Positions 1-64,000 of a DNA stretch of 64,000 nt are shown here, one piece after another. Location: assembly GCA_001179505.1 (NCBI GenBank), contig CDMY01000831.1:186001-250000 (forward strand). Reading direction: 5' to 3'. Every line of letters starts with the position of its first letter. Within the stretch, counting starts at the first letter, position 1. Source of the stretch: Vitrella brassicaformis CCMP3155 (taxonomy: Eukaryota > Protista > Chromerida). The position numbers and the translations under genes are program-made. Below the pieces are notes generated by a model. The model saw nothing but the letters and a program-made list of their open reading frames with translations. It ran no database searches and was not told the DNA's origin.

Positions 1-47
1 CAGAACACCGAAACTTCTCCTTCTCCCCTCCCTCCCTCCCTCCCTGT

Positions 48-347
48 NNNNNNNNNNNNNNNNNNNNNNNNNNNNNNNNNNNNNNNNNNNNNNNNNNNNN
101 NNNNNNNNNNNNNNNNNNNNNNNNNNNNNNNNNNNNNNNNNNNNNNNNNNNNNNNNNNNNNNNNNNNNNNNNNNNNNNNNNNNNNNNNNNNNNNNNNNNN
201 NNNNNNNNNNNNNNNNNNNNNNNNNNNNNNNNNNNNNNNNNNNNNNNNNNNNNNNNNNNNNNNNNNNNNNNNNNNNNNNNNNNNNNNNNNNNNNNNNNNN
301 NNNNNNNNNNNNNNNNNNNNNNNNNNNNNNNNNNNNNNNNNNNNNNN
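48..347. other. Assembly gap (300 N) flanked by (CCCT)n microsatellite
   Basis: Run of n from 48 to 347; cctccctccct on both sides. Confidence 0.99.
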
Positions 348-403
348 GTCCCTCCCTCCCTCCCTATGCGTTGGTGCACACTCGACACACTCAATTGCAA
401 TGC

Positions 404-1021
404 TTAAGAGGCGCAGAAGTAGGCGATGCATACCACGCTCACACTTACAACGCCCCAGAACGCCCACAGAGGATACACCAAAAAGCAGAGCAGAGCAGAC
501 ACAAAAGACACAATGAAAACCCCCGTGATGAATTTATCACGGTATAGTAGTATTTCTATAGGGTCTGTAGAAATGACTACTATGACAATACAGGCAAAGA
601 AGAGCCAAAACGCACCCTTCAGTACCAATGTCACCCACCAATCCACAGCCGCCCGCTGCTGCATTCTTTGTTCCCGTCGAGCAGTGGCCATGTCCGCCCG
701 GTATTCCTCTCTGGCCTTGTCGATCTGCATGTGCATCTCCTCAACAGCCACCTGCAGACGCCGCTCCTCCTCCTGGCCGGCCCGCTCTCGCTCGGTTGTG
801 CTCCACAGCAAGTCGATGGTGTCGCTCATCTTGCCCAGCCCCTCCTTGATGCGGGCCAGGCGCTCATGGGCAGCGCGAAGACTGCTGTAGTTGAGTGCAC
901 CAGCCAGCAGGCACATCACTAGCAGGCACAGCACGATGCCCAGGAGGGATCTGTCGCGGTTGGTGGTCTTGGCTCGTGCCTTGATGAGCTCATCAGACGC
1001 CTCCTCCAATGTCATTATCAT
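404..1021 (-). CDS. Hypothetical membrane protein: N-terminal hydrophobic helix, coiled coil, 3 C-terminal TM helices
   Basis: Intronless ORF MIMTLEEASDEL...LLGIVLCLLVMCLLAGAL...coiled coil (EEERRLQVAVEEMHMQIDKAREEY)...WWVTLVLKGAFWLFFACIVIVVIS...FIVSFVSALLCFLVYPLWAFWGVVSVSVVCIAYFCAS*. The start could be the upstream Met at 1078. Confidence 0.7.
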   Translation of the reverse strand: MIMTLEEASDELIKARAKTTNRDRSLLGIVLCLLVMCLLAGALNYSSLRAAHERLARIKEGLGKMSDTIDLLWSTTERERAGQEEERRLQVAVEEMHMQIDKAREEYRADMATARREQRMQQRAAVDWWVTLVLKGAFWLFFACIVIVVISTDPIEILLYRDKFITGVFIVSFVSALLCFLVYPLWAFWGVVSVSVVCIAYFCAS

Positions 1022-1346
1022 CGCCCTTCCAGCCAGCTGCAGGAGGGGAGATCTGCAGACAGGCAGAGAGGAATGCATTTGGTCGAAAGATTCTTTTCCA
1101 AGAGCTTTTGGTGGCTCTCGCCTGAGTAGTTTCTTTGCTTGTGCGTTCAGATCACAGCGCAGCTTTTTTAAGGCGATCGCGATCGCATTTGCGAGCTCTT
1201 ATCTGCGAGCTTGTCTTGTAGCCCTGTCTTATCCTTTTTGTCTTCCTTTCCAGGTACTCCTCAAAGCCAAGGCCGTCACTCACAACAACTCACAAGACAG
1301 ACAAGCTTCTAGGCCCTCGTCAGAGTCAATCACATCAATCGGTGAA

Positions 1347-1994
1347 ATGGTGCTCACCCTGGTGCTGGTGATGAGCTTGATGTGTTCGCCGGGGATTGCA
1401 ACACGCGAAGGCTTCGATGAGGAATCACCAGACGCCTGCCCGGCCATCAACTCCGGCTCTCTGGACGGCATCGTTGAGCGGCTGACTCGCGTGGACGACC
1501 ACCTGGGCGGCCTGGCGAGCACTTTGGAGCAGGAGCGGGCCAGCATGAAGCAGCAGCTGACCAGTGTCCGACATGAGCTCACACAGGACCTGCGCAAGGC
1601 GGGTCAAGAATTGGAGCGATTCCGGCGGCTCCAACGACACGCTTCACCATTCCAGAGTGACGAAATTGCTGTTCAGAGAGGGCTTGCAGGGCTGCTGTTT
1701 TGGTGCCTCTTCCCCTTTTTTGTCCTGTTTTCCTACTACTGCGACCTGTACTTCTCCTCGCCGAGCGGCAGTCACGGTCAAGGTCACCTCACGTATGTGG
1801 AGAACTCGCTGTGGTTCGTCGGGGTTGCCGCCCTCTGCGTTCCTCTGTCGTACGTGGCACACCCGCCCTGGCTCTTCCGGTGGACCCTGGCGGCCATGGC
1901 CATGTGTCTTCTGTACATCGTGACCTTCAAGCACGACATCCAGTGCAAGGCCTGCGCACACACGAGGGCGGCGCCAAATGCGAAGCAGTCCTAG
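1347..1994 (+). CDS. Hypothetical membrane protein: signal peptide, coiled coil, 3 C-terminal TM helices (divergent partner of 404-1021)
   Basis: ATG at 1347 begins MVLTLVLVMSLMCSPGIA (signal-like), followed by heptad-rich LASTLEQERASMKQQLTSVRHELTQDL and hydrophobic LAGLLFWCLFPFFVLFSYY, LWFVGVAALCVPLSYV and WLFRWTLAAMAMCLLYIV. Confidence 0.72.
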   Translation: MVLTLVLVMSLMCSPGIATREGFDEESPDACPAINSGSLDGIVERLTRVDDHLGGLASTLEQERASMKQQLTSVRHELTQDLRKAGQELERFRRLQRHASPFQSDEIAVQRGLAGLLFWCLFPFFVLFSYYCDLYFSSPSGSHGQGHLTYVENSLWFVGVAALCVPLSYVAHPPWLFRWTLAAMAMCLLYIVTFKHDIQCKACAHTRAAPNAKQS

Positions 1995-4134
1995 TGAGAA
2001 GAAGAAGACGCGTCGTACCGAGGGAGAGGGAGGAAGGGAGGGGATCAATGAGTGACGGGGGAAATAGCTTGTTGGTTTCTGGTGTCGATGGCTTGCTCGC
2101 TTCATGTGTTGTTGTCGGGGATTTGCTGCTCGGTGAGTGAGTCTGGTTTGTGGCAACAATCAGTGTTCGTTGATAGCTGTATCTGATGTGATGTGACGTG
2201 ACTGATCTTCGGCAGTTTTTAAGCCATTCATGTCGTTCCCTGTATTGTATTTATAGGTAGGTGCTGTCTGTCTGTGGTGTGTGCATGCAACGACGGTGTA
2301 CAGAACGCTCAGATTGCTCCAGTGCCCTCGAGCGAGTATTTACTGCTCTCTGCCTGGTGATGATACCTAGTTTACCAGACTTGATTGCCTCCTCATGGAT
2401 GAAAGCTAATGAAACCATCATGTATTTGATTCAGTTCACAAACCACAGGCACTTCCATCGTTTCATTCTTTGCACCCATCAGCTTAGTTTCCTTGATATG
2501 ACAAACGCTTTCATGGACACAGCATCTGCACTCAGGGGCCGGGACCTCGGTGTCCGTTAACGAACGAACGAACGAATGAACGAACGAACGAGCTACCCCG
2601 AGAAACTAAGAATATGTGACGACATTTGCTGTGTGTGTGTTTGCTTCAGGGCGAGGAATTTGCGCAAAAGACGGACAAGAGGAGTTTTGGTCTCTCCTCC
2701 TTGGTTCTCACTTTCTCTGCTTCCCACCTGGTGCTGCTGTCTCGCTGGCCGGGTTCAGTGCTCTTCCTCTCTCATAATGATTATCGTTCTGGCAACGGTG
2801 ACAACTTCACGGACGTGCCATGCATGTGTGAGAGTTTGTTCACTTGTGTGTGGTGGACGGTGTCACAAACGAGAGGCAGCGCATGTAGATCTCGTATAGA
2901 CAGACCGACCGTGAGAGAGACATGACTGCGCGAGACACATGTATTTCAGGGGGTGATGTTTTCCATGCGCATCAAACTCGTCCATGGACACTGTGGATCG
3001 TAACAGCTGCGCATGATGTCCCATAGCTGATCGCACACCCATTGTTAGTATTGCATGGCATGCATCAATGATCAATTCACCGGATGGATGACCTATTGCG
3101 AAAACAAACTCGACATGACATCGAGTACCTGCACCTGGGATGCACACACACACACGCACACACACACATCAGTCAGGTTAGCTGCTTGGTTGGCTGGGAC
3201 AAGAACACGGAAGGTCGGCTTCAGTCTCTGCTGACTGTTTTTTGTCGGTGTTGGTGGCATTCTGGCCATTTTGCCTGCGTCGACGTGCAAACTTGTGACT
3301 GACTGACTGGTGGATGCGTCGACGTGAAGATTGATGGGCACAAGGCCATTCATTCCATGCAGCATGAGGGCCGTCACCCACCACAGAGCTCAGAGAGCCA
3401 CACGTGAACGGACAAATAGATAAATGAGACCAACAAACAGAGCCACACGGCTGGTAGAAACAGCTGCGATATGGCATGAGATGAGATCTGCGACGAAACA
3501 AGACACTTCGGTAGGCCAATCATTGGCACATGATTGAGAGGAGGGGACAGAACAGCTACACACAGACAGGCACACTCAATCATGCCTCTAATCAATTAGG
3601 GGATAGACAGGCAGTGTACAGCGGAAGAAGTGCACAAGAATAGAGAGAGAGAGAGAGAGAGACGGATGGATAGATGGACGACCTATTTCAAAAACGAATT
3701 CGACATGACAACCGAACACCAGAAAGTCGATACCCCAGCCATGCACCCACCCCTCTGGCCATCCACCCATCAATTCACCAGATGGCTGACCTGGTGCGAA
3801 CACCTGCGACCCATAAAGCCACGAACCCACCCACGTATCCCTCTCTGCCTACGTCTCGGCCATCCACGCCACACGCACAGACACACACACACCAGGCAGG
3901 ACACACACACTACATCGCAGCAGTCGTACGTGGATATCAACACCTGGAAAGAGGGGAGATCCACGCGCACACATGGGCAGTATGCACATAGACAAACAGA
4001 TGCTCAGCAGACAGGGCGACTCTTTCATGAGAGCAAATGCACAACCATGACCCATGCAGCCCCTCGTTGCCAACGACAAATTCTCGAGATGACATAAAAT
4101 CGTGCACCTGTCTGTCCGCCACGCGCCTTCCACT

Positions 4135-7100
4135 CTAAATAGTGGGCCCCGACTGTCTGTAGTCGATGTCGCTTCTACAGATGGGGCACTGCGTGTTGCC
4201 CCGCCACGGCGCATACCTCTTGTGCCAGCAGGTGACATACAAACATCGGTGGCGGCAGGTGGACGGCGCCTTGCCGATGAGCACCACCGTCCGCTGCTCG
4301 GCCTGGCACACCGCACACAACTCGTCCTCCTCCCTGTCGTCGATGCGCCGCTGCAGCTGCCGATTCTCCTCTTGGTGCGCCCGAAGCATGAGCCCGTCGA
4401 GCTGCTGAATGCGGCCCATGACGCGGGCGAGGAAGGCCGTCGCCTCGGCCACCGTGTGGATGGACGAGAGGCAAGCCATTGAAGGCCTGCACAGAGAGAC
4501 AGACAGTGGACAGACAAACAGATAGACAGCCGATGTGTGTGTGTGTGTGATCGCACCTTTCCCGACTGTCCATCTTGATGGCATCGACACGCGACTGGAG
4601 CTTCCCCACGTCATGCGAGAGGCACCTCAGCCGACGATCCAGCTCACCGCTGCCCAGCTGCTGCTCGACCCTGAATGCCACACACAGACGGAGTCACACG
4701 CATGGCGGTGTGGGAATCCCCGCTGTCTCTTTGCTCACTCTGAGATGCGCTGCGTGAGTTGCGCAAGCTGTTCGTCGAGCCCCAAACCACCAATGCCATC
4801 ATCTACACCAGCACCAGACGAGCTGCCCCCCTCCGGCGGCCCACAGGGGCCACCCGCATCGGCCGAGGAAGACCCTGATGCCGCTGCTGCCCCCTCAGTG
4901 GCGGTGTCCTGCTCCCTCTCTCTGTGGCGCCACATGTGGCGCTTCCACTGCTGTCGATCCGCTGCTGAGCTGTTGGATCTTGGCGAGTGCGGCGTCGTAG
5001 ATGGGCTGCAGGGCGGCCTTCTCGGCCTCGGCCTCAGCGGAAAACTGCCGGATGCAACGCCGCCCGCACGAACCACCTCATGCAACTCGTCAACAGACCT
5101 AACACACATAACACACACGACACGAGGTGCATCAAGGTCCCCGCCCTCTGTGTGTGTGCGGTTGGTCTCACTTTGGTGCGTTGCGCATGGCGACTTCCTT
5201 CTCGTGTATCAATTTGGCCTTTCGCTGCTCCAGCGAGGCGATGGCCGCCAACTTGCCGTCCAACTCGTGACGCAGCCTGCACACCCATCCCAAGACACAC
5301 ACGTGCTGACTGCAGTGAGAGTGCCGCCCATTCATCGCTTTTCCGGCTCACTCCTGCAGTCTATCGACAGCCTGCTGCTTCTGCTCTAAGGCCATGGCGC
5401 GTGCAGGATCGACGCTGTGGGCATCATCGGCAGCCGCGGCCGCTTCCCGCCTTTGCCGCTCCGTCGGGTCGTGGCTGTGATGTCCACCGCCCTGCCCCGA
5501 GCCCCACTCAGACCAAGCAGCCTCCATGCCCCTCACCCAGTCAGAGTCATCAGAAGGACTGCTGGGCGGTGACGACAAGGTCACGGCGGTGGTGCCGCTG
5601 CTCAACTCGCCCACACGAGAGCATCCATCAGCGGCAGCCGTTGCTGCGCCTCCGCTCTCCGTCGACAACGACGAGTGCTGCTTGAGGGGTGGGGTCACCA
5701 GAGGGGGGGCGGCGGGGCGAGGGGGGCGATGCTGCTGGCGATAAGCCATCCCACCAGTCACAGCAGGGCCACGTGTGCCGTCAGATGTGCCGCCGGCGGT
5801 GCTTGGCAGCGGCTGTGATGACACCGTCTCCCCAGATGGACTCGCAAACACAGAGGAGATCGCTTGTCCAGCCTGCTGTCGCGAGGGCGCATCAGCTGAG
5901 CCCGACCCGGCCCTTCTGCCCTTCTTCTTTCGGCGTCTCGCTGTCTGAGTCCACTGGCCGCCATCGTCTGCCATCGCCTCCTCCCGCTGCTGCTGATGAT
6001 GGTCGACTGAGATGCCAAATCCACCGCCAGGCATGATGGTGTCGTTGCTGCTGCTGGGTGTGACAGGGGGAGCGGCACTCTCCTCCGTGGCTGCGTCAGA
6101 TGCTGATGCTGCCGGGGTTGGTTGATCAGCTACCGTGTCTTTGGTATTCTTCCCCGGCCGCTGTCCTGCCCCATCAGCAGTCAATGCGTTGTCCTCTGGC
6201 TGATGACGGTGCGGCCGGCACTTCTTGGCTGTCGTCTTGGCTTCTTCCTGAGCAATCAGCAAGGCCATGTTCTGGTCGGCCCGCCGCTCGTCCTGGAGCC
6301 ACTGCCGATGCTGCCGCGATGGATGGATGACAAAGCACCAAAGTACTGACAGGCCGAGAGCAACAAGGATTCCAGCTCCAACCCACGGCGCCCACGGAGA
6401 GGACAGCTGCAAGCAAAAGAGAAGGAGAGAAAAGAGAGGCAGTGAGGACGCCTTGACGGTGTCCTTGGATCCTGCGTACCATTTCTCCGGTTGTCGGCAG
6501 CCGATGAAGGCCCGTCGCGTGGATGGGCAGCCTGGCAAGGAGCTCCTTGGCTGCTCCACTGATATTTTCATCCGAGCTCCCGGTGAGGCCCTCAAACGAC
6601 TGCTGACATCCCGCCTGCAGTCACCAAAACAGATGATGTGCGCCACGCAAGTGACTCAGTGAGTGCACCCTGCACCCCACCGTGCTGGCGATGGTGTTCG
6701 CGACTCGCTGGCCCAAGACGACGCTGTCCCTGACCAATCAATAGACTACCGACAAATGACAACAACACATGCACCAATGACGTTCGTTGCGTACCGGAGT
6801 ATCTCTTCGAAGGCCAGGACCATGTTGAGCAATTTGCCGAGCGTTATCTTGTTTGACATTTCCGTGTCCGTCGTAAGCTTCCCATTGAGGGGCACGAAAT
6901 GAGTCCCATTGAGGGGCACGAAATGGGGACTCGAGAAGGACTCACATGCCCTCTCGACACACCCGTTGTCGATGGCATACCTTCGCTGCACAAACAAAAT
7001 GCACACAGAAACAGGTGTCTGATTTGTCTGATTCCCTCCTTCAGCACACCTGCAATCCATCTCCTTTGTGAAGCAGCAGCGAACACGTGAAAAAGATCAA

Positions 7101-8216
7101 GTCTGAGCTGTCCTCGGCTTCCCGACGGCGGGTTACAGCGCTGAGGGCGTTCGGCAGCAGACCAGCATCGACTATGCTCACAAGAGTGAGACGAGATCCT
7201 CTGCTCCGCGACACGGGGCCTGATGGAAATGTAAACACAAACAGGAGTAAGTCGACGGAATTGTCCTCGCTATCCACTCTCACCTGCACATATGGTTGCC
7301 ATCACCAACATGCTCAGCAACTCCGCGGCCTTGGCCCAAATCACGTCGTCCCATGACAAGAGAAAGAGTGACAGCTTTTCCACCACCCCATGCTCGATAA
7401 GCGCATCAGCAATGCCCGGCAGCATCACAATACACTCACCTGGTCCAGTCTGTCCGATGCTCGACCACATCATTGGGATGGTGCCGAGCATCGATATTGC
7501 GGCCCTCGTGACAGACGGATGGGTGTTGCCCAGCAGCTGCAGCAGGGGCACAATGGCTGCACTGGTCACTACGTCATCCACCCACGGCAGGTGGCCGAGG
7601 ACGGCCGTCAAGGGACCCACAATGTCCTCCATGTCACTGCCTGGCAGCTCCAAAGTGCGGCTGAGGGTCTCGTTAAGCGACGAAAGAGCACCACATCTGA
7701 ACAGATAGACAGACAGACAGACAGCCACACAGGTGGGTCTGTTCATCTGGCCGTTCGGCCCCGCACTCACCGGGCGAGGGCATCAGCAGCCTCAGTGCCG
7801 CTCTCTGCTATCCGCTGCAAGAGAGTCAAAGCCTCGACTTGCACTGAATGGTGGTCACAGTCGGCGGCGACGGCAAGGACGGCCGTCCCATACCGAACAG
7901 CAACTTTTGCAGCGACATCACCCGGCTGTGTGCTGTCTGCAATGTCCTCTCTGATGGCCCGCAAGACGCTGATCTGCAGGGCAGTGTCGTTGCTCTCCAG
8001 CTGCAATGCCAGGGGACTGGGCGCTGCCTCTTCCACGCCTATGTCGTCATCAAGGACACCCACAGCCTTCTCAAAATCACCACTTTCGTCAGCAAATGAG
8101 GGGTCCACATCGTCCCTGTTGTCAAAGTCACCCAGAGGCTCCTCAAACTCACCGTTGTGACTCCTGATGGCTGGCGGCAGGCAAGCGAGCGTGACGACGA
8201 GCACAGCCGCCAACAT
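4135..8216 (-). CDS. ARM-TM-RING receptor-like E3 ligase, copy 1 (signal peptide, importin-alpha-like ARM ectodomain, TM, coiled coil, C3HC4-type RING with Cys>Tyr change)
   Basis: Hand-spliced in frame: MLAAVLVVTLACLPPAIRS...LESNDTALQISVLRAIRE...QVEALTLLQRIAESGTEAADALAR | CGALSSLNETLSRTLELP...EHGVVEKLSLFLLS | SIVDAGLLPNAL | RYAIDNGCVERACE | AGCQQSFEGLTGSSDENISGATKELL...GEM | (phase-0 intron 6407-6479) LSSPWAPWVGAGILVALGLSVLWCFVI...QQAVDRLQE | LRHELDGKLAAIASLEQRK | ... | CAVC...CRHRCLYVTC...CPICRSDIDYRQSGPTI*. Confidence 0.85.
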
Positions 8217-8434
8217 CAGGCGGGCAGGACTTCCGTTTTTATTTCTGATGACGTTTGTCGCTTTATTTCATCACCGTGACGTCCCCGCACGCGAGCGAAC
8301 GTGCCGGTATCAATCGCAGCTCCCGTCCTCCGATGTCAAACAACGACATGTTTATAAACGGAGGGATGGATGGATGGATGGCCGGAGTGCGATTCATCTA
8401 CAGTGAGGAAGTCACAGAGAGGACAGCATTGCCC

Positions 8435-10014
8435 TCAGAAGGACCGTGCGATGCGAACGAACTGCTCAAAAAACACAAAAATCTGAACACACACGCACAC
8501 ACACGCAACGACGTCACTGCCTGGGTGGCCGTGATGCGGCTGCTTCGTCCTCCTCACCGCCACGTTGAATGTGCCCAGCCGTGCAAAGTTGACCCAGAAG
8601 CCCCGATAGAACGCCATGGGGCCCTCACCAAGAGTCTTGACCACACAGTCAATCGGACCTGCTTGTTACGCGGAGATAGAAAACAATCGACGCTGCCTCG
8701 TTCGATCGCCTGCGATGGATGGGGGCTCGCCTACCCTTGTAGTCGCCCGGTTTGGCGTTCATGATTCGTGTCTTGAGCACATCCACGGGCGACCCCACAA
8801 TCGTCGTCACAAAACCAGCACCCTGCCAAGAAGCCAAGCAGAGAGGGAATGGGACAACACACAACACATTGATGGACTCCGTCCACACGTGGTGTTGTTT
8901 GCACGGCGCGGCGGTTGGCTGACCAGAGCAGCGGTGAAGTGCAGGGGGAGGCCATCCTGTCATGTCAGTGGAGGAGCACCACGGAAGGTGAGGACACAGA
9001 TCGGCCAATGTGTTCTTTGTGTGCCCTGTCTGACCTTCATGAGCTTCCTCTTGAGCAGCTCGATTTTGATGGTGTCGTACGCAGCCAGCTCAGACGAACA
9101 TATGATGGAGTTGCGGACGATGTTTGGACCCTGTGGACGAGATATGCACACAACACACACAATCCATTTTCTCGCCCGATAAGGATCGGTGCATCCGTGC
9201 CTACCACTCCCGTCCATAGCTTGAAGAAGCCCTCATCGACCACTATCCGCCGATACGCATCGATGCTGCCCGTGTACCTGAACACGTCAACACACACTCT
9301 CACTCGAGCATCATCCAGCCATCACCAGTCGCCTCTCATTGTCACCTCGGTGGTGCGCCAGGCGGCCTCCGTGCGTCAGCCTGCAGCCTTATCTTGACGA
9401 GGTCAGTGGGGTTGGCCACCAGCATACCGATGGCGCCACTCGTCAGGCCGGCAAGGATGCGCTGCATCAGAGTGGGCGGACCTGACTGGCCGCCGCAATA
9501 CAGATCACGGATCTGACAAGGGAGCAGAGAAACATACGAGTGACCTCACAGAGAGATGGCTGGCTGTGCGCTGCTCTCTTACAGGGGCGTACAAGCTCAT
9601 TCTCAAAGTGGCAAAAACCAGCTGCCGCTGCACACCCGCACTCAGACCCTTCCACGGCGCGAACACACCCTCACGCTTGACGAGACTCTGGAGCGTCGGG
9701 AAGACGCCCACACTCTCGCCCTTGGTAATCTGCACCACACCACACAAACCACACGAGGGCAAAACTGCTGCAGTGCAGTGATGTCACTGCAGTCATCGCG
9801 TGGCTGAAAGGTGACCTGCATGGCGACTTTGATGGTGTCCATCGGCAGCGTCACCAACTCTGAATCAACAGCACAGCACAGCACACATGCACACATACGC
9901 ACGCACAGATCAGCCGAACAGCAGACGCACTTCATCCCTCTCGCACTCACCGGCAGACGCGCCAGCGGCACCGGAGCACATAGCTGACTTCATGAAACTG
10001 ATGTCCGAATTCAT
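8435..10014 (-). CDS. UCP: Mitochondrial carrier (SLC25), uncoupling-protein-like
   Basis: Three carrier signature motifs across exons (LPMDTIKVAMQ, NPTDLVKIRLQ, SPVDVLKTRIMN) plus UCP-like GVQRQLVFATLRMSLYAPV, GPNIVRNSIICSSELAAYDTIK, FYRGFWVNFARLGTFNV and IFVFFEQF. ATG at 10014, TGA at 8435-8437. Confidence 0.9.
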
Positions 10015-10446
10015 GGCGACAAGCGGCACGCCACTGCACTGCTGGGTCACCTTGCACAGATGCGACCCTCACCAACAGCCGAAATGAGCCAACACAGCAA
10101 CCACACCCCGACGAAGAGATCTGCTGAGCAAGATCAACTCAAAACCGACGTGATCTGCCCCTCCGCCCTCAGCGCAGCCCGTACCCTCCCTCCAACCGAA
10201 GGGAGCGGAGCGCAACTATGCTAGGGTGCTTCCTGTGAAACCGCTGTCCCCGGCGATCGAATTGGCTTCTCGCGCATTCCGTTCGCAGAGATCCCCCGCA
10301 CTCATCTACCCTTGTAGCCTTCGCTGCGTTTCCATCGCGTTTTGGCGCCTTCCGCCGCCACTGAAGGAATCGGTCCTCAGGCAGCGGCGTGTTGGCACCT
10401 GGAGCGTCCTGCTTTGTCCATCGTGAGTGGATCAGGAAGCCAACCG

Positions 10447-11389
10447 ATGAGTGAAGAAGCAGTCACGCACAAGAAGAAGGCCAAACCACAACGGCTGACG
10501 GACTCTGCTGAACCACCGACCAAGAAGCAGAAGAGGACGCCGCCTCCCGAAGCTCATGACAACGAGCCAGCACCAGCCAAGCGGAAGAAGCTTTCACTGG
10601 CGGCGAGAGATGGCCATGCACCAGCTGGGAGGGCAGCACCGGTCGGGGTGCCTTTAAGGAAGAGGCGTAGAGCTGCTGGCGCTGATGGTGGAGGTGGTGA
10701 TCTCCCCCGCCCTCGTCCGCGTGTGGGTGTGTGGGGCGTCGACGAGATCGAGGACCGCATGGCCGCCATTCGCAAGCAGCTGGAGAAGGCAGAGGACATG
10801 ACCAAGAGCAAGCGAACGAGGCTCTACCACAGGTGCACCGATCAATCACACCAACAGCTGAACCCACACACATGCTGTGTGCGTCGGTCAGGCTGGGCAA
10901 ACTGAAGACAGCCAAAGGGGGGCATGGTGTTGTCGGCGGCGATGTGGCCTCGCCTGACCCCGAGAAGAGGGCAGCGAAGCTCCTATTCCGGAAGACGAAG
11001 CGGCTGGAGAGAAGGAAGACTCTCGAGGTCAGCAAAGGGGCGGGTGGGGCGAAGGGGAGGGGGAGGGCGGTGGGCAAGGCGGACAACAGTAGGGGAGCCA
11101 TCGGCAAAAGCGGCGAGAAGGTCTGCTTCAGATGTAAGTGTCGTGTATCCATCCAGCGGGCGTGTATCCCACCTTGTATGTATGCGCATGTGTTTGTGTG
11201 TCTTCAGGTCGGCAGAGCGGCCATCGGCTGCAGGACTGCCCTCTGTTAAAGGCTGGCGAGGCCTCGACTGACGCTAAGAAGGCCACCCCATCGTCATGGT
11301 CATCTGGTGGGTCATTAAAGGGATCGATGTGCTTCAACTGCGGGGCGACAGACCACACACTCAAGGCGTGCACAGAACCAAGACCCACG

Positions 11390-11420
<31 letters not shown>

Positions 11421-11766
11421 GGGTGCATCTGCCTGTCTTGGTACGAACACCATGCCGGTTGGTGTGTGTTTCTCCACTCAGGATGGTTCCCTGCCGTATG
11501 CCGAGTGCTTCATCTGCGGCAGCAAAGGACACCTCGCGTCGTCTTGCTCGCAGAACCTCATGGGTAGGTAGGAGGGCGGGCGGGGGACGACACACACACA
11601 CACACACACACGCACACCCGTGGCTGCCCGTGTGTGCCATTCAGGCGTCTACCCGAGGGGCGGCGGGTGCCATCTGTGCGGCTCCATCTATCACCTGCAG
11701 AAGGACTGTCCGCAGAAGGCAGCCACAGCGGGCAACAGACGGAGGGCGGCAAAGGGCGGTTTCTAG
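10447..11766 (+). CDS. Basic protein with four CCHC zinc knuckles (ZCCHC9-like)
   Basis: Lys/Arg-rich N-terminus, then spliced knuckles CFRCRQSGHRLQDC, CFNCGATDHTLKAC, CFICGSKGHLASSC and (YPRGGG)CHLCGSIYHLQKDC; TAG at 11764-11766. Confidence 0.85.
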
Positions 11767-12496
11767 TGCCCAAGCGGGAGTGGGTGATGGATCGGGTCCA
11801 TCGTGGATGTGACGGTGACGTGACGGGTGTGGGAGGACCACGTGTGTATAGCCGCAGCCAATCGATTCATTCATCGTATGTATGAATGGACGGATGGATG
11901 GGACACGTACACAGACATGGTGCTGGTCCACTCACTCGCTCACGGCACGGATAGATGGATGGATGGATGGTCTCACACACTCACTCATTGGCGCACATGT
12001 CAGCCGACCACACGGGGAAAAATAGCCAGCCAAGGCATTCATTCATCCACGTATCACTCCGTCATACAGACAGGCCAAAATCTGTCGTTTGTCTGTTTAA
12101 ACTGACCCTGATCCTCCTGTGTGCTGTCTTCTCTCTCTGTGGTGTTGCTGTTGCTGGCTCGTTCGCTGATCTGATCGATTCCTTCCTATTCTCTGTCTGC
12201 CTTGCTCTTATGCCCTTACTATGCCGTTGCTCTCGTTGTACCTCTCTGTGTGTTGTGTCTATGTTGTGGTTGACGACTTGTTGCCTATCTAGCCGACCGA
12301 TAGATAGAAATGCCGAAAAAGATGAGCGCATGCAGTGCAGCCAGACGAATGAACGACAAGACACGGCACGGCACAGCACGGCACAACATCACACTAGACA
12401 TGGCAGCCAGACTAGCAGCCACCCAGAAACAAGCGACTGACCGAGACGGACCAGTCAGTCAGGTTCTCACCACGAATTCACTCATTGTGAGTGAAT

Positions 12497-13163
12497 TCAC
12501 TGCTGCACCACCTCCCCTCCCTCTCCGCCCTGGTCGTCCTCGCGGGCTGGCTCGTCGAGCTGGAGGGGCACGTCAATCTCGCCCTCCTCGCCGCTCTGGA
12601 ACTTGTACTGGGGAAGGGGAGGCAACACACAACACACGGGTGCCAGAGGGGTGGAGACACGACAGCTGTGTGGTCGGCCCACCTTGATGATTGACTTGCG
12701 CGCAGTGGGGAGCGGCTGGTAATCCACGTGGACCGTGCGGCCCTCAGCCAGCTCCTACACCATGACCCCACACGAGGCAGTCACCACTGTCACGCATGTC
12801 GGCAGAGGCAGGTGTGCCACTTACCTTCTTGATCTTCTCAACCATGTCGTGGGCCTCTTCGGAATCGAAAATGTCAACCTGCACACACGGAACACCAGAG
12901 ACACGGACCATCCAGGTGGGAGGGGGAAGCCGGCTGACTGACTGACTGACCTCCTCGAGTTCGGCGATGGCCTTGATGTCGGATATCCAGCGGGAGTCTT
13001 TGACGGACTTCTTGCGGCCCTGCACCACACCCCCACTGTTGTTGGCCGTCGTTGGCTCCGTCACCAGGGCGGGCTGCACCTTCTCCGCTTTGCCAATCTG
13101 AATTTCACCCTCCTTGGCCACCGGGGGGCAGCAGCAGTTGAAGGACGAGCACTTGTTTCCCAT
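12497..13163 (-). CDS. Small protein with predicted N-myristoylation/palmitoylation N-terminus
   Basis: MGNKCSSFNCCCPP start; four exons with GT-AG borders (…KAIAELEE | VDIFDSEEAHDMVEKIKK | ELAEGRTVHVDYQPLPTARKSIIK | YKFQSGEEGEIDVPLQLDEP…VVQQ*). Confidence 0.7.
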
Positions 13164-13670
13164 GGCTGATACGCCTGTCGATGGATGTCACGAGAAAGCA
13201 GTGAGAAAGCTGGTCTCGGGCTTTCGGTGGGGGAACGCCGGAGGGGGCTGAAGTTGGGCTTTCGAATCAGAAATGCCTCGACGACAGAAAGACTTCACCG
13301 TGGGGTGATCAAAGACGCTGAGAATGACTCGACAGAAGCACTTTGAAGCTTTTGTAGACTCGGTTGCGAGCTATTGGGGGCCGGGTGGGGGCTCAGTCTC
13401 CCCTGTATGAACGTGTTGTCGTCCGTCCTGCTTGTCGGCTTCGCGGCCAGTGCTGGCGTTGTGGCTGCTGATCCACACCATCATTGAGTTGATCAACAGG
13501 ATGAAGACAACCAACGAGACAGAGGATCCGAACAAGAAGAAGAAGAAGGAAACGATAACCACAACGGCAACAACAGCAGCAACAGCAACAAGAACACCGC
13601 CCACGACGTTGTGCGGGCTGCAGCCACGATTAATCTCACATGTGGATGCAGCCCTGGATGGTTTGACTCA

Positions 13671-13800
13671 CTGCAAGGCTAGCCCTGTGTCTGCAGGGCT
13701 GGCCCTGTGGCTTACTGTGGCTGCAGGGCTGGCCTCCTGACTGCAGGGCTGGCCTTGCACTCACAGGACTGGACATCCACCTGCAGGGCTGGCCCCACGG
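13671..13800. repeat. Irregular short repeat of ctgcagggctggcc (5 copies)
   Basis: Motif at about 13671 (variant ctgcaaggctagcc), 13691, 13722, 13742 and 13781, with uneven spacing. Confidence 0.7.
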
Positions 13801-13858
13801 GCAGACATGCCAGCCTTCCGGCCGCAGGGCCAGCTTTGGCGCACAAGTCGCTTGTATT

Positions 13859-13959
13859 GTCGTCCCCTCCCGCCCCCTCGGCTGTGCAGCGCGACGTCAT
13901 GCGTGATTTAAAGGAGCAGATCACCTCGGTCGGCCCGGCCCCTGACGGCAAGACATCCA
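13859..13959 (+). pseudogene. Displaced ~100-bp fragment of the coiled-coil gene at 40085-42234
   Basis: gtcgtcccctcccgccccctcg.ctgtgcagcgcgacg...aaaggagcag.tcacctcggtcggcc...gacggcaag.catcca matches 40708-40820. Confidence 0.8.
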
Positions 13960-14945
13960 CCGGTGGTGGGCAATGGGATGAGGCCGTGCACAAAGACGTT
14001 CCATCCAAGAAGCCAGCAGGACGTCGTCTCCTGTTGCGTCCCTACATATAGCACATGACACAATTTGCTGTCCTTGCTTGTATGTACCACGTGTGTGTGT
14101 TTCAGGTCTGAGGAGGCGCAGCTGATGGATGTGAGTGCATCAATATCCATCCAAACTACCTCAAGGAGGTAAATCCGGCTGCAGCGCAGGGCAGGACCCG
14201 GCTGCACCGCAGGCAGGGCAAGAAGCGTCGGAGCCGGAGCATGCGGGGGATCGATGTACGGCCGTGATGTGTGTAGCCCGGCCCTCTTTCTCTGATTCTG
14301 TACGATACGTTTTTTCTATTAAGGAGGACTCCTTTGTAGGTCTGTGGACGATAGAGAGGCTTTTACGTGCTCTGCGTGCATGCAGCGCTGATGCGCTCTT
14401 TTCTTGTACACGTGTGTGTGAGTGTAGTGTATGTGCATCTGTGTTCATGTGTATGTGTGTCTCCATCGATTTTCGTGTCTCTGCGCGTGTGTGGACCCGA
14501 TACGGAACCACATGTACTCCAGCCATCTCCCTCAATGCGTGTGTGCTCTGTGTGTGGCGCCTGATGCGCGTGTGTTCGTGCGTGTGTGTGTGTGTGTGTG
14601 TCGCTTTGAAGCGTGCATGAAGAGCAGCCTTTTGCCGATGATGCGAGTGTGATAGTGCATTCGATGAAGACGGATGGGATGGATTGAGGAGGTGAGTTTC
14701 GTGCGTGTGTGTGTGTATGTGTGAAGGATGCGATCTTACATACTGATATGGGACACTCACGGAGGGACGCGAGACAATTGACATCATGTCTCACGGGAAC
14801 GAGCAAGGGCCTACGCTTTGATCTTTGGTCAAGCATATTAACGGACGTGAAAAGCGGTCAACGAAACACCAACGAAACACCAAGATATAAAATGGAAGCA
14901 GCGATGCTCGCGCTGATGTGCTGGTATCCGGCCAGCTGAGACGCC

Positions 14946-15567
14946 ATCAATGCCGCCATGTCATGTGCAGCAGCGCCGGAAGAGGCTGCCTTGATAAACC
15001 GACAGATCAGCCAGCCAGACAGACAGACAGACAGACAAACAGATGAGATGAACAAGGGTACACACTCATTGGCTCACCATTCGCCTAGCTCGCTGGAATT
15101 TCTGCACTGAAACGCCGCCTTGGGTCCGGTTGCTGCGTCGAATGCAACGATAAGGCTGATCGATGGACAACACACACAACGCATAACACACAACACACAC
15201 CACCACAACAGGCATCAATACACATGGAGAGGCACACGCCCCTATTCTCCCCACCTCTCCGTGCTTACTCCTCGTGCAGGCATTTGTTGAAGTCCATGGT
15301 ATGCCCCAATCCCGTGTTGTCATGCCAGATGACCAGGGCGTTCGTGAGGTTCTTGAATCTTGGGCGGATCGCGACACGAGTGCTCGGGTACTCCAGCTGG
15401 ATGGTCGTGGCCTTCCCGCATGGGACACACCCACAGCACTGCTCCCACAGCTGGACCTTGCCCTCGCTGACAACGACCTGGTGCCAGATGGGCCGTGCGG
15501 GCCAGTAGCAGCGGGTCTCTCGCTTCTTGAGCGCGCCCTTCCGGCTCACGCGCCGGATTGGCGGCAT
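14946..15567 (-). CDS. PH-like domain paralogue with divergent, truncated last exon (possibly a pseudogene)
   Basis: Exon 1 MPPIRRVSRKGALKKRETRCYW...HTMDFNKCLHE and exon 2 LIVAFDAATGPKAAFQCRNSSELGEW splice in frame; exon 3 is replaced by a short unrelated QPLPALLHMTWRH*. Confidence 0.6.
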
Positions 15568-15649
15568 GGCTGGATGCGGAGTGGGGAGCTGCAGGCACAG
15601 CCAGACAAAGAGACAGCCAGATCAGAATATTCTCGATCCGTCGGCTTAC

Positions 15650-16697
15650 CATTCGCCGAGCTGTGCGGAGTCCTTGCATTGAAATGCCGCTTTTGGTCCA
15701 GTCGCGGCGTCGAAGGCAACAATGATGCTGATGGACAGACGACACACGAAACACAACATACAACACACATCATCTTCCCCCCGCCTCCCTGTGCTTACTC
15801 CTCGTGGGTGCACTTGTTGAAGTCCACCGTATGCCCGAGCCCCGTATTGTCGTGCCACACGACGAGGGCGTTGACCACGTTCTTGAATCGGGGGCGAATG
15901 GCGATGCAGATGGTGGGGTGTTGAGCTCGATGGTGGTCGCCTTGCCGCACCCGATGCACCCACAGCACTGCTCCCAATACTGCAGCTTCCCCTTCCCCAG
16001 GACAACCGCCGTTGGAGATAGCGTCGGCAACCTCGTTCATCACCGCATCGTACCTTGACAAACCGCCAGACAGACAAAGAGACAGACAGACAGACAGACA
16101 GATGAGATGAACAAAGGTACATATCAGGATATTGTCGATTCGTTGGCTCACCACTCGCCGAGCTCGGACGAAGTCTTGCACTCAAACGCGGCCTTAGGCC
16201 CCGTGGCCGCGTCGTCAACGAAACACCAAGATATAAAATGTAAGCAGCGATGCTCGCGCTTATGTGCTGGTATCCGGCCAGCTGAGACGCCATGTCAATG
16301 CGCTCCAGCGCCCGAAGAGCGTACCTTGATAACCCAACAGATCAGCCAGCCAGACAGACAGACAGATGAACAAGGGTACATATCAGAATATTGGCGATTC
16401 GTTGGCTCACCACTCGCCGAGCTCTGCCATGTTCTTGCACTCGAACGCCGCCTTCGGGCCAGTGGCGGCGTCGAACCCGTCTATGATCCTGACCAATCGA
16501 TGACATACCACACACAGAGAGAAATGAAACGATGCACCCATCCCCTTCCCCCACCTCCCCTTGCTCACGTCTCATGTGTGCATTTGTTGAAGTCGACGGT
16601 GTGTCCGAGCCCAGTATTGTCGTGCCAGATGACGAGGGCGTTGGTGAGGTTCTTGAAGCGGGTGGTGGGGTACTCCAGCTGGATGGTGGTGGCCTGA
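15650..16697 (-). pseudogene. Scrambled tandem fragments of the PH-like gene
   Basis: Three copies of exon 2 (FDAATGPKAAF.C....LGEW) and two 5'-truncated exon 1 copies; one exon 1 copy has a 1-nt deletion near 15920, the other an internal deletion (EYPT-TRFKN). Confidence 0.75.
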
Positions 16698-16789
16698 TCA
16701 ATTGATGACACACACAGCACACAACACATATCAGTACACATGGAGAGGCACTCATCCTCTCCTCCCTCCCGCACCTCCCCGTGCTCACG

Positions 16790-17087
16790 TTTCGTGGCTG
16801 CACTTGTTGAAGTCGACAGTGTGCCCGAGCCCGGTGTTGTCGTGCCAGATCACGAGGGCGTTTGTGAGGTTCTTGTAACGCGGGCGGCAGGCGATGCGAA
16901 TGGTGGGGTAGGTGAGCTCTATCGTCGTCGCCTTACCGCACGGCACGCACCCGCAGCATTCTTCCCAGAACTGGACCTTGCCCTCTCCTGCCGCGACGTG
17001 ATGCCAGATGGGGCGCGAGTCCCAATACCGCCTCGTCTCTCGCTTCCGGAGCGACCCCCCCTTGTTAACGCGGCGGATGGGCGGCAT
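16790..17087 (-). pseudogene. PH-like gene exon 1 with its promoter; exons 2-3 disconnected
   Basis: MPPIRRVNKGGSLRKRETRRYWDSRPIWH...FNKCSHE. Upstream 17090-17460 matches the upstream of the 23940 gene (shared ctcgagggtttca). The following intron acceptor leads out of frame into another exon-1 fragment. Confidence 0.7.
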
Positions 17088-17759
17088 GGTCTGTCTGCTG
17101 CGCGGGAGTGGTGGCGAGACGGCTGACGGGCGGACGGTGGCGCGGGGGAGGCAGGGATGCAAGAAGAAAGAGGGCTGAACGGAGTGACGGGGAGCGACGA
17201 GAGAGAGGGGGAGTGGCGGCAGGGAGCTGAAACAAACCCTTGAGCTGCGTCCTTGGGCCGAAGGGCAAGCTGCTGCTTGGCCGTTGGTGAGCTGGCTTGA
17301 GGGAGCAAAGGGAGGGCGCAAAGGGAGGGGCACGGGGAGGGGCCGGGCCGCGGGAGGCAGGGAAGAGGAAGGGAAGAGGAAGGGAAGAGGGTGGTGGTGG
17401 GAGTGGCGGCGGGAGGGATGTTGAAACCCTCGAGGCACGTGGGGATCACGGAGAATGCCACGCCTGCCCAAAGGGGAGGGAGGAGGGCGGGAGCGACGGA
17501 GGGATGGAGCTGAAGGGACCCCGATGACGCGAGGCGGGCAGAGAGCCGGGAGGAGAGCTGGGGGGAGGCGGTAGCGACGAGAGGAGCGAGGACCGAGCGG
17601 GGTCGAGGAGGCTGGGAGCGTAGACCAGGGCGGGCACGTCTCTCTGCCGCCCACCTTCCAGATTGCCTTCAAGCTCACGAAGATGGACGGCGTCCTCGAT
17701 GGAAGAAGAAGTGCTGCTGCGGTGGATGCGAACGGGCGAGAAAAGGCGAAGGGATGGGA

Positions 17760-17790
<31 letters not shown>

Positions 17791-19735
17791 CCCCCTCTCA
17801 CATGTGTGTTGGTGGCTGCTGGCGGTGGGCGGCGAGCCGACCGCGGAGTTGCTACTGCGGATTCTCGTGGACGAGGGCATCGTGCTTGGACACCTGCACG
17901 TAGGCAAGTCCAGCGCTTTGCTGTTCAATATCTCACACGCATCTGAGCCTGACACCCACACCCACACAGCACACTACATAGAACACTCTTCTCACCTTCA
18001 AACTCGGAATGACTGCCGCCGAAGCGCCCAAGTATGCATAGACAAGCAAAGAAGACACGGAGGAGGCATGACTCATGAGCAAATCTGTGCGTTGTCCCTG
18101 TTTGTTCAAGCTCGCTTACGTACCTGTGCGGCCGCCGGGAAGGGAAGGCCGACACCGCTCCAGAAGCTGAAAACCAAGAAAGACAAAGAAGAGAGATGTC
18201 AAAAGTTCGTCACAAATTGAAAAGCCTTCAGCCGCGGCGACGCGAGGGAAGCGAATGACGACGTCGTCTGCTGAAAGAAAGCACGTAAGTACCATGAGCG
18301 TGTCTTCTCTTTGATAAGCTGCAAGACACAACGATGACTTACTTGATCAATCCACTAGATTAGTCTGTTTCTCCTTTCCTTCGCCTGACCAGGGACTCCC
18401 ATGTCTGGAAGGCAGCAAATGAGGGCATTGACGTGTGCAGTGAACACCAGACTCAGTGAGGCACTCACACACCTTCCCAGAAATCTATCGAGAAGAAGAG
18501 ACGGGAACAAAAAGAAGAAATCATCGTTCCACCTGGACACTGAGCAGAAGAGGCACATGAGCACATTGACGGCACATAGCGTGCATTTATCCCTGCACAT
18601 TATCCATACATCACACCATCACCACAGCCAGCAGATATGAGACACATGTGCCAACCTGATCGAGGCCTTCTCGACGAGAGAACAAAGGCGCGCCCACTCC
18701 GCTGATGCCAGGCGGTCGCCAGCCGTTCCACACAAGGCAGGGCACCACCAGGCGAGGCGCCTTGCTGGGGCACGGCGGTTGAGGAAAAAAGTGGCCGATG
18801 CAGTCGGACGAGGTGGGAGGGGTGGGAACGAGGCGAGGCGGACAACATCAGCCGAAAATCAGCCCAAAAGGACAAGAAACGGAAGATCTGTGGCTGAAAC
18901 AAGGCTGGAAAACCAAACGCGGCAGGAAACTGCGAAGAAACTTTCAAAATCCGTAGAATCAGGGTTTGCGGGTTTCTCGCCGTCTCATCGCGAAAAACTC
19001 GCCGCGAGCGCATTTCGCCGGACAGCAACAGACAGAGAACGAAGGCAGAGGCAGAGAGCATAGCTGCTGCCGCAGACGGAGTCATTGCATTAAATCCTCT
19101 TCACTTTCGGCGGGTCCGTGGTGGGGCAGTCACATACATACACACAAATTGCAGCGTTGAAAATGTCGTCTCCTCTCGTCGAGAAGTTCTTCCTTTTAGC
19201 CACCCAGCCAGCCCTCCATCTGTCTGCGCCTGTGTCGGGCAATGCGAAGATGGCCAAACTGGCCCGACACCGGCGTGTCTGTCTCATTCCGATTGCCCTC
19301 CTCTGCACTGATCTGCGTCACCCTCGCAAACACGGCTTCTCTGTCAACGTGCAACGTCTGTGACGGCGGCTGCGATTGCGCTGCAGCCAGTGGTGACCAC
19401 GTCGGAGTGCGTGATGGCCACAGCACAATAGAAGACGGTGAATTGCGAGACCTGGAAGACAAGTAGGGAGAATATGCGTGGTTTATGTCTGTGCAGCATT
19501 CACTGACTGCACACCTGTCAGTTTGATCCGCCACGACAGTCCAATGAGCGTCTTGCTCTCGCCTTTGTCTTCGTCTGACCTTGAGCACGTGTTTGACAGC
19601 ACGCGTGACGTCGCTGATCGGCGCGTCCTTTCCGTCACTGCACAAGCTGTTGGCAAAGTGCTCGAAAGAAGACAACTCTTTATCGGTCTGAAGAAACAGA
19701 GGTATGTTGCCATACTCGGTTCTTTGCTGGCTTCG

Positions 19736-22700
19736 TCATTGTTCCACCTGCGTTTTGAGTTGATCAGCTAAGGGGCCCAACAGGCAGGCAGCCAACAAAT
19801 CGGCAGTCTCCACCCACCACCACACCGCCACAGCCCACCGCGCCAACGCATCTCCATCAATACCCTCTGTGCTGATCCCACGCACTACCCCATCTGCATA
19901 GCTCAGCACTTGCGCCCACAGAGCACGCTCATCAGCAGAAGGGACAACGTCCAAAACGAAAAGCGCTTCCATCAGATGCATCACCCTCCTCAGCCACGAG
20001 AGCTGCCTGTCACCGTGCGGCCTGAGAGTCTCGTCACCCACCGAAGCTCCATACAGACCCAGCTGCCTGTGTATGTCGCTTGTTGGATCAGGCACAGCGT
20101 TGACAGACTCGAAGTGGCCGACCTCAGGTAAGAGTGATGACGGACCGTCGCCGATTGGCACTTGCGAAGATGATGTGTCGGTCGGGGCACCTTCTTGCTG
20201 GTCAATGAGGACAGATGCTTGCTGCGCATAGTGTCTCAGCAAGGTCGCGGACGCCGTCCTGTGAACAGCGTAACAGCAAATAGCGAGTGTCATAGCTTCT
20301 TTTGCCTTCACGTCACTTCGTTTGTACCTGACGAATGTTTCATCCCGCCATTTCAGAGCAGCCAGCGCAGCCACCGACCGTTCCAAGTCCCCCAGCCAGC
20401 TCGCTACCACCTCTCCTCGCAAGAGCCTCACATGCCACCATTCTACCGCAGCCTTGACGAACTCGAAGGCATTCTCACATTTGGCTTCCGCCAATGCGGT
20501 GAGGATCAGCGTGACACCGTGGTGCGAGTTGAAGGGAGATGGCTGTTTGGCGAGAGGGAGCTGGCGGTGGGGACGCACATGTGTCGAGTCTTGCGTGAGG
20601 AGGGGGGCAAGGGCATTGCTTGTCGCCTGCCGACACACACACGGATCATCAACGTTCTTTTGCCCTTTTGCATCAGTGTGTCTACCTTAAAGAGCTGTGT
20701 ATCGTCGAGGCCCGCCTCTGCGAGCGCGTTGAGCTGATAGGCCACACTCATGGCGGACTGCGGCGCAGCAACCCGACCCACAACACGGCCCTCGACCAGC
20801 CGACCAAGAGAGGCCAGGAGTGGCTCGTGCTTGATCCGCAGGCGCCTCAGCAGCGACAGCGCTATGCAGATCTCCTCGCCTGAGAAACACCTGAAGGGGC
20901 CCAGCCATTTTTTGCATGCCTGAACCCCTCATTTGTCGGTGAAGTGACCTGATGTGTTTGTGGATGTGTGCGAGGAGAACGTTGAGTGCCAGCGGCGGCC
21001 GATAGTCCAGGAGGCTGAAAGATAAGAGGGCGTTGAGCATGTCAGAACACGCCATCTCAGACACGCGACGAGGCAACACTGAAGGGGCCGACAACACGCA
21101 CACGCACACAGACACAGATACACAAGGCGTCACGAGAAGAGAGAAATCGCGCCCCCCCGTCCCTCACATTTGCTCATCTCGTCGAAAAGCCGATTGTGTC
21201 TAAGCTCCAGAAATGCGTAAGCGTACAACACAGTGGCGATGTCGCCGCCACCCAAGTGCTCCACGTGACTCAAAAGATACTCGCCAGCCACTCTGAGCTC
21301 AGACACAAAAAGAACACACATAAGCTTCCTGCTTCTTCCCCCCGTTGTCTCACCTGAAGACTCTCGGTTCCCTCACAGCTGCCTGTGCGAAGGCCTTGAG
21401 GACGACCGCCAGCCGTCTGGGCGGGAACTCACCCACCTGCATTACAGTCTGCCGCGTCAGGGCACGCCACGCCTCTCGCGAGCGGTATGAGAGCGCCGCG
21501 AAGCACTTGGCCACCGACGCGAGGTTGGTGGCGCTAAAGGGGACCGGACTTGACGAGTCGGTCAACAAACTGGAAAGAGAGGGAAAGATAGCATCAGTGT
21601 CTGCGTGTCTGTGTCTCTGCTCATCGTGTCAGTACCCAGCGATCATTTTGAGCAGTACAGTAGATCTCAGCTGCGCAGCTGTGAAGGCCTCACTGCCGTA
21701 GACACACACAGAGCACAGCCAGCAGTGAAGAAACGCATGGACCTGCGCCTTTCCGTGTTGCCACGTTTCACTCACCAGATGAGGCCGATGTCCTGTCCAT
21801 TCAGTTGATGGATGTGGTCAGGAAGGCCCTCGGCCACTGCCTCCAGCAGAGGCACATTCACATACGACACACGAGCCCACGCACCAGCAACACCTGCAAT
21901 AACAGAGAAGGGATCCACGGGCATTCAGTGCAATTGTTCCACCCCACCCACCCACCTGCTAGCTGTCTGAATTCTATGGGTTTGGCGGGCCTGTTGATCC
22001 GCTCCATTCTCCTCCTCACAAGCCCCTCGTAACTCTCATGAGCGTCGTCATTCAGGCCATCGGCATCGCTCTCGCCCTCTGCCTCTGTGGCCTCATCCAG
22101 GCAGAAGGACGGAACCAACTCAGACGCTGCTGCTTGCTGGTTGTTTGGTGGGGCTGGGGGTGGTGTGGCGAGGGCGAGATGGTGGCGCTTGATGGCCTCC
22201 TCAGAGAGCATCTCCATCAAAGGCACGTCACTAACTGCAGCATGCAAGGAACGAAACGTAGTGCGTGAAGGGACGGCTGTTTGTGTCTGTGTGTGTGGGG
22301 GCTGACTATTGAGTTTGGCAATGGCCACGGCGAAGACATAAATGTCGACTCCATCGAGGCGGTCGCGAAGCTCAAAGGCGCGACGACTCAAGATCGACCA
22401 AAGATGGGGATGACGCAACTGAAAATCAACTGATTGTCAATGAGAATCTATATGTGCGATTCTTCCTCACTCACCTGCAGTCTGAGTGCCTCATTGACAG
22501 CCTTGTTGAGCACAAAGTGGTTGGCCCGGTCAAGCCGCGTCTTCGACACCTGTGGCCACACGCGGCCACGTAACCCTGCACAAAAAGACACCACACACGA
22601 CTATCCATCCATTATCTTTTGCATTCATCGTCCGCCTACTCATCGGTGGCCCAGGCTCGGTCATGGGCAGCGGGTGAGGCGGCCTCTCCCCCCGCATCCA

Positions 22701-23120
22701 CACTGGCTGCCGACGCAGCGACACAGGGGGCGGGTAGAACGCAGTCAACGAGTCATCCCCAGAACCGCCATTGTCTGCCTCTGATGCTTGGAGGGCGGTG
22801 GATAGGTCCGTGAGCTTCCACCTGGATATGCTGTGTCGGAGCTGGACTGATTTGCGCGAGGGGACGGGCCACGGGGCATGCAGAGAAGGCAGCGGGACAG
22901 TCGATGACACCGGCGTCGGCTGATGATCTTGATGCAGAGCTGTGTCACTGCTTGGCTGATGAGCTGGAGCCTGCTGAGATGCCGGGACGGGCAGGAGACT
23001 CTCTGCTTGTGGCTCCGCTGCTGCTGATGCTGAGGTTGATAGATGCCGTCCAGAAAGCGATGGATTTCGGTGCTTGATGGACCCATTGACGGACAGGCGC
23101 ACTGGAGAAGCTCTCCTCAT
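19736..23120 (-). CDS. Organelle-targeted helical-repeat RNA-binding protein (OPR/HPR/FASTK-like)
   Basis: Arg/Ser-rich presequence-like MRRASPVRLSVNGSIKHRNPSLSGRHLSTSASAAA, then degenerate helical repeats FSATNLASVAKCFAALSYRSREAW, FPPRRLAVVLKAFAQAAVREPRVF, LGGGDIATVLYAYAFLELRHNRLF, MACSDMLNALLSFSLLDYRPP and LDGVDIYVFAVAIAKL. The 3' end is uncertain. Confidence 0.65.
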
Positions 23121-23939
23121 CCTTCCTTTCATCTCCCCAGGACCGATGAATGCGAGCTTGAAGACATACGGCGAGGGAAGGCGGACGTCTTCGACCTCTC
23201 CCTCCTCCCACAGATCCCTGCCTTTCCGCAGCCTCACTCGGCCTCTTGCTCGGCCTCCCCGTCACTTCCACCTCCATCCAGCGCTCGGCCCACACGCCGG
23301 GGCGAATCTCGGTCATCCCCTCGCTCTCTGCCTCCCTCCCCCCCTCACGGTCCCTTAGTGGTCCCTCGGCAGAGCCACGCCGAGCCCTCCGTCCGGCTTG
23401 AACAGTGAGGCAGACCTCTTCCCCCTCTTCTCTCCTCACTCCCCCGCGCCCTCACAGAGCCACGGTGACCAACCCCGCGTCCGGCCTTCCGTCCGGCTTG
23501 TAGAGTGAGGCAGACGTCTTCCCCTCTCCCGCCACACCATCTCGTCGTCGCTTGGCGTCACTCCCACACCACCCTCTTCCTTGCCGCGGCCCCTCTTCCT
23601 GCTTCCCTGCCTTCCCTGGCCTTCCCTTCCCCGGCCTTCCCTTCTCGGCTCCGTCTCCCACCAGCCAGCGCTCTTCCGGCCCAACGCAACTCGAGGGTTT
23701 CAGCACACTCCCGCCACACACTCTCGCCACTGGGACGCCCCCCGGCCGCCTCCCTGCCCCTCTTCTAAGGCTCTCTGCTTGCGCGCCCTCTGGCCCCTTC
23801 CTTCCCTGCTGCTCGTGGCACCACCGTCCTCCCCCTCCCTCTCGTCCCTCCCGCCGTCCTCCCCGTGCCCTCCTCAGGATTCCTCCAGCCCTTCTAGGCT
23901 CCCTGCCTCTCTTTCTCCCGCCACTCGCGCTTCGAAGCC

Positions 23940-25083
23940 ATGCCGCCGATCCGCCGCGTGAACAAGAGGGGACCGATGCGTAAGCGGGAGACCAGGTGGT
24001 ATTGGCCTTCTCGCCCGATTTGGCACATGGTCGAGCTGGGTGAGGGGAAGCTGCAGTTTTGGGAACAATGCTGCGGCTGCGTGCCGTGCGGGAAGGCCAC
24101 CACGATCGACCTCGTGTACCCGACGATCCGTGTCGCCGTCCGCCCGAGGTTCAAGAACTTGACGAACGCGTTGGTGGTGTGGCACGACAATACGGGGCTT
24201 GGACACACCATCGATTTCCACAAGTGCAGCCACGAGACGTGAGCAAGGGGAGGTGGGGAAGAGGAAGGGGATGGGTGCATTGTTTCATTTCTCTCCACAT
24301 GTGCTGTGTGGCATGTGCTGTGTGGCGTGTGTCATCGATCTATAGGATCATTGACGGGTTCGACGCGGCCACTGGCGCGAAGGCGGCGTTCGAATGCCAC
24401 AGTTCGGCCGAGCTGGGCGTCTGGTACGTGAGGCGACCGATCGACCAAGTTCTGATGTGTACCATTGTTCATCTGTTTGTCTGTCTGTCTCTTTGTCCAG
24501 GTATGACGCAGTGATGAACGAGGTTGCCAACGCCATCTGTACCAACGGCACGGCGGGCCAGCAGACTGGAGGGCAGCCCGCAGCCATGGAGGGCCCCATG
24601 CTCACCTCGGCGCCAGCCAGCCAGCCCGCCACGCTTCCACCCACCACCACTGCCGTCGAGCCTGAGCCCGCTGCAGCAGCCGCCGAACTTCCCACTCACA
24701 CGGCAGACACCGATCAAGCAGCACAGCAGCCGACGGTCCACCACGCCCTCTCCGAGGCCGACCACCCCGTGGAGGAGACGCCCTCCGTCGCAGACAGCGC
24801 GGCCAAGGCGGCATCGGTCATGGCTGGCGTGTACTTCCCGCACATCGTGGGGTTCCGCTCCATGGGCACCAGCGAGTCGTTCCAGAAGCGTGCGGGGTCG
24901 GTGATCTACGGCCGCACGAGTGTGGAGAGCGACGAGCCGACGGCGGGGAAGGGCGGCAGTGGTGCGGCTGCCCCGGCTGCGGCGGCTGCTGCGGCTTCGA
25001 GCGGCTCTGCTGGTGCGGGGGAGGGGGAGGGAGAGGAAGGGGAGGCTGCGGGAGAGTGGACCGTGTGGGACGATGACCGTTAG
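23940..25083 (+). CDS. PH-like domain protein with Cys-rich loop and disordered C-terminal tail (intact family member)
   Basis: Three exons with two phase-2 GT-AG introns give MPPIRRVNKRGPMRKRE...WHMVELGEGKLQFWEQCCGCVPCGK...IIDGFDAATGAKAAFECHSSAELGVWYDAVMNEVANAI. KxGxLxK, WxxVxLxxGxLxFW and AFECxSxxExxxW+helix fit the PH pattern. Ends WTVWDDDR*. Confidence 0.75.
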
Positions 25084-26470
25084 CTTAGACAGGGGTAATC
25101 AATCGTGTGCACTCACGACAAGGGAGGGAGTCAGGAAAGGGTCTACCTGTTCGTCTGGTTGGTCTGCTGGGGTTTTTCCGTTTGTCCGCACCTCATTGCC
25201 TGTCGCTCCCTGTCCGGCTGGCCTGTCCTTGTCTATCTATCTCGCGAAGCGAACTGTCTGTGATTGGCTGTGCCGTTGTGTGAATACGGGAGGGGGGGGG
25301 AGAGAGAGAGGGAGGGAGGGAGGGAGAGAGCCGGCCCTGGCCGCCTGCACTGCAGGAAAGAGTGAATGACGGGCTGGCTGGCTGAGTGTTGTGTCGTGTC
25401 ATGTGTGTGATCAGATGCATGGGGCGTGCAGGGGTTCTTTTTCGTAGGCCCTCTGATCGAATAGGATAGGCCGACCACACACACAGACGGAGGGAGGGGG
25501 GGGAGAAGAGAGGGAGGGGGACAGCGCGGGTGCGGGAGAGGGAGAAGAGGCTGCGGGAGAGTGGACCGTGTGGGACGATGTCGGTTAGCTTAGACAGGGA
25601 TAATCATAAGACAGGGATAATCAATAAATCGTGTGCACTCACGACAGGGGAGGGAGGGAGGGTGGGAGTCAGGCAGGAAAGGGTCTACCTGTTTGTCTGG
25701 TGTGTGCGCTGGGTTTTTCCGTTTGTCCGCACCTCCTTGGCCTGGCGCTGCCTGTCCGGCTGGCCTGTCCTTGTCTATCTATCTCGCGAAGCGAACTGTC
25801 TGTGGCTGGCTGGGTACGTGACATGCACCGTGCATGTCTGTTTTGTGTGAATACGGGAGGGGAGAGAGAGGGAGAGCTGGCCCTGTGCCGCCTGCACTGC
25901 AGGAGAGAGTCAATGGCTGACGGGCTGGCTGGCTGGCTGAGTGGTGTGTTGTTGTTGTGGCGTGTCGTATGTATGGTCAGATGCATGGGGCGTGCCGGGG
26001 TTCTTTTTCGTAGGCCCTCTGATCGAATAGGTCGACGACACACGCACAGAGGGGCAGAGGGAGGGGGGGGGAGGGCACCGACATGAGACGACACCACACG
26101 AGGTTGGCTCACACACACCACTCTATGGCTCTCACTAGCCCCTCTCGCATGCAGTCAGTGGATTGTGGATCTCCACAATCAGAAGGGAAGAGAGGAGATC
26201 AGGTGCTCCGGGCGAGTTTGGTTGTCTGGGTGGCTGGCTGAGTGGTGTGTTGTGGCGTGGCGTGAGTATGGTTGGATGGGGTGTGCGGGGGGGGTTCTTT
26301 TTCGTAAGCTCTGATCGAATTGAATAGGTCGTCCACTCACACACACAGAGGGGCAGAGAGAGAGAGAGAGAGAGAGGTGGCCCTGGCCGCCTGCACTGCA
26401 GGCGAGACTAACTGAGTGGCTGACTGGTTGGTTGGCTGAGCGGTGTGGCGTGTCGTGTGTATGCATGAAG
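25043..26470. repeat. ~500-bp tandem duplication of the PH gene's last codons and 3' flank, plus a third permuted partial copy
   Basis: gaggctgcgggagagtggaccgtgtgggacgatg..gttagcttagacaggg at 25043 and 25548; shared blocks gggttctttttcgta.gc.ctctgatcgaat and ggccctg..ccgcctgcactgcagg occur three times. Confidence 0.8.
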
Positions 26471-26681
26471 TACTGCGGCATGGATGGCATGACCGCAATA
26501 CGCACGGACGTGGTATAGCCAGACCCCGAAGTGGGCTTTCAATCAATGCCTGCGTGTCCCTCTCGAGCAATCGATGTCATGTCCATGATCAATCAATCAA
26601 GTCGACGGAAAAACCACACGCCCGTGAAGTAATGAAAGGCCAACACATGCATATCCATCCATCCATCGATCTCTCCATCCA

Positions 26682-28674
26682 TCACGATTGCTGCTGCTCC
26701 TGCTGTGCCTTGTGTTGCGCCGCGGCGACGATTTCCTGCAGCCCATCCTGGTAGGCATCCTTACCGTACGCAGCGTAACTGACATGCCATGGACAACACA
26801 TACACACACACACACACACGCCGACAGACACACGGTGAGTCGCTCGACGATGGGTCGATGTATGTCAGCTTACATGGACCAGAATACGGGAGGACTCCGT
26901 TCAGCCAGCGACTCGAGAGACAGCAGCAGAGTGCCCTGCAGACAAAACAGACAGACAAACAGACAGACAGATACTCATGGCTGAGACGTATGGATGAATT
27001 GAGGGGCGGTTGCGGCCTTACTGACCGCAGAGCCGCCCCTCCTGCGCGACGTGGTCGACCTGCAGACACACACACACACACACACGGATGCACGCCGCTG
27101 TGTGTATGCCTCGGTGAGTGAGTGCAGGTGTTTTCTGTACTTGGTGATGATGTGTGTGAAGACGTCTTCGATGAGCTCAATGGGGTAGAAGGGCACCTCC
27201 TCCTCATAACGATTGCGATCCTGACCGATTTCCAATCAGTGGCTGCGGATGATGGCACCTGATGTGTGTGTTGCAATTGGTGTTTTGTGTGTTGCGAGTA
27301 CCTTCTTGGCGTTGGATATGCCGAAGGTGACGTTGACCTTCCGCTTGCCCGATGACGACACGTGCCGATGCGTCACAGTCACCCAACCGTTCTTGGCCTG
27401 CACACACCACACACACAGAGACAGACACACACAGGTGAGAGCATGGATGTCCTATCTGTGTGTCGTCTCTCTCACCGCAGTCACTCTATGCTCCCTTGCC
27501 GCCACGTGCTGTCCATAGAGGCCCGTGAGACCTCGTTCAGGGTCGAACTGAAGGATGGCCGTGCCGATGGCCTCGGCTGAGTCGCCCTCACGGCCATACA
27601 CAGACGCATTTCGACCAGAAGACGCTGAACACAAACACACCCACACATCCATCAGCCAGCACACACATCAGTGTGCCTGGCTCGTGCCGGCTCACGTGGC
27701 GGCTCGGGCGCCTTTCTTCTCCTGCCGATGTGGTCCTCGGGGTCGTCCTCGCCCTCCCACTCGCCGCCCTCACCCTCAGGAGGCTCGTCGCTGTCCTCAT
27801 CCTCATCGCTCTCACGCCTCTTCCTCGGCTTGCTCTTCCTGGGGGACTTGTGCTTCGGCTGAGCATCGCCATCGCCCGGTGGTGCGGCAGTCTTTCTCTT
27901 GACGGGTGTGCTGGCCTTGCGTTTGGTCTTTCCTCCTCCTGTCGCTGACGCTGCTGCCTCCTGGATGGCGGCGAAGGGAGCGGGGCCGGGGGGCGGCAGG
28001 GGCAGCTCCTGGTCGGCCTGGGCTTGCTGCTGGGCGGAGAGCTTCTCCTTTTTGTCACGCTCTATCTCGGCCAAGATGCGGTCTTTCTCGGCCTTGCGGA
28101 CACTCGATTGCAGCGGCGCTTGGCTCTTTCGCTGGTCCTTTTGGACAGCGGCGGCGGACGCATTGAGGTGCTCAGTCACAGCCGCCAGAGTGCTGCAGAA
28201 CCACACACACACATGCAATCAGCCAGACAGCAGCACTTCTGTCCGTGTCTGGGAAAGCAGCACCTCTGCAGTTTGTCATCCTTGGCCGGTGGGTATCTGA
28301 ATATGTCGCCACTCTGACACGAACAACACAACACACCAACCATGCCATGAGAGGCAGATCAGATCTCACGGTTTGGCTGTGATTCGATTCCCATACCTCT
28401 GTGAAGCCACATGCTGCCAGGAGGGCAGTGGAGTGGTCGCCGCCTGCATCCAGCAGCTGCAAGAGAGAGAAACAAGCGTCCTGTCCTGTGTGTGTCGTGT
28501 GTGTGTCGTGTGTGTCAGTGCCTGGGTTGCTTACCTTTTCCTTGATGGCTTGGTTGCTCTTCTTGACCACTCTGTATTTGTTACGCTCCTCAGATGGACA
28601 CGTCGCCAGACTGATGAACGGACAGACAGGCAGACAGACAGACAGGCCGATGACACACCACCACATCTCTCTCG

Positions 28675-28706
<32 letters not shown>

Positions 28707-28924
28707 ATGTGTGTGTGTGGTTGGCAGCCTACTTGTTGACCAGCTTGTGCAGGATCTTGAGGGCGCCTTCACGCTTGCTGGCCTGCAGACAAACAACACA
28801 ACTCGAATGAAATGGTCGTGAATGAGGTTTCATTGCGCTGTACCTCAACGTGCGTGTCGAATGCCGTCAGAGCCGCTGTGAGATCTCCACCGACTCCCTC
28901 ACCCTCAGCCGCTGCTGCAGCCAT
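26682..28924 (-). CDS. PUB (PUG) domain protein with acidic/basic linker and unknown C-terminal domain (may be two genes)
   Basis: Spliced N-terminus MAAAAAEG...FDTHVE | ASKREGALKILHKLVNN | LATCPSEERNKYRVVKKSNQAIKEK | LLDAGGDHSTALLAACGFTE fits the PUB pattern (LxKIxxN...KYRxIxxxNxxxxxK...LxxxGF). Later exons include FYPIELIEDVFTHIITKY and GKDAYQDGLQEIVAAAQ...S*. Confidence 0.7.
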
Positions 28925-29059
28925 CTCAGTCACGCCAATGATCGAAGGACGCTGTCGATGGGTGGACGCTTCACCAGGGTACTGTTGCGACCATCAGCTG
29001 ACTCATTGCCGAGCGAAACAGCAGCACAAACAACCGAAAAAGTCGCGTCAGCTCGCAGC

Positions 29060-32000
29060 AGACAACGCGATCGGTCTGGCGCTCTCCTCCAAATCTTGCT
29101 CCAAATCATGAGCCGGACGCCATCTCCCTTCCATCCGATGGTCTTGTCGACCAACGTGGCTACAGTGATTTCCCTCAGCTGATCCCGTGTGTTGTGATCG
29201 GGTCTCTTGATGCTGTCGGCCGTGCTCTTTGCGCTGGCCCTTACCGCCACCCCGAGCGGCTCATTTCCTGCGGCTGACTTTGACGAAGCGGACGATGGAT
29301 TCATTGATGAGGAGGAGGATGGCGCCGACGAGCCGGCCCGTGTGCTGGAGGTGACCATGTCCTCTGAGGGGGCGCTCAGTATGTTGCGGGCCATCAGAGA
29401 GAACATTGCAGACAGCACACAGCCGGAGGAGGAGGCTCCACAATACGGTGGAGATCTTACTCGTCTGCTACAGACGCCAAACTTGACAGCGAACGTGGAA
29501 CGGGAAGCGGTCGACCTGCCAGTGCATATCGTAAGAGTAGGTGATCGGGTTGACGAAGCTGTGCTGGCAACTTTCGTGCAGCTGCTGGACCGTCACGACG
29601 ATAGCGTCTTTAGAGCGGCGACCTCCATGCTGGCCGGGATTCCCATTGCTGCATCTGAAGGGTCCGTGGGGGAAATTCATCGGGTAGTGGCCGCTGTTCT
29701 ATTCGAGCAGCAGGCGGTGTCAAAGCTATCGCGCTTGCTTTTGTCGCCATACGGCCCTGCAAGCAGTGATGCCATGTATGTCGCCCTGCTCGCCCTACAT
29801 CAGATAGCACGTGAGTCGGATGCAGCTGCACAAAGGCACCTCACTTGTCTGTCACTTGCCTGTTTGTGTGCATCAGGCGAAATTCCCGAGACGATTGCCA
29901 TCAGTATGAGACAGATCATGGATCGTGACGTCGTTCCGAATTTGAGGACGGTTTACCAAAGCCAAAGCGGGACAAATAATGTGTCCACTAGCGGTGATAT
30001 GTCAACAACAATGGCCACCTTGCTATTGTCGTGTAGCCTTGCGCTGAGTTTCGGACGAAAACTGGACAACGAAATGGCGGTGAGCGTCGGTATCTCTATG
30101 TTTATCTCTCTGTCTGTCTGTCTGTCCGTCTGTGTGTGTGTGTGTCTGTCTGTCTGCCTGTCTGTGTTGTGCAGGTTCGCTATGCAGTCGAGCACGGGTG
30201 TTTCGACGCAGCATGCGATGTGGTCGAGCACAAAACGGTCAGGAAAACGGCGGCGTACTCCACCCTTGTGATGTCCTTAGAAGCGGAAGCACTGCTTGAA
30301 TTGAAGTTGCTATCAGGCGGGTACGTTACGCATGAAGCCTTTGTAATGGTCACGATCACGGTGTCATGTTTGCAATCCATCAGGGCAAGTGAGGCATTCA
30401 GGAGGCGAGTCGCCAAGATCATCATGGGCAGGGTCTGGAACGCTTCGCATGACGCGTGACCGAGCTCATCGCTTGTTTTGTGGCTTCAGAGCAGCTGCAA
30501 GCGTGCCATCGAGAAGCGCGCCAGCGGCTCCGGGGATGGTGCCAGAAAAGCCAAGGCCATCGCGAGTTGGGTGCGCATGTATGAGGTCACTGGACTGTAT
30601 CGGCTGCCAAGACGCGATGATCTGGTGCGACACAAGAGGACAAAGAGCACCTGAAAGTACTGTTTCTCTCTCTCCTTGGCAGGTGTCCTCTCCTTGGGCA
30701 CTCTCGGCCGCTGTTGCCCTCTTCGCTGTCCTGCTCGGCCTGTCAGCACTGTGGCGCTTTGTTGTCCGTCCGGGGCAACAGCGTCGGCAGCAGCGTCTGG
30801 CCGAGGACGCAGCGGCACGGCTGATAGCTGAGGAGGAAGCAAAGAGGAGCAGAGGGCAGGGGAGGGGCCGCAGAGGTCATGCCAGGCAGCCCAATGCTGC
30901 TTCTGCCGCCCGTCGGCCGACGGCTCAGCCATTCTTCGCTGCTGCTGCCCATGACAGTGGGATCGCGTCTGCCACCACCACGTCCACTAGCAGCCACAGT
31001 GGCTGCCTGACACCCACTGCGGCAGCAAGCAGCGGTGGCTTTCAGCCAGCCTCCGTGTCTGGGGGTGGATCAGCTGATCAGCAGCAGCAAGAGCATCAGG
31101 TGGAGGCGATGGCAGATAGTGGCGGCCAGTGGACTCAGACCGCAGCGCGACACCGAAAGAAAAAGGGCAGAAGGGCCGGGTCGGGCTCGGCGGCCGATGG
31201 GTCAGCTTCACAACAGCTGGCTGGACAAGCGAGCACCTCTGTGTCTGCGAGTCCATCTGGGGAGACGGCGCCCCCACAGCCGCTGCCAAGCACCGCCGGC
31301 AGCATCTCTGGCGGCACACGTGGCTATGCTGTGACTGGTGGGATGGCCCATCGCCCGCAGCGTCGCCCCTTTCGCCCCGGCGCCCCCCCTCTGGTGACCC
31401 CACCCCTCAAGCAGCACTCGTCGTCATCGACAGAGAGCAGAGGCGCAGCACCGGCTGCTGCTGATGGATGCTTTCGTGTTGGGGGTCACGAAGGCGCGGA
31501 TTTTGCGGGCGAGTTGAGCAGCGGCACCACCGCCGTGACATTGTCATCACCGCCCAGCAGTCCTTCTGATGACCCTGAGTGGGTGAGGGGCATGGAGGCT
31601 GCTTGGTCTGAGTGGGACACGGGGCGGGGTGACGGCCATCACAGCCACGACCCGCCGGAGCAGCAAAGGAGAGCAGAGGCCGCGGCTGCCGATGACGCCC
31701 ACAGCGTCGATCCCGCACGCGCCATGGCCTTAGAGCAGAAGCAGCAGGCCGTCGACAGACTGCAGGAGTGAGCCGGAAAGGCGATGAATGGGCGGCACTC
31801 TCACTGCAGAACCACGTGTGTGTCTTGGCATGGGTGTGCAGGCTGCGTTGTGAGTTGGACGGCAAGTTGGCGGCCATCGCCTCGTTCGAGCAGCGCAAAG
31901 CCAAACTGATACGCGACAAGGAAACCGCAATGCGCAACGCACCCAAGTGAGACGAACCGCACACACAGAGAGGGCGGGGACCTTGATGCACCTCGTGTCG

Positions 32001-33170
32001 TGTGTCTTATGTGTGTTAGGTCTGTTGACGAGTTGGATGAGGTGGTTCGTGCGGGCGGCGTTGAGGGCATCCGGCAGTTTTCCGCTGAGGTCGAGGCCGA
32101 GAAAGCCGCACTGCAGCCCATCTACGACGCCGCACTCGCCAAGATCCAACAGCTCAGCAGCGGATCGACAGCAGTGGAAGTGCCACACAGAGAGAGGGAG
32201 CAGGACACCGCCACTGAGGGGGCAGCAGCGGCATCGGGGTCTTCCTCGGCTGATGCGGGTGGCCTCTGTGGGCCGCTGGAGGGGGGCAGCTCGTCGGGTG
32301 CTCGTGTAGATGATGACATTGGTGGTTTGGGGCTTGACGAACAGCTGGCGATGCTCACGCAGCGCATCTCAGAGTGAGCACAGAGACAGCGGGGATTCCC
32401 ACACCGCCATGCGTGTGACTCCGTCTGTGTGTGTGTGGCATTCAGGGTCGAGCAGCAGCTGGGCAGCGGTGAGCTGGATCGTCGGCTGAGGTGCCTCTCG
32501 CATGAGGTGGGGAAGCTCCAGTCGCGTGTCGACGCCATCAAGATGGACACTCATAACAAGTATGAAACAAGTACACACACATCGGCTGTCTATCTGTTTG
32601 TCTGTCCACTGTCTGTCTCTGTGCAGGCATTCGATGGCTTGCCTCTCGTCCATCCACACGGTGGCCGAGGCGACGGCCTTCCTCGCCCGCGTCATGGGCC
32701 GCATTCAGCAGCTCGACGGGCTCGTCATTCGGGCGCACCAGGAGGAGAATCGGCAGCTGCAGCGGCGCATCGACGACAGGGAGGATGACGAGTCGTGTGC
32801 GGTGTGCCACGACGGGCGGCGGACGGTGGTGCTCATCGGCAAGGCGCCGTCCGGCTGCCGCCACCGATGTCTGTGTGTCACCTGCTGGCACAAGAGCTAT
32901 GCGCCGGGGCGGGGCAGCACACAGTGCCCCATCTGCAGAAGCGACATCGACTACAGACAGTCGGGGCCCACCATTTAGACGATTTGTGGGGTGTACAGCT
33001 GGTGGGTTCATGTTAGTCTGTCGGGTGGAGGAGAGCTGCTGTAAGGGCGTTGCAGAATGGGATGCAGCCCCATTCACTCGAGGCGATGCTGACTGCACGT
33101 GTGTGAGGGTGGGATGATTAGTGTATTTGTGTAGTTCATGACGCTGCATGATCTGTTCTCCTTTTCGGCT
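29060..33170. repeat. Inverted duplication; partner at about 49345-53410
   Basis: The upstream (acaacgcgatcg...aaatcatgagccgga.gcc...gtgatttccctcagctgatc), tail exons/introns and 3' flank (cgatttgtggggtgtacag...gcagccccattcactcgaggcgatgctgactgc) of copy 2 match the reverse complement around copy 5. Confidence 0.85.
29210..32978 (+). CDS. ARM-TM-RING receptor-like E3 ligase, copy 2 (apparently intact, canonical RING)
   Basis: MLSAVLFALALTATPSGSF signal, acidic linker, ARM exons (FVQLLDRHDDSVFRAATSML; QIMDRDVVPNL; VRYAVEHGCFDAACDVV; SSCKRAIEKR...VTGLYRLPRRDDL), then | VSSPWALSAAVALFAVLLGLSALWRFVV TM, coiled-coil exons and CAVC..CRHRCLCVTC..CPIC. All joins are GT-AG and in frame. Confidence 0.87.
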
Positions 33171-33220
33171 GCTATGCAGCGGTTGGATGCATGACGCGAT
33201 TGAAATATTGGGAGGCAAGG

Positions 33221-33470
33221 GCACGGTCCTTCTGAGGGCAATGGTGTCCTGTCTGTCACTTCCTCACTGTAGATGAATCGCACTCCGGCCATCCATCCAT
33301 CCATCCATCCATCCATCCGTTCTTGCCATGTCGTTGTTTGACATCTGAGGACGGGAGCTGCGATTGAGACTGGCACGTTCGACCGGTGTGCGGGACGTGA
33401 TGAAATAAAGCGACAAAAGCCATCAGAAATGAAAACAGAAGTCCTGCCTGCCTTGATGTTGGCGGCTGCG
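33221..33470. repeat. Inverted copy of 8200-8449 (UCP stop codon, UCP 3' flank and copy 1 upstream region)
   Basis: gcacggtccttctgagggca...cttcctcactgtagatgaatcgcactccggccatccatcc...gtgatgaaataaagcgacaaa..catcagaaat is the reverse complement of 8225-8449. Confidence 0.9.
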
Positions 33471-36400
33471 CTCGTCGTCACGCTGGCCTCCTTGTCGCCA
33501 GCCGTGAGCGGCGATCTTCATAGGGATGAGGTGCACGGTCTCATGAAGCAGCTGCGTGAGGTCATCGCCGACAGCACACGGCCGGACCACATTGCTGCAG
33601 GCGTTGCGGAGCGCTCCGGGGCGGCCGTCGGCGCTCTGCTGGGAGGAGCATTTGAGACGGCTCTGCAGCTGGAGGCATCAAGGCTGCTGACGTCAATCGG
33701 GAAGGCCGGCACCCAGGCCGTTGGGGCCCTCATACGGTAGTGTTGACACAGAGATATAAAGAGAGGCATTCTGGGTGTGTCTGTGTCAGGGTGGGTGTCA
33801 TCTCTTCTCTTGTGAGGGCCATCAAGCGTGCTGTAGACCTCCCAGACGAAGAGCTTGCCTCAGCCATCGTCATGCCCTTGCACCAGGTTGTGCTCGTGGC
33901 CGATGAGAATGGCTTACCGTGGAAGGATGAGCTGTTCGAGGCCGACGGGCTGCCTCCGCTCGTTCGGCTGCTGGACCACCAGCACGAGGAGGTCAAGAGA
34001 GCCGCAACCACCATCATCAGGAAGCTCCAATTCGCTCTGTGTGTGGCTCCAAGACCTGCGTGTGTTGATGTGGCCTACACCTTGTTCGAGCATGGGGCGC
34101 TCAAGAAGCTCTCGGCATTGCTGTTACGGCCCGATGTCGAGATGCGTCACAATGCCGTTGTCATTGTAGAACACATCTTGATGCCCATACTTGATGACCT
34201 TCGTAAGATGGAACACCCACACCAACCACTGCAGGGCACCACAACCCTCTCTTTGTTTGTGTATTTGTTTGTTTGGTCCAACTGTGTGTGATCGATATAT
34301 CAGCCGAGCGGCCTGGGCTGCAGCAAGCCGTGATTGAGACCATCATCGATTCTGAAGTGTTGCCCAAGCTGGCAGTCGCCGCATCAGGCAGCCATGTTGG
34401 CCGAGGAAGCCATGCAGCTGCCTACATCCTGCCGTATCATCGTGTGTGTAACCTGCTGATACACAGGGGGAATGACACCCAGGTGAGGTGGCAAGGAAAG
34501 AGACAACAGCTCTTCTTAATTTCTCTCAATCTTCCTCTGGATGTGTCTGTGTGTGCGTTGCGTTGGATGCAGCAAGTCTACGCAGCTGCTCACGGATGCA
34601 TTGAAAAGGCGTGTGTCTTCCTGACGGCGCGTGTCAAGCAGATGCAGGCGCCGTTGTCGGACTGGGATTACTTTGACACTCTCCTGGTCGACTCCTTGGG
34701 GGGTGCCCTCAGGTCCACTCCTTCGCCTTGGGACACCTTCTACCAGAATTCGCTCAGTGGCAGTTTGAGGCAGCGAGCCACAGCCGCCATCCTTACGACG
34801 GTCTCACTGCACTGACCACACGAGGGGCAAAACACCCGAATCGCACGGATCGTCTGTCGTCTTGTGTATCTACCTGTCTGCAGCATGGTTGTGGGCAGTC
34901 GATCAAGGAGCTCGTTGAGCACCCCACTGACGCCATCAGCATGAGAGCCAAAAGGGCCATGGAGCTATTGGAGGCAAACGTGGAGAGCATGGAGGACGAC
35001 AGTGACGACAGTGACGACAGTGGCGACAGTGACGGCACGGACACGGATTCCCTCCTTGACGAGTCGGACGTCAGTATCCTCGATGAACCTGAGGGCCCCG
35101 TTCAGTTCACCGGGCGGGCAGCGGCATCCATCAAGATGTTGACCCTGCAACTGAGGAGCGACGACAAGCAGCAGCTACTGGGTGCGTTGGTGGGAGTGGT
35201 TGAGGGCACTTTCCGAAGCGAGCGTGCGACCACCAAGCAGCTGCTGGTCGCACAGTATGCCGATCAGCTTGGGGAATCTGTCCTGCGTGTCTTGTGCGAG
35301 ACAGAGGACGATGACGTCCAGCGGGCAGCGGGCGAGGTCCTGGGCCTTTTTGCCGGGAGCGGCCCTCGGGTGGTCGATGTGTTCATCCGGTGAGTGAGTG
35401 AGTGAGTGAGTGAGTGCAGGGGGTGGGTACTGTACGCTGGGCGATCGATTGTGGGCTCGTCAATTGTCTCAGGTTTGGCGCGATCCCCTCTCTTGTCCAG
35501 GCTCTCAGACGCAGCACGGAGCTCTCAGGCAGACACGCAGCTGGTGCCCTCAGTCCCCTCAACATTTTACGCCCCCTGCAGCTCCTCTTGCGTGAGGCTG
35601 GTGCTCAGTCGACCAATCAGCTGATGGAGGCGGGCGGGCTGCCCCTCCTAGCCAAGCTGCTGGACCATAGTGACCTGACGGTGAAGGCAGCGGCCGTCCG
35701 CATTCTCGCAGTGACCCCGGGCGGCCACCGAGTCTTGTCAACCCGAATTATCGGCATCGCTATCATCCTTGCCGCCTTAGTCATGCTGCCGCGTTTGTGG
35801 CGCTTCCTCTACGTCCACCTTTTGCGGCTGCGGCAGCACCGACGGGAGCAGCAAGCCGAGCGGCACCAGAGAGACCTGCTGGCTGACGAAGAGGCGGAGA
35901 AGAACAGGGACAATGGCAGAGGCGGCAAGGGGCGACAACAGACCACCGTCCGCAGACGGCCCGTCGCTCAGCCTTCCTCTGGTAGTGATGACCAGGGTGG
36001 GCGGCTCTCCTGTACAACAGCCAGCAGCAGCGGCAGCAGCAGTGGCCGCCAGACACCCAGTGTGCTGCGAGAGGAATCGACCACCGTGGCTGAGATGGAG
36101 TCTGATGACGGCCAGTGGAAGGCGGTGACGCGCAATCGGTCGAACAGGACCAAGAGGGGCGGCAGCACTCAAGCGACTTCCTCTCACCAGACGCCAACCA
36201 GCGCAAGCAGTAGCCTGACGACGCCGTCCAGCAGCCCTGTGACGACGAACGGTGAGGGGCATCCGTCTGAAGGCGTCAGCAGTGCCACATCGTCGGCCGA
36301 TCAGACGCCGCGCGACACTCTGCCGATAAGCGTCAGCATACCAAAGAGGCGGCGGGCGGCCGGGAGGGGCCTGGGGCTGACAACCATCGCACCACCGCCG

Positions 36401-37185
36401 CCATCGATGGGTGCGGCCCCTCCGACTCCCTGGCTGCCGTCAGCAGAGGACATCAGCAGCTCGACGGCTCATCGGCCGCACCTTCCCCCGCCCCCGCCCC
36501 CGCCCCCCAGCCCTCCTGAGGTCTCGTGTGGTGCTGCCCTCAGCGATGTGTGGCCCTCATCGGGGAGTTCGGTGCGTGCTCAAGCTGGTCTGTCCCACAA
36601 CAGGGGCCCCCCGCCTCTCGTCAAGTGCGGCCATGGCCATGGCAGCCAGCTGCAAGCAACGGCCGAGTACGAACGCACACAGACACAGGAAGGACACCTT
36701 TTCATTTATTGTGTCGTTTCAGAGTGGGCCGATTTCGTGACGAGCAGCGCCAGACGAGTGACACGCCCCAGCAGCCCCACCGTCTCTCACCCTCGGCCAG
36801 CGCCAGCACCACCAGCACCACCAGCAGCAGTGCGGCGGCCCTCGAATTGCTCACCGAGGAGCCCAGGAGCCAAGACAGCACACCACAACAAGAGACAGCA
36901 GCGGAGCAGGCCATCAGAGACGGCACGTGTGTCGCCTGCCATGAGCCGGGTCCAACAGTGGTCTTTTTCCCCTGCAAGCAGCGGTGTCTGTGTGCCGCCT
37001 GCTGGGCCATCATGTCCCGCAACCACAAGCGGGCTAAAGGGGAGAGGGAGCGGCTGAGGGCTGAGGGAGTGCCGGACAAGGCGATGGATATGGCCGTGCA
37101 GATCGATGCGGAGCTCAAGTGCCCGGCGTGTCTCACCAAGGCCGACTATGCCACCGATCTGAAGGGCATCAAAGTTACCACATGA
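33429..37185 (+). CDS. ARM-TM-RING receptor-like E3 ligase, copy 3 (extended ectodomain, Pro-rich tail, split RING)
   Basis: MKTEVLPALMLAAALVVTLASLSPA signal; ARM exons (DGLPPLVRLLDHQHEEVKRAATTII; QAVIETIIDSEVLPKL; QVYAAAHGCIEKACVFL; HGCGQSIKELVEHPTDAISMRAKRAMELLE), acidic linker, second ARM unit, TM IIGIAIILAALVMLPRLWRFLYV. Intron 36667-36722 joins the tail in frame to CVAC..PCKQRCLCAAC..CPAC. Confidence 0.85.
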
Positions 37186-38498
37186 CGTAGGTGGGCGAGA
37201 GAGGAAGGGACGGCCGTGAGGTGGGTGACATCTATGTGAGAATGGGGGAAGGAATTAGGCCGTGAATACGTGTCTTTGGGAGGGATGGAGGGCGGGAGGG
37301 TGGCTGGTTTCGCGTATTTGTGTGAGTGCCCCTGTTTGTTCTATCTATCGTTCCCTGTCTCTTTCCTTGTTTATTTGTCCATTAGTTATATTTGTGTCTG
37401 TCCGCCATCCCATGAATGCAGCCACAGCTGAACAGCCGCATTTCCATATCTGTTCGTTCGAGGCCTTAGTGTGTCGTGTCTGTTGTCTGTGTGTGCGCCT
37501 TCACACGAACCTTCCCCTCCGGTGTTTGTAGTGCGTGATCGATTGCCTGCCTATGCAGTCAGTGTGTTCATCGGTCGGGTCGGGTGGCGGTGCGAGTGCG
37601 CCGTAGACACAGCGATTGGTTTGGAAGCTACGCCCCTGTATGTCAATCTGTCAACACATACATGCCATCCCTTCTCAGGTCCGGCATCGCATCGCCGGAT
37701 CATGTGGATCAGCAGCGACACACGTCCCACATACACCATACCATAAACGAATCCAGCCAGCCAACCGGTACCAACCATCCAGCCGTTTGTCAGTCGCCAT
37801 GAAGCAAGCCACTAGTGCGCAGACAGAGTGGCTGGCCACCATTCACTCGACTGACTGACTGACTGGCTGACATAGATGGAGAAAAAGAGCGCAACAGCGC
37901 GACGCTCACAAGATCGAAGCCCAGATCGACCGACACTCAAAGCGACACACCACAGCTGTGGAACTCCCCCTCGCTGCGATAACGTACGTCTATCTATGAA
38001 GATCGGATCACCCCACCCCAAGGAAGGTCTGTGTCAGTCTTCCTCTGCGGGGCCTGTCTGTCTCACAGCCATCAGCGATAATCAATCGGCAAGACACTCA
38101 TAAAAACGTCCTGAAGGTATCAGCCACTCACACACAGTCCCGCATCCATCCAGCCATCCACGACTACAGAACCATAGACACACTCACTCACATATCCCCT
38201 TCTCCCTCTCTCTTACTGTCTGTGGCGCTCACAAATCAATAATGCGCCACTGCGTACACATGAATGTACGACTGTACGCATCTGTGAATGCGATTGTACG
38301 AATGCAGATATGGACGCGATCGGTCATGTCGGTCGGTCAGTCGGTGGATCAGGAGGTGCGCATGAGGTATCTGAGGCTGCCACGGTCAGGCGAAAACCCT
38401 CGGGCAAGGTTGCCTGAACGAACGAACGAACAAAGGAATGCAACGCGACACGACGTACACGTGCGACAAACAGAGGGCGTGTCTTCTCTATCAAGTCG

Positions 38499-39940
38499 CT
38501 ACTCACTTGCAGTTCTGGTGGCATCTCCCTTTACACCCACTCGTAGACCGCTATTCCATGCGCCACGGGCACCCGTCTGAGCGCCGCCCCGCTGCAGAGA
38601 CCTGAACACACACCACACACAGACATAGGACAGGACCGACACACATGGCATACACTCACACGTGTGGAAGTGTGCTGTGTGTGTGCCTACCGTCTGAGGT
38701 CCTCTTCGGCGATTGTGTAGTACTCGATGGCATCTGGATTGGCGTCAGCCGCAGGGCCCTTGAAGACGGCAATGGGCCGATCCATGTCGTCGGAGACGAA
38801 CAGGTTGGCGCCCTCGGCTATCAACACCAACCTGACAAGGCAGGCAGGCAGACAGAGCGGATGTTGTGTGTTTGTGGACGCTATGCTGTGTGTGTGATGT
38901 GTTGACTTGTCGCCGCCGACAAAGTCGACTTCCACCACGGGGGTGCCGTCACTGTCGTTGGTGAAACGCCTGCACACACACCACACACAGATGACATGTG
39001 ATGTGCTGTGTGTGTGTATGGGTCTGTCTGTGGCGTGGGTGTATGGTATGCGCCACATGCCCCCTTCACCTGATGCTCTGGACGAGGTAGACGTTCTCCT
39101 GTGTGCGGGTGTTGTTCTCAGGGTCGATGGGATATGTCCACCGCAGGTATATCGTCTCGATCTGCACACACACACACACACACACACACACGGCCACTGT
39201 CGGTCGGACAGAGTCCCGACAGAGAGGCACGACTGTCGTGTACCTTGTCGACGTTGGTGAGGTTTGCCTCGAGGAGGCCGAAGATGCCCGTGGTGTCGAG
39301 GTACTCGGCTGTCTTGACCACACGCTGGTTGTCACCACGGAGGATCGCCAGCTGGTTACACACACACAGGCAGGCAGGCAGGCAGACACATGCCGTGCCC
39401 ATAGGTGACAGGACAGCCCGGCCCCGTCGTGTGGTGTCCAGGAGACGACTCACTCAGTCACTCACCTTGTCAGGTTTGAAGGTGTAGCCCTCGTCGATGG
39501 CCTGCTGAATGCGCGAATACAGGTCTGCACACAGACAGACCAGACCGAGATGCACACTCGTCCAGTCCACCGACACCCTCACAGGCCATTCATACATACC
39601 AGGGCATTCGTCCTCGACGTCGACTTGCAGGCGGCGCAGACTGTCATGGGCAGGCTGCAGACAGAGGGAGGATAGGACATATGCACACGCGCGCAAACAC
39701 ACGAATGTTTCACTTAGATCTGAGGGTCATGAGAGATCTCTCACCCGGCCCCGCACCTGTGCATCGCTGATCTTCCTCTCAATGCGGTCCAGTTTCACCA
39801 GCAGGAACACCAGCAGCAGAGCTGACACATGGCACACAGCACAGCAACACACACAGAATGAATGCCAGCCCATTGATGCCATGCCATGGATAATCTCAGG
39901 CACCTATTGGGACGACAGCGAATATTGTGCTGCGGTCCAT
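38499..39940 (-). CDS. Hypothetical single-pass (type II-like) membrane protein
   Basis: Exons splice to MDRSTIFAVVPI|ALLLVFLLVKLDRIERKISDAQ ... LYSRIQQAIDEGYTFKPDK ... IETIYLRWTYPIDPENN ... VRLVLIAEGANLFVSDDMDRPIAVFKG ... DATRTASE*. No family recognised. Confidence 0.6.
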
Positions 39941-40084
39941 GGCGGGCGGCTGTCGAGTCGACTTGTGTGTGGGGAATGACTGAAGGATAGACGGTTCTGC
40001 AAGGATAATCCTTCCCCACCAGCGAGCTTTTGACGGATCGCCTGAGATGACAAGATGGTCAAAAGAATAGAGTAAGGACAGGTG

Positions 40085-42234
40085 ATGCGTAGCGCGATGG
40101 AGCCTCCCTGCATCAATGACTCATCTCTCTTCAGCGGCCCTCTCACCTGGCACAATTTGCAGTCTGTCGTCCGCAGCTCCTTCCGCACTCTATACGATGG
40201 TACGTACGTATGCCAGGCACCCAAAGGGCACCACAAAACACCAGTTCACATCAACTGCATGTCCGTGTCCCCTATCTGTGTGGCTGCAGCCGTTAAGGCT
40301 CAGAACGAGGCTCTGCGAGCACTGGAGCGCAAGATGGAGACCAAGGCCGACCAGAGCACCACCGAGGCGTCAGTCGCCTCACTGCAGACACAACTCAAGG
40401 GAACGGCCAGCATCGATTTGGTCCGCACCGTCGACGCATTGGCGCAGCAGATGGGCGAGATGCGCGAGGCCATCGACCACAAGACGGCCGTGGGGGACGT
40501 CAATCGCTCGCTGGATGAAGTTCTGGTCGAGGCCACCCGGCAGTGCGAGCGGCTCATCACTGAGAGGACCGACGGCCTCACGAGCACCGTAGCCGCATTG
40601 CAGGCGGCACAGCGGGACGACAGAGTCGCCATCAACGCACTCGAGAGCCGAGTGGCGGCACTCGAGGGCCAGCTGAGAAGCACTGATGGCGGTCAGCAGC
40701 CCACCCAGTCGTCCCCTCCCGCCCCCTCGTCTGTGCAGCGCGACGCCATGATGGCGTCTGTGCGTGACCTAAAGGAGCAGGTCACCTCGGTCGGCCTGGC
40801 ACTCGACGGCAAGGCATCCATCGGGGACCTCCGCCGCGTGGCGTCAGCAGTGGACAGACGGGCCACGAGCGAAGAGGTGGCGACCCTGCGGCGGGCGGTG
40901 GAGAGTCGCGCAGCGGCCACCGACGTAGCTCAGCTGACCAAGCGAGTGGAAGGGCACATGACGGAGAGCCAGGTGGACAGCATGGTGAGTCAGAAGGTCA
41001 AGACTACCGTCGTCAAGCCCTTCAAGAGCCTGCAGGCCGTGCAGGAGGAGGTGCAGTCGCTCAGAGAGGGCGTGGCGGCGCACGAGCACAAGGTGGGTGG
41101 GCGGGTGGGGCGTGCAGAGGAGCGTGTGGACCGTCTGGAGCAGCATGTGGCCACTGTGGCGCGGCAGCGTCGCGAGGAGAGGGAGAGGGCCGATAGTGAG
41201 GTCAGGGAGCTGCGGGACGACGTGGTAGCGGTGGGAGAGGCGGTCAAGGGAGTCAAGGGGCGGGTGGGGGAGATGGACACCGCAGTCCAGACACAGCGCA
41301 CACACATACAGGTAAGGTGCGCACACGGATTGGCAGGCAGGCAGGGAGGGAGGGAGGGGAAGAAGAGGACAGGCGCTGAGACCGTTTCGCATTGTCCTGT
41401 CCCTCGTGTGTGCGGATGCAGCGTGTATCCGAGTCGGTATCCTTGCGTCTAGATGACATGGAGCGGTCCCTCTCCTCCATCCCCTCTCTCGCACACTCAG
41501 CACAGTCCCTGCAGACGAACCTCGAGCAGCTCAGCCACACCGTCAGCAGCCACCACGCATTTCACACACAGCAGCACGACACCATCCGTGAGCAGCTGCA
41601 GCAGACGGCCCACACGAGCGACCTCAAGGCCATGGCGGCCGAGCAGTCGCTCATCAACGACGCACTCTGTGCTGAGAACTCTTTGGGCCGGTGGCTATGG
41701 CGGTCGGGGCGGACGGAGAGCGGCCTGCTGACACTGTCACCAGGAGCACCACATCATGGTTCGGGGGAGAGTGGCGGGCCGCCTGTCGCCCTAACCTGCC
41801 ATGAAGTGGAGGTCGTCAACACATGTAGAGATGAAGAGAGACACACAGACTCTCGTTGTCGATGTGAATTGATGATGTGTGTCATGTCCACAGGTCCGGA
41901 CAACCTCTTGTGGCAGTCCGGCAGCACCTTTGTGGTGGCCCGCGCCCCCGGGCTGTACGAGGCCACTTGTGGCGTGTTCGGGGGCGATGCGGCCAAGGTG
42001 GGCCTCATAGTCAACGATCGCAAGGTGGTCGAGACCAGCGGCAGACGCACTATCGACGGCGGCGCGTCGGCCAGCGCTGTTGGGGGCTGCACGATGATAG
42101 AGTATGTGGTGCTGCCGGCCCAGGCGCGTGTGTCAGTGTGTGTGGCGGAGAGGGGTGGAGACAGGGCGAGGAGAGTGGGGGAGGGACAGACTGTCACCTC
42201 TTGCGAGGGGTTCCTGGGGCTGCGGAAGCTATGA
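40085..42234 (+). CDS. Long coiled-coil protein with C-terminal C1q/TNF-like beta domain
   Basis: About 450 aa of heptads, then LCAENSLGRWLWRSG...VEVVNT|GPDNLLWQ...APGLYEATCGVF...LIVNDRKV...EYVVLPAQARVSV...EGFLGLRKL*, a pattern I recall from a conserved protist coiled-coil/C1q-like family (not verified). Confidence 0.7.
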
Positions 42235-42872
42235 TGAATGGACTGTTCGAGTGTGGATAGATGCAACCATGTGTGAGTGCTCGGACGGACAGGAGTTGGT
42301 GTCCGTGTCCGTGTCCGTGTCCGTCTATGAAAGTTATTTGTAACCACGTGAACGCCACGCCCATGCAGACAGAGCCCACAAACAGACATACATCCAACAT
42401 TTCTTTGTCCACGTGTCAGTCAGCCCACAGAGTAGCTTGACCCAGCAAGCGACAGCTACAGATCAGTAAACAATGTACGTACGACATGATAAATACAAAC
42501 ATACATACATACATACTTGAGTACTAAGGTATGTGGCGGAGACCAATGAATGCACCAGCCAGCAGAGAGACACCTGCGGTTCTCAACCCGTGATGCACTT
42601 GTATCTATCTCCCATCACGACACAAATGAATGACAGACAGACAGATCAGTAAGTAGATGACATGATCCACCCAGCTAAATTCTAATTGTTCGGACCGGCA
42701 GCACAGAAGGGCCGGTCGTACACAAACAAATAGAGAGTGAGAACCTGTCTAGTCTCCCATACACACACACTGACACTCCTTTCTCCCTCGCAACGAGCAG
42801 ACAGGCATGCACATGCCATGGATGGAACTAATTAACTGTCGACGCCTTCCCCTCCCTCCCTCCCTCCCTCCC

Positions 42873-45800
42873 TCATTCGGGCTGCGATATGAAGGGATTT
42901 GAGACCCACTGCAAGGCCTCCGCCATTGTCCCGGCGAAATCCACCGCCTTGCTACACTGCTCGCACCGATATTCCGGCTCGTCCAGCAGCTCCAGCTGCT
43001 CCGCACCCTCACCCTGCGCCAGCACCACGTTAGCCCGTTTCCTATCGGCGTTCTCGGCCCTCACCCGGCCGAGTCTCCGCTGCCAGGCCTGTTTGCGGTT
43101 GGCATAGCAGGTGGTGCAGATGTGCATGTGTCTGCAGGGGATGTACATGACGGCCGCGGGGCCGTGCTCGCCGAAACAGACCAGACAGTCCACCATAGAC
43201 GCACTGCTGCTGGCAGCACCGGCGGCGGCAGGTGGGAGTGGGTGGAGTCCCTCATTGAAGCTGCTGGACGGCGGGCAGGCAGGAGACCTGACACAAGCAC
43301 CAGCGAAACAGTCAATCCGTCATCTCCGTGACGCCTCGATCCTCACCTGTCGGGGAATGTCACTGGCCGCCGAACGCCGCCACCACCACAAGACGCAAAC
43401 CTAAGTGAAGGAGACACGGCACAATGGTCGGCAATGAGATGGCCTCCCTCCCTGCCCAATGCTCTGTGTCCTCACCTGCCGCACTTGACGAGTGGCGGGG
43501 GGCCCCTGCGGGACGCACCATCATCAGCACGCACCGAACTTCCCGATGAGGGCCACTCATGGCTGAGGGCAGCACCACACGAGACCTCAGGAGGGCTGGG
43601 CGGAGGGGGCGGGGGCGGGGGAAGGGGCGGCCGATGAGCCGTCGAGCTGCTGATGTCCTCTGCTGACGGCAGCCAGGGAGTCGGAGGGGCCGCGCCCATC
43701 GATGGCGGCGGTGGTGCGATGGTTGGCAGCCCCAGGCCCCTCCCGGCCGCCCGCCCCCTCTTTGGTATGCTGACGCTCATCGGCAGAGTGTCGCGCGGCG
43801 TCTGGTCGGCCGTCGATGTGGCAGTGCTGAGGTCTCCAGAGGGATGCCCCTCACTGTCTCTCGTCGGAGAGCTGCTGGGCGGCGTCATGGGATGGCCATT
43901 GCTGAAGTCGTTTGGCGCCTGTTGTGGGGGCGCCGCCAAATGAGATGAGCTCGGTAGACCAGCCTCCGGTCGCAAAGCTGACCCACCAGTTCTGCCTGGC
44001 CGCCCGCCTTTTCTGCCCTTCTTCTTTCGGTGTCCCTCTGTGGTCTGGGTCCACTGGCCGCCACTGTCTGCCATCGCCTCCACCTGATGCTGATCAGCCG
44101 ATCCATCCCCAGACATGGTGGGTGGCTGGAGGTCACTGCTGCTAGTGGCCCTGGTGCTGGGTGTGGCAGTGGAGGCACTCTCACTGTCATCGTCAGCAGC
44201 AGCGGAGGATGGCTGAGCCGTCGGCCGGCGGGAAGCAGAAGCGTTGGGCTGCCTGGCATGGCCTCTCTGGCCCCTCCCCTGCCCTCTGCTCCTCTCTGCT
44301 TCCTCCTCAGCTATCAGCTGTGCCGCTGTGTCTTCGGCCTGACGCTGCTCACGGCTTTGGTTCCATCGGTCGATGTGGGGCTGGAGAAACCACCACAGCA
44401 CGGAGGCGACAGCCACAAGAAGGATTCCGCCCCCAATCCACGGCGCCCAAGGTGAGGACAGCTGCAAAGGAAGAGTGGTCGGCCTTGTAACGGTGCCTTT
44501 TGGGCCCTGCGTACCGTTTCCCCGGTTGTTGTTCGCCGACGCAGGTCCGCCGCGTAGACGGACAGCGTATTCGTAACAGCCTGTGCGGCGCTGCTGGCAA
44601 TGTTAGCATCAGGGCTCCTTGCAATGTATTCAATCGACTGCTGGCATCTCTGCAGTCACCAAAACAGACCGTGTGCGCCACGCAAGTGACTTAGTGAGTG
44701 CACATCGCATCCGACCATGCTGCCAACGATAGTCTTTGCGACTTCCTGCCCCAAAACGTCGCTGTCCCTGATCAATCAATGCACCACCAACAAACAGACA
44801 GGATGCCTCACCCTTGTGTGGATGGCGTTCGTTGCGTACCTGAGTATCTCTTTGAAGGCCAGGAGCAATGTTGTGATAAGGCCCTCTTCAATGCGCTCGT
44901 GTACAGGTAAGCCCCCCGATATCGGGGTCGAGATGAATGTACACGCCGCCTCGAGGCACCCGTTGTCGACGGCGTACCGACGCTGAACACACAGCAGTGC
45001 ACATCACAATGTACACCGCATGATTCCATTTATGGCATGGGCACATAGTCGAGAAGCGTACCTGTCCTTCGTCCCCCTCGAACAACAGAGAGCTGCACAC
45101 TGCATGCACTAAAGGCATGCAGTCGAGGCCTTTGAAAGCGTTGGGCAGGATGCGGTTTGTGACTATGGCCGTAGGACTGAGGCCAGACTTGCGCCCTACG
45201 ATGTAGTCTGGAGTAAAGTCCGCACACAAACACGCACAGAAGTGAATGACAAACAGCGCCACCTACCTTCGCATATGCGCGTCACCGCCATCGTGAATAA
45301 CAAGACGGCGGCGCGGTCCCGAGTCGAGTTGTCAGATGACAGAAGCAAGGCCGACAGCTTTTCCACACCCCCATGGTTGACAAGAGCATCAGCAAGACCT
45401 GGTGCTGTCACAGCACACGATCCGTCGGGCGATGTGTGGACCGGAATCCTGGCGAGCATCACCACTGCAGCATTCTTGACCGACGAGTGGCTGTGGTCCA
45501 GCAGCTGAAACAGGGGCAAAATGGTAGTAGCAGTCTCGGGCGGACCATAGATCCACGGCAAGTGCTTCAGGATGGCAGTCAGAGGCCTCACGATGTCCTC
45601 CATGTCGCTGTCTGGCAGCTCTAAAGTGCGGCTGAGGGTATCGACAAGCGACGAATGGGTGCCACCTCTGACAAACAGTCTGAAACAGACAGACAGACAG
45701 ACAGTCACACTCGTGCCAGCCGACCGGTGCCACCTCGACTCACCGAGCGAGGGCCTCAGCGGCCTCAGTGCCGGTCTCTGCCACCTGCTGCAAGACAGTC

Positions 45801-46600
45801 GCCGCCTCAACCTGCACTTCACGGTGGTCGAAGTCGCCGACGAGGCCAAGGATGGCCGGCCCAAACTGACCGACAATCTCGGCAGCAGCTTTCTCTGGGA
45901 ATTTGCTCTTCTTGACCACGGAGGGGATCCCCCGCAGCGTCCGTAGCTGCTCGTGCCTCTCATCACTGTTCAGCTCATTTATCAGTTTCTCCGCCGCCCT
46001 GTCTTGGACGGCGTTATAACGATCCCCCAGCCGGGCAAGCGCAGCCTCGTGCGCCTCATCCCCTCGGGGAAGGTGATGCAGGACGGTGCTCAAAGGTTCC
46101 GCAACGTCCATCATTCTGTCATCCGGCAAATCCGTTGCGTGAATGAGAGTCTCGATGACGGACGACCGAGCACCAACACTATACAGGACACCAGACACAG
46201 ACAGCAACACACATGGGTCCTGCCTGTCAACCAACGGACAAGCATCCGACCTCTCACCCACTCACCGGGCGAGGGCGTCAGCAGCCTCAGTGCCGGTCTC
46301 TGCCATCATGGCCAGCAGAGCCGCCGCCTCAACTTGGACTGCAGGGTGTCCAAAGTCGCCGGCGAGGGCAAGGAGAGCCTGACCATAGAGACCAGCGTAT
46401 CGTGCAGCATCCTCCTGCGGCCGTAAGCCCTCCCCGATGTCCTCAAAGAGGGACTGCAACACGTGGAGCTGCTTGAGGCTGTCGTTGCTCTCCAGCTCAC
46501 GCAGCAGGGGCAACTGTCGGCCTTCGCACGTTTCCGCAGAGGAAGCGATGAGCACGGCGAGCACCAGAGAGGAGCCGCAACAGGAGAAGCCGAAGGGCAT
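42873..46600 (-). CDS. ARM-TM-RING receptor-like E3 ligase, copy 4 (duplicated first ARM unit, Pro-rich tail, split RING with all 8 ligands)
   Basis: MPFGFSCCGSSLVLAVLIASSA signal-like; two LxSxxxxxQL...QVEAA.LL...AETGTEAA.ALAR units; TLSRTLELPDSDMEDIVRPL exon; RYAVDNGCLEAAC; RCQQSIEYIARSPDANIASSAAQAV...GET | LSSPWAPWIGGGILLVAVASVLWWFL; two small introns join in frame to CLVC..PCRHMHICTTC..CEQC. Confidence 0.85.
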
Positions 46601-46678
46601 CGTACATGTACCCGCTGTCACACAATTATTGTCGCTGACCATTATTTCGCCACGTCAGGAAGGCTCTGTCTGTGCCAG

Positions 46679-48817
46679 ATGTTCGTCGCTTCCGAGTCAA
46701 GGACCGGCCTCCACCTGCTGACGCTGCTGTGTTGTCTCGTTGTCATCGGTCTGGTCCGATACGCTCTGTCTGCTGAAGGGAGGAAGGTGAGCCAGCGACA
46801 GAGGTATGTCTGTTGATTGATTGCATGTGAACCTAAACTATCTCTCTTGCTTGTTGTGTGTCTGCCTGTCTGTCTGCCTGGGCAGGTGTTGGTCAAGGTG
46901 CTGAAGTGGCTTGACGAACTGTGGCCTCGAGTGCTGGTTTTCTGTGGACTCGAGTGGATCCTCGGAGACCTCCTCACGCTCAAGACGCCTGAGGAAGCCA
47001 GCCAGACGGCCGCGCGGCTCAGAGAGGAGATCGACCACATCCAGGTGGAGCTTGGTGTCCCCCAGGTGGCTGTCGGTGCATCGTCCTGTCGGTATCGTCT
47101 GGGCAGCCGAGTGCTGATGGTGTCGGACGGCGAAGCCAGGAAGGGCAGGCACTTGTGGGTGAAGGCCTCGTGTCCAAGCTGGAGCCGACTGCGGGAGGGA
47201 CGAGGGTGTTCATGCGGGAGGAGGGCGGCACAGAGGAGTTCAAGATAGTCGTGCCCAACGCAACATCACACTTCCACGAGCTTGCCAACGTCGAAGCAGT
47301 AAGCAGACACACACGAGCAAGCTGGCGGGCGGTTGGGATGTCCTCTTGACGAGGATCTTGTGCTGTTGGTTCGCAGGTGTGCGATGGCTTCAAATGGGTT
47401 GGCCGTAAGGTGGCCCAGCAGCAGAGCCTCGACGGACAGAAGGTACACACCTGCACAGCATCGATCGCTGACATGAATCCATCCTCCTCGACTCACGTGT
47501 CGCCTCTTTTTGGTTGCTTGCGCAGAGCGGCGAGCCCTTCTGTCTGTTCAACGCCATGGTCGATCGCCTCGGGCCTCATGAAGTGGCGGCTCTGTCGGGA
47601 GACTTTACGGACCTTCTGGGCGTGGAGGTCTCCGCTCTCTTCGCTGCCTGCAAGACACTCGACTTGGCCACCAACATCACCAAACAGATAAAGAAACGCA
47701 TCGACCAGCTGCTGCGCGACCAACACATCGACGGATGGCTGACGTATGAGCACGATGACAACACCAACAACACCACCTGTGGTGGGTGTTGGTCAAGGGC
47801 GGGCAGTGGGCGGCGAATGAGCCCATTCTGCGCCTGGCCAGGAGCAGTGGCCTCCTGGCCTCCCTCCCACTCATCATCACATCGGCTGACGTGCGGCTGG
47901 CGACGGCCGACAAGACCCTCTACCTCAGCCGCCCAGAGGCCATCCGCCAGTACAGCCTCTACAGCCACCAACTGGGCGACAGGATGCACCTGACGCGCAA
48001 TGCCAACCGCCGGCAGGACGAGCTGGCCGGGTGGCAGGTGACGGTTCACACACAGCAGACGGTGCCGGCCAGGTATCGAGATCGATTCAATCCGGCCGAC
48101 CCCCCGTGCCGACGTGAGAGAGGGGAGGGCAAAGCACCACAGGACAGGCCATTTGACATGGATGGATGGATGGTGTCTGCCGCTGTGTGTCTGTCTGTGC
48201 CTGCAGACCAGGATTTCGACTACGGCAGCTTCCGTGAGTCGGTCGTCGAGAGGTATGCAGCCACTCCTTAAACGGGAGAACACAACACAGCAATGTGTCG
48301 GGTGCTGTACGTTCCCTCCTGCTCTTTCAGGATGGCATGGCTGTCGTTGCCTCGAGTGTCGGGTCAGGACTGCTGTCCGTCCTCTGCTGAGTATCATCGC
48401 ATCTGTGCCCTGATGGCCCAGCAGCCGCCCCTGTGGGACGGCTGCCGCACCATCGACTACGGCATCTACCGCACCTACCGACTCGTCATACTGTGTGGCG
48501 AGGAGGATGGCGACGACTTCGCGGCGTGCATCAAGATGGACAAGTTGAGTTACGGGTCGGCATCTATCTCCATCCACACCACCGAGGCGCCCCAGCAGGG
48601 CGTCAGTGGTCCTGCTGCCTTCCTCGGACAGTTCACATCGCCCACAACAAGATGGACGACGCTGTGCGGCTACTGCCGAACATCCGACAGAAGAGCCAAC
48701 GCTCTGGTCCGTTGGACACACGAGGGGCGGGAGAATCCATGTAGTTTTTTCGGCTCATTGTATTGTGTGCTCTCTTTCCCTCTCTGTGTGATGGGTGTTG
48801 CTGTGTCAGGTATGTGA
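46679..48817 (+). CDS. Hypothetical lineage-specific protein (boundaries uncertain)
   Basis: Series of coding-like exons with GT-AG borders (VLVKVLKWLDELWPRV; EEFKIVVPNA; FCLFNAMVDRLGPHEVAAL; LYLSRPEAIRQYSLYSHQL; YRTYRLVILCGEEDGDDFAACIKM). The full frame was not resolved. Confidence 0.45.
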
Positions 48818-49503
48818 GCCGTGTGGCTCTGGTGGTGTGATTGACACGTGTGTGTTGAGGATGGGGGCGGCTGACATTAAGTGTCTGTCTTCCAGGGACA
48901 GACAGATGGATGGATGGATGGTAGGCCCTTGCTGCGTTTGCTGCAGTATCACTGTTTACAGACACTCCGCTTACTGTAAAAGCCGATGTTCGTTAATTGG
49001 TGGGTTGGTGGTGTGTGTGGAGGGGGAAATCAGTGTGCGGTGCGCACGAACCATATGTATACACAATAATGGCTATGGCCTAGTCAACCACACACTAACA
49101 CTACACACACATCATGATGTACACACATACAGCTGGGGTCCATGTCGGTGTCCAGTGGTGGCGTGGCGTGCACATACGAATCAAGTGAGGGCAAGATCAA
49201 GCTCATGCATCTCTCTCTCATCTCGCCCTCTCCCATGTCACCTCTCTCACACTACACTCACACAGATGAGACACTATCTTCTATCTGTTTGGTTAGATAA
49301 TCTCTGCACAGCCGCTGCACAGCAGCCGAACACGAGAACAGACCATCATGATGCAGCGTCATGAACTACACAAATGCACTGATCATCCCATCCTCACACA
49401 CACACGCGCAGTCAGCATCGCCTCGAGTGAATGGGGCTGCATCTCTCCTCAGCCGACCCGACACACTAACATGAACCCGACAACTGTACACCCCACAAAT
49501 CGT

Positions 49504-52500
49504 CTAAATGGTGGGCCCCGACTTTCTGTAGTCGATGTCGCTTCTGCAGATGGGGCACTGCGTGTTGCCCCTCCCCGGCGCATAGCTCGTGTGCCAGCAG
49601 GTGACACACAAACATCGGTGGCGGCAGGTGGACGGCGCCTTGCCGATGAGCACCACCGTCCGCTGCCCGTCGTGGCACACGGCACACGACTCGTCGTCCT
49701 CCCTGTCGTCGATGCGCCGCTGCAGCTGCCGATTCTCCTCCTGGTGCGCCCGAAGCATGAGCCCGTCGAGCTGTGAATGCGGGCCATGACGCGGGCGAGG
49801 AAGGCCGTCGCCTCGGCCACCGTGTGGATGGACGAGAGGCAAGCCATCGAAGGCCTGCACAGAGAGACAAACAGATAGACAGCCGATGTGTGTGCCCTTG
49901 TTTCATACCTGTTATGGGTGTCCATCCTGATGGCATCGACACGCGACTGGAGCTTCCCCACCTCATGCGAGAGGCACCTCAGCCGACGATCCAGCTCACC
50001 GCTGCCCAGCTGCTGCTCGACCCTGAATGCCACACACAGACAGTCACACACATATGGCGGTGTGGGAATCCCCGCTGTCTCTGTGCTCACTCTGAGATGC
50101 GCTGTGTGAGTTTCGCCAGCTGCTCGCCGAGCCCCAAACCACCAATGTCATCAGCTACACCAGCACCCGACGAGCTGCCCTCCAGCGGCCCACAGAGGCC
50201 ACCCGCATCAGCCGAGGAAGACCCCGATGCCGCTGCTGCCCCCTCAGTGGCGGTGTCCTGCTCCCTCTCCATGTGGGGCTCTTCCACTGCTGCCGATCCG
50301 CTGCTGAGCTGCCGGATCTTGGCGAGTGCGGCGTCGTAGATGGGCTGCAGGGCGGCCTTCTCGGCCTCGGCCTCAGCGGAAAACTGCCGGATGCCCTCAA
50401 CGCCGCCCGCACGAACCACCTCATCCAACTCGTCAACAGACCTGAAACACATAACACACACGACACGAGGCGCGTCAAGGTCTCCGCCCTCTGTGTCTGT
50501 GTGTGTGGGTGCGGTTCGTCACACTTGGGTGCGTTGACCATTGCGGTTTCCTTCTCGCGTATCAGTTTGGTCTTTCGCTGCTCCAGCGAGGCGATGGCCG
50601 CCAACTTGCCGTCCAACTCACAACGCAGCCTGCACACACATGCCAAGACACACACGTGCTGACTGCAGTGCGAGTGCCGCCCATTCATCGCTTTTTCGGC
50701 TCACTCCTGCAGTCTGTCGACAGCCTGCTGCTTCTGCTCTAAGGCCATGGCGCGTGCGGGATCGACGCTGTGGGCATCATCGGCAGCCGCGGCCTCTGCT
50801 CTCCTTTGCCGCTCCGTCGGGTCTTGGCTGTGATGTCCACCGCCCTGCCCTGAGCCCCACTGAGACCAAGCAGCCCCCACACCCCTGACCCACGCAGAGT
50901 CATCAGAAGGACCGCTGGACGACGACGACCGGCCCGCGAAGCTCTGGCCTCGTTGAGCGCCGACAAAGGCATTACCATGAGCGGCAGCCGGTGCTACGCC
51001 GGCTCTCTCCGGCGCCTGCTGCCGGTCGGCATAAGGCGACGAGTGATGCTCAGGCGATGGGCTCACTAGAGGAGGGACGAGGGGGCGAGGGGGGCTCTTC
51101 CTCATGGCGGTGCTTGGCGCCTGCTGTCGCGGCGCCGTCTCCCGAGATGAGCTCGATTGACCAGCATCCTGTCGTGAAGTCGCTTGAGTGGTCCCGCCTT
51201 TTCTGCTCTTCTTCTTCCTGTGTCGCGCGGCGGCTGTCCATTCGCCGCCGTCGTCTGGCGTCGGCTCCTCTTGATGCTCCTCCTGCTGCAGAGGATGAGC
51301 CGATCCATCGCCAGACGAGGTGGGTGTCAGGCAGCCACTGTGGCTGCCGCTTGATGCCGCAGTGGAGGCCATCCCACCGTCATCGCCAGCAGAAGAGGAT
51401 GGCTGGTCAGCGGGCCGGCGGGCAGCAGAAGCAGCATTGGGATGCCTGGCATGACCTCTGCGGCCCCTCCCCTGCCCCCTGTTCCTCACTGTTTCCTCCT
51501 CAGCTATCAGCTGTGTCGCTGTGTCTTCGGCCTGGCGCTGCTGCCGACGCTGCCAGTGACGCTGCAGCCAGGGACCGACAACAAAGCGCCACAGTGCCGA
51601 CAGGCCGAGCAGGACAGCGAGAGTACCTGCGACCCAGGGCGCCCAAGGAGAGGAAAGCTGCAAAGGCAAAGGCTATTGGGAAAGACAGAAGGAGAAAGTT
51701 TTCTGTCTGTTGTTTCTTGTGTCGTACGAGATCAATGCTTCTTGGCAGCCGATACAAGTCAGTGACCTGCCAGACACACAGGGACACGCCAGACACACCA
51801 TGCAGATCCACGCAGCTGTGCATACTACTATATCGTCATCGGCGTAGGCCCAAGGAGATCTGATCGCCAAACAATCGCTCGTTTTGGCTCGCTTTGGATC
51901 ACGGCCGCACGCGAATTCTTCGGTCAGTTCTTGGATGGCTCGCTTACAGCTGCTCTGAAGCCACAAAGGTGCAAAAAATGACACCGGTTAGGCGGCATCG
52001 TCTCAAGTGTGTCAGACCCTCATCTGAGACGAGATTCTCATCCTCAAGGCCGCACTTGCTCTGATTGATTGACAGGAGAGCATGGTCAGTTAACACGCAA
52101 GACATCCGCTGGCTCTCTCGCACCTGACAAATAAATTGGACAATACTGCCAGAGTATTCTTGACGTCCATGCGATCCTTGCTGGACTCCAGCAGGTCGCA
52201 TGCTACGCCGACACAGCCTTGGTCGACTGCATAGCTGACCTGCAACACACATACGAGACACACATGCATGAACACAGAATAGTGTGATCTACTCGCCCCG
52301 CCCCGCTCACCGCCGATTCATTTCCCCACTTCCATGGCAATAAACACGACGTAAAAGATAAACACGACATAAAAGGAATATATTCGGTAAGCGCCTTCTT
52401 GTGGCTTCCGGGTCCACAAGCCGTGATCGAATTCGGGATGACCTCAGCTTGGATCGTTTGCGCCATGCACGTGGGAATCGTCTGGGGGCGCGTGTCTGCC

Positions 52501-53260
52501 ACACATATTCGTGCATTGCAAGCAAGTGACAGACAGACAGACAGACAAACAGATGGCTTCAAGAGGTGCCTACCTTTCTACAGCCATTCGACTCACGTGC
52601 AGTCTGATGTAGGGCGGTCAGCGCGACGAATGTTGCATTCACGGCATAACTGCACATAAGGTGGTCGTTCGAAAGAAGTAAGGGCGACAGCTTCGACACC
52701 GCTCCATACTCGAAGAACACATCTGCCAGACCAGGCGGCGTCACGTGTGCAACCCCCCCTTGAACAAGTCCGTATGCGGTGGGAGTCCTGCTCAGGATTA
52801 ATGCCGCCGCTCTCACGACACGCTCATCGTTATGATCCAGCAGCTGCACGAAGGCCGTTGTAAGTAGGTGTATCCCCTCCTCGGTGAACGCCTCGGTGGC
52901 CCGAGCGCCGACTCGTGCCACCTGCACCAGCAGTTCGACTGCTTCGCGCGTGACGTGGCTGTCCTGAGTCTGTCCCAACAGATGGACGATGGTCCGCAAC
53001 GGATCAACATATCGCATAGCCTCCTCCGGGTGAACGCTCTCCGCTATATCCTCTGTGATGGCCCACAAGACTCTCAACTGCTGGGCAGTGTCATGGCTCT
53101 CCAGTGACATGGTCACTCGCCTCGAACAAATATTGGGCCGCCTCGTCGGCGCCATCGTCGTCATCGTCAATGAATCCATCTCCTCGTCGAAGTCAGCCGC
53201 AGGAAATGAGCCGGTCGGGGTGGCGATAAGGGCCAGCGCAAAGAGCAGGGCCGACAGCAT
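49504..53260 (-). CDS. ARM-TM-RING receptor-like protein, copy 5 (1-nt deletion puts the RING out of frame: RING-less variant, pseudogene or assembly error)
   Basis: MLSALLFALALIATPTGSF signal; ARM exons including VSYAVDQGCVGVACDLLESSKDRMDVKNTLAVLSNLF; TM LSSPWAPWVAGTLAVLLGLSALWRFVV; coiled-coil exons. Near 49773 the sense strand reads cgcattcacagctc versus cgcattcagcagctc in copies 1 and 2. Confidence 0.82.
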
Positions 53261-54113
53261 CGGGAGGTCCGATCAGCAACGAGATCAGCTGAGGGAAATC
53301 ACTGCAGCCACGTTGCTCAACAAGACCATCGAATGGAAGGAAAATGGCATCCGGCTCATGATTTGGAGGAGAGATGAGAGCGAGAGATCCGAAGCGATCG
53401 CGTTGTGCGGCGGGGTTTCGCGAGAACAGGGCAGTTTTGAAGGCCAATTTGGCTGATAGAGAGGCGTCTGTGCCTTTCAATGTGGTTTTCGAGCAGCACC
53501 ACTCATCCCAATCCCTTCGACAGCAGCAGCAGCGTGTGTAAACCAAGGCTTGACCGCTGAGACAGTCATCTAGTTCATCCATCCATCCATTCATCCATTA
53601 GGTCGCACCGCCACAACTCAGACAAAAGGCAGATCGAGGCCACATAATCAACCAACCAAACACGTACAGCCAGCCAGCCAGCCAGCCAGCCAAACGATAC
53701 ACTCGATCACAGCACCTAAGCTTCCGGCCGCTGCTGGCGGATGGCGACGACAGTGCATCGCCAAAAGGTAGCCACGGGTGCGAGGCCAGCCACACAATCA
53801 AGGCGACCGACACACAATCCCATGGACACAATCCATGCATTGCCTGCGGTGTCTGCATTGTGTCGTCATGCAGTTGATACGGTGATGTCGCCTCTGCGGC
53901 TGCGCCATTCTTCATTTGCACTGAACGTGTCCTTTTCTCGGACACTCACTCACTCGGCATAGCATACAATACTGTAGGTACGATATATAAAGCACCCGGC
54001 CGGCCGGCCGGCCGGGCCGTTGGTTGTCAATTACATACTGACTGACTGACTGGCTGCACCTTTTTCTTTTCCCTTCTCTCCCCTCATCTGTCTGTATTGT
54101 ATGTGTCAGCCTC

Positions 54114-57100
54114 TCATGCATATGCACTCGGATGCATGGGATGGACCGTTGCTGGATGCACGCCATGGATCCTGACGATGGCTGGATGGCTGGATGACCG
54201 TGTTGTGTGTGCATCACTCATATCACCCCCACAGCGAGTGGATGAAGGAGGGCGCCACGCGGAAGCAGAAGACGTTGCCGCGACGCCGGTCGAGACGCGT
54301 CACACGGTCACGCGCGCGGCGTCCCGTCACCAATATCTCTCTGCCGGACAGACACATCAACACACACAGAGAGCCTTTCCTTTCCGTGCCTCACTCAGGC
54401 TGTGAGTGAGTAGACATGTCATTTGTGTTGTGTTGTCAGACAGACAGACCGCCTGACTGTTTAGGTAGTTTACCTACCGTATGTCGTCCACGAATTCCCT
54501 GTTGATGTTGTAGAAGCAGTGCCTGAGTACGTCGCTGTTGTGGTCGACGAAGGTCGTGTCGACGACGTCGATGTCTAGCCACACGTTGACGCTCTCACGG
54601 CCCACCGCCTCAGCGCTGTCCACACTGCTCACACGCGAGTCGCGGCTGCCCTGCTGACCGCGGCGGCTCTCAATCACACGCACCTGCCTCTCCTCTGTCG
54701 GTGGCCTCTCCCCCCTCTCCTCTGTCGTGGCGTCATCTCCTTCGTCCACCCCCTCTATCACAATCGTGGTCTCGTCCGTGCTAGTCACCACTGCCGCGGC
54801 TGCCGCTACTGCACCCTCGGCTGTGTCGCCTGCTGCCCTCACTGTCCGCCCCTCGGCCACCAGGCCCTTCGGCCGCACGTGGAACGACTCCGCCGTGCCA
54901 GATGCATAGCTGTCGACGGCGTGCAGGAGGGCGGCCCTGCTGTCTGGTGGAGGGGAGGTGCCGCCCGTGGCGTCCATTGGTGTGCGGGAGCCGCTGGTGG
55001 TCGACGGCTTGACCGTGTCAGCCTCGCTCTGCCTGTTGCCCACACCCTCCCTCTCCCTGTCCCTCTCCTTGTCTCGTAGTGGGCCGGAGGCGGCAGGGGC
55101 AGTGAGTGTGTGCGCCAACAAGGGCGACTGGATGGCCCCCGAAGTGACGTCATCCGATTGGATCTGTGCCACCACCTGCCGCACACCCACAGGCGTGCTG
55201 GGGTCCTCAGACGCAGTCGCAGGCGGCCGTCGCGACCTGTCCCTCTCCTTCTGTGTCATGGTCTTCTCTGGGGGCGTGTCGCCATCCCTGTCGATGTGTG
55301 GCGAGAGGGGGGGCGGGATGGACGAGGCGAACCCGAGAGGCAGATCGTCGCCACGCAGCAGACGGCCGGGGTTCTCGATGGCCGTGGCGAGGGTCTGGGA
55401 GATCCGCAGTCTGCGGGGCGATGGTGTGGGGGGGACTTGGTATGAGCCCAGGGGCCGCCTGAGGTCGAAGATGCGCTTGCCGAGACTGCGCTGCCGGTTG
55501 AAGACCTCCGAAAAACCGAGAGCCTGACACACAGCACAGCACAGGGGAGGGGAGGGGGGAGTGATGAAGCGTGTGAGTCTGCGAGTGTCGTGGTGCAGGT
55601 AGGTACCTTACCTGGTCCTTTGTGTCGCCGTAGAGAGTGATGTGCGAACAGACGTCCCGCAGATCCTCATACTCCTGCCAGCCATACCCACCACACACAT
55701 CCCTCTCTCTCCATGTCCATCCATCGATCCATCTCCCCAGCCACCCACCCCAGCCACTCACCTCTTGCAAAAACACGTCAAGTGGGTAATCGGGGTTCAG
55801 CAGCAGCACAGTCGCCACCTGCAGGCCGCCTTTATCCTCATTTTCACCCTCTCCCTCGCCCTCATCGTCGTCGTTGTCCTCAGTGTCGCTCTCCTCGGGG
55901 ATGCCCTCGCCGTTGTTAACCCCATTCATGCGGGCGGGGGAGGGACATGCGTTGGAGTGGTCGGGGGTGCTGCGGTGGCTGCGGTTGGGGGAGGAGGACG
56001 TCATGGCCATGCCGTGCAGGCCCATTCTCTCGCCGCGAGGACGACGTCGGCGGGGACGCTCGGAGGGCAGGAACAGGCTGTGGGGTGGGGGAGAGAGAGA
56101 TACCATTGAGGGGGAGAGGAGAGAGGAGGGACATAGTGAGTCAGTGAGTGAGTGTCGTTTGCCGGTCTGTGTGCAGTGCATGTGTGTGGGGCGGTGCGGT
56201 GGGTCATTAGTCCTCACTTTTCTTCGTAGCATCCTCTCATTCCGTTGAAGAAGGTCCGGGCGCCAGCGGAATGCGACATGATGTGCACGCGGCGCACACC
56301 TACACATCACACCACACCACCACATACATATGCAATGCAGTCATCTCCCCTTGTCATGTCAGCCACCGCACGCCGCACTTACCCTCAGACTTAAATGCCT
56401 TGATGCATCTTGTGAATGCCTCCCGGATGTCGCGCGAGTGGGCCTGGTTGCGCGCCAGGGGGTACATGAGGGGCGAGAAGGGGCCGCTGATGTCCCCAGG
56501 CCACGTGAAGACAAACGGCCGCAGGCGAGACGGCAGCTTGGCAAACGCCACCAGCTGCGCCATCTGACCCAGACCCTACACACACACACCATTCTTTTCC
56601 TTCCTTCATTCGTCCCACCGTGGTCTCTCTCTCGTGTCGTGTGTGTGACCCTCTCCCTCCCCTCGCTGACTGACCTGTGCGTGCTGCGTGTTGAAGCCGT
56701 GAATAAAGATGACCACTTCCTTCGAGTCCCCGCCGAACAGCGACCGTGGGAGTGACCCGAGGGTGCGCTGCGACTGGTCGACCGACCGGTGCGAGTCGCC
56801 CACGCCCCTGCCGCCCCCGCCCCCGCCCTCCGCGCCCGGCATATCGATGTCCTCCCTCAGCAACTCGATTTGGCCGAAGGGCGGCTCGCCCTCAAAAAGG
56901 TCACTGTGGTCGTCAAGCACCGAGACGGACTCCTCGCCGTCGGCGTGCTGCATGAGCTCCTCGTGCACACGCGGGGACCTCTCGATCTCCACCCTCGTCT
57001 CCCTCTCCCTCTCCCTCTCTGCTTCAGCGCGTTGCTGCTCCTCTAGCTTTGGGTGGGCGGGGACAAGCATGTCAGATGAGAGAGGGGGGAGCATTCCGGC

Positions 57101-58829
57101 CTCATCGGTCATGCCGGCAGCGAAGGTCCGCGCGCGCTGCTTGCTCCTTGGGCTCATGTCGTGTGCAGGGGCTCGGTGTGCTGCCGTGGAGACGGACGTG
57201 CGGGCGTGCTCGGGGGGGTGGCGGACAAACGACTCAGGCGAGGAGGACGGGTGGGACGAGGGGGTCTTGTACCGGGGCGCTACAGGGCCTTCGTTGACCT
57301 CCAGCCGGCCGTCGGGCCGCACACGGATCGAAAACACATCAGACAAACCTGCACAGCACAGCACAAACAGACAGACAGACAGACAGTCACAAACAGACAG
57401 AGACACAGATCTCTCCAGCGACCCGACCCATGTCAGCAGTCAGTCAGTGAGTCAGTAAGATACGCGTGGTTGGTGGGCTGACCGACCGGCGTTGCTTTGG
57501 TCTTCTTCGCCGATAGTGGGGGGGATGCCGGTGAGAATCGACTTTCGCACACCAGCGGGCGATGTGCCGCCGCCCCCGATGGGCAGCGATATGGACGGCC
57601 GGACACCCAGCCGCCCCTCTGGCTGGGTGGTGACCCGCAGCTCGGACGTCTTGCGATCGACGGCTATGATGATGGACTTGGAGGGAACGACATCCTCGAC
57701 ACCCGCTGGCACATCCACCTGGTCGCACAAGAGACAGACAGGCACAACAAAGAGACACGTCGGTGTGTGTGTGTGGGGGCAGGGGTGTGTATGTGTACCG
57801 ACCGATTCTTTGAGCATTCTGAGGCACCACCTGAGTGTGCCGGCCTGTGAGCGCTTGGGCGTCTTGTGCAGGACGGCCTCAACCGCCGGACGATAGGGCC
57901 GCGGCGCCCTCAGCGGCTGACGCATGTCCACCTGCAGACATGCATACATCCAATCTATGGCCATCCATCGCCGCACCGCACACACAGACACAGAGGCCGT
58001 CATTTCATCAATCTGTCTGACCGTGGGGTCGAAGTATCTGACAAGTGGGAAGTCCTGGAAGAAGCTGCCGGACACTGAGCACTCGACGGACGCGACGCCC
58101 CACTCGACCATATTTGGCTTCTTTGGGTTGCGACAAGAGGCGTAAGCGATGCGGCAAGTCACGAAGATGCTGCCTGTACCGACCTGGGCGGCAGAGAGTT
58201 TGAATGGACCTTTCAGTAAGGGAGTGCACACGAGTGCGGATGCGGTGTGTATGTGCCCACCTCCTGCGACACAAACGGGCCGATGGGGAAGCCGTGACAC
58301 CAGTAACCCTGATACACACGGACACCAGAAGCATCCCCCCATTCAGAAGTGGGATGGGGGTCCTTTAGAGAGGGGGAGGGAGGGAAGGGGTGAGTGGAGG
58401 TGAGCCCACCCTACCTGCAGCCGTTCGCCGGTTTCAGTGTCTTCGAGCCACTCGCCATATCCGTCTGGGCGGCCCTCATCATCCAGCCCGCCCTTGTATC
58501 GCAGCTGATGCGAGAATGGCTGGTGGCTGCGACGCACACCTACACAAACACAACACACGGACGGTAGGACAAATACAGACAGAGATGCGATGCGATCGCT
58601 GCGGTTTGTTTCTGTGCGTCTGTCTGTCTGGGTCGGGTGGGTAGCTACTCACCTGGGTCAGCTGAGCACCTGTAGATGGACCTGAGGCACCAGGTGATGA
58701 AGCAGCAGGGGTTGTTGCCGCACCAGCAGTCGCTCGCACGGTCGTACGCAAAGTAGTTTTGCCGCCGACGGATCAGCCACAACGACTCGCCACACGGACA
58801 CCAAAACCCTACAGCACAGCACATCACAT

Positions 58830-58877
<48 letters not shown>

Positions 58878-59916
58878 TGTGTCACTCACTGCAGACGCGT
58901 GCCACCAGACAGCCACCAATTTTACCCCCACCTTGTGAGGCGATTCTTGGGGCGTATCTAATGATGAGTTGTGTGAGGACGATAATCACCAGCTGCGCCA
59001 TGAGGTAGACGATGAAAAGGTAAAGCCCCTCCCTCTCGGACCACCCGGGCTTAGGCTCCTCGGTCGTAGGGTCCTCCTCAGGGTTCCACAACAGGTAGAC
59101 GCCAACGCACAGTATGATCCACGCGTAAGAGAACCACATCGACCAACGGAGCGACAGGGATGTCTGGATACTGACCAGGTCAACAGAACCCATGGCAGGA
59201 CAGGCACACAGACGCACACACCCATGGCACACACAAGATGTGACGTTTGGCTCACTTCACTGACTGGGGAGCTGAGCTGAGCTGACCGTCCCTACCGTGC
59301 GAACATGAGGAGGAGTTTGATAACGAAGAGGAGAAGGACGACGTCCCTGATGATCTCCCTGGGCGTCTGCCCTATGCGGATGTAGACGCCCGCCCAGATC
59401 TTGCCATCCTGCTTCTCACCGCTGTCCGGGAAGGACTTCTCGGGGGGGGCGTCGAAGTACCCCAGGTGGATGAAGCCGGTCAGAATGAGGCAGAAGACCA
59501 CCACAATGAAGGTTCGCTTGTTCTGCGCCCGCTGCCTCACGCCGTGGTACTGACGCCTCAGCCGCCTGTAGTCCATCTGCATCAAGGCAACGCAACGCAG
59601 GGCAGGCACCCAGCAAACGGATCAAAGGAGAGAGACAACAGAAAGACGGACACAAAAGAGGGAGGCGTTGTGACTGATGATTCTTCTCTCTTGTGTCCTT
59701 GTCTTGTGTGGTTGGCTCACATAGTTGATTGTTGACTTGAGCCGCTGCGGGATGGGGTGGACGTAGTAGGGCTCTGGCTCGTCGGGCGACTGCACGAGTG
59801 GGTAGAAATCAAACACACACACGCACACACACACACACAAACCGATAGATACACAATACCCCTCCCTGTCATCTCACCGCCGCCATGATGTGGGGCATGG
59901 GGGCCACTGACGCCAT
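54114..59916 (-). CDS. Multi-pass membrane protein with MORN-like motif and DUF900-like alpha/beta hydrolase domain
   Basis: N-terminal TM exons (FIVVVFCLILTGFIHLG; WFSYAWIILCVGVYLLW; LFIVYLMAQLVIIVLTQL); YKGGLDDEGRPDGYGEW; hydrolase motifs VVIFIHGFN, FVFTWPG, HIMSHSAGAR (nucleophile elbow), VLLLNPD, ITLYGDTKDQ and WLDIDVVDTT. The 3' end is approximate. Confidence 0.72.
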
Positions 59917-60782
59917 GGTGATGGGATGATGACAGAGAGAGGGAAGGATGGATGGATTGGATGTGTCAATCGACTCGACAATGGATACTAGATAGAGGGG
60001 ACAGAGGGAGGGAGGGCCTGGCACGGAGGTGGGCGGGTCAGTGAGGCTCAATCAGACGATTGATTTTCGGAACGATGAGAGAGCAAGGGTGGTGGACAAG
60101 GGGATGCGATCACAACCAACATGCCGTTGATGGTCTTCCCTCCCTGAAATCTTCTCCTTCTGCGAGCTGCGAGCTTTGAGCTTCCCGTCTCCAGATCTGC
60201 CCTGCGTTGATTTCATCCTCGTGATAGTGCATACGGATCCACAGACAGCAATCACAGTCACAATGCATGCAGCTGCAGCAGGCGAAATCCATTCATTCAT
60301 CGCAATTCATTGTCTGCTGACTGACTGGCCGGGCAATGAGGTGCTCATTCATGTAGACAGACGGGCCATGGATGCATCCATATGTATATAATATATGACT
60401 CTGCACCGTGGGACTCTGAGTATCACGGACACACAGACGAGTGTTAGGGTTAATGCAAGTTGAGAGAGGTTCAATGCATCCATACACAAAACAAACAGAC
60501 TGGCCGTCCGTCCGCTTGTGTGTCTATCTGCCCACCATACATACATACATACGTCACTCATCTGCACTGCCGACATGTTAGTACGGACGGACGGCCGTGA
60601 GAAGGCTGATGGATACGCAGCTCTCGTCGCCGCCGTGCAGTGCATGGGACAGACAGGGACGTGCAGTGGAGCGGATAACCCACACCGGCAGCACGCAGCA
60701 CAGCACAGCACAGAATAGGGGACGGGGCAACACACACCTGTTCGTCTCATTTATTTGCGTCACGCATGGTCAATCAATTGAT

Positions 60783-62940
60783 TCATTCCTTTGCGGCAGT
60801 CTCAGCGGCGTCCTTCATGGTGTGGTCCTTGTCGGTCTTTTGCTTCTTGGCCCTCTCGCGCTGCTCTTTGAACGCCTCCTTGCCCTTGGCAAACAAGAGT
60901 CAAGGGCAACAACGAGTTGACCTTTTTGCTTGTGTGCTTGTTGTTTTGCCCTTTTGCTACCTTGGCAAACGCATCACGCAACATGTTCTTGCGGGCCAGG
61001 TGCCTACACACACACACACACACACACACACAGAAGGTGAGTGGGCTTGTCTGCCTCCATCCATCCATCCATCCATCCATCCATCTATCCATTCATCCAC
61101 TCATGTGTGTGGTGTGTGTGTACCTGAGAGCGCACAGGACGAATGGGACGAAGTCGTGGCGGCGCCGCGCATTCTCACGCTCCCACTTCTGCACTCACTC
61201 ACACATGCAGAAAGGCACTGACTGACATGGGTGCACGTGTGTGTGGGTGTTGAACGACCTTGAATTTCTGTTCCTCGTCGGCCACGACGGCCTGCAGCCG
61301 CTCTATCTCTGACGTGCACGACTTTTCAGCCTAATCAAATGCGTGGCCACACACACAACACACACACCTCCATCAATCCACGGCCGCGCCGTGTGTATAT
61401 GTGCCTTGAGCCACTCGCTCGCCTGTTTGAGTGCCTCGATGTCTGTGGGCAGATCCTCGATGGTCGGGCAGCCGGGGGGGGCGGAGTCCTCATCCACCTG
61501 CAGGGAGTGAGTGCACCACACGGCACCACGCCACACAAACCAAGAGATGCGATGCATGTGCTGTAGGTGTATGTATGGGAAAGGAGCGCGTGTGTGCGTG
61601 TGTGGGCTCACTTCGTCGTCGAGGTCCACTTCCTGGTCGAACGATATCAGCTTGACCCGCACACGCTGACGAATCACACTGATTAATCCATGAGCACAAG
61701 AACCACACACACCAAGACATCCATGTGTGGATGCGCTCCTCCTTCTCCCTCTCACTGACCGCTGCTTGTCGATGGCCTTGAGTGCCTCCTTCTTGCGGTC
61801 GCCCACGATGGCCAGGAGGTTGAAGCGGATCTCGCCCTCATCACCCTCACCCGCACGAGGCGAACTCTGATACCTACACAACACACCACAACACAACACA
61901 ACACAACACCCCACAACACACCCCACATGCGGTTTGCGATGCGTTGGTTGGTGCTGTGCTCACTTATCGATCCGGCGCTGTATCTCGGGCCTGACCTTCT
62001 CCAGCCAGTCATCCTCTGTGCCCTCGCCAACCTCTATCGGGCCCTGAAACACACACACACACACACACACACACATGCAGCCTCCCTCCCTCCCTCCCTC
62101 CCTCCCTCGCTCTCTCCTCGTCTCGTCTCGTCTGGTCTGGTCTGTGTGTGTCTGACGGGTTTGAGTCCGTCGAGTTCGTAGATTTTGCCCTTGAAGGGTA
62201 CGTATGAGATGAAGTGGAATGCGTCCTCCTTCTCGTCGTCTTTGTCCTGCACGAACTCGAACGACGACACCTTGTGGAACGAATTGTGCTCGCGACGCAA
62301 CACCTCGCTGTTCCCGATGGCCAGACCCTTTGTCTGCGCATCGAAGTCTGCCCATACCCACACACACACACACCCAGACACACACACATCGCAGGTGAGA
62401 TGGCTCTGGTCGTGTGTGGTGACCTTTGGTGAAGTGTTTGAACTCAGTGAGTTCAGTGCCGACGTCGATCTCCGGCCGGTTGAGGAGGACCGATAGGATG
62501 GCCTGGGTGGCGCATGCGTTGGTGACCTCCTGCTTGGCGACTGTAAATAGATAAAGCTCAAGCAAACACAACTCGTGTATCAGCCAGCCCATGTATCTGA
62601 CTGATTTTAAGTGAGCTCACAGAAGAGGTCCCTGTCGGGGAAGTTGACAACTGGTCGTGGGTCTCTCTCCTGCCGCCACTTGAACAGGAAGATGAGGCCG
62701 CTGTCGAAACGACACCAACGGACCACACAAAGGGCATTCATTAATGAGTTGGTGCGACTGACTCATTGATCAGCTGTTCTGCACTCACTAGACTTGGCTG
62801 AGTGAGAGGTCGGTGAATGCTGTGTCGTCGAGGCTGTAGACCTCCTCAAACTGCAGGTCCTTGACGCCTATCTTCTGCACCAGCTCCGTGAACACACCAG
62901 GGTCGCTCTCAATCGTGCACCAGCTGTTGGGACCCTCCAT
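60783..62940 (-). CDS. UCHL5: Ubiquitin C-terminal hydrolase UCH37/UCHL5 (peptidase C12)
   Basis: [39 protein letters not shown] (catalytic Cys), [23 protein letters not shown]...IYELDGLK (His/Asp), IRFNLLAIV and C-terminal [16 protein letters not shown]. Confidence 0.95.
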
Positions 62941-63340
62941 CGCAGGCAGATCTAGTAGACGTGCTGACTTCCCCTGTCCAACGCCTCGCCTGACAGACAG
63001 ACAGTCAGCCACAGAAAGCGATCTCGAACACGTGTTCCCTGGCTTGGCATGTGCTGTGGTTGGATGATGCACCTTGCAGTCTAGTCGCTGCGGACGGCCA
63101 CTAGAGGGGCCTGCCGTGTATGCACGCAGGTGTCTGATGTGATATGCTGCCAGTGATCTCTCACCCACCCGCCGAGTGTCCGAGTGTGGCTGTGAGTGAC
63201 AGCGACACGTGATATGCCGCCTGCACATACACTTGCGCTTTAGATCTGCAGGGTTCGGGTTTCAGGGTTCAACCGTTTTGAACCCGGTACACGAGGTGGT
63301 CTTGGCTGCGCAAGAGGTGGTTGCTGGCCGTGTGTTGCTG

Positions 63341-64000
63341 ATGAGTGAGGTGTCAAAGCGGCAGAGGCGTCCCGCGGAGGGAGAGAAGGATGACTTGGAA
63401 GAGGGACACAAGAACGCCGCGGCATCGCACAGCATAGACTTAGAGGCCTTTGCACAGCGCTTCAGCCAAATCGTATGACAATGGGAAGGGAGGCGGGGGG
63501 GGATGAAGGGAGACAGACTGGGATAGAGGGAGGGAACTTTGCCAGATGCAGCCACCAAACCACTGGCAAACACACGGATCTCATTGTCTCCTCTCTCTGT
63601 GTGGTGTGTGCTGTCCACTCAGCCTGTGGTCGTTGCCTACGTCTTCTCGTTCCTATCGCTTCATTTGGTGGCGGCGCTGCCCCGAAGGCTTTGGCGCCAC
63701 GTCGGCTGCCAGATCACCCAGCTGGTCGTGGGCGCCTACGACACGGCCGAGCGGCGCTTCTGGTGCGGCCTGTCCTTCAGCGATGCCTTCGAGTGGGGCC
63801 GGCAGCTCACACGGCTCGAGTCCATTATCGTGGAGTACCCCAGAGGCCTCTTCATTCAAAGGTCCACTCCTGCTGGGCGGCCATACGGTTGTGACAGCCG
63901 AACTCTGCCCCAGATGAGCGACAAGGCCGTCACGGCTTTGGTGGAGGGGCACAGCGAGGGGCAACCGTCACGTCCCACAATCGGGCAGCTCCACTACAGC
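63341..64000 (+). CDS. Partial gene with F-box-like start, lineage-expanded type; runs off the window
   Basis: MSEVSKRQRR...AFAQRFSQI | PVVVAYVFSFLSLHLVAALPRRLWRHVGCQ...FWCGLSFSDAFEWGRQLTRLESIIVEYP...AVTALVEGH; open to the end of the window. Confidence 0.6.

What the first reader, a model, noticed from the sequence alone, without database searches (positions are those of the whole stretch)
4135..53260. Five-member family of receptor-like E3 ligases: signal peptide - importin-alpha-like ARM ectodomain - TM - disordered tail - RING
Seen: five loci splice via GT-AG introns into an N-terminal hydrophobic leader, ARM repeats, one TM helix followed by basic residues (LSSPW...LW.F...R/Q), a disordered tail and a C-terminal RING. 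The ARM-to-TM join is a shared phase-0 intron in copies 1, 2, 4 and 5 and is continuous within one exon in copy 3. Established: single-pass ectodomain-TM-RING ligases (PA-TM-RING such as RNF43/ZNRF3/GRAIL and plant RMR) use an ectodomain to select substrates, and importin-alpha ARM domains are normally cytosolic/nuclear. Inference: this is a receptor-ligase system with a karyopherin-derived lumenal/extracellular sensor, possibly for pathogen or partner recognition or surface-protein turnover. I do not know of this architecture being described, but could not check.
Basis: partly seen in the sequence, partly recalled or inferred. Interest (0 to 1): 0.93.

Follow-up and report, generated by a model that had tools for sequence, protein, structure and literature searches.

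The report
ARM-ectodomain membrane RING ligase family
The coral-associated alga Vitrella brassicaformis has a private, fast-changing gene cluster whose products look like single-pass membrane proteins with a helical ARM-repeat domain on the non-cytosolic side and a ubiquitin-ligase RING finger on the cytosolic side. This layout is unusual and is predicted from sequence only; its job is unknown.

Summary
The window is Vitrella brassicaformis CCMP3155 (contig CDMY01000831.1). All five loci are real paralogues and are already in GenBank/UniProt as unnamed "RING-type domain-containing proteins" of 934-1129 aa.

Each has an N-terminal signal-peptide-like leader, an ARM-repeat solenoid, one TM helix with positive-inside flanks, a 400-640 aa disordered tail and a C-terminal C3HC4 RING. 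RNA contigs confirm 3 of 9 introns of copy 2. The intron claims (phase 0 in copies 1, 2, 4 and 5; one exon in copy 3) are correct.

- The ARM domain is generic. It has no IBB domain and no WxxxN ladder, so "karyopherin-derived" is not supported.
- The family has at least 9 members on three contigs and was found only in Vitrella.
- It is a recombining mosaic with dN/dS of 0.5-0.76.
- Only copies 2 and 4 are fully intact. The others carry RING-ligand substitutions, frameshifts or a stop in the cytosolic half.

Best reading: lineage-specific type I "receptor-like" RING E3s, analogous to but not homologous with PA-TM-RING ligases. Topology and activity are untested. No paper found describes the layout. 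This scan's first readers had already noted the same family on other Vitrella DNA. Interest is moderate.

The parts
4135..8216 (-). Copy 1 (P0012, 1129 aa). Its ectodomain is closest to copy 4 and its cytosolic part is the coiled-coil type.
   Evidence: Public model equals my hand-built model. An RNA contig runs into its specific 3' flank.
8160..8216 (-). Copy 1 signal-peptide-like leader
6326..6391 (-). Copy 1 TM helix
4924..5055 (-). Copy 1: a 44-codon stretch read out of frame relative to copies 2 and 5. It is flanked by two compensating indels, and the conserved coiled-coil peptide sits in another frame.
4177..4317 (-). Copy 1 RING with the fifth ligand changed from Cys to Tyr
29210..32978 (+). 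Copy 2 (P0011, 1047 aa, 10 exons), fully intact. Leader 29210-29263, TM 30698-30766, basic motif 31121-31174, RING 32796-32936.
   Evidence: RNA joints at three introns. Ectodomain model is an ARM solenoid, pLDDT 70.
33429..37185 (+). Copy 3 (P0010, 1096 aa, 7 exons). Leader 33429-33512. Two ARM blocks are split by an acidic linker. ARM and TM lie in one exon (35473-36666) with the TM at 35747-35815. The RING at 36928-37131 has the His ligand replaced by Gln.
42873..46600 (-). Copy 4 (P0002, 1037 aa, 10 exons), fully intact. Leader 46600-46520, an internal duplication of the first ARM exon, TM 44446-44384, and a RING at 43187-42954 with an insert of about 45 aa between ligands 6 and 7.
49507..53260 (-). 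Copy 5 (P0003, 934 aa model). Leader 53260-53207, TM 51642-51577, RING 49686-49546. There is a 1-nt frame change near 49773, and the public model skips conserved ectodomain exons.

Best explanation
These are members of a Vitrella-specific, tandemly clustered family of type I membrane RING E3 ubiquitin ligases.

Proposed mechanism:
- A short cleavable leader sends the N-terminal ARM solenoid across the ER membrane, so it ends up lumenal or extracellular.
- One TM helix anchors the protein.
- A long disordered cytosolic tail carries one conserved acidic-Trp-basic motif (GGQWT...RHRKKKGRR) about 95-147 residues from the membrane.
- The tail ends in a C-terminal C3HC4 RING. In one subtype the RING follows a coiled coil and is RNF4-like. 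In the other it has a long insert.

Inferred function: the ARM surface binds a partner on the non-cytosolic side. The RING probably acts as a dimer and ubiquitinates the protein itself or neighbouring membrane proteins to control their turnover. This is how PA-TM-RING ligases (RNF43/ZNRF3, GRAIL, RMR) work.

The family evolves by birth and death with frequent exchange of modules. At present only copies 2 and 4 look catalytically competent.

Shown: gene structure, domain content, paralogy, mosaicism, lesions, and partial transcription and splicing. Inferred: topology, ligase activity, binding role.
For: Architecture:
- Public models and exact exon maps.
- Pfam Arm (up to E 4e-16) and zf-C3HC4_3 at 34 bits against a 27-bit cut-off in copies 2 and 5.
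- The ectodomain profile hits ARM proteins in the PDB, E 6e-19 to 1e-9.
- AF2 models are all-helical solenoids, pLDDT 74.8 and 70, matching ARM structures.

Topology:
- 7 of 8 full-length family members (five in the window, three on other contigs) start with a 12-18 residue hydrophobic run followed by small residues at -1/-3.
- There is one 21-23 residue TM, with more K/R after it than before it.

One gene rather than two:
- ARM and TM share one exon in copy 3.
- The TM-to-coiled-coil exon is one long ORF in most members.
- Intron positions are conserved.

Expression: spliced RNA contigs for copy 2 and a contig specific to copy 1.

RING type: the copy 2 RING aligns to the dimeric RNF4 RING, E 4e-4.

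Selection: dN/dS is below 1 in every domain, 0.29-0.76.

Concept: receptor-like ubiquitin ligases are an established class (bioRxiv 10.1101/2020.05.25.113944; PMC10686798).
Against: - No experiment and no dedicated predictor (SignalP, DeepTMHMM) was available. Topology rests on hydropathy and charge rules.
- ARM repeats are normally cytosolic or nuclear.
- The ectodomains carry only 0-2 N-glycosylation sequons, none conserved, and just three conserved Cys. There is therefore no positive signature of an extracytosolic domain.
- Only 2 of those 8 full-length members are fully intact. The others have lost RING ligands (copies 1 and 3), frameshifts (copies 1 and 5, P0001), a stop codon (the P0006 gene) or no clear leader (P0009).
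- dN/dS of 0.5-0.76 indicates weak constraint.
- RNA depth is low and does not span the ARM-TM junction or the tail.
- The RING of copies 3 and 4 and their relatives scores below Pfam's cut-off, 20-23 bits against 27.
Confidence: 0.5

Rival explanations
1. A decaying lineage-specific expansion. The architecture is real, but the family is mostly drifting. Most copies are pseudogenes or RING-dead remnants, and there is no coherent receptor function.
For: - There are five truncating or frame-changing lesions and two RING-ligand substitutions across 8 genes.
- dN/dS is 0.5-0.76 everywhere.
- In the ectodomain half, exons of copies 2 and 5 are no more conserved than introns: 54-72% against 64-75%.
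- RNA depth is low.
Against: - Ectodomain plus TM reading frames stay open in all members mapped or rebuilt (copy 5's ectodomain was not fully reconstructed).
- All truncating lesions found lie in the cytosolic half.
- Copies 2 and 4 are intact over more than 1000 codons.
- dN/dS stays below 1.
- Some lesions could be assembly errors.
- Copies 2 and 1 are transcribed and copy 2 is spliced.
Confidence: 0.2
2. Same topology but an internal compartment. The proteins sit in the ER or nuclear envelope, and the lumenal solenoid selects substrates, like Hrd3/SEL1L fused to its RING partner. Alternatively, the NLS-like basic motif on a long unfolded linker sends them to the inner nuclear membrane, as in yeast Heh1/Heh2.
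For: - The only conserved tail element is a basic cluster fitting K-K/R-x-K/R, placed 95-147 disordered residues from the TM.
- Lumenal alpha-solenoids partnered with RING ligases are known (Hrd3-Hrd1; established knowledge).
- Ubiquitin-pathway genes lie nearby: a PUB-domain gene and a UCH37-like gene.
Against: - No Sel1 or other ERAD-family hit.
- No retention signal was seen.
- Gene neighbourhood means little in eukaryotes.
- The motif is degenerate in copy 3 and P0001.
Confidence: 0.15
3. Different topology. One possibility is that the leader is not a signal peptide, or acts as a reverse anchor, so that ARM is cytosolic. The other is that the mid-protein helix does not span the membrane, so the whole protein is secreted, for example as an effector-like E3.
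For: - ARM and RING domains are normally on the same (cytosolic) side.
- ARM plus E3 combinations such as plant U-box-ARM proteins are the nearest look-alikes by language-model features.
- P0009 lacks a good leader.
- An SP+ARM-only relative with no TM or RING found by similarity lies next to the cluster.
Against: - The leader's h-region is 12-18 residues and sits at the very N-terminus in 7 of 8 members.
- The internal helix is 21-23 hydrophobic residues with Trp and basic flanks, and is the best conserved segment.
- A lumenal RING would have no E1, E2 or ubiquitin.
Confidence: 0.1
4. Targeting to the complex plastid or periplastid compartment through a bipartite leader. In copies 2 and 5 the residue after the predicted cleavage site is Phe, as in red-lineage plastid presequences.
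For: Phe follows the predicted cleavage site in copies 2 and 5. The periplastid compartment of red-derived plastids has its own ubiquitin machinery (established knowledge).
Against: The 25-30 residues after the leader are strongly acidic in copies 2 and 5 and mixed in the others, unlike transit peptides. The other subtypes lack the Phe.
Confidence: 0.03

Closest known systems
PA-TM-RING ligases (RNF43/ZNRF3, RNF13, GRAIL/RNF128, plant RMR)
   Same: Signal peptide, binding ectodomain, a single TM and a cytosolic RING in one chain, following the receptor-like E3 logic.
   Different: The ectodomain is an ARM solenoid, not a protease-associated domain. The RING is C3HC4 at the extreme C-terminus, 400-640 residues from the membrane, rather than a RING-H2 close to the TM. 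There is no sequence homology.
MEGF8/Attractin-MGRN1 receptor-like ligase complexes
   Same: A large non-cytosolic domain is coupled across one TM to a RING E3 acting on membrane proteins (bioRxiv 10.1101/2020.05.25.113944).
   Different: There the RING is a separate, recruited protein. Here it is fused. The ectodomains are unrelated.
Plant U-box-ARM (PUB) ligases and other ARM-plus-E3 proteins
   Same: An ARM repeat module is combined with an E2-binding RING/U-box fold. These are the top look-alikes by language-model features.
   Different: PUBs are soluble and cytosolic, carry a U-box N-terminal to the ARM repeats, and have no leader or TM.
Importin-alpha
   Same: An ARM superhelix. It is the best natural sequence match in the PDB, E about 1e-9.
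   Different: The family has no IBB domain, no WxxxN NLS-binding ladder and a predicted non-cytosolic location. Other ARM proteins match equally well by fold.
RNF4-type / IAP-type C-terminal RING (Pfam zf-C3HC4_3)
   Same: Copies 2 and 5 pass Pfam's cut-off, and copy 2 aligns to the RNF4 RING including its loop insertion. The RING sits at the C-terminal end, as in dimerising RINGs.
   Different: There are no SIMs or BIR domains. It is attached to a membrane protein. The other subtype has an insert of about 45 aa and scores below the cut-off.
Hrd3/SEL1L-Hrd1 ERAD module
   Same: A type I protein with a lumenal alpha-solenoid works together with a membrane RING ligase.
   Different: That module uses Sel1 repeats rather than ARM repeats, and it consists of two proteins with a multi-pass RING ligase. 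No homology was detected.

Membership tests
PA-TM-RING | Protease-associated (PA) ectodomain | tested here: not met
   Pfam scan of seven members finds Arm/HEAT and no PA domain.
PA-TM-RING | Signal peptide plus a single TM | tested here: met
   Hydropathy and charge analysis. This is prediction only.
PA-TM-RING | RING-H2 (C3H2C3) shortly after the TM | tested here: not met
   The RING is C3HC4 (zf-C3HC4_3) at the C-terminus, 400-640 aa after the TM.
Importin-alpha | N-terminal IBB domain | tested here: not met
   No IBB hit. The N-terminus is a hydrophobic leader.
Importin-alpha | Tandem ARM repeats forming a superhelix | tested here: met
   Pfam Arm hits, PDB profile hits, AF2 models and Foldseek matches.
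Importin-alpha | WxxxN ladder of the NLS-binding groove | tested here: not met
   No such motif in ARM helices. Each ectodomain has only 1-6 Trp.
RING E3 (zf-C3HC4_3) | Eight correctly spaced Zn ligands | tested here: met
   Met in copies 2, 4 and 5. Not met in copy 1 (Cys to Tyr) or copy 3 (His to Gln).
RING E3 (zf-C3HC4_3) | Score above Pfam's gathering threshold | tested here: inconclusive
   Copies 2 and 5 score 34 bits against a 27-bit cut-off. Copies 3 and 4, P0001 and P0009 score 20-23 bits.
RING E3 (zf-C3HC4_3) | E2-dependent ubiquitin transfer | not testable with these tools
   Needs an in vitro assay.
Plant U-box-ARM (PUB) | U-box domain N-terminal to the ARM repeats, soluble protein | tested here: not met
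   No U-box hit. The RING is C-terminal, and a leader and TM are present.
Hrd3/SEL1L-like ERAD adaptor | Sel1-like repeats in the lumenal domain | tested here: not met
   No Sel1 hits.

The most novel reading that the evidence does not exclude
Vitrella uses a normally cytosolic ARM solenoid as an extracytosolic recognition module in a diversifying receptor family.

Tandem gene pairs encode one coiled-coil/RNF4-like subtype followed by one insert-RING subtype. Such a pair is seen at copies 2-3 and on contig CDMY01000552.1, where the two pairs are collinear; copies 5-4 have the same order and orientation. These pairs could form heteromeric RING receptors with an active and a degenerate partner, as in MDM2-MDMX.

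Module shuffling would generate new specificities, giving an innate recognition or surface-remodelling system in a coral-associated relative of apicomplexans.
Probability: 0.1. Interest if true: 0.8.

Novelty: new variant of a known kind. Interest (0 to 1): 0.5.

Why it matters
If the predicted topology is right, this would be a rare case of ARM repeats working outside the cytosol. It would also be a new ectodomain class for receptor-like ubiquitin ligases, arising independently of animal and plant PA-TM-RING proteins in the closest photosynthetic relatives of apicomplexan parasites.

It would show that coupling an outside binding domain to an inside RING is a recurrent solution. It would also offer a compact, naturally shuffled set of variants for studying how such receptors evolve.

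If the topology is wrong or the family is mostly dead, it is only a lineage-specific curiosity.

Tried and rejected
- A word-indexed protein search with the 547-aa ORF of copy 3 found nothing. Its length filter excluded the full-length proteins. The exhaustive HMMER search solved this.
- Relatives outside Vitrella were sought three ways, and none belonged to the family. The exhaustive phmmer search gave only generic ARM hits such as Pleodorina Vac8. Two word-indexed searches found only Vitrella. A metagenome-contig scan gave 599 pattern matches, none confirmed.
- ESM Atlas look-alikes all scored below 0.85 and were generic ARM or U-box-ARM proteins, so they are leads only.
- The B-type RING gave no PDB sequence match.
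- The plastid-targeting reading was rejected because the post-leader sequence is acidic.
- I could not reconstruct the annotated copy 5 model with canonical junctions.
- I could not check disulfide geometry of the three conserved Cys, because model coordinates are not exposed.
- Paper searches found no description of the family. The Vitrella genome paper does not mention armadillo, RING or importin.
Full report
**Identity of the window**

An exhaustive HMMER search with the ARM-TM part of copy 3 returned only eight proteins from 1.84 billion. The family-specific hits are all from Vitrella brassicaformis CCMP3155. Two of them, CEM34799.1 and CEM34801.1, lie on the 253-kb contig CDMY01000831.1. 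The window is positions 186001-250000 of that contig. GC content is about 58-60%.

**The observation**

Stop-to-stop ORF self-comparison shows five paralogous loci on both strands, with E-values down to 1e-75. All five have public gene models:
- copy 1 = P0012, 1129 aa
- copy 2 = P0011, 1047 aa
- copy 3 = P0010, 1096 aa
- copy 4 = P0002, 1037 aa
- copy 5 = P0003, 934 aa

. I mapped copies 2, 3 and 4 base by base. They have 7-10 exons and every intron is GT-AG, 53-101 nt long. My independent hand model of copy 1 reproduces the public junctions.

The ARM-to-TM boundary is a phase-0 intron in copies 1, 2, 4 and 5. In copy 3 it lies inside exon 35473-36666.

Pfam finds Arm repeats (up to E 4e-16) and zf-C3HC4_3. 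Hydropathy shows an N-terminal hydrophobic run of 12-18 residues followed by small residues. It also shows one 21-23 residue helix, with 3-4 Lys/Arg in the next 15 residues against 1-2 before it.

**RNA evidence**

One run that behaves as RNA (X1) contains spliced contigs with GT..AG joints at 29810/29877, 32373/32446 and 32559/32627. These are exactly three of copy 2's nine annotated introns, and three genomic runs lack them. Another X1 contig runs from the shared RING end into copy 1's specific 3' flank. Copies 2 and 1 are therefore transcribed and copy 2 is spliced. Depth is low, and nothing covers the ARM-TM junction or the tail exon.

The single-gene reading rests on three points:
- Copy 3 has ARM and TM in one exon.
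- The TM-to-coiled-coil exon is one open frame of about 330-400 codons in most members. By my estimate the chance of this is of the order of 1e-5 per copy at this GC content.
- Intron positions are conserved.

**The ectodomain**

A profile of seven ectodomains hits designed consensus ARM proteins (E 6e-19) and then importin-alpha (E about 1e-9) in the PDB.

AlphaFold models are all-helical solenoids. Copy 3 reaches pLDDT 74.8 and shows two ARM blocks split by a disordered acidic linker. Copy 2 reaches pLDDT 70. Foldseek matches designed ARM proteins, importin-alpha, beta-catenin/plakoglobin, ODAD2, ARMC3, ARMC8 and SPAG6 at similar levels.

There is no IBB domain and no WxxxN ladder. The domain is a generic ARM solenoid, not demonstrably karyopherin-derived. 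Conserved positions are mostly core residues plus three Cys. N-glycosylation sequons are few and not conserved.

**The cytosolic part**

Two subtypes exist.
- Copies 1, 2 and 5 and the P0006 gene have a coiled coil followed by a compact RING. The copy 2 RING aligns to the dimeric RNF4 RING (E 4e-4).
- Copies 3 and 4, P0001 and P0009 have a proline-rich tail and a RING with an insert of about 45 aa. They score below Pfam's cut-off.

The only conserved tail element is an acidic-Trp-basic motif with an NLS-like KKKGRR core, 95-147 residues after the TM.

**Family size and dynamics**

Further members:
- P0006 plus an adjacent 339-aa RING gene, and P0001, on contig CDMY01000552.1.
- P0009 on CDMY01000309.1.
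- An 808-aa leader-plus-ARM gene, in which similarity searches found no TM or RING, just outside the window and downstream of copy 1.

No relative was found outside Vitrella.

The copy 2-copy 3 pair is collinear with the P0006-P0001 pair at 68-78% nucleotide identity. Elsewhere, blocks are exchanged among copies:
- Copy 2's 3' half is 89-90% identical to copies 1 and 5.
- Copy 3's tail is 91.5% identical to copy 4's.
- Copy 3's 5' end is 85.5% identical to copy 1's.

. This confirms a mosaic, gene-converting family.

dN/dS is 0.5-0.76 over the main domains, and 0.29 in the short acidic linker.

Lesions cluster in the cytosolic half:
- Copy 1 has two compensating frameshifts (4924-5055) and a Cys-to-Tyr RING ligand.
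- Copy 3 has His-to-Gln in the RING.
- Copy 5 has a 1-nt frame change at about 49773.
- The P0006 gene is split by an in-frame TAG.
- The P0001 RING is frameshifted.
- P0009 lacks a convincing leader.

Only copies 2 and 4 are fully intact. Some lesions could be assembly errors, which I could not check.

**Interpretation**

The best-supported reading is a lineage-specific family of type I membrane RING E3s with an extracytosolic ARM binding module. It is functionally analogous to PA-TM-RING ligases and to MEGF8-MGRN1 "receptor-like ubiquitin ligases" (bioRxiv 10.1101/2020.05.25.113944; PMC10686798). It is not a member of either, because the defining PA domain and the membrane-proximal RING-H2 are absent.

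Rivals:
- A largely decaying expansion.
- An ER or inner-nuclear-membrane role, suggested by the NLS-like motif on a long linker.
- An alternative topology.
- Plastid targeting, which is unlikely because the post-leader sequence is acidic.

A review of human TM RING proteins never mentions armadillo repeats (PMC4021871). The Vitrella genome paper does not mention the family.

**Earlier notes of this scan**

Earlier notes on this genome report the mosaicism, the loss of importin-alpha hallmarks and the greater divergence of the ectodomain. I tested these here and agree. Other notes list further ectodomain-TM-RING genes in Vitrella, with ankyrin, PAN/Apple and integrin-like ectodomains. I did not test those and treat them only as leads.

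**Verdict**

The architecture is unusual and, as far as I could find, undescribed. Topology and function are predictions, the karyopherin origin is unsupported, and most copies are damaged. Interest is moderate, and the finding is a new variant of the receptor-like RING ligase kind.

Noticed in passing
L005:19505-22907 (about 1.3-4.7 kb before the window start, same strand as copy 1): An 808-aa annotated gene with a signal-peptide-like leader and an ARM ectodomain 43-56% identical to copy 3/P0001. Similarity searches found no TM or RING in it. It may be a soluble, ectodomain-only relative, making at least six family genes on this contig.
   Followed up: partly
L001:1643-9430 (contig CDMY01000552.1): A second tandem pair collinear with copies 2-3. 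The first gene is split by an in-frame TAG into a 629-aa product and a 339-aa RING product. The second gene (P0001) has a frameshift between RING ligands 6 and 7. A Skp1_POZ gene follows at 10436-13878.
   Followed up: yes
window 26682-28924 (-), 60783-62940 (-), 54223-59916 (-): Neighbouring annotated genes carry a PUB (p97-binding) domain, a UCH37-like deubiquitinase (Peptidase_C12 plus UCH_C) and a 1323-aa DUF900 protein. There are ubiquitin-pathway genes beside the cluster, but the significance is unknown.
   Followed up: no
window 15089-17924 and 23877-25366: Another internally repeated ORF family, 45-80% identical pieces on both strands, with no Pfam hit. An annotated 319-aa gene lies at about 23940-25083.
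   Followed up: partly
window 31121-31174, 36107-36160, 44009-44062, 51199-51249, 5912-5962: The only conserved element of the disordered tails is an acidic-Trp-basic motif with an NLS-like KKKGRR core, 95-147 residues after the TM. It resembles the NLS-plus-long-linker signal used by yeast inner-nuclear-membrane proteins.
   Followed up: partly
window 32426 and introns of copies 2-5: Introns carry (TGTC)n/(CA)n-type microsatellites. Genomic runs show a 4-nt length variant at 32426.
   Followed up: no
window 45743-46600: Copy 4 has an internal tandem duplication of its first ARM exon. Both copies end in the same short motif, which lengthens the ectodomain.
   Followed up: partly
window 8435-9993 (-): A mitochondrial carrier (Mito_carr) gene lies directly upstream of copy 1. 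About 280 nt spanning copy 1's 5' flank and first codons (8169-8449) is 85.5% identical to the matching stretch of copy 3 (33221-33503).
   Followed up: no

What the first reader, a model, noticed from the sequence alone, without database searches (positions are those of the whole stretch)
33429..35730. Ectodomain looks like an importin-alpha body that lost the IBB domain and the NLS-binding Trp/Asn ladder
Seen: motifs in importin-alpha order. QVEALTLLQRIAESGT resembles QFEAAWALTNIASGT; GLPPLVRLLDH..EEVKRAA; IVDAGLLPNAL / IIDSEVLPKL resemble AVIDAGIIPPL; VSYAVDQGCVGVACDLL...TLAVLSNLF resembles IRYLVxQGCIKPLCDLL...LEGLENIL; GCGQSIKELVEH...AMELLE followed by an acidic run resembles ARM10 plus the acidic C-terminus. 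The importin-alpha sequences quoted are from memory. Established: importin-alpha binds NLSs through WxxxN residues and has an N-terminal IBB. Here a signal peptide replaces the IBB, and the W/N positions I could align are substituted. Inference: the fold was repurposed with a new, variable binding groove.
Basis: partly seen in the sequence, partly recalled or inferred. Interest (0 to 1): 0.72.

Follow-up and report, generated by a model that had tools for sequence, protein, structure and literature searches.

The report
Importin-alpha-derived ectodomain on membrane RING protein
An expressed gene of the alga Vitrella brassicaformis puts a diverged copy of the nuclear-import adaptor importin-alpha behind a signal peptide, outside a membrane anchor. 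A RING finger sits on the cytosolic side, so an intracellular peptide binder seems to have become the outer domain of a receptor-like ubiquitin-ligase family.

Summary

**The gene.**
- It runs 33429-37185 (+), has 7 exons and is spliced in RNA-like contigs.
- Its product is identical to the public Vitrella brassicaformis protein P0151 (1096 aa).
- Layout: signal peptide, ARM module, acidic linker, half ARM module, one TM helix, disordered tail, C-terminal RING.

Only 3 of the 6 quoted motif strings lie in 33429-35730. The other three come from paralogues A and E in the same window. This gene holds diverged equivalents of them.

**Evidence for descent from importin-alpha.**
- Profile-profile alignment is collinear (E 3e-13). 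The in-register score is 105, against 62 for the best shifted register.
- All natural PDB hits among the best 60 of the module profile are importin-alpha.
- Three intron positions and phases match Vitrella's own importin-alpha gene exactly, and a fourth is compatible (chance about 4e-6).

**What was lost.**
- The IBB domain is absent.
- The model shows about 8 repeats rather than 10.
- Every aligned Trp/Asn ladder residue but one Trp is replaced, and those columns are unusually variable.

**Caveats.**
- Fold and embedding searches do not single out importin-alpha.
- This copy's RING has Gln at the His zinc ligand.
- dN/dS is 0.6-0.75 along the whole gene.
- Topology and function are untested.

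The scan's first-stage notes already list the five-gene family on this window (s1-242722).

The parts
33429..33512 (+). Signal-peptide-like N-terminus (residues 1-28, MKTEV...SPAVSG)
   Evidence: First in-frame ATG after an upstream stop. Hydrophobic core scores KD 2.23. Small residues lie at -3/-1. Equivalent N-termini occur in paralogues P0152, P0001, P0003, P0004, P0025 and P0154. Exon 1 is joined to exon 2 in an RNA-like contig of run X6. No dedicated predictor was available.
33513..35006 (+). ARM module 1 (residues 29-417, exons 1-5), the importin-alpha-derived body. Introns: 33737-33789, 34203-34303, 34483-34572, 34801-34883.
   Evidence: Pfam Arm, 58.9 bits. hhalign to importin-alpha, E 3e-13 and collinear. 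AlphaFold2 model with pLDDT 78.7 and 21 helices, about 8 ARM units. Introns seen as GT..AG joints. Exon map is identical to P0151.
34711..34746 (+). In-frame 12-codon insert (residues 347-358, RSTPSPWDTFYQ) where paralogues and importin-alpha have a phase-2 intron: probable exonised intron remnant
   Evidence: P0002, P0001, P0003 and P0073 have a phase-2 intron here. P0151 has extra residues instead. The stretch begins GT and ends AG. It is present in an RNA-like contig up to 34735. The loop has low pLDDT, at residues 322-332 of the 27-445 model.
35007..35111 (+). Acidic linker (about residues 418-452, EDDSDDSDDSGDSDG...)
   Evidence: Read from the translation. pLDDT is below 50. It aligns with the acidic end of importin-alpha in A5, but it is low-complexity sequence, so homology is uncertain.
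35112..35731 (+). Half ARM module 2 (residues about 453-631; intron 35390-35472), a duplicate of the first four repeats of module 1
   Evidence: 40% identity between 33794-34018 and 35477-35707. Pfam Arm E 4e-5. The same phase-2 intron in the Arg codon of ..I|R-xGxxxSLV occurs in both modules.
35747..35800 (+). Single transmembrane helix (I637-L650, followed by PRLW)
   Evidence: KD 2.47, and the only hydrophobic segment between the ARM region and the RING. A strongly basic stretch follows on the C-terminal side.
35801..36927 (+). Low-complexity Ser/Thr/Pro-rich cytosolic tail (intron 36667-36722)
   Evidence: Composition. 54-57% identical to the tail of paralogue D. The intron is seen as a joint in runs X1 and X6.
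36928..37131 (+). C-terminal RING-like finger (residues 1012-1079) with Gln1029 (cag, 36979-36981) at the position of the His zinc ligand
   Evidence: Pfam zf-C3HC4_3 scores 21.1-26.6 bits, below the 27-bit cutoff. Ligand pattern. Paralogues P0001, P0004, P0013 and P0002 have His there.
4138..8216 (-). Paralogue A (public protein P0003, 1129 aa)
Evidence: tblastn and exon map.
29210..32978 (+). Paralogue B (signal peptide, ARM, TM, tail, RING)
   Evidence: Translations and tblastn.
42876..46600 (-). Paralogue D (public protein P0001, 1037 aa; half module plus full module)
49507..53260 (-). Paralogue E (public protein P0004, 934 aa)

Best explanation
The gene encodes a type I membrane protein of Vitrella brassicaformis.

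**Layout.** A cleavable signal peptide sends an armadillo-repeat solenoid of about 600 residues into the secretory lumen or to the cell surface. One helix spans the membrane. A long disordered tail ending in a RING finger stays in the cytosol.

**Origin of the solenoid.** It descends from an importin-alpha gene duplicate. That duplicate lost the IBB domain, about two internal repeats and the Trp/Asn NLS-binding ladder, and then multiplied into a Vitrella-only family.
- Shown here: the gene model and its expression, ARM identity, homology to importin-alpha, the shared introns, and the loss of the IBB and the ladder.
- Inferred: the topology.

**Proposed mechanism (inferred, untested).** The concave face of the solenoid binds an extended ligand or the outer part of another membrane protein. 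The cytosolic RING then recruits an E2 to ubiquitinate the receptor or its bound partner for sorting or degradation, as in receptor-like transmembrane E3 ligases.

**This copy.** Its RING has Gln in place of the His ligand, so it may be a weak or inactive ligase. It could still work through partners or as a binder only.
For: **Gene model and expression.**
- The seven-exon model translates exactly to public protein P0151 of Vitrella brassicaformis CCMP3155.
- Five of its six introns are seen as GT..AG joints in contigs of runs X6 and X1.

**ARM identity.**
- Pfam Arm, 58.9 bits.
- AlphaFold2 model with pLDDT 78.7 and pTM 0.76, all-helical, about 8 three-helix units.
- VIA gives Z 22-23 to ARM proteins, including Kap60 at Z 22.7.

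**Importin-alpha descent.**
- hhalign of the family module (A3) against importin-alphas (A4): probability 97.9, E 3.2e-13. It is one collinear alignment, columns 35-397 against 92-504.
- The global mode gives E 3e-17. The in-register score is 104.9, against 62.3 for the best shifted register.
- All natural proteins among the top 60 PDB hits of the module profile are importin-alphas, E 1.5e-15 to 2e-9, aligned from the start of ARM1.
- Among 141 non-family ARM proteins, the best single-domain scores go to importin-alpha-like P0044 and to Vitrella's own importin-alpha P0073.
- In an independent MAFFT alignment, three introns coincide in column and phase between P0073 and family genes. A fourth, in phase 1, is compatible.
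- By simulation, three or more exact matches have a chance of 4e-6.

**Losses.**
- No IBB hit.
- Ladder residues are substituted and those columns are hypervariable.

**Topology.**
- There is an N-terminal hydrophobic signal and exactly one TM segment between ARM and RING, followed by a basic stretch.
- Family members P0152 and P0154 are a signal peptide plus two modules with no TM or RING, which is the layout of secreted proteins.

**Range.** All named members of the family come from Vitrella; a few cluster members are unnamed JGI/IMG or MMETSP sequences.
Against: - **Fold searches do not single out importin-alpha.** Kap60 ties with designed ARM proteins, Armc8, p115 and axonemal ARM proteins.
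- **The language-model feature search points elsewhere.** Its nearest clusters are ARMC8, vimar/RAP1GDS1 and PUB-type, not importin-alpha.
- **The reciprocal search is weak.** An importin-alpha HMM ranks family members only 71st or lower of 139 ARM proteins, at 11-19 bits per domain. Raw similarity is therefore weak, and the case rests on register, motifs and introns.
- **Canonical repeats may explain part of the signal.** Designed consensus ARM proteins outscore natural importin-alphas. Part of the signal is simply 'canonical ARM'.
- **Pfam Arm_3 does not hit at the C-terminal repeat**.
- **The RING is imperfect.** It is below Pfam's cutoff and lacks the His ligand.
- **The whole gene evolves fast.** dN/dS of 0.6-0.75 along its length also fits relaxed constraint.
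- **Untested points.** No signal-peptide or topology predictor and no experiment was available, and no ligand is known.
Confidence: 0.62

Rival explanations
1. The ectodomain is a generic armadillo solenoid with no special tie to importin-alpha. On this view the motif resemblance reflects the shared ARM consensus, to which importin-alpha is simply the closest natural protein.
For: - Designed consensus ARM proteins are the best hits everywhere.
- The exon-2 profile alone scores beta-catenin and importin-alpha-3 equally.
- Fold search gives ties.
- The feature search favours ARMC8, vimar and PUB.
- The importin HMM ranks the family low.
Against: - The in-register collinear alignment scores 105, against 62 when shifted.
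- The N-cap aligns with ARM1, and the ARM9 motif Y.V..GC....C.LL and ARM10 align in place.
- Three exact shared intron positions and phases with the Vitrella importin-alpha gene have a chance of 4e-6.
Confidence: 0.12
2. The protein works inside the early secretory pathway rather than at the cell surface. The luminal solenoid would capture extended or unfolded polypeptides, and the cytosolic RING would mark them or their carriers for degradation. This would be a single-chain analogue of the Hrd3/SEL1L-Hrd1 pair.
For: - The topology inference is the same as for the best explanation.
- Importin-alpha-type grooves bind extended peptides (established knowledge).
- HspBP1, a relative of the ER-luminal factor SIL1, appears among the fold matches at Z 17.6.
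Against: - A lineage-specific, fast-diverging, mosaic multigene family is atypical of housekeeping quality control.
- Soluble two-module members with no retention signal that I recognised exist.
- There are no localisation data.
Confidence: 0.15
3. The family is decaying, or is evolving neutrally as a recently amplified gene cluster with little function. On this view P0151 is an expressed but functionally eroding copy.
For: - dN/dS is 0.6-0.75 over the whole gene against its closest paralogue.
- Zinc ligands are lost in P0151 (His to Gln) and in copy A (Cys to Tyr).
- One intron has been exonised.
- One 90%-identity cluster holds a family fragment together with a protein annotated as carrying a reverse-transcriptase domain.
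Against: - The reading frame is intact over 1096 codons and 7 exons. Transcripts are correctly spliced.
- Core module residues are conserved across members that are only 25-35% identical.
- The module folds with good confidence.
- dN/dS is still below 1.
Confidence: 0.08
4. The topology is the reverse, or not membrane-spanning as inferred. The N-terminal hydrophobic stretch would not be a signal peptide, and the ARM region would be cytosolic like every known importin-alpha.
For: - No signal-peptide predictor was run.
- As far as I know, ARM repeats are almost always cytosolic or nuclear (general knowledge).
Against: - One TM helix lies between ARM and RING, so the two must be on opposite sides. 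A RING needs cytosolic E2 enzymes.
- The basic cluster follows the TM helix.
- N-terminal signals are conserved in at least 7 members, and TM-less members also have them.
Confidence: 0.05

Closest known systems
Importin-alpha (karyopherin-alpha; Pfam IBB + Arm repeats + Arm_3), including Vitrella's own copy CEM29194.1 (P0073)
   Same: - The ARM solenoid is collinear from the ARM1 cap to ARM10.
- Shared motifs: Q.EA..L..IA..G, Y.V..GC....C.LL and H(P/A/E).(D/E).I.
- Three exact intron positions and phases are shared, and one more is compatible.
   Different: - No IBB domain.
- About 8 repeats rather than 10.
- The Trp/Asn ladder is replaced.
- A signal peptide, a TM helix and a RING have been added.
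- Raw similarity is weak, at 15-18% identity.
Receptor-like single-pass RING E3 ligases (PA-TM-RING proteins such as GRAIL/RNF128 and RNF13; RNF43/ZNRF3). Comparison from established knowledge.
   Same: Signal peptide, protein-binding ectodomain, one TM helix and a cytosolic RING. This suggests recognition outside the membrane and ubiquitination inside.
   Different: - The ectodomain is an alpha-solenoid, not a PA domain.
- The RING is of the C3HC4_3 type and sits at the far C-terminus, after a disordered tail of about 350 residues.
- No sequence homology was tested or expected.
Plant U-box/ARM (PUB) ligases and other ARM-containing E3 systems (ARMC8 in the GID/CTLH complex, TRIP12)
   Same: An ARM solenoid serves as the substrate-binding part of a ubiquitin ligase. 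PUB-type and ARMC8 clusters are the nearest by feature search, and Armc8 gives Z 22.3 by fold.
   Different: In those proteins the ARM and the catalytic domain lie in the same compartment. Here a membrane separates them.
Hrd3/SEL1L with Hrd1 (ERAD). Comparison from established knowledge.
   Same: A luminal helical-repeat solenoid is coupled to a cytosolic RING.
   Different: That system uses two polypeptides, Sel1-like repeats rather than ARM repeats, and a multi-pass ligase. It is conserved and is not an expanded family.

Membership tests
Importin-alpha (functional karyopherin-alpha) | N-terminal IBB domain (PF01749) | tested here: not met
   No IBB hit in P0151 or in 8 other family members at E <= 0.01. 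The control importin-alpha P0071 gives 52 bits.
Importin-alpha (functional karyopherin-alpha) | Ten ARM repeats | tested here: not met
   The AlphaFold2 model of module 1 has 21 helices, about 8 units. hhalign leaves ARM3 and the ARM5/6 region of importin-alpha largely unmatched.
Importin-alpha (functional karyopherin-alpha) | Trp/Asn ladder on helix 3 of ARM2-4 and ARM6-8 (NLS binding) | tested here: not met
   Of the positions mapped through hhalign, only W147 (the ARM4 Trp) is kept. All the others are substituted and vary between paralogues.
Importin-alpha (functional karyopherin-alpha) | Atypical C-terminal repeat (Arm_3, PF16186) | tested here: inconclusive
   Pfam Arm_3 gives only E 0.001, at residues 153-181, which is the wrong place. 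hhalign and MAFFT do align the last repeat with importin-alpha ARM10.
Importin-alpha gene lineage (descent, not function) | Collinear homology over the whole ARM body, better than shifted registers | tested here: met
   hhalign E 3.2e-13. Score 104.9 in register, against 62.3 for the next best.
Importin-alpha gene lineage (descent, not function) | Shared gene structure with an importin-alpha gene of the same genome | tested here: met
   Columns 176|177 (phase 0), 249|250 (phase 2) and 272|273 (phase 0) of A5 are shared with P0073. A phase-1 intron after ARM7 helix 3 is compatible. The chance of three or more exact matches is 4e-6.
Armadillo repeat (PF00514) | Score above Pfam's gathering cutoff | tested here: met
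   58.9 bits against a cutoff of 20.6.
RING-type E3 ligase (zf-C3HC4_3, PF13920) | Eight zinc ligands in C3HC4 spacing, and a score above the cutoff | tested here: not met
   P0151 scores 21.1 bits against a cutoff of 27, and ligand 4 is Gln1029. Paralogue P0004 passes at 34.6 bits with all ligands. P0003 also passes at 27.6 bits but has Tyr at ligand 5.
RING-type E3 ligase (zf-C3HC4_3, PF13920) | E2-dependent ubiquitin transfer | not testable with these tools
   Needs an in vitro ubiquitination assay.
Type I (signal peptide, N-out) membrane protein | Cleavable N-terminal signal peptide | tested here: inconclusive
   An n/h/c-region pattern with small residues at -3/-1 is conserved in paralogues. 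No dedicated predictor or experiment was available.
Type I (signal peptide, N-out) membrane protein | Single TM helix with a basic cytosolic flank | tested here: met
   There is one hydrophobic segment, 632-650 (KD 2.47), followed by PRLWRFLYVHLLRLRQHRRE.

The most novel reading that the evidence does not exclude
Vitrella exported a duplicate of its nuclear-import adaptor to the cell surface. There it became the rapidly diversifying, module-shuffled recognition domain of a repertoire of receptor ubiquitin ligases and secreted binders. This would be an alpha-solenoid counterpart of variable innate recognition receptors, used to sense partners, prey, pathogens or self.
Probability: 0.15. Interest if true: 0.85.

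Novelty: new variant of a known kind. Interest (0 to 1): 0.62.

Why it matters
Importin-alpha is a textbook cytosolic and nuclear protein, and as far as I know armadillo repeats are almost never found outside the cytosol.

This case shows gene-structure evidence for a clear evolutionary path from a nuclear-transport adaptor to the outer domain of a membrane RING protein family in a close algal relative of apicomplexan parasites.

It gives a natural example of an ARM peptide-binding scaffold that apparently works in the oxidising, secretory environment. That is of interest to those who engineer designed armadillo binders.

It also adds a new ectodomain type to receptor-like ubiquitin ligases. 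Two full-text searches found no description of the family, and a third, broader one returned only unrelated papers.

Tried and rejected
- **Exon 2 alone in the search for homologous proteins.** It found nothing because of the tool's length filter.
- **Exon-2-only profile.** It could not separate beta-catenin from importin-alpha. The full-module profile was needed.
- **Foldseek and VIA-align.** Both returned only ties among ARM proteins.
- **ESM-Atlas feature search.** It gave generic ARM clusters.
- **Reciprocal importin-alpha HMM search.** It ranked the family low, so I did not use raw similarity as an argument.
- **Pairwise dN/dS between P0151 and P0002.** It showed no excess specific to the ectodomain, so I do not claim positive selection.
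- **Plastid or periplastid targeting.** I considered and rejected it because the region after the signal peptide is acidic, unlike a transit peptide.
- **Acidic linker as homologue of importin-alpha's acidic tail.** It is low-complexity sequence and is present only in P0151 and P0002, so I left this open.
- **Disulfide geometry of the conserved Cys residues.** It could not be checked because model coordinates are not exposed.
- **Joined exon model.**
  - I joined the exons only inside local scripts. The purposes were to test equality with public proteins, to map introns and to build codon pairs.
  - The joined sequence was not printed, saved or sent to any search.
  - Every later search used the public protein id P0151.
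Full report
**What is there.**

The window is eukaryotic DNA with short introns and about 58% G+C. Protein names returned by the search tools identify it as Vitrella brassicaformis CCMP3155.

The finding lies in a seven-exon gene on the + strand. The exons are 33429-33736, 33790-34202, 34304-34482, 34573-34800, 34884-35389, 35473-36666 and 36723-37185.

Five of the six introns appear as GT..AG joints in assembled contigs of public runs X6 and X1, which behave as RNA. The translated model is letter for letter the public 1096-residue protein P0151, named 'RING-type domain-containing protein'.

The join was made only inside local scripts, for this equality test, for intron mapping and for codon pairs. 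All searches used exon references or the public id.

**Anatomy.**

| Residues | Feature |
|---|---|
| 1-28 | Classical-looking signal peptide |
| 29-417 | Armadillo module |
| about 418-452 | Acidic linker |
| about 453-631 | Copy of the first four repeats of the module |
| 637-650 | The only transmembrane helix, followed by a basic cluster |
| following the TM | Ser/Thr/Pro-rich tail of about 350 residues |
| 1012-1079 | C-terminal RING-like finger |

- The half-module is 40% identical to the first module over 80 residues. It carries the same phase-2 intron in an Arg codon.
- The finger scores below Pfam's cutoff. It has Gln1029 where paralogues have the His zinc ligand.
- One membrane helix separates the ARM region from the RING, so the two must lie on opposite sides of the membrane. 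With the N-terminal signal and the positive-inside rule, the ARM region should be luminal or extracellular. This is inference; no predictor or experiment was available.

**The observation.**

Only three of the six quoted motifs lie in 33429-35730. The other three come from paralogues A (about 7100-7900, - strand) and E (about 52100-52250, - strand).

The window holds five family members, A to E. This agrees with the scan's own first-stage note s1-242722.

This gene does carry diverged equivalents of every motif, in the same order.

**Is it importin-alpha? Evidence for.**

- (a) A ten-sequence alignment of the family module, compared by hhalign with five tool-supplied importin-alphas:
  - Pfam checked the IBB/Arm/Arm_3 content of those importin-alphas.
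  - The result is one collinear alignment from the ARM1 cap to ARM10: probability 97.9, E 3.2e-13, and E 3e-17 in global mode.
  - The in-register score is 104.9, against 62.3 for the best repeat-shifted alternative.
- (b) The module profile searched against all PDB sequences returns designed consensus ARM proteins first.
  - After them, every natural protein among the best 60 is an importin-alpha, at E 1.5e-15 to 2e-9.
  - These are aligned from the first residues of the ARM domain. Beta-catenin no longer appears.
- (c) The exon-2 profile was used to pull ARM proteins from 1.84 billion representatives.
  - Among the hits, the best single-domain scores outside the family go to importin-alpha-like P0044 and to Vitrella's own importin-alpha P0073.
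- (d) Gene structure. I mapped exons of P0151, P0001, P0003, P0004 and P0002 and of the importin-alpha gene P0073 (locus L001) by exact protein-to-genome matching. I then placed the introns on an independent MAFFT alignment, A5. The result is in the table below.

| Position in A5 | Phase | Sequence context | Shared by |
|---|---|---|---|
| 176\|177 | 0 | G...Q \| ..Y.V..GC | P0073, P0151, P0001, P0003, P0004 |
| 249\|250 | 2 | ..(I/L)L \| R | P0073, P0001, P0003, and P0002 by position |
| 272\|273 | 0 | Before the last repeat | P0073, P0151, P0003 (P0001 is one column off) |
| After ARM7 helix 3 | 1 | NIMA\|G against TICA\|G | Compatible; only gap columns lie between |

Random placement gives three or more exact matches with probability 4e-6.

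**Is it importin-alpha? Evidence against or neutral.**

- Fold searches tie Kap60 (Z 22.7) with designed ARM proteins, Armc8, p115 and axonemal ARM proteins.
- The Atlas feature search prefers ARMC8, vimar and PUB clusters.
- An importin-alpha HMM ranks the family only 71st or lower among 139 ARM proteins.

The family is therefore a very diverged descendant. Its origin is shown by register, hallmark motifs and introns, not by overall similarity.

**What was lost or changed.**

- No IBB domain.
- The AlphaFold2 model (pLDDT 78.7, pTM 0.76) has 21 helices, about eight units rather than ten. The gaps in the hhalign alignment fall in ARM3 and ARM5/6.
- The helix-3 Trp/Asn positions are all replaced, except W147 in the conserved LPW motif, which maps to the ARM4 Trp.
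- Those columns are more variable than other helical columns: 2.10 against 1.68 bits, permutation p 0.02, or p 0.0005 without W147. Surface exposure was not controlled for.
- Against its closest paralogue P0002, dS is 0.23. dN/dS is 0.6-0.75 in the ectodomain and 0.61 in the tail. The whole gene evolves fast, and no ectodomain-specific positive selection is shown.

**Family and range.**

- All named members come from Vitrella; some cluster members are unnamed metagenome or transcriptome sequences.
- They include TM-RING forms (P0151, P0002, P0001, P0003, P0004, P0013).
- P0025 looks like another TM-RING form. Its RING part seems to be annotated as a separate neighbouring gene.
- There are also signal-peptide-only forms with two modules (P0152, P0154).
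- Modules, tails and RING types are combined differently in different members.

**Most likely working.**

The protein is probably a receptor-like membrane protein. Its outer importin-alpha-derived solenoid would bind an extended ligand or the outer part of another membrane protein. Its cytosolic RING would direct ubiquitination.

In this copy the missing His ligand makes ligase activity doubtful. The rival readings are:
- a generic ARM origin;
- an ER quality-control role;
- a decaying gene family;
- a wrong topology.

**Novelty.**

Two full-text searches found no description of this family, or of any importin-alpha-like ectodomain; a third, broader search returned only unrelated papers. I rate it a new variant of known kinds: an importin-alpha paralogue and a receptor-like RING protein in a combination not described before.

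Noticed in passing
window 34711-34746: P0151 has 12 extra in-frame codons (RSTPSPWDTFYQ) exactly where P0002, P0001, P0003 and importin-alpha P0073 have a phase-2 intron. The stretch still starts GT and ends AG, and it forms a low-confidence loop. It looks like an exonised, shortened intron.
   Followed up: partly
window 36979-36981; copy A near 4200-4300 (-): RING zinc ligands are substituted in two family members: His to Gln1029 in P0151, and Cys to Tyr (CRHRCLYVTC) in copy A / P0003. Copies D and E, and P0013, keep all eight ligands.
   Followed up: partly
window 29210-32978 (+) versus 49507-53260 (-): Copies B and E are inverted duplicates. Their tails are about 72-80% identical at protein level, while their ectodomains are only about 40% identical. 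This suggests gene conversion of the tails or fast divergence of the ectodomains.
   Followed up: partly
window 33737-33789 and 35390-35472; copy D introns after residues 111 and 256: The family-specific phase-2 intron, inside the Arg codon of ..AL(I/A)|R-xGxxSSL, is present in both modules of P0151 and of P0001. Module duplication therefore happened at the DNA level, introns included.
   Followed up: yes
L001 1501-4204 (Vitrella importin-alpha gene, P0073): The annotated 768-residue importin-alpha has no Pfam IBB hit. It has a hydrophobic N-terminus (MRGVSAFFSTIWAAVCSLIW), two extra copies of the ARM1-2 region, and an intron-less first exon of 551 codons. It may be a divergent paralogue or a mis-annotated start, and the canonical importin-alpha of Vitrella was not examined.
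   Followed up: no
L002 1-2622: On contig CDMY01000552, the 629-residue family member P0025 (no RING) is followed immediately by a separately annotated 339-residue protein with zf-C3HC4_3. This is probably one gene split by the annotation. P0002 lies next to it, so this is a second tandem cluster.
   Followed up: no
protein cluster of P0022: A 90%-identity cluster joins family fragments with a 1727-residue Vitrella protein annotated as 'Reverse transcriptase domain-containing'. An ARM module may lie inside or next to a retroelement.
   Followed up: no
window 36526-37300 and beyond: An RNA-like contig of run X6 (2497 nt, depth about 270, against 5-25 over the rest of the gene) covers the last one and a half exons. 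It runs about 1.8 kb past the stop codon. Either the 3' UTR is long or a strongly expressed neighbouring transcript overlaps it.
   Followed up: no
window 35390-35415: The donor of intron 5 opens a short GTGA-GTGA... repeat (gtgagtgagtgagtgagtgagtga). It offers several alternative GT donors in a row.
   Followed up: no
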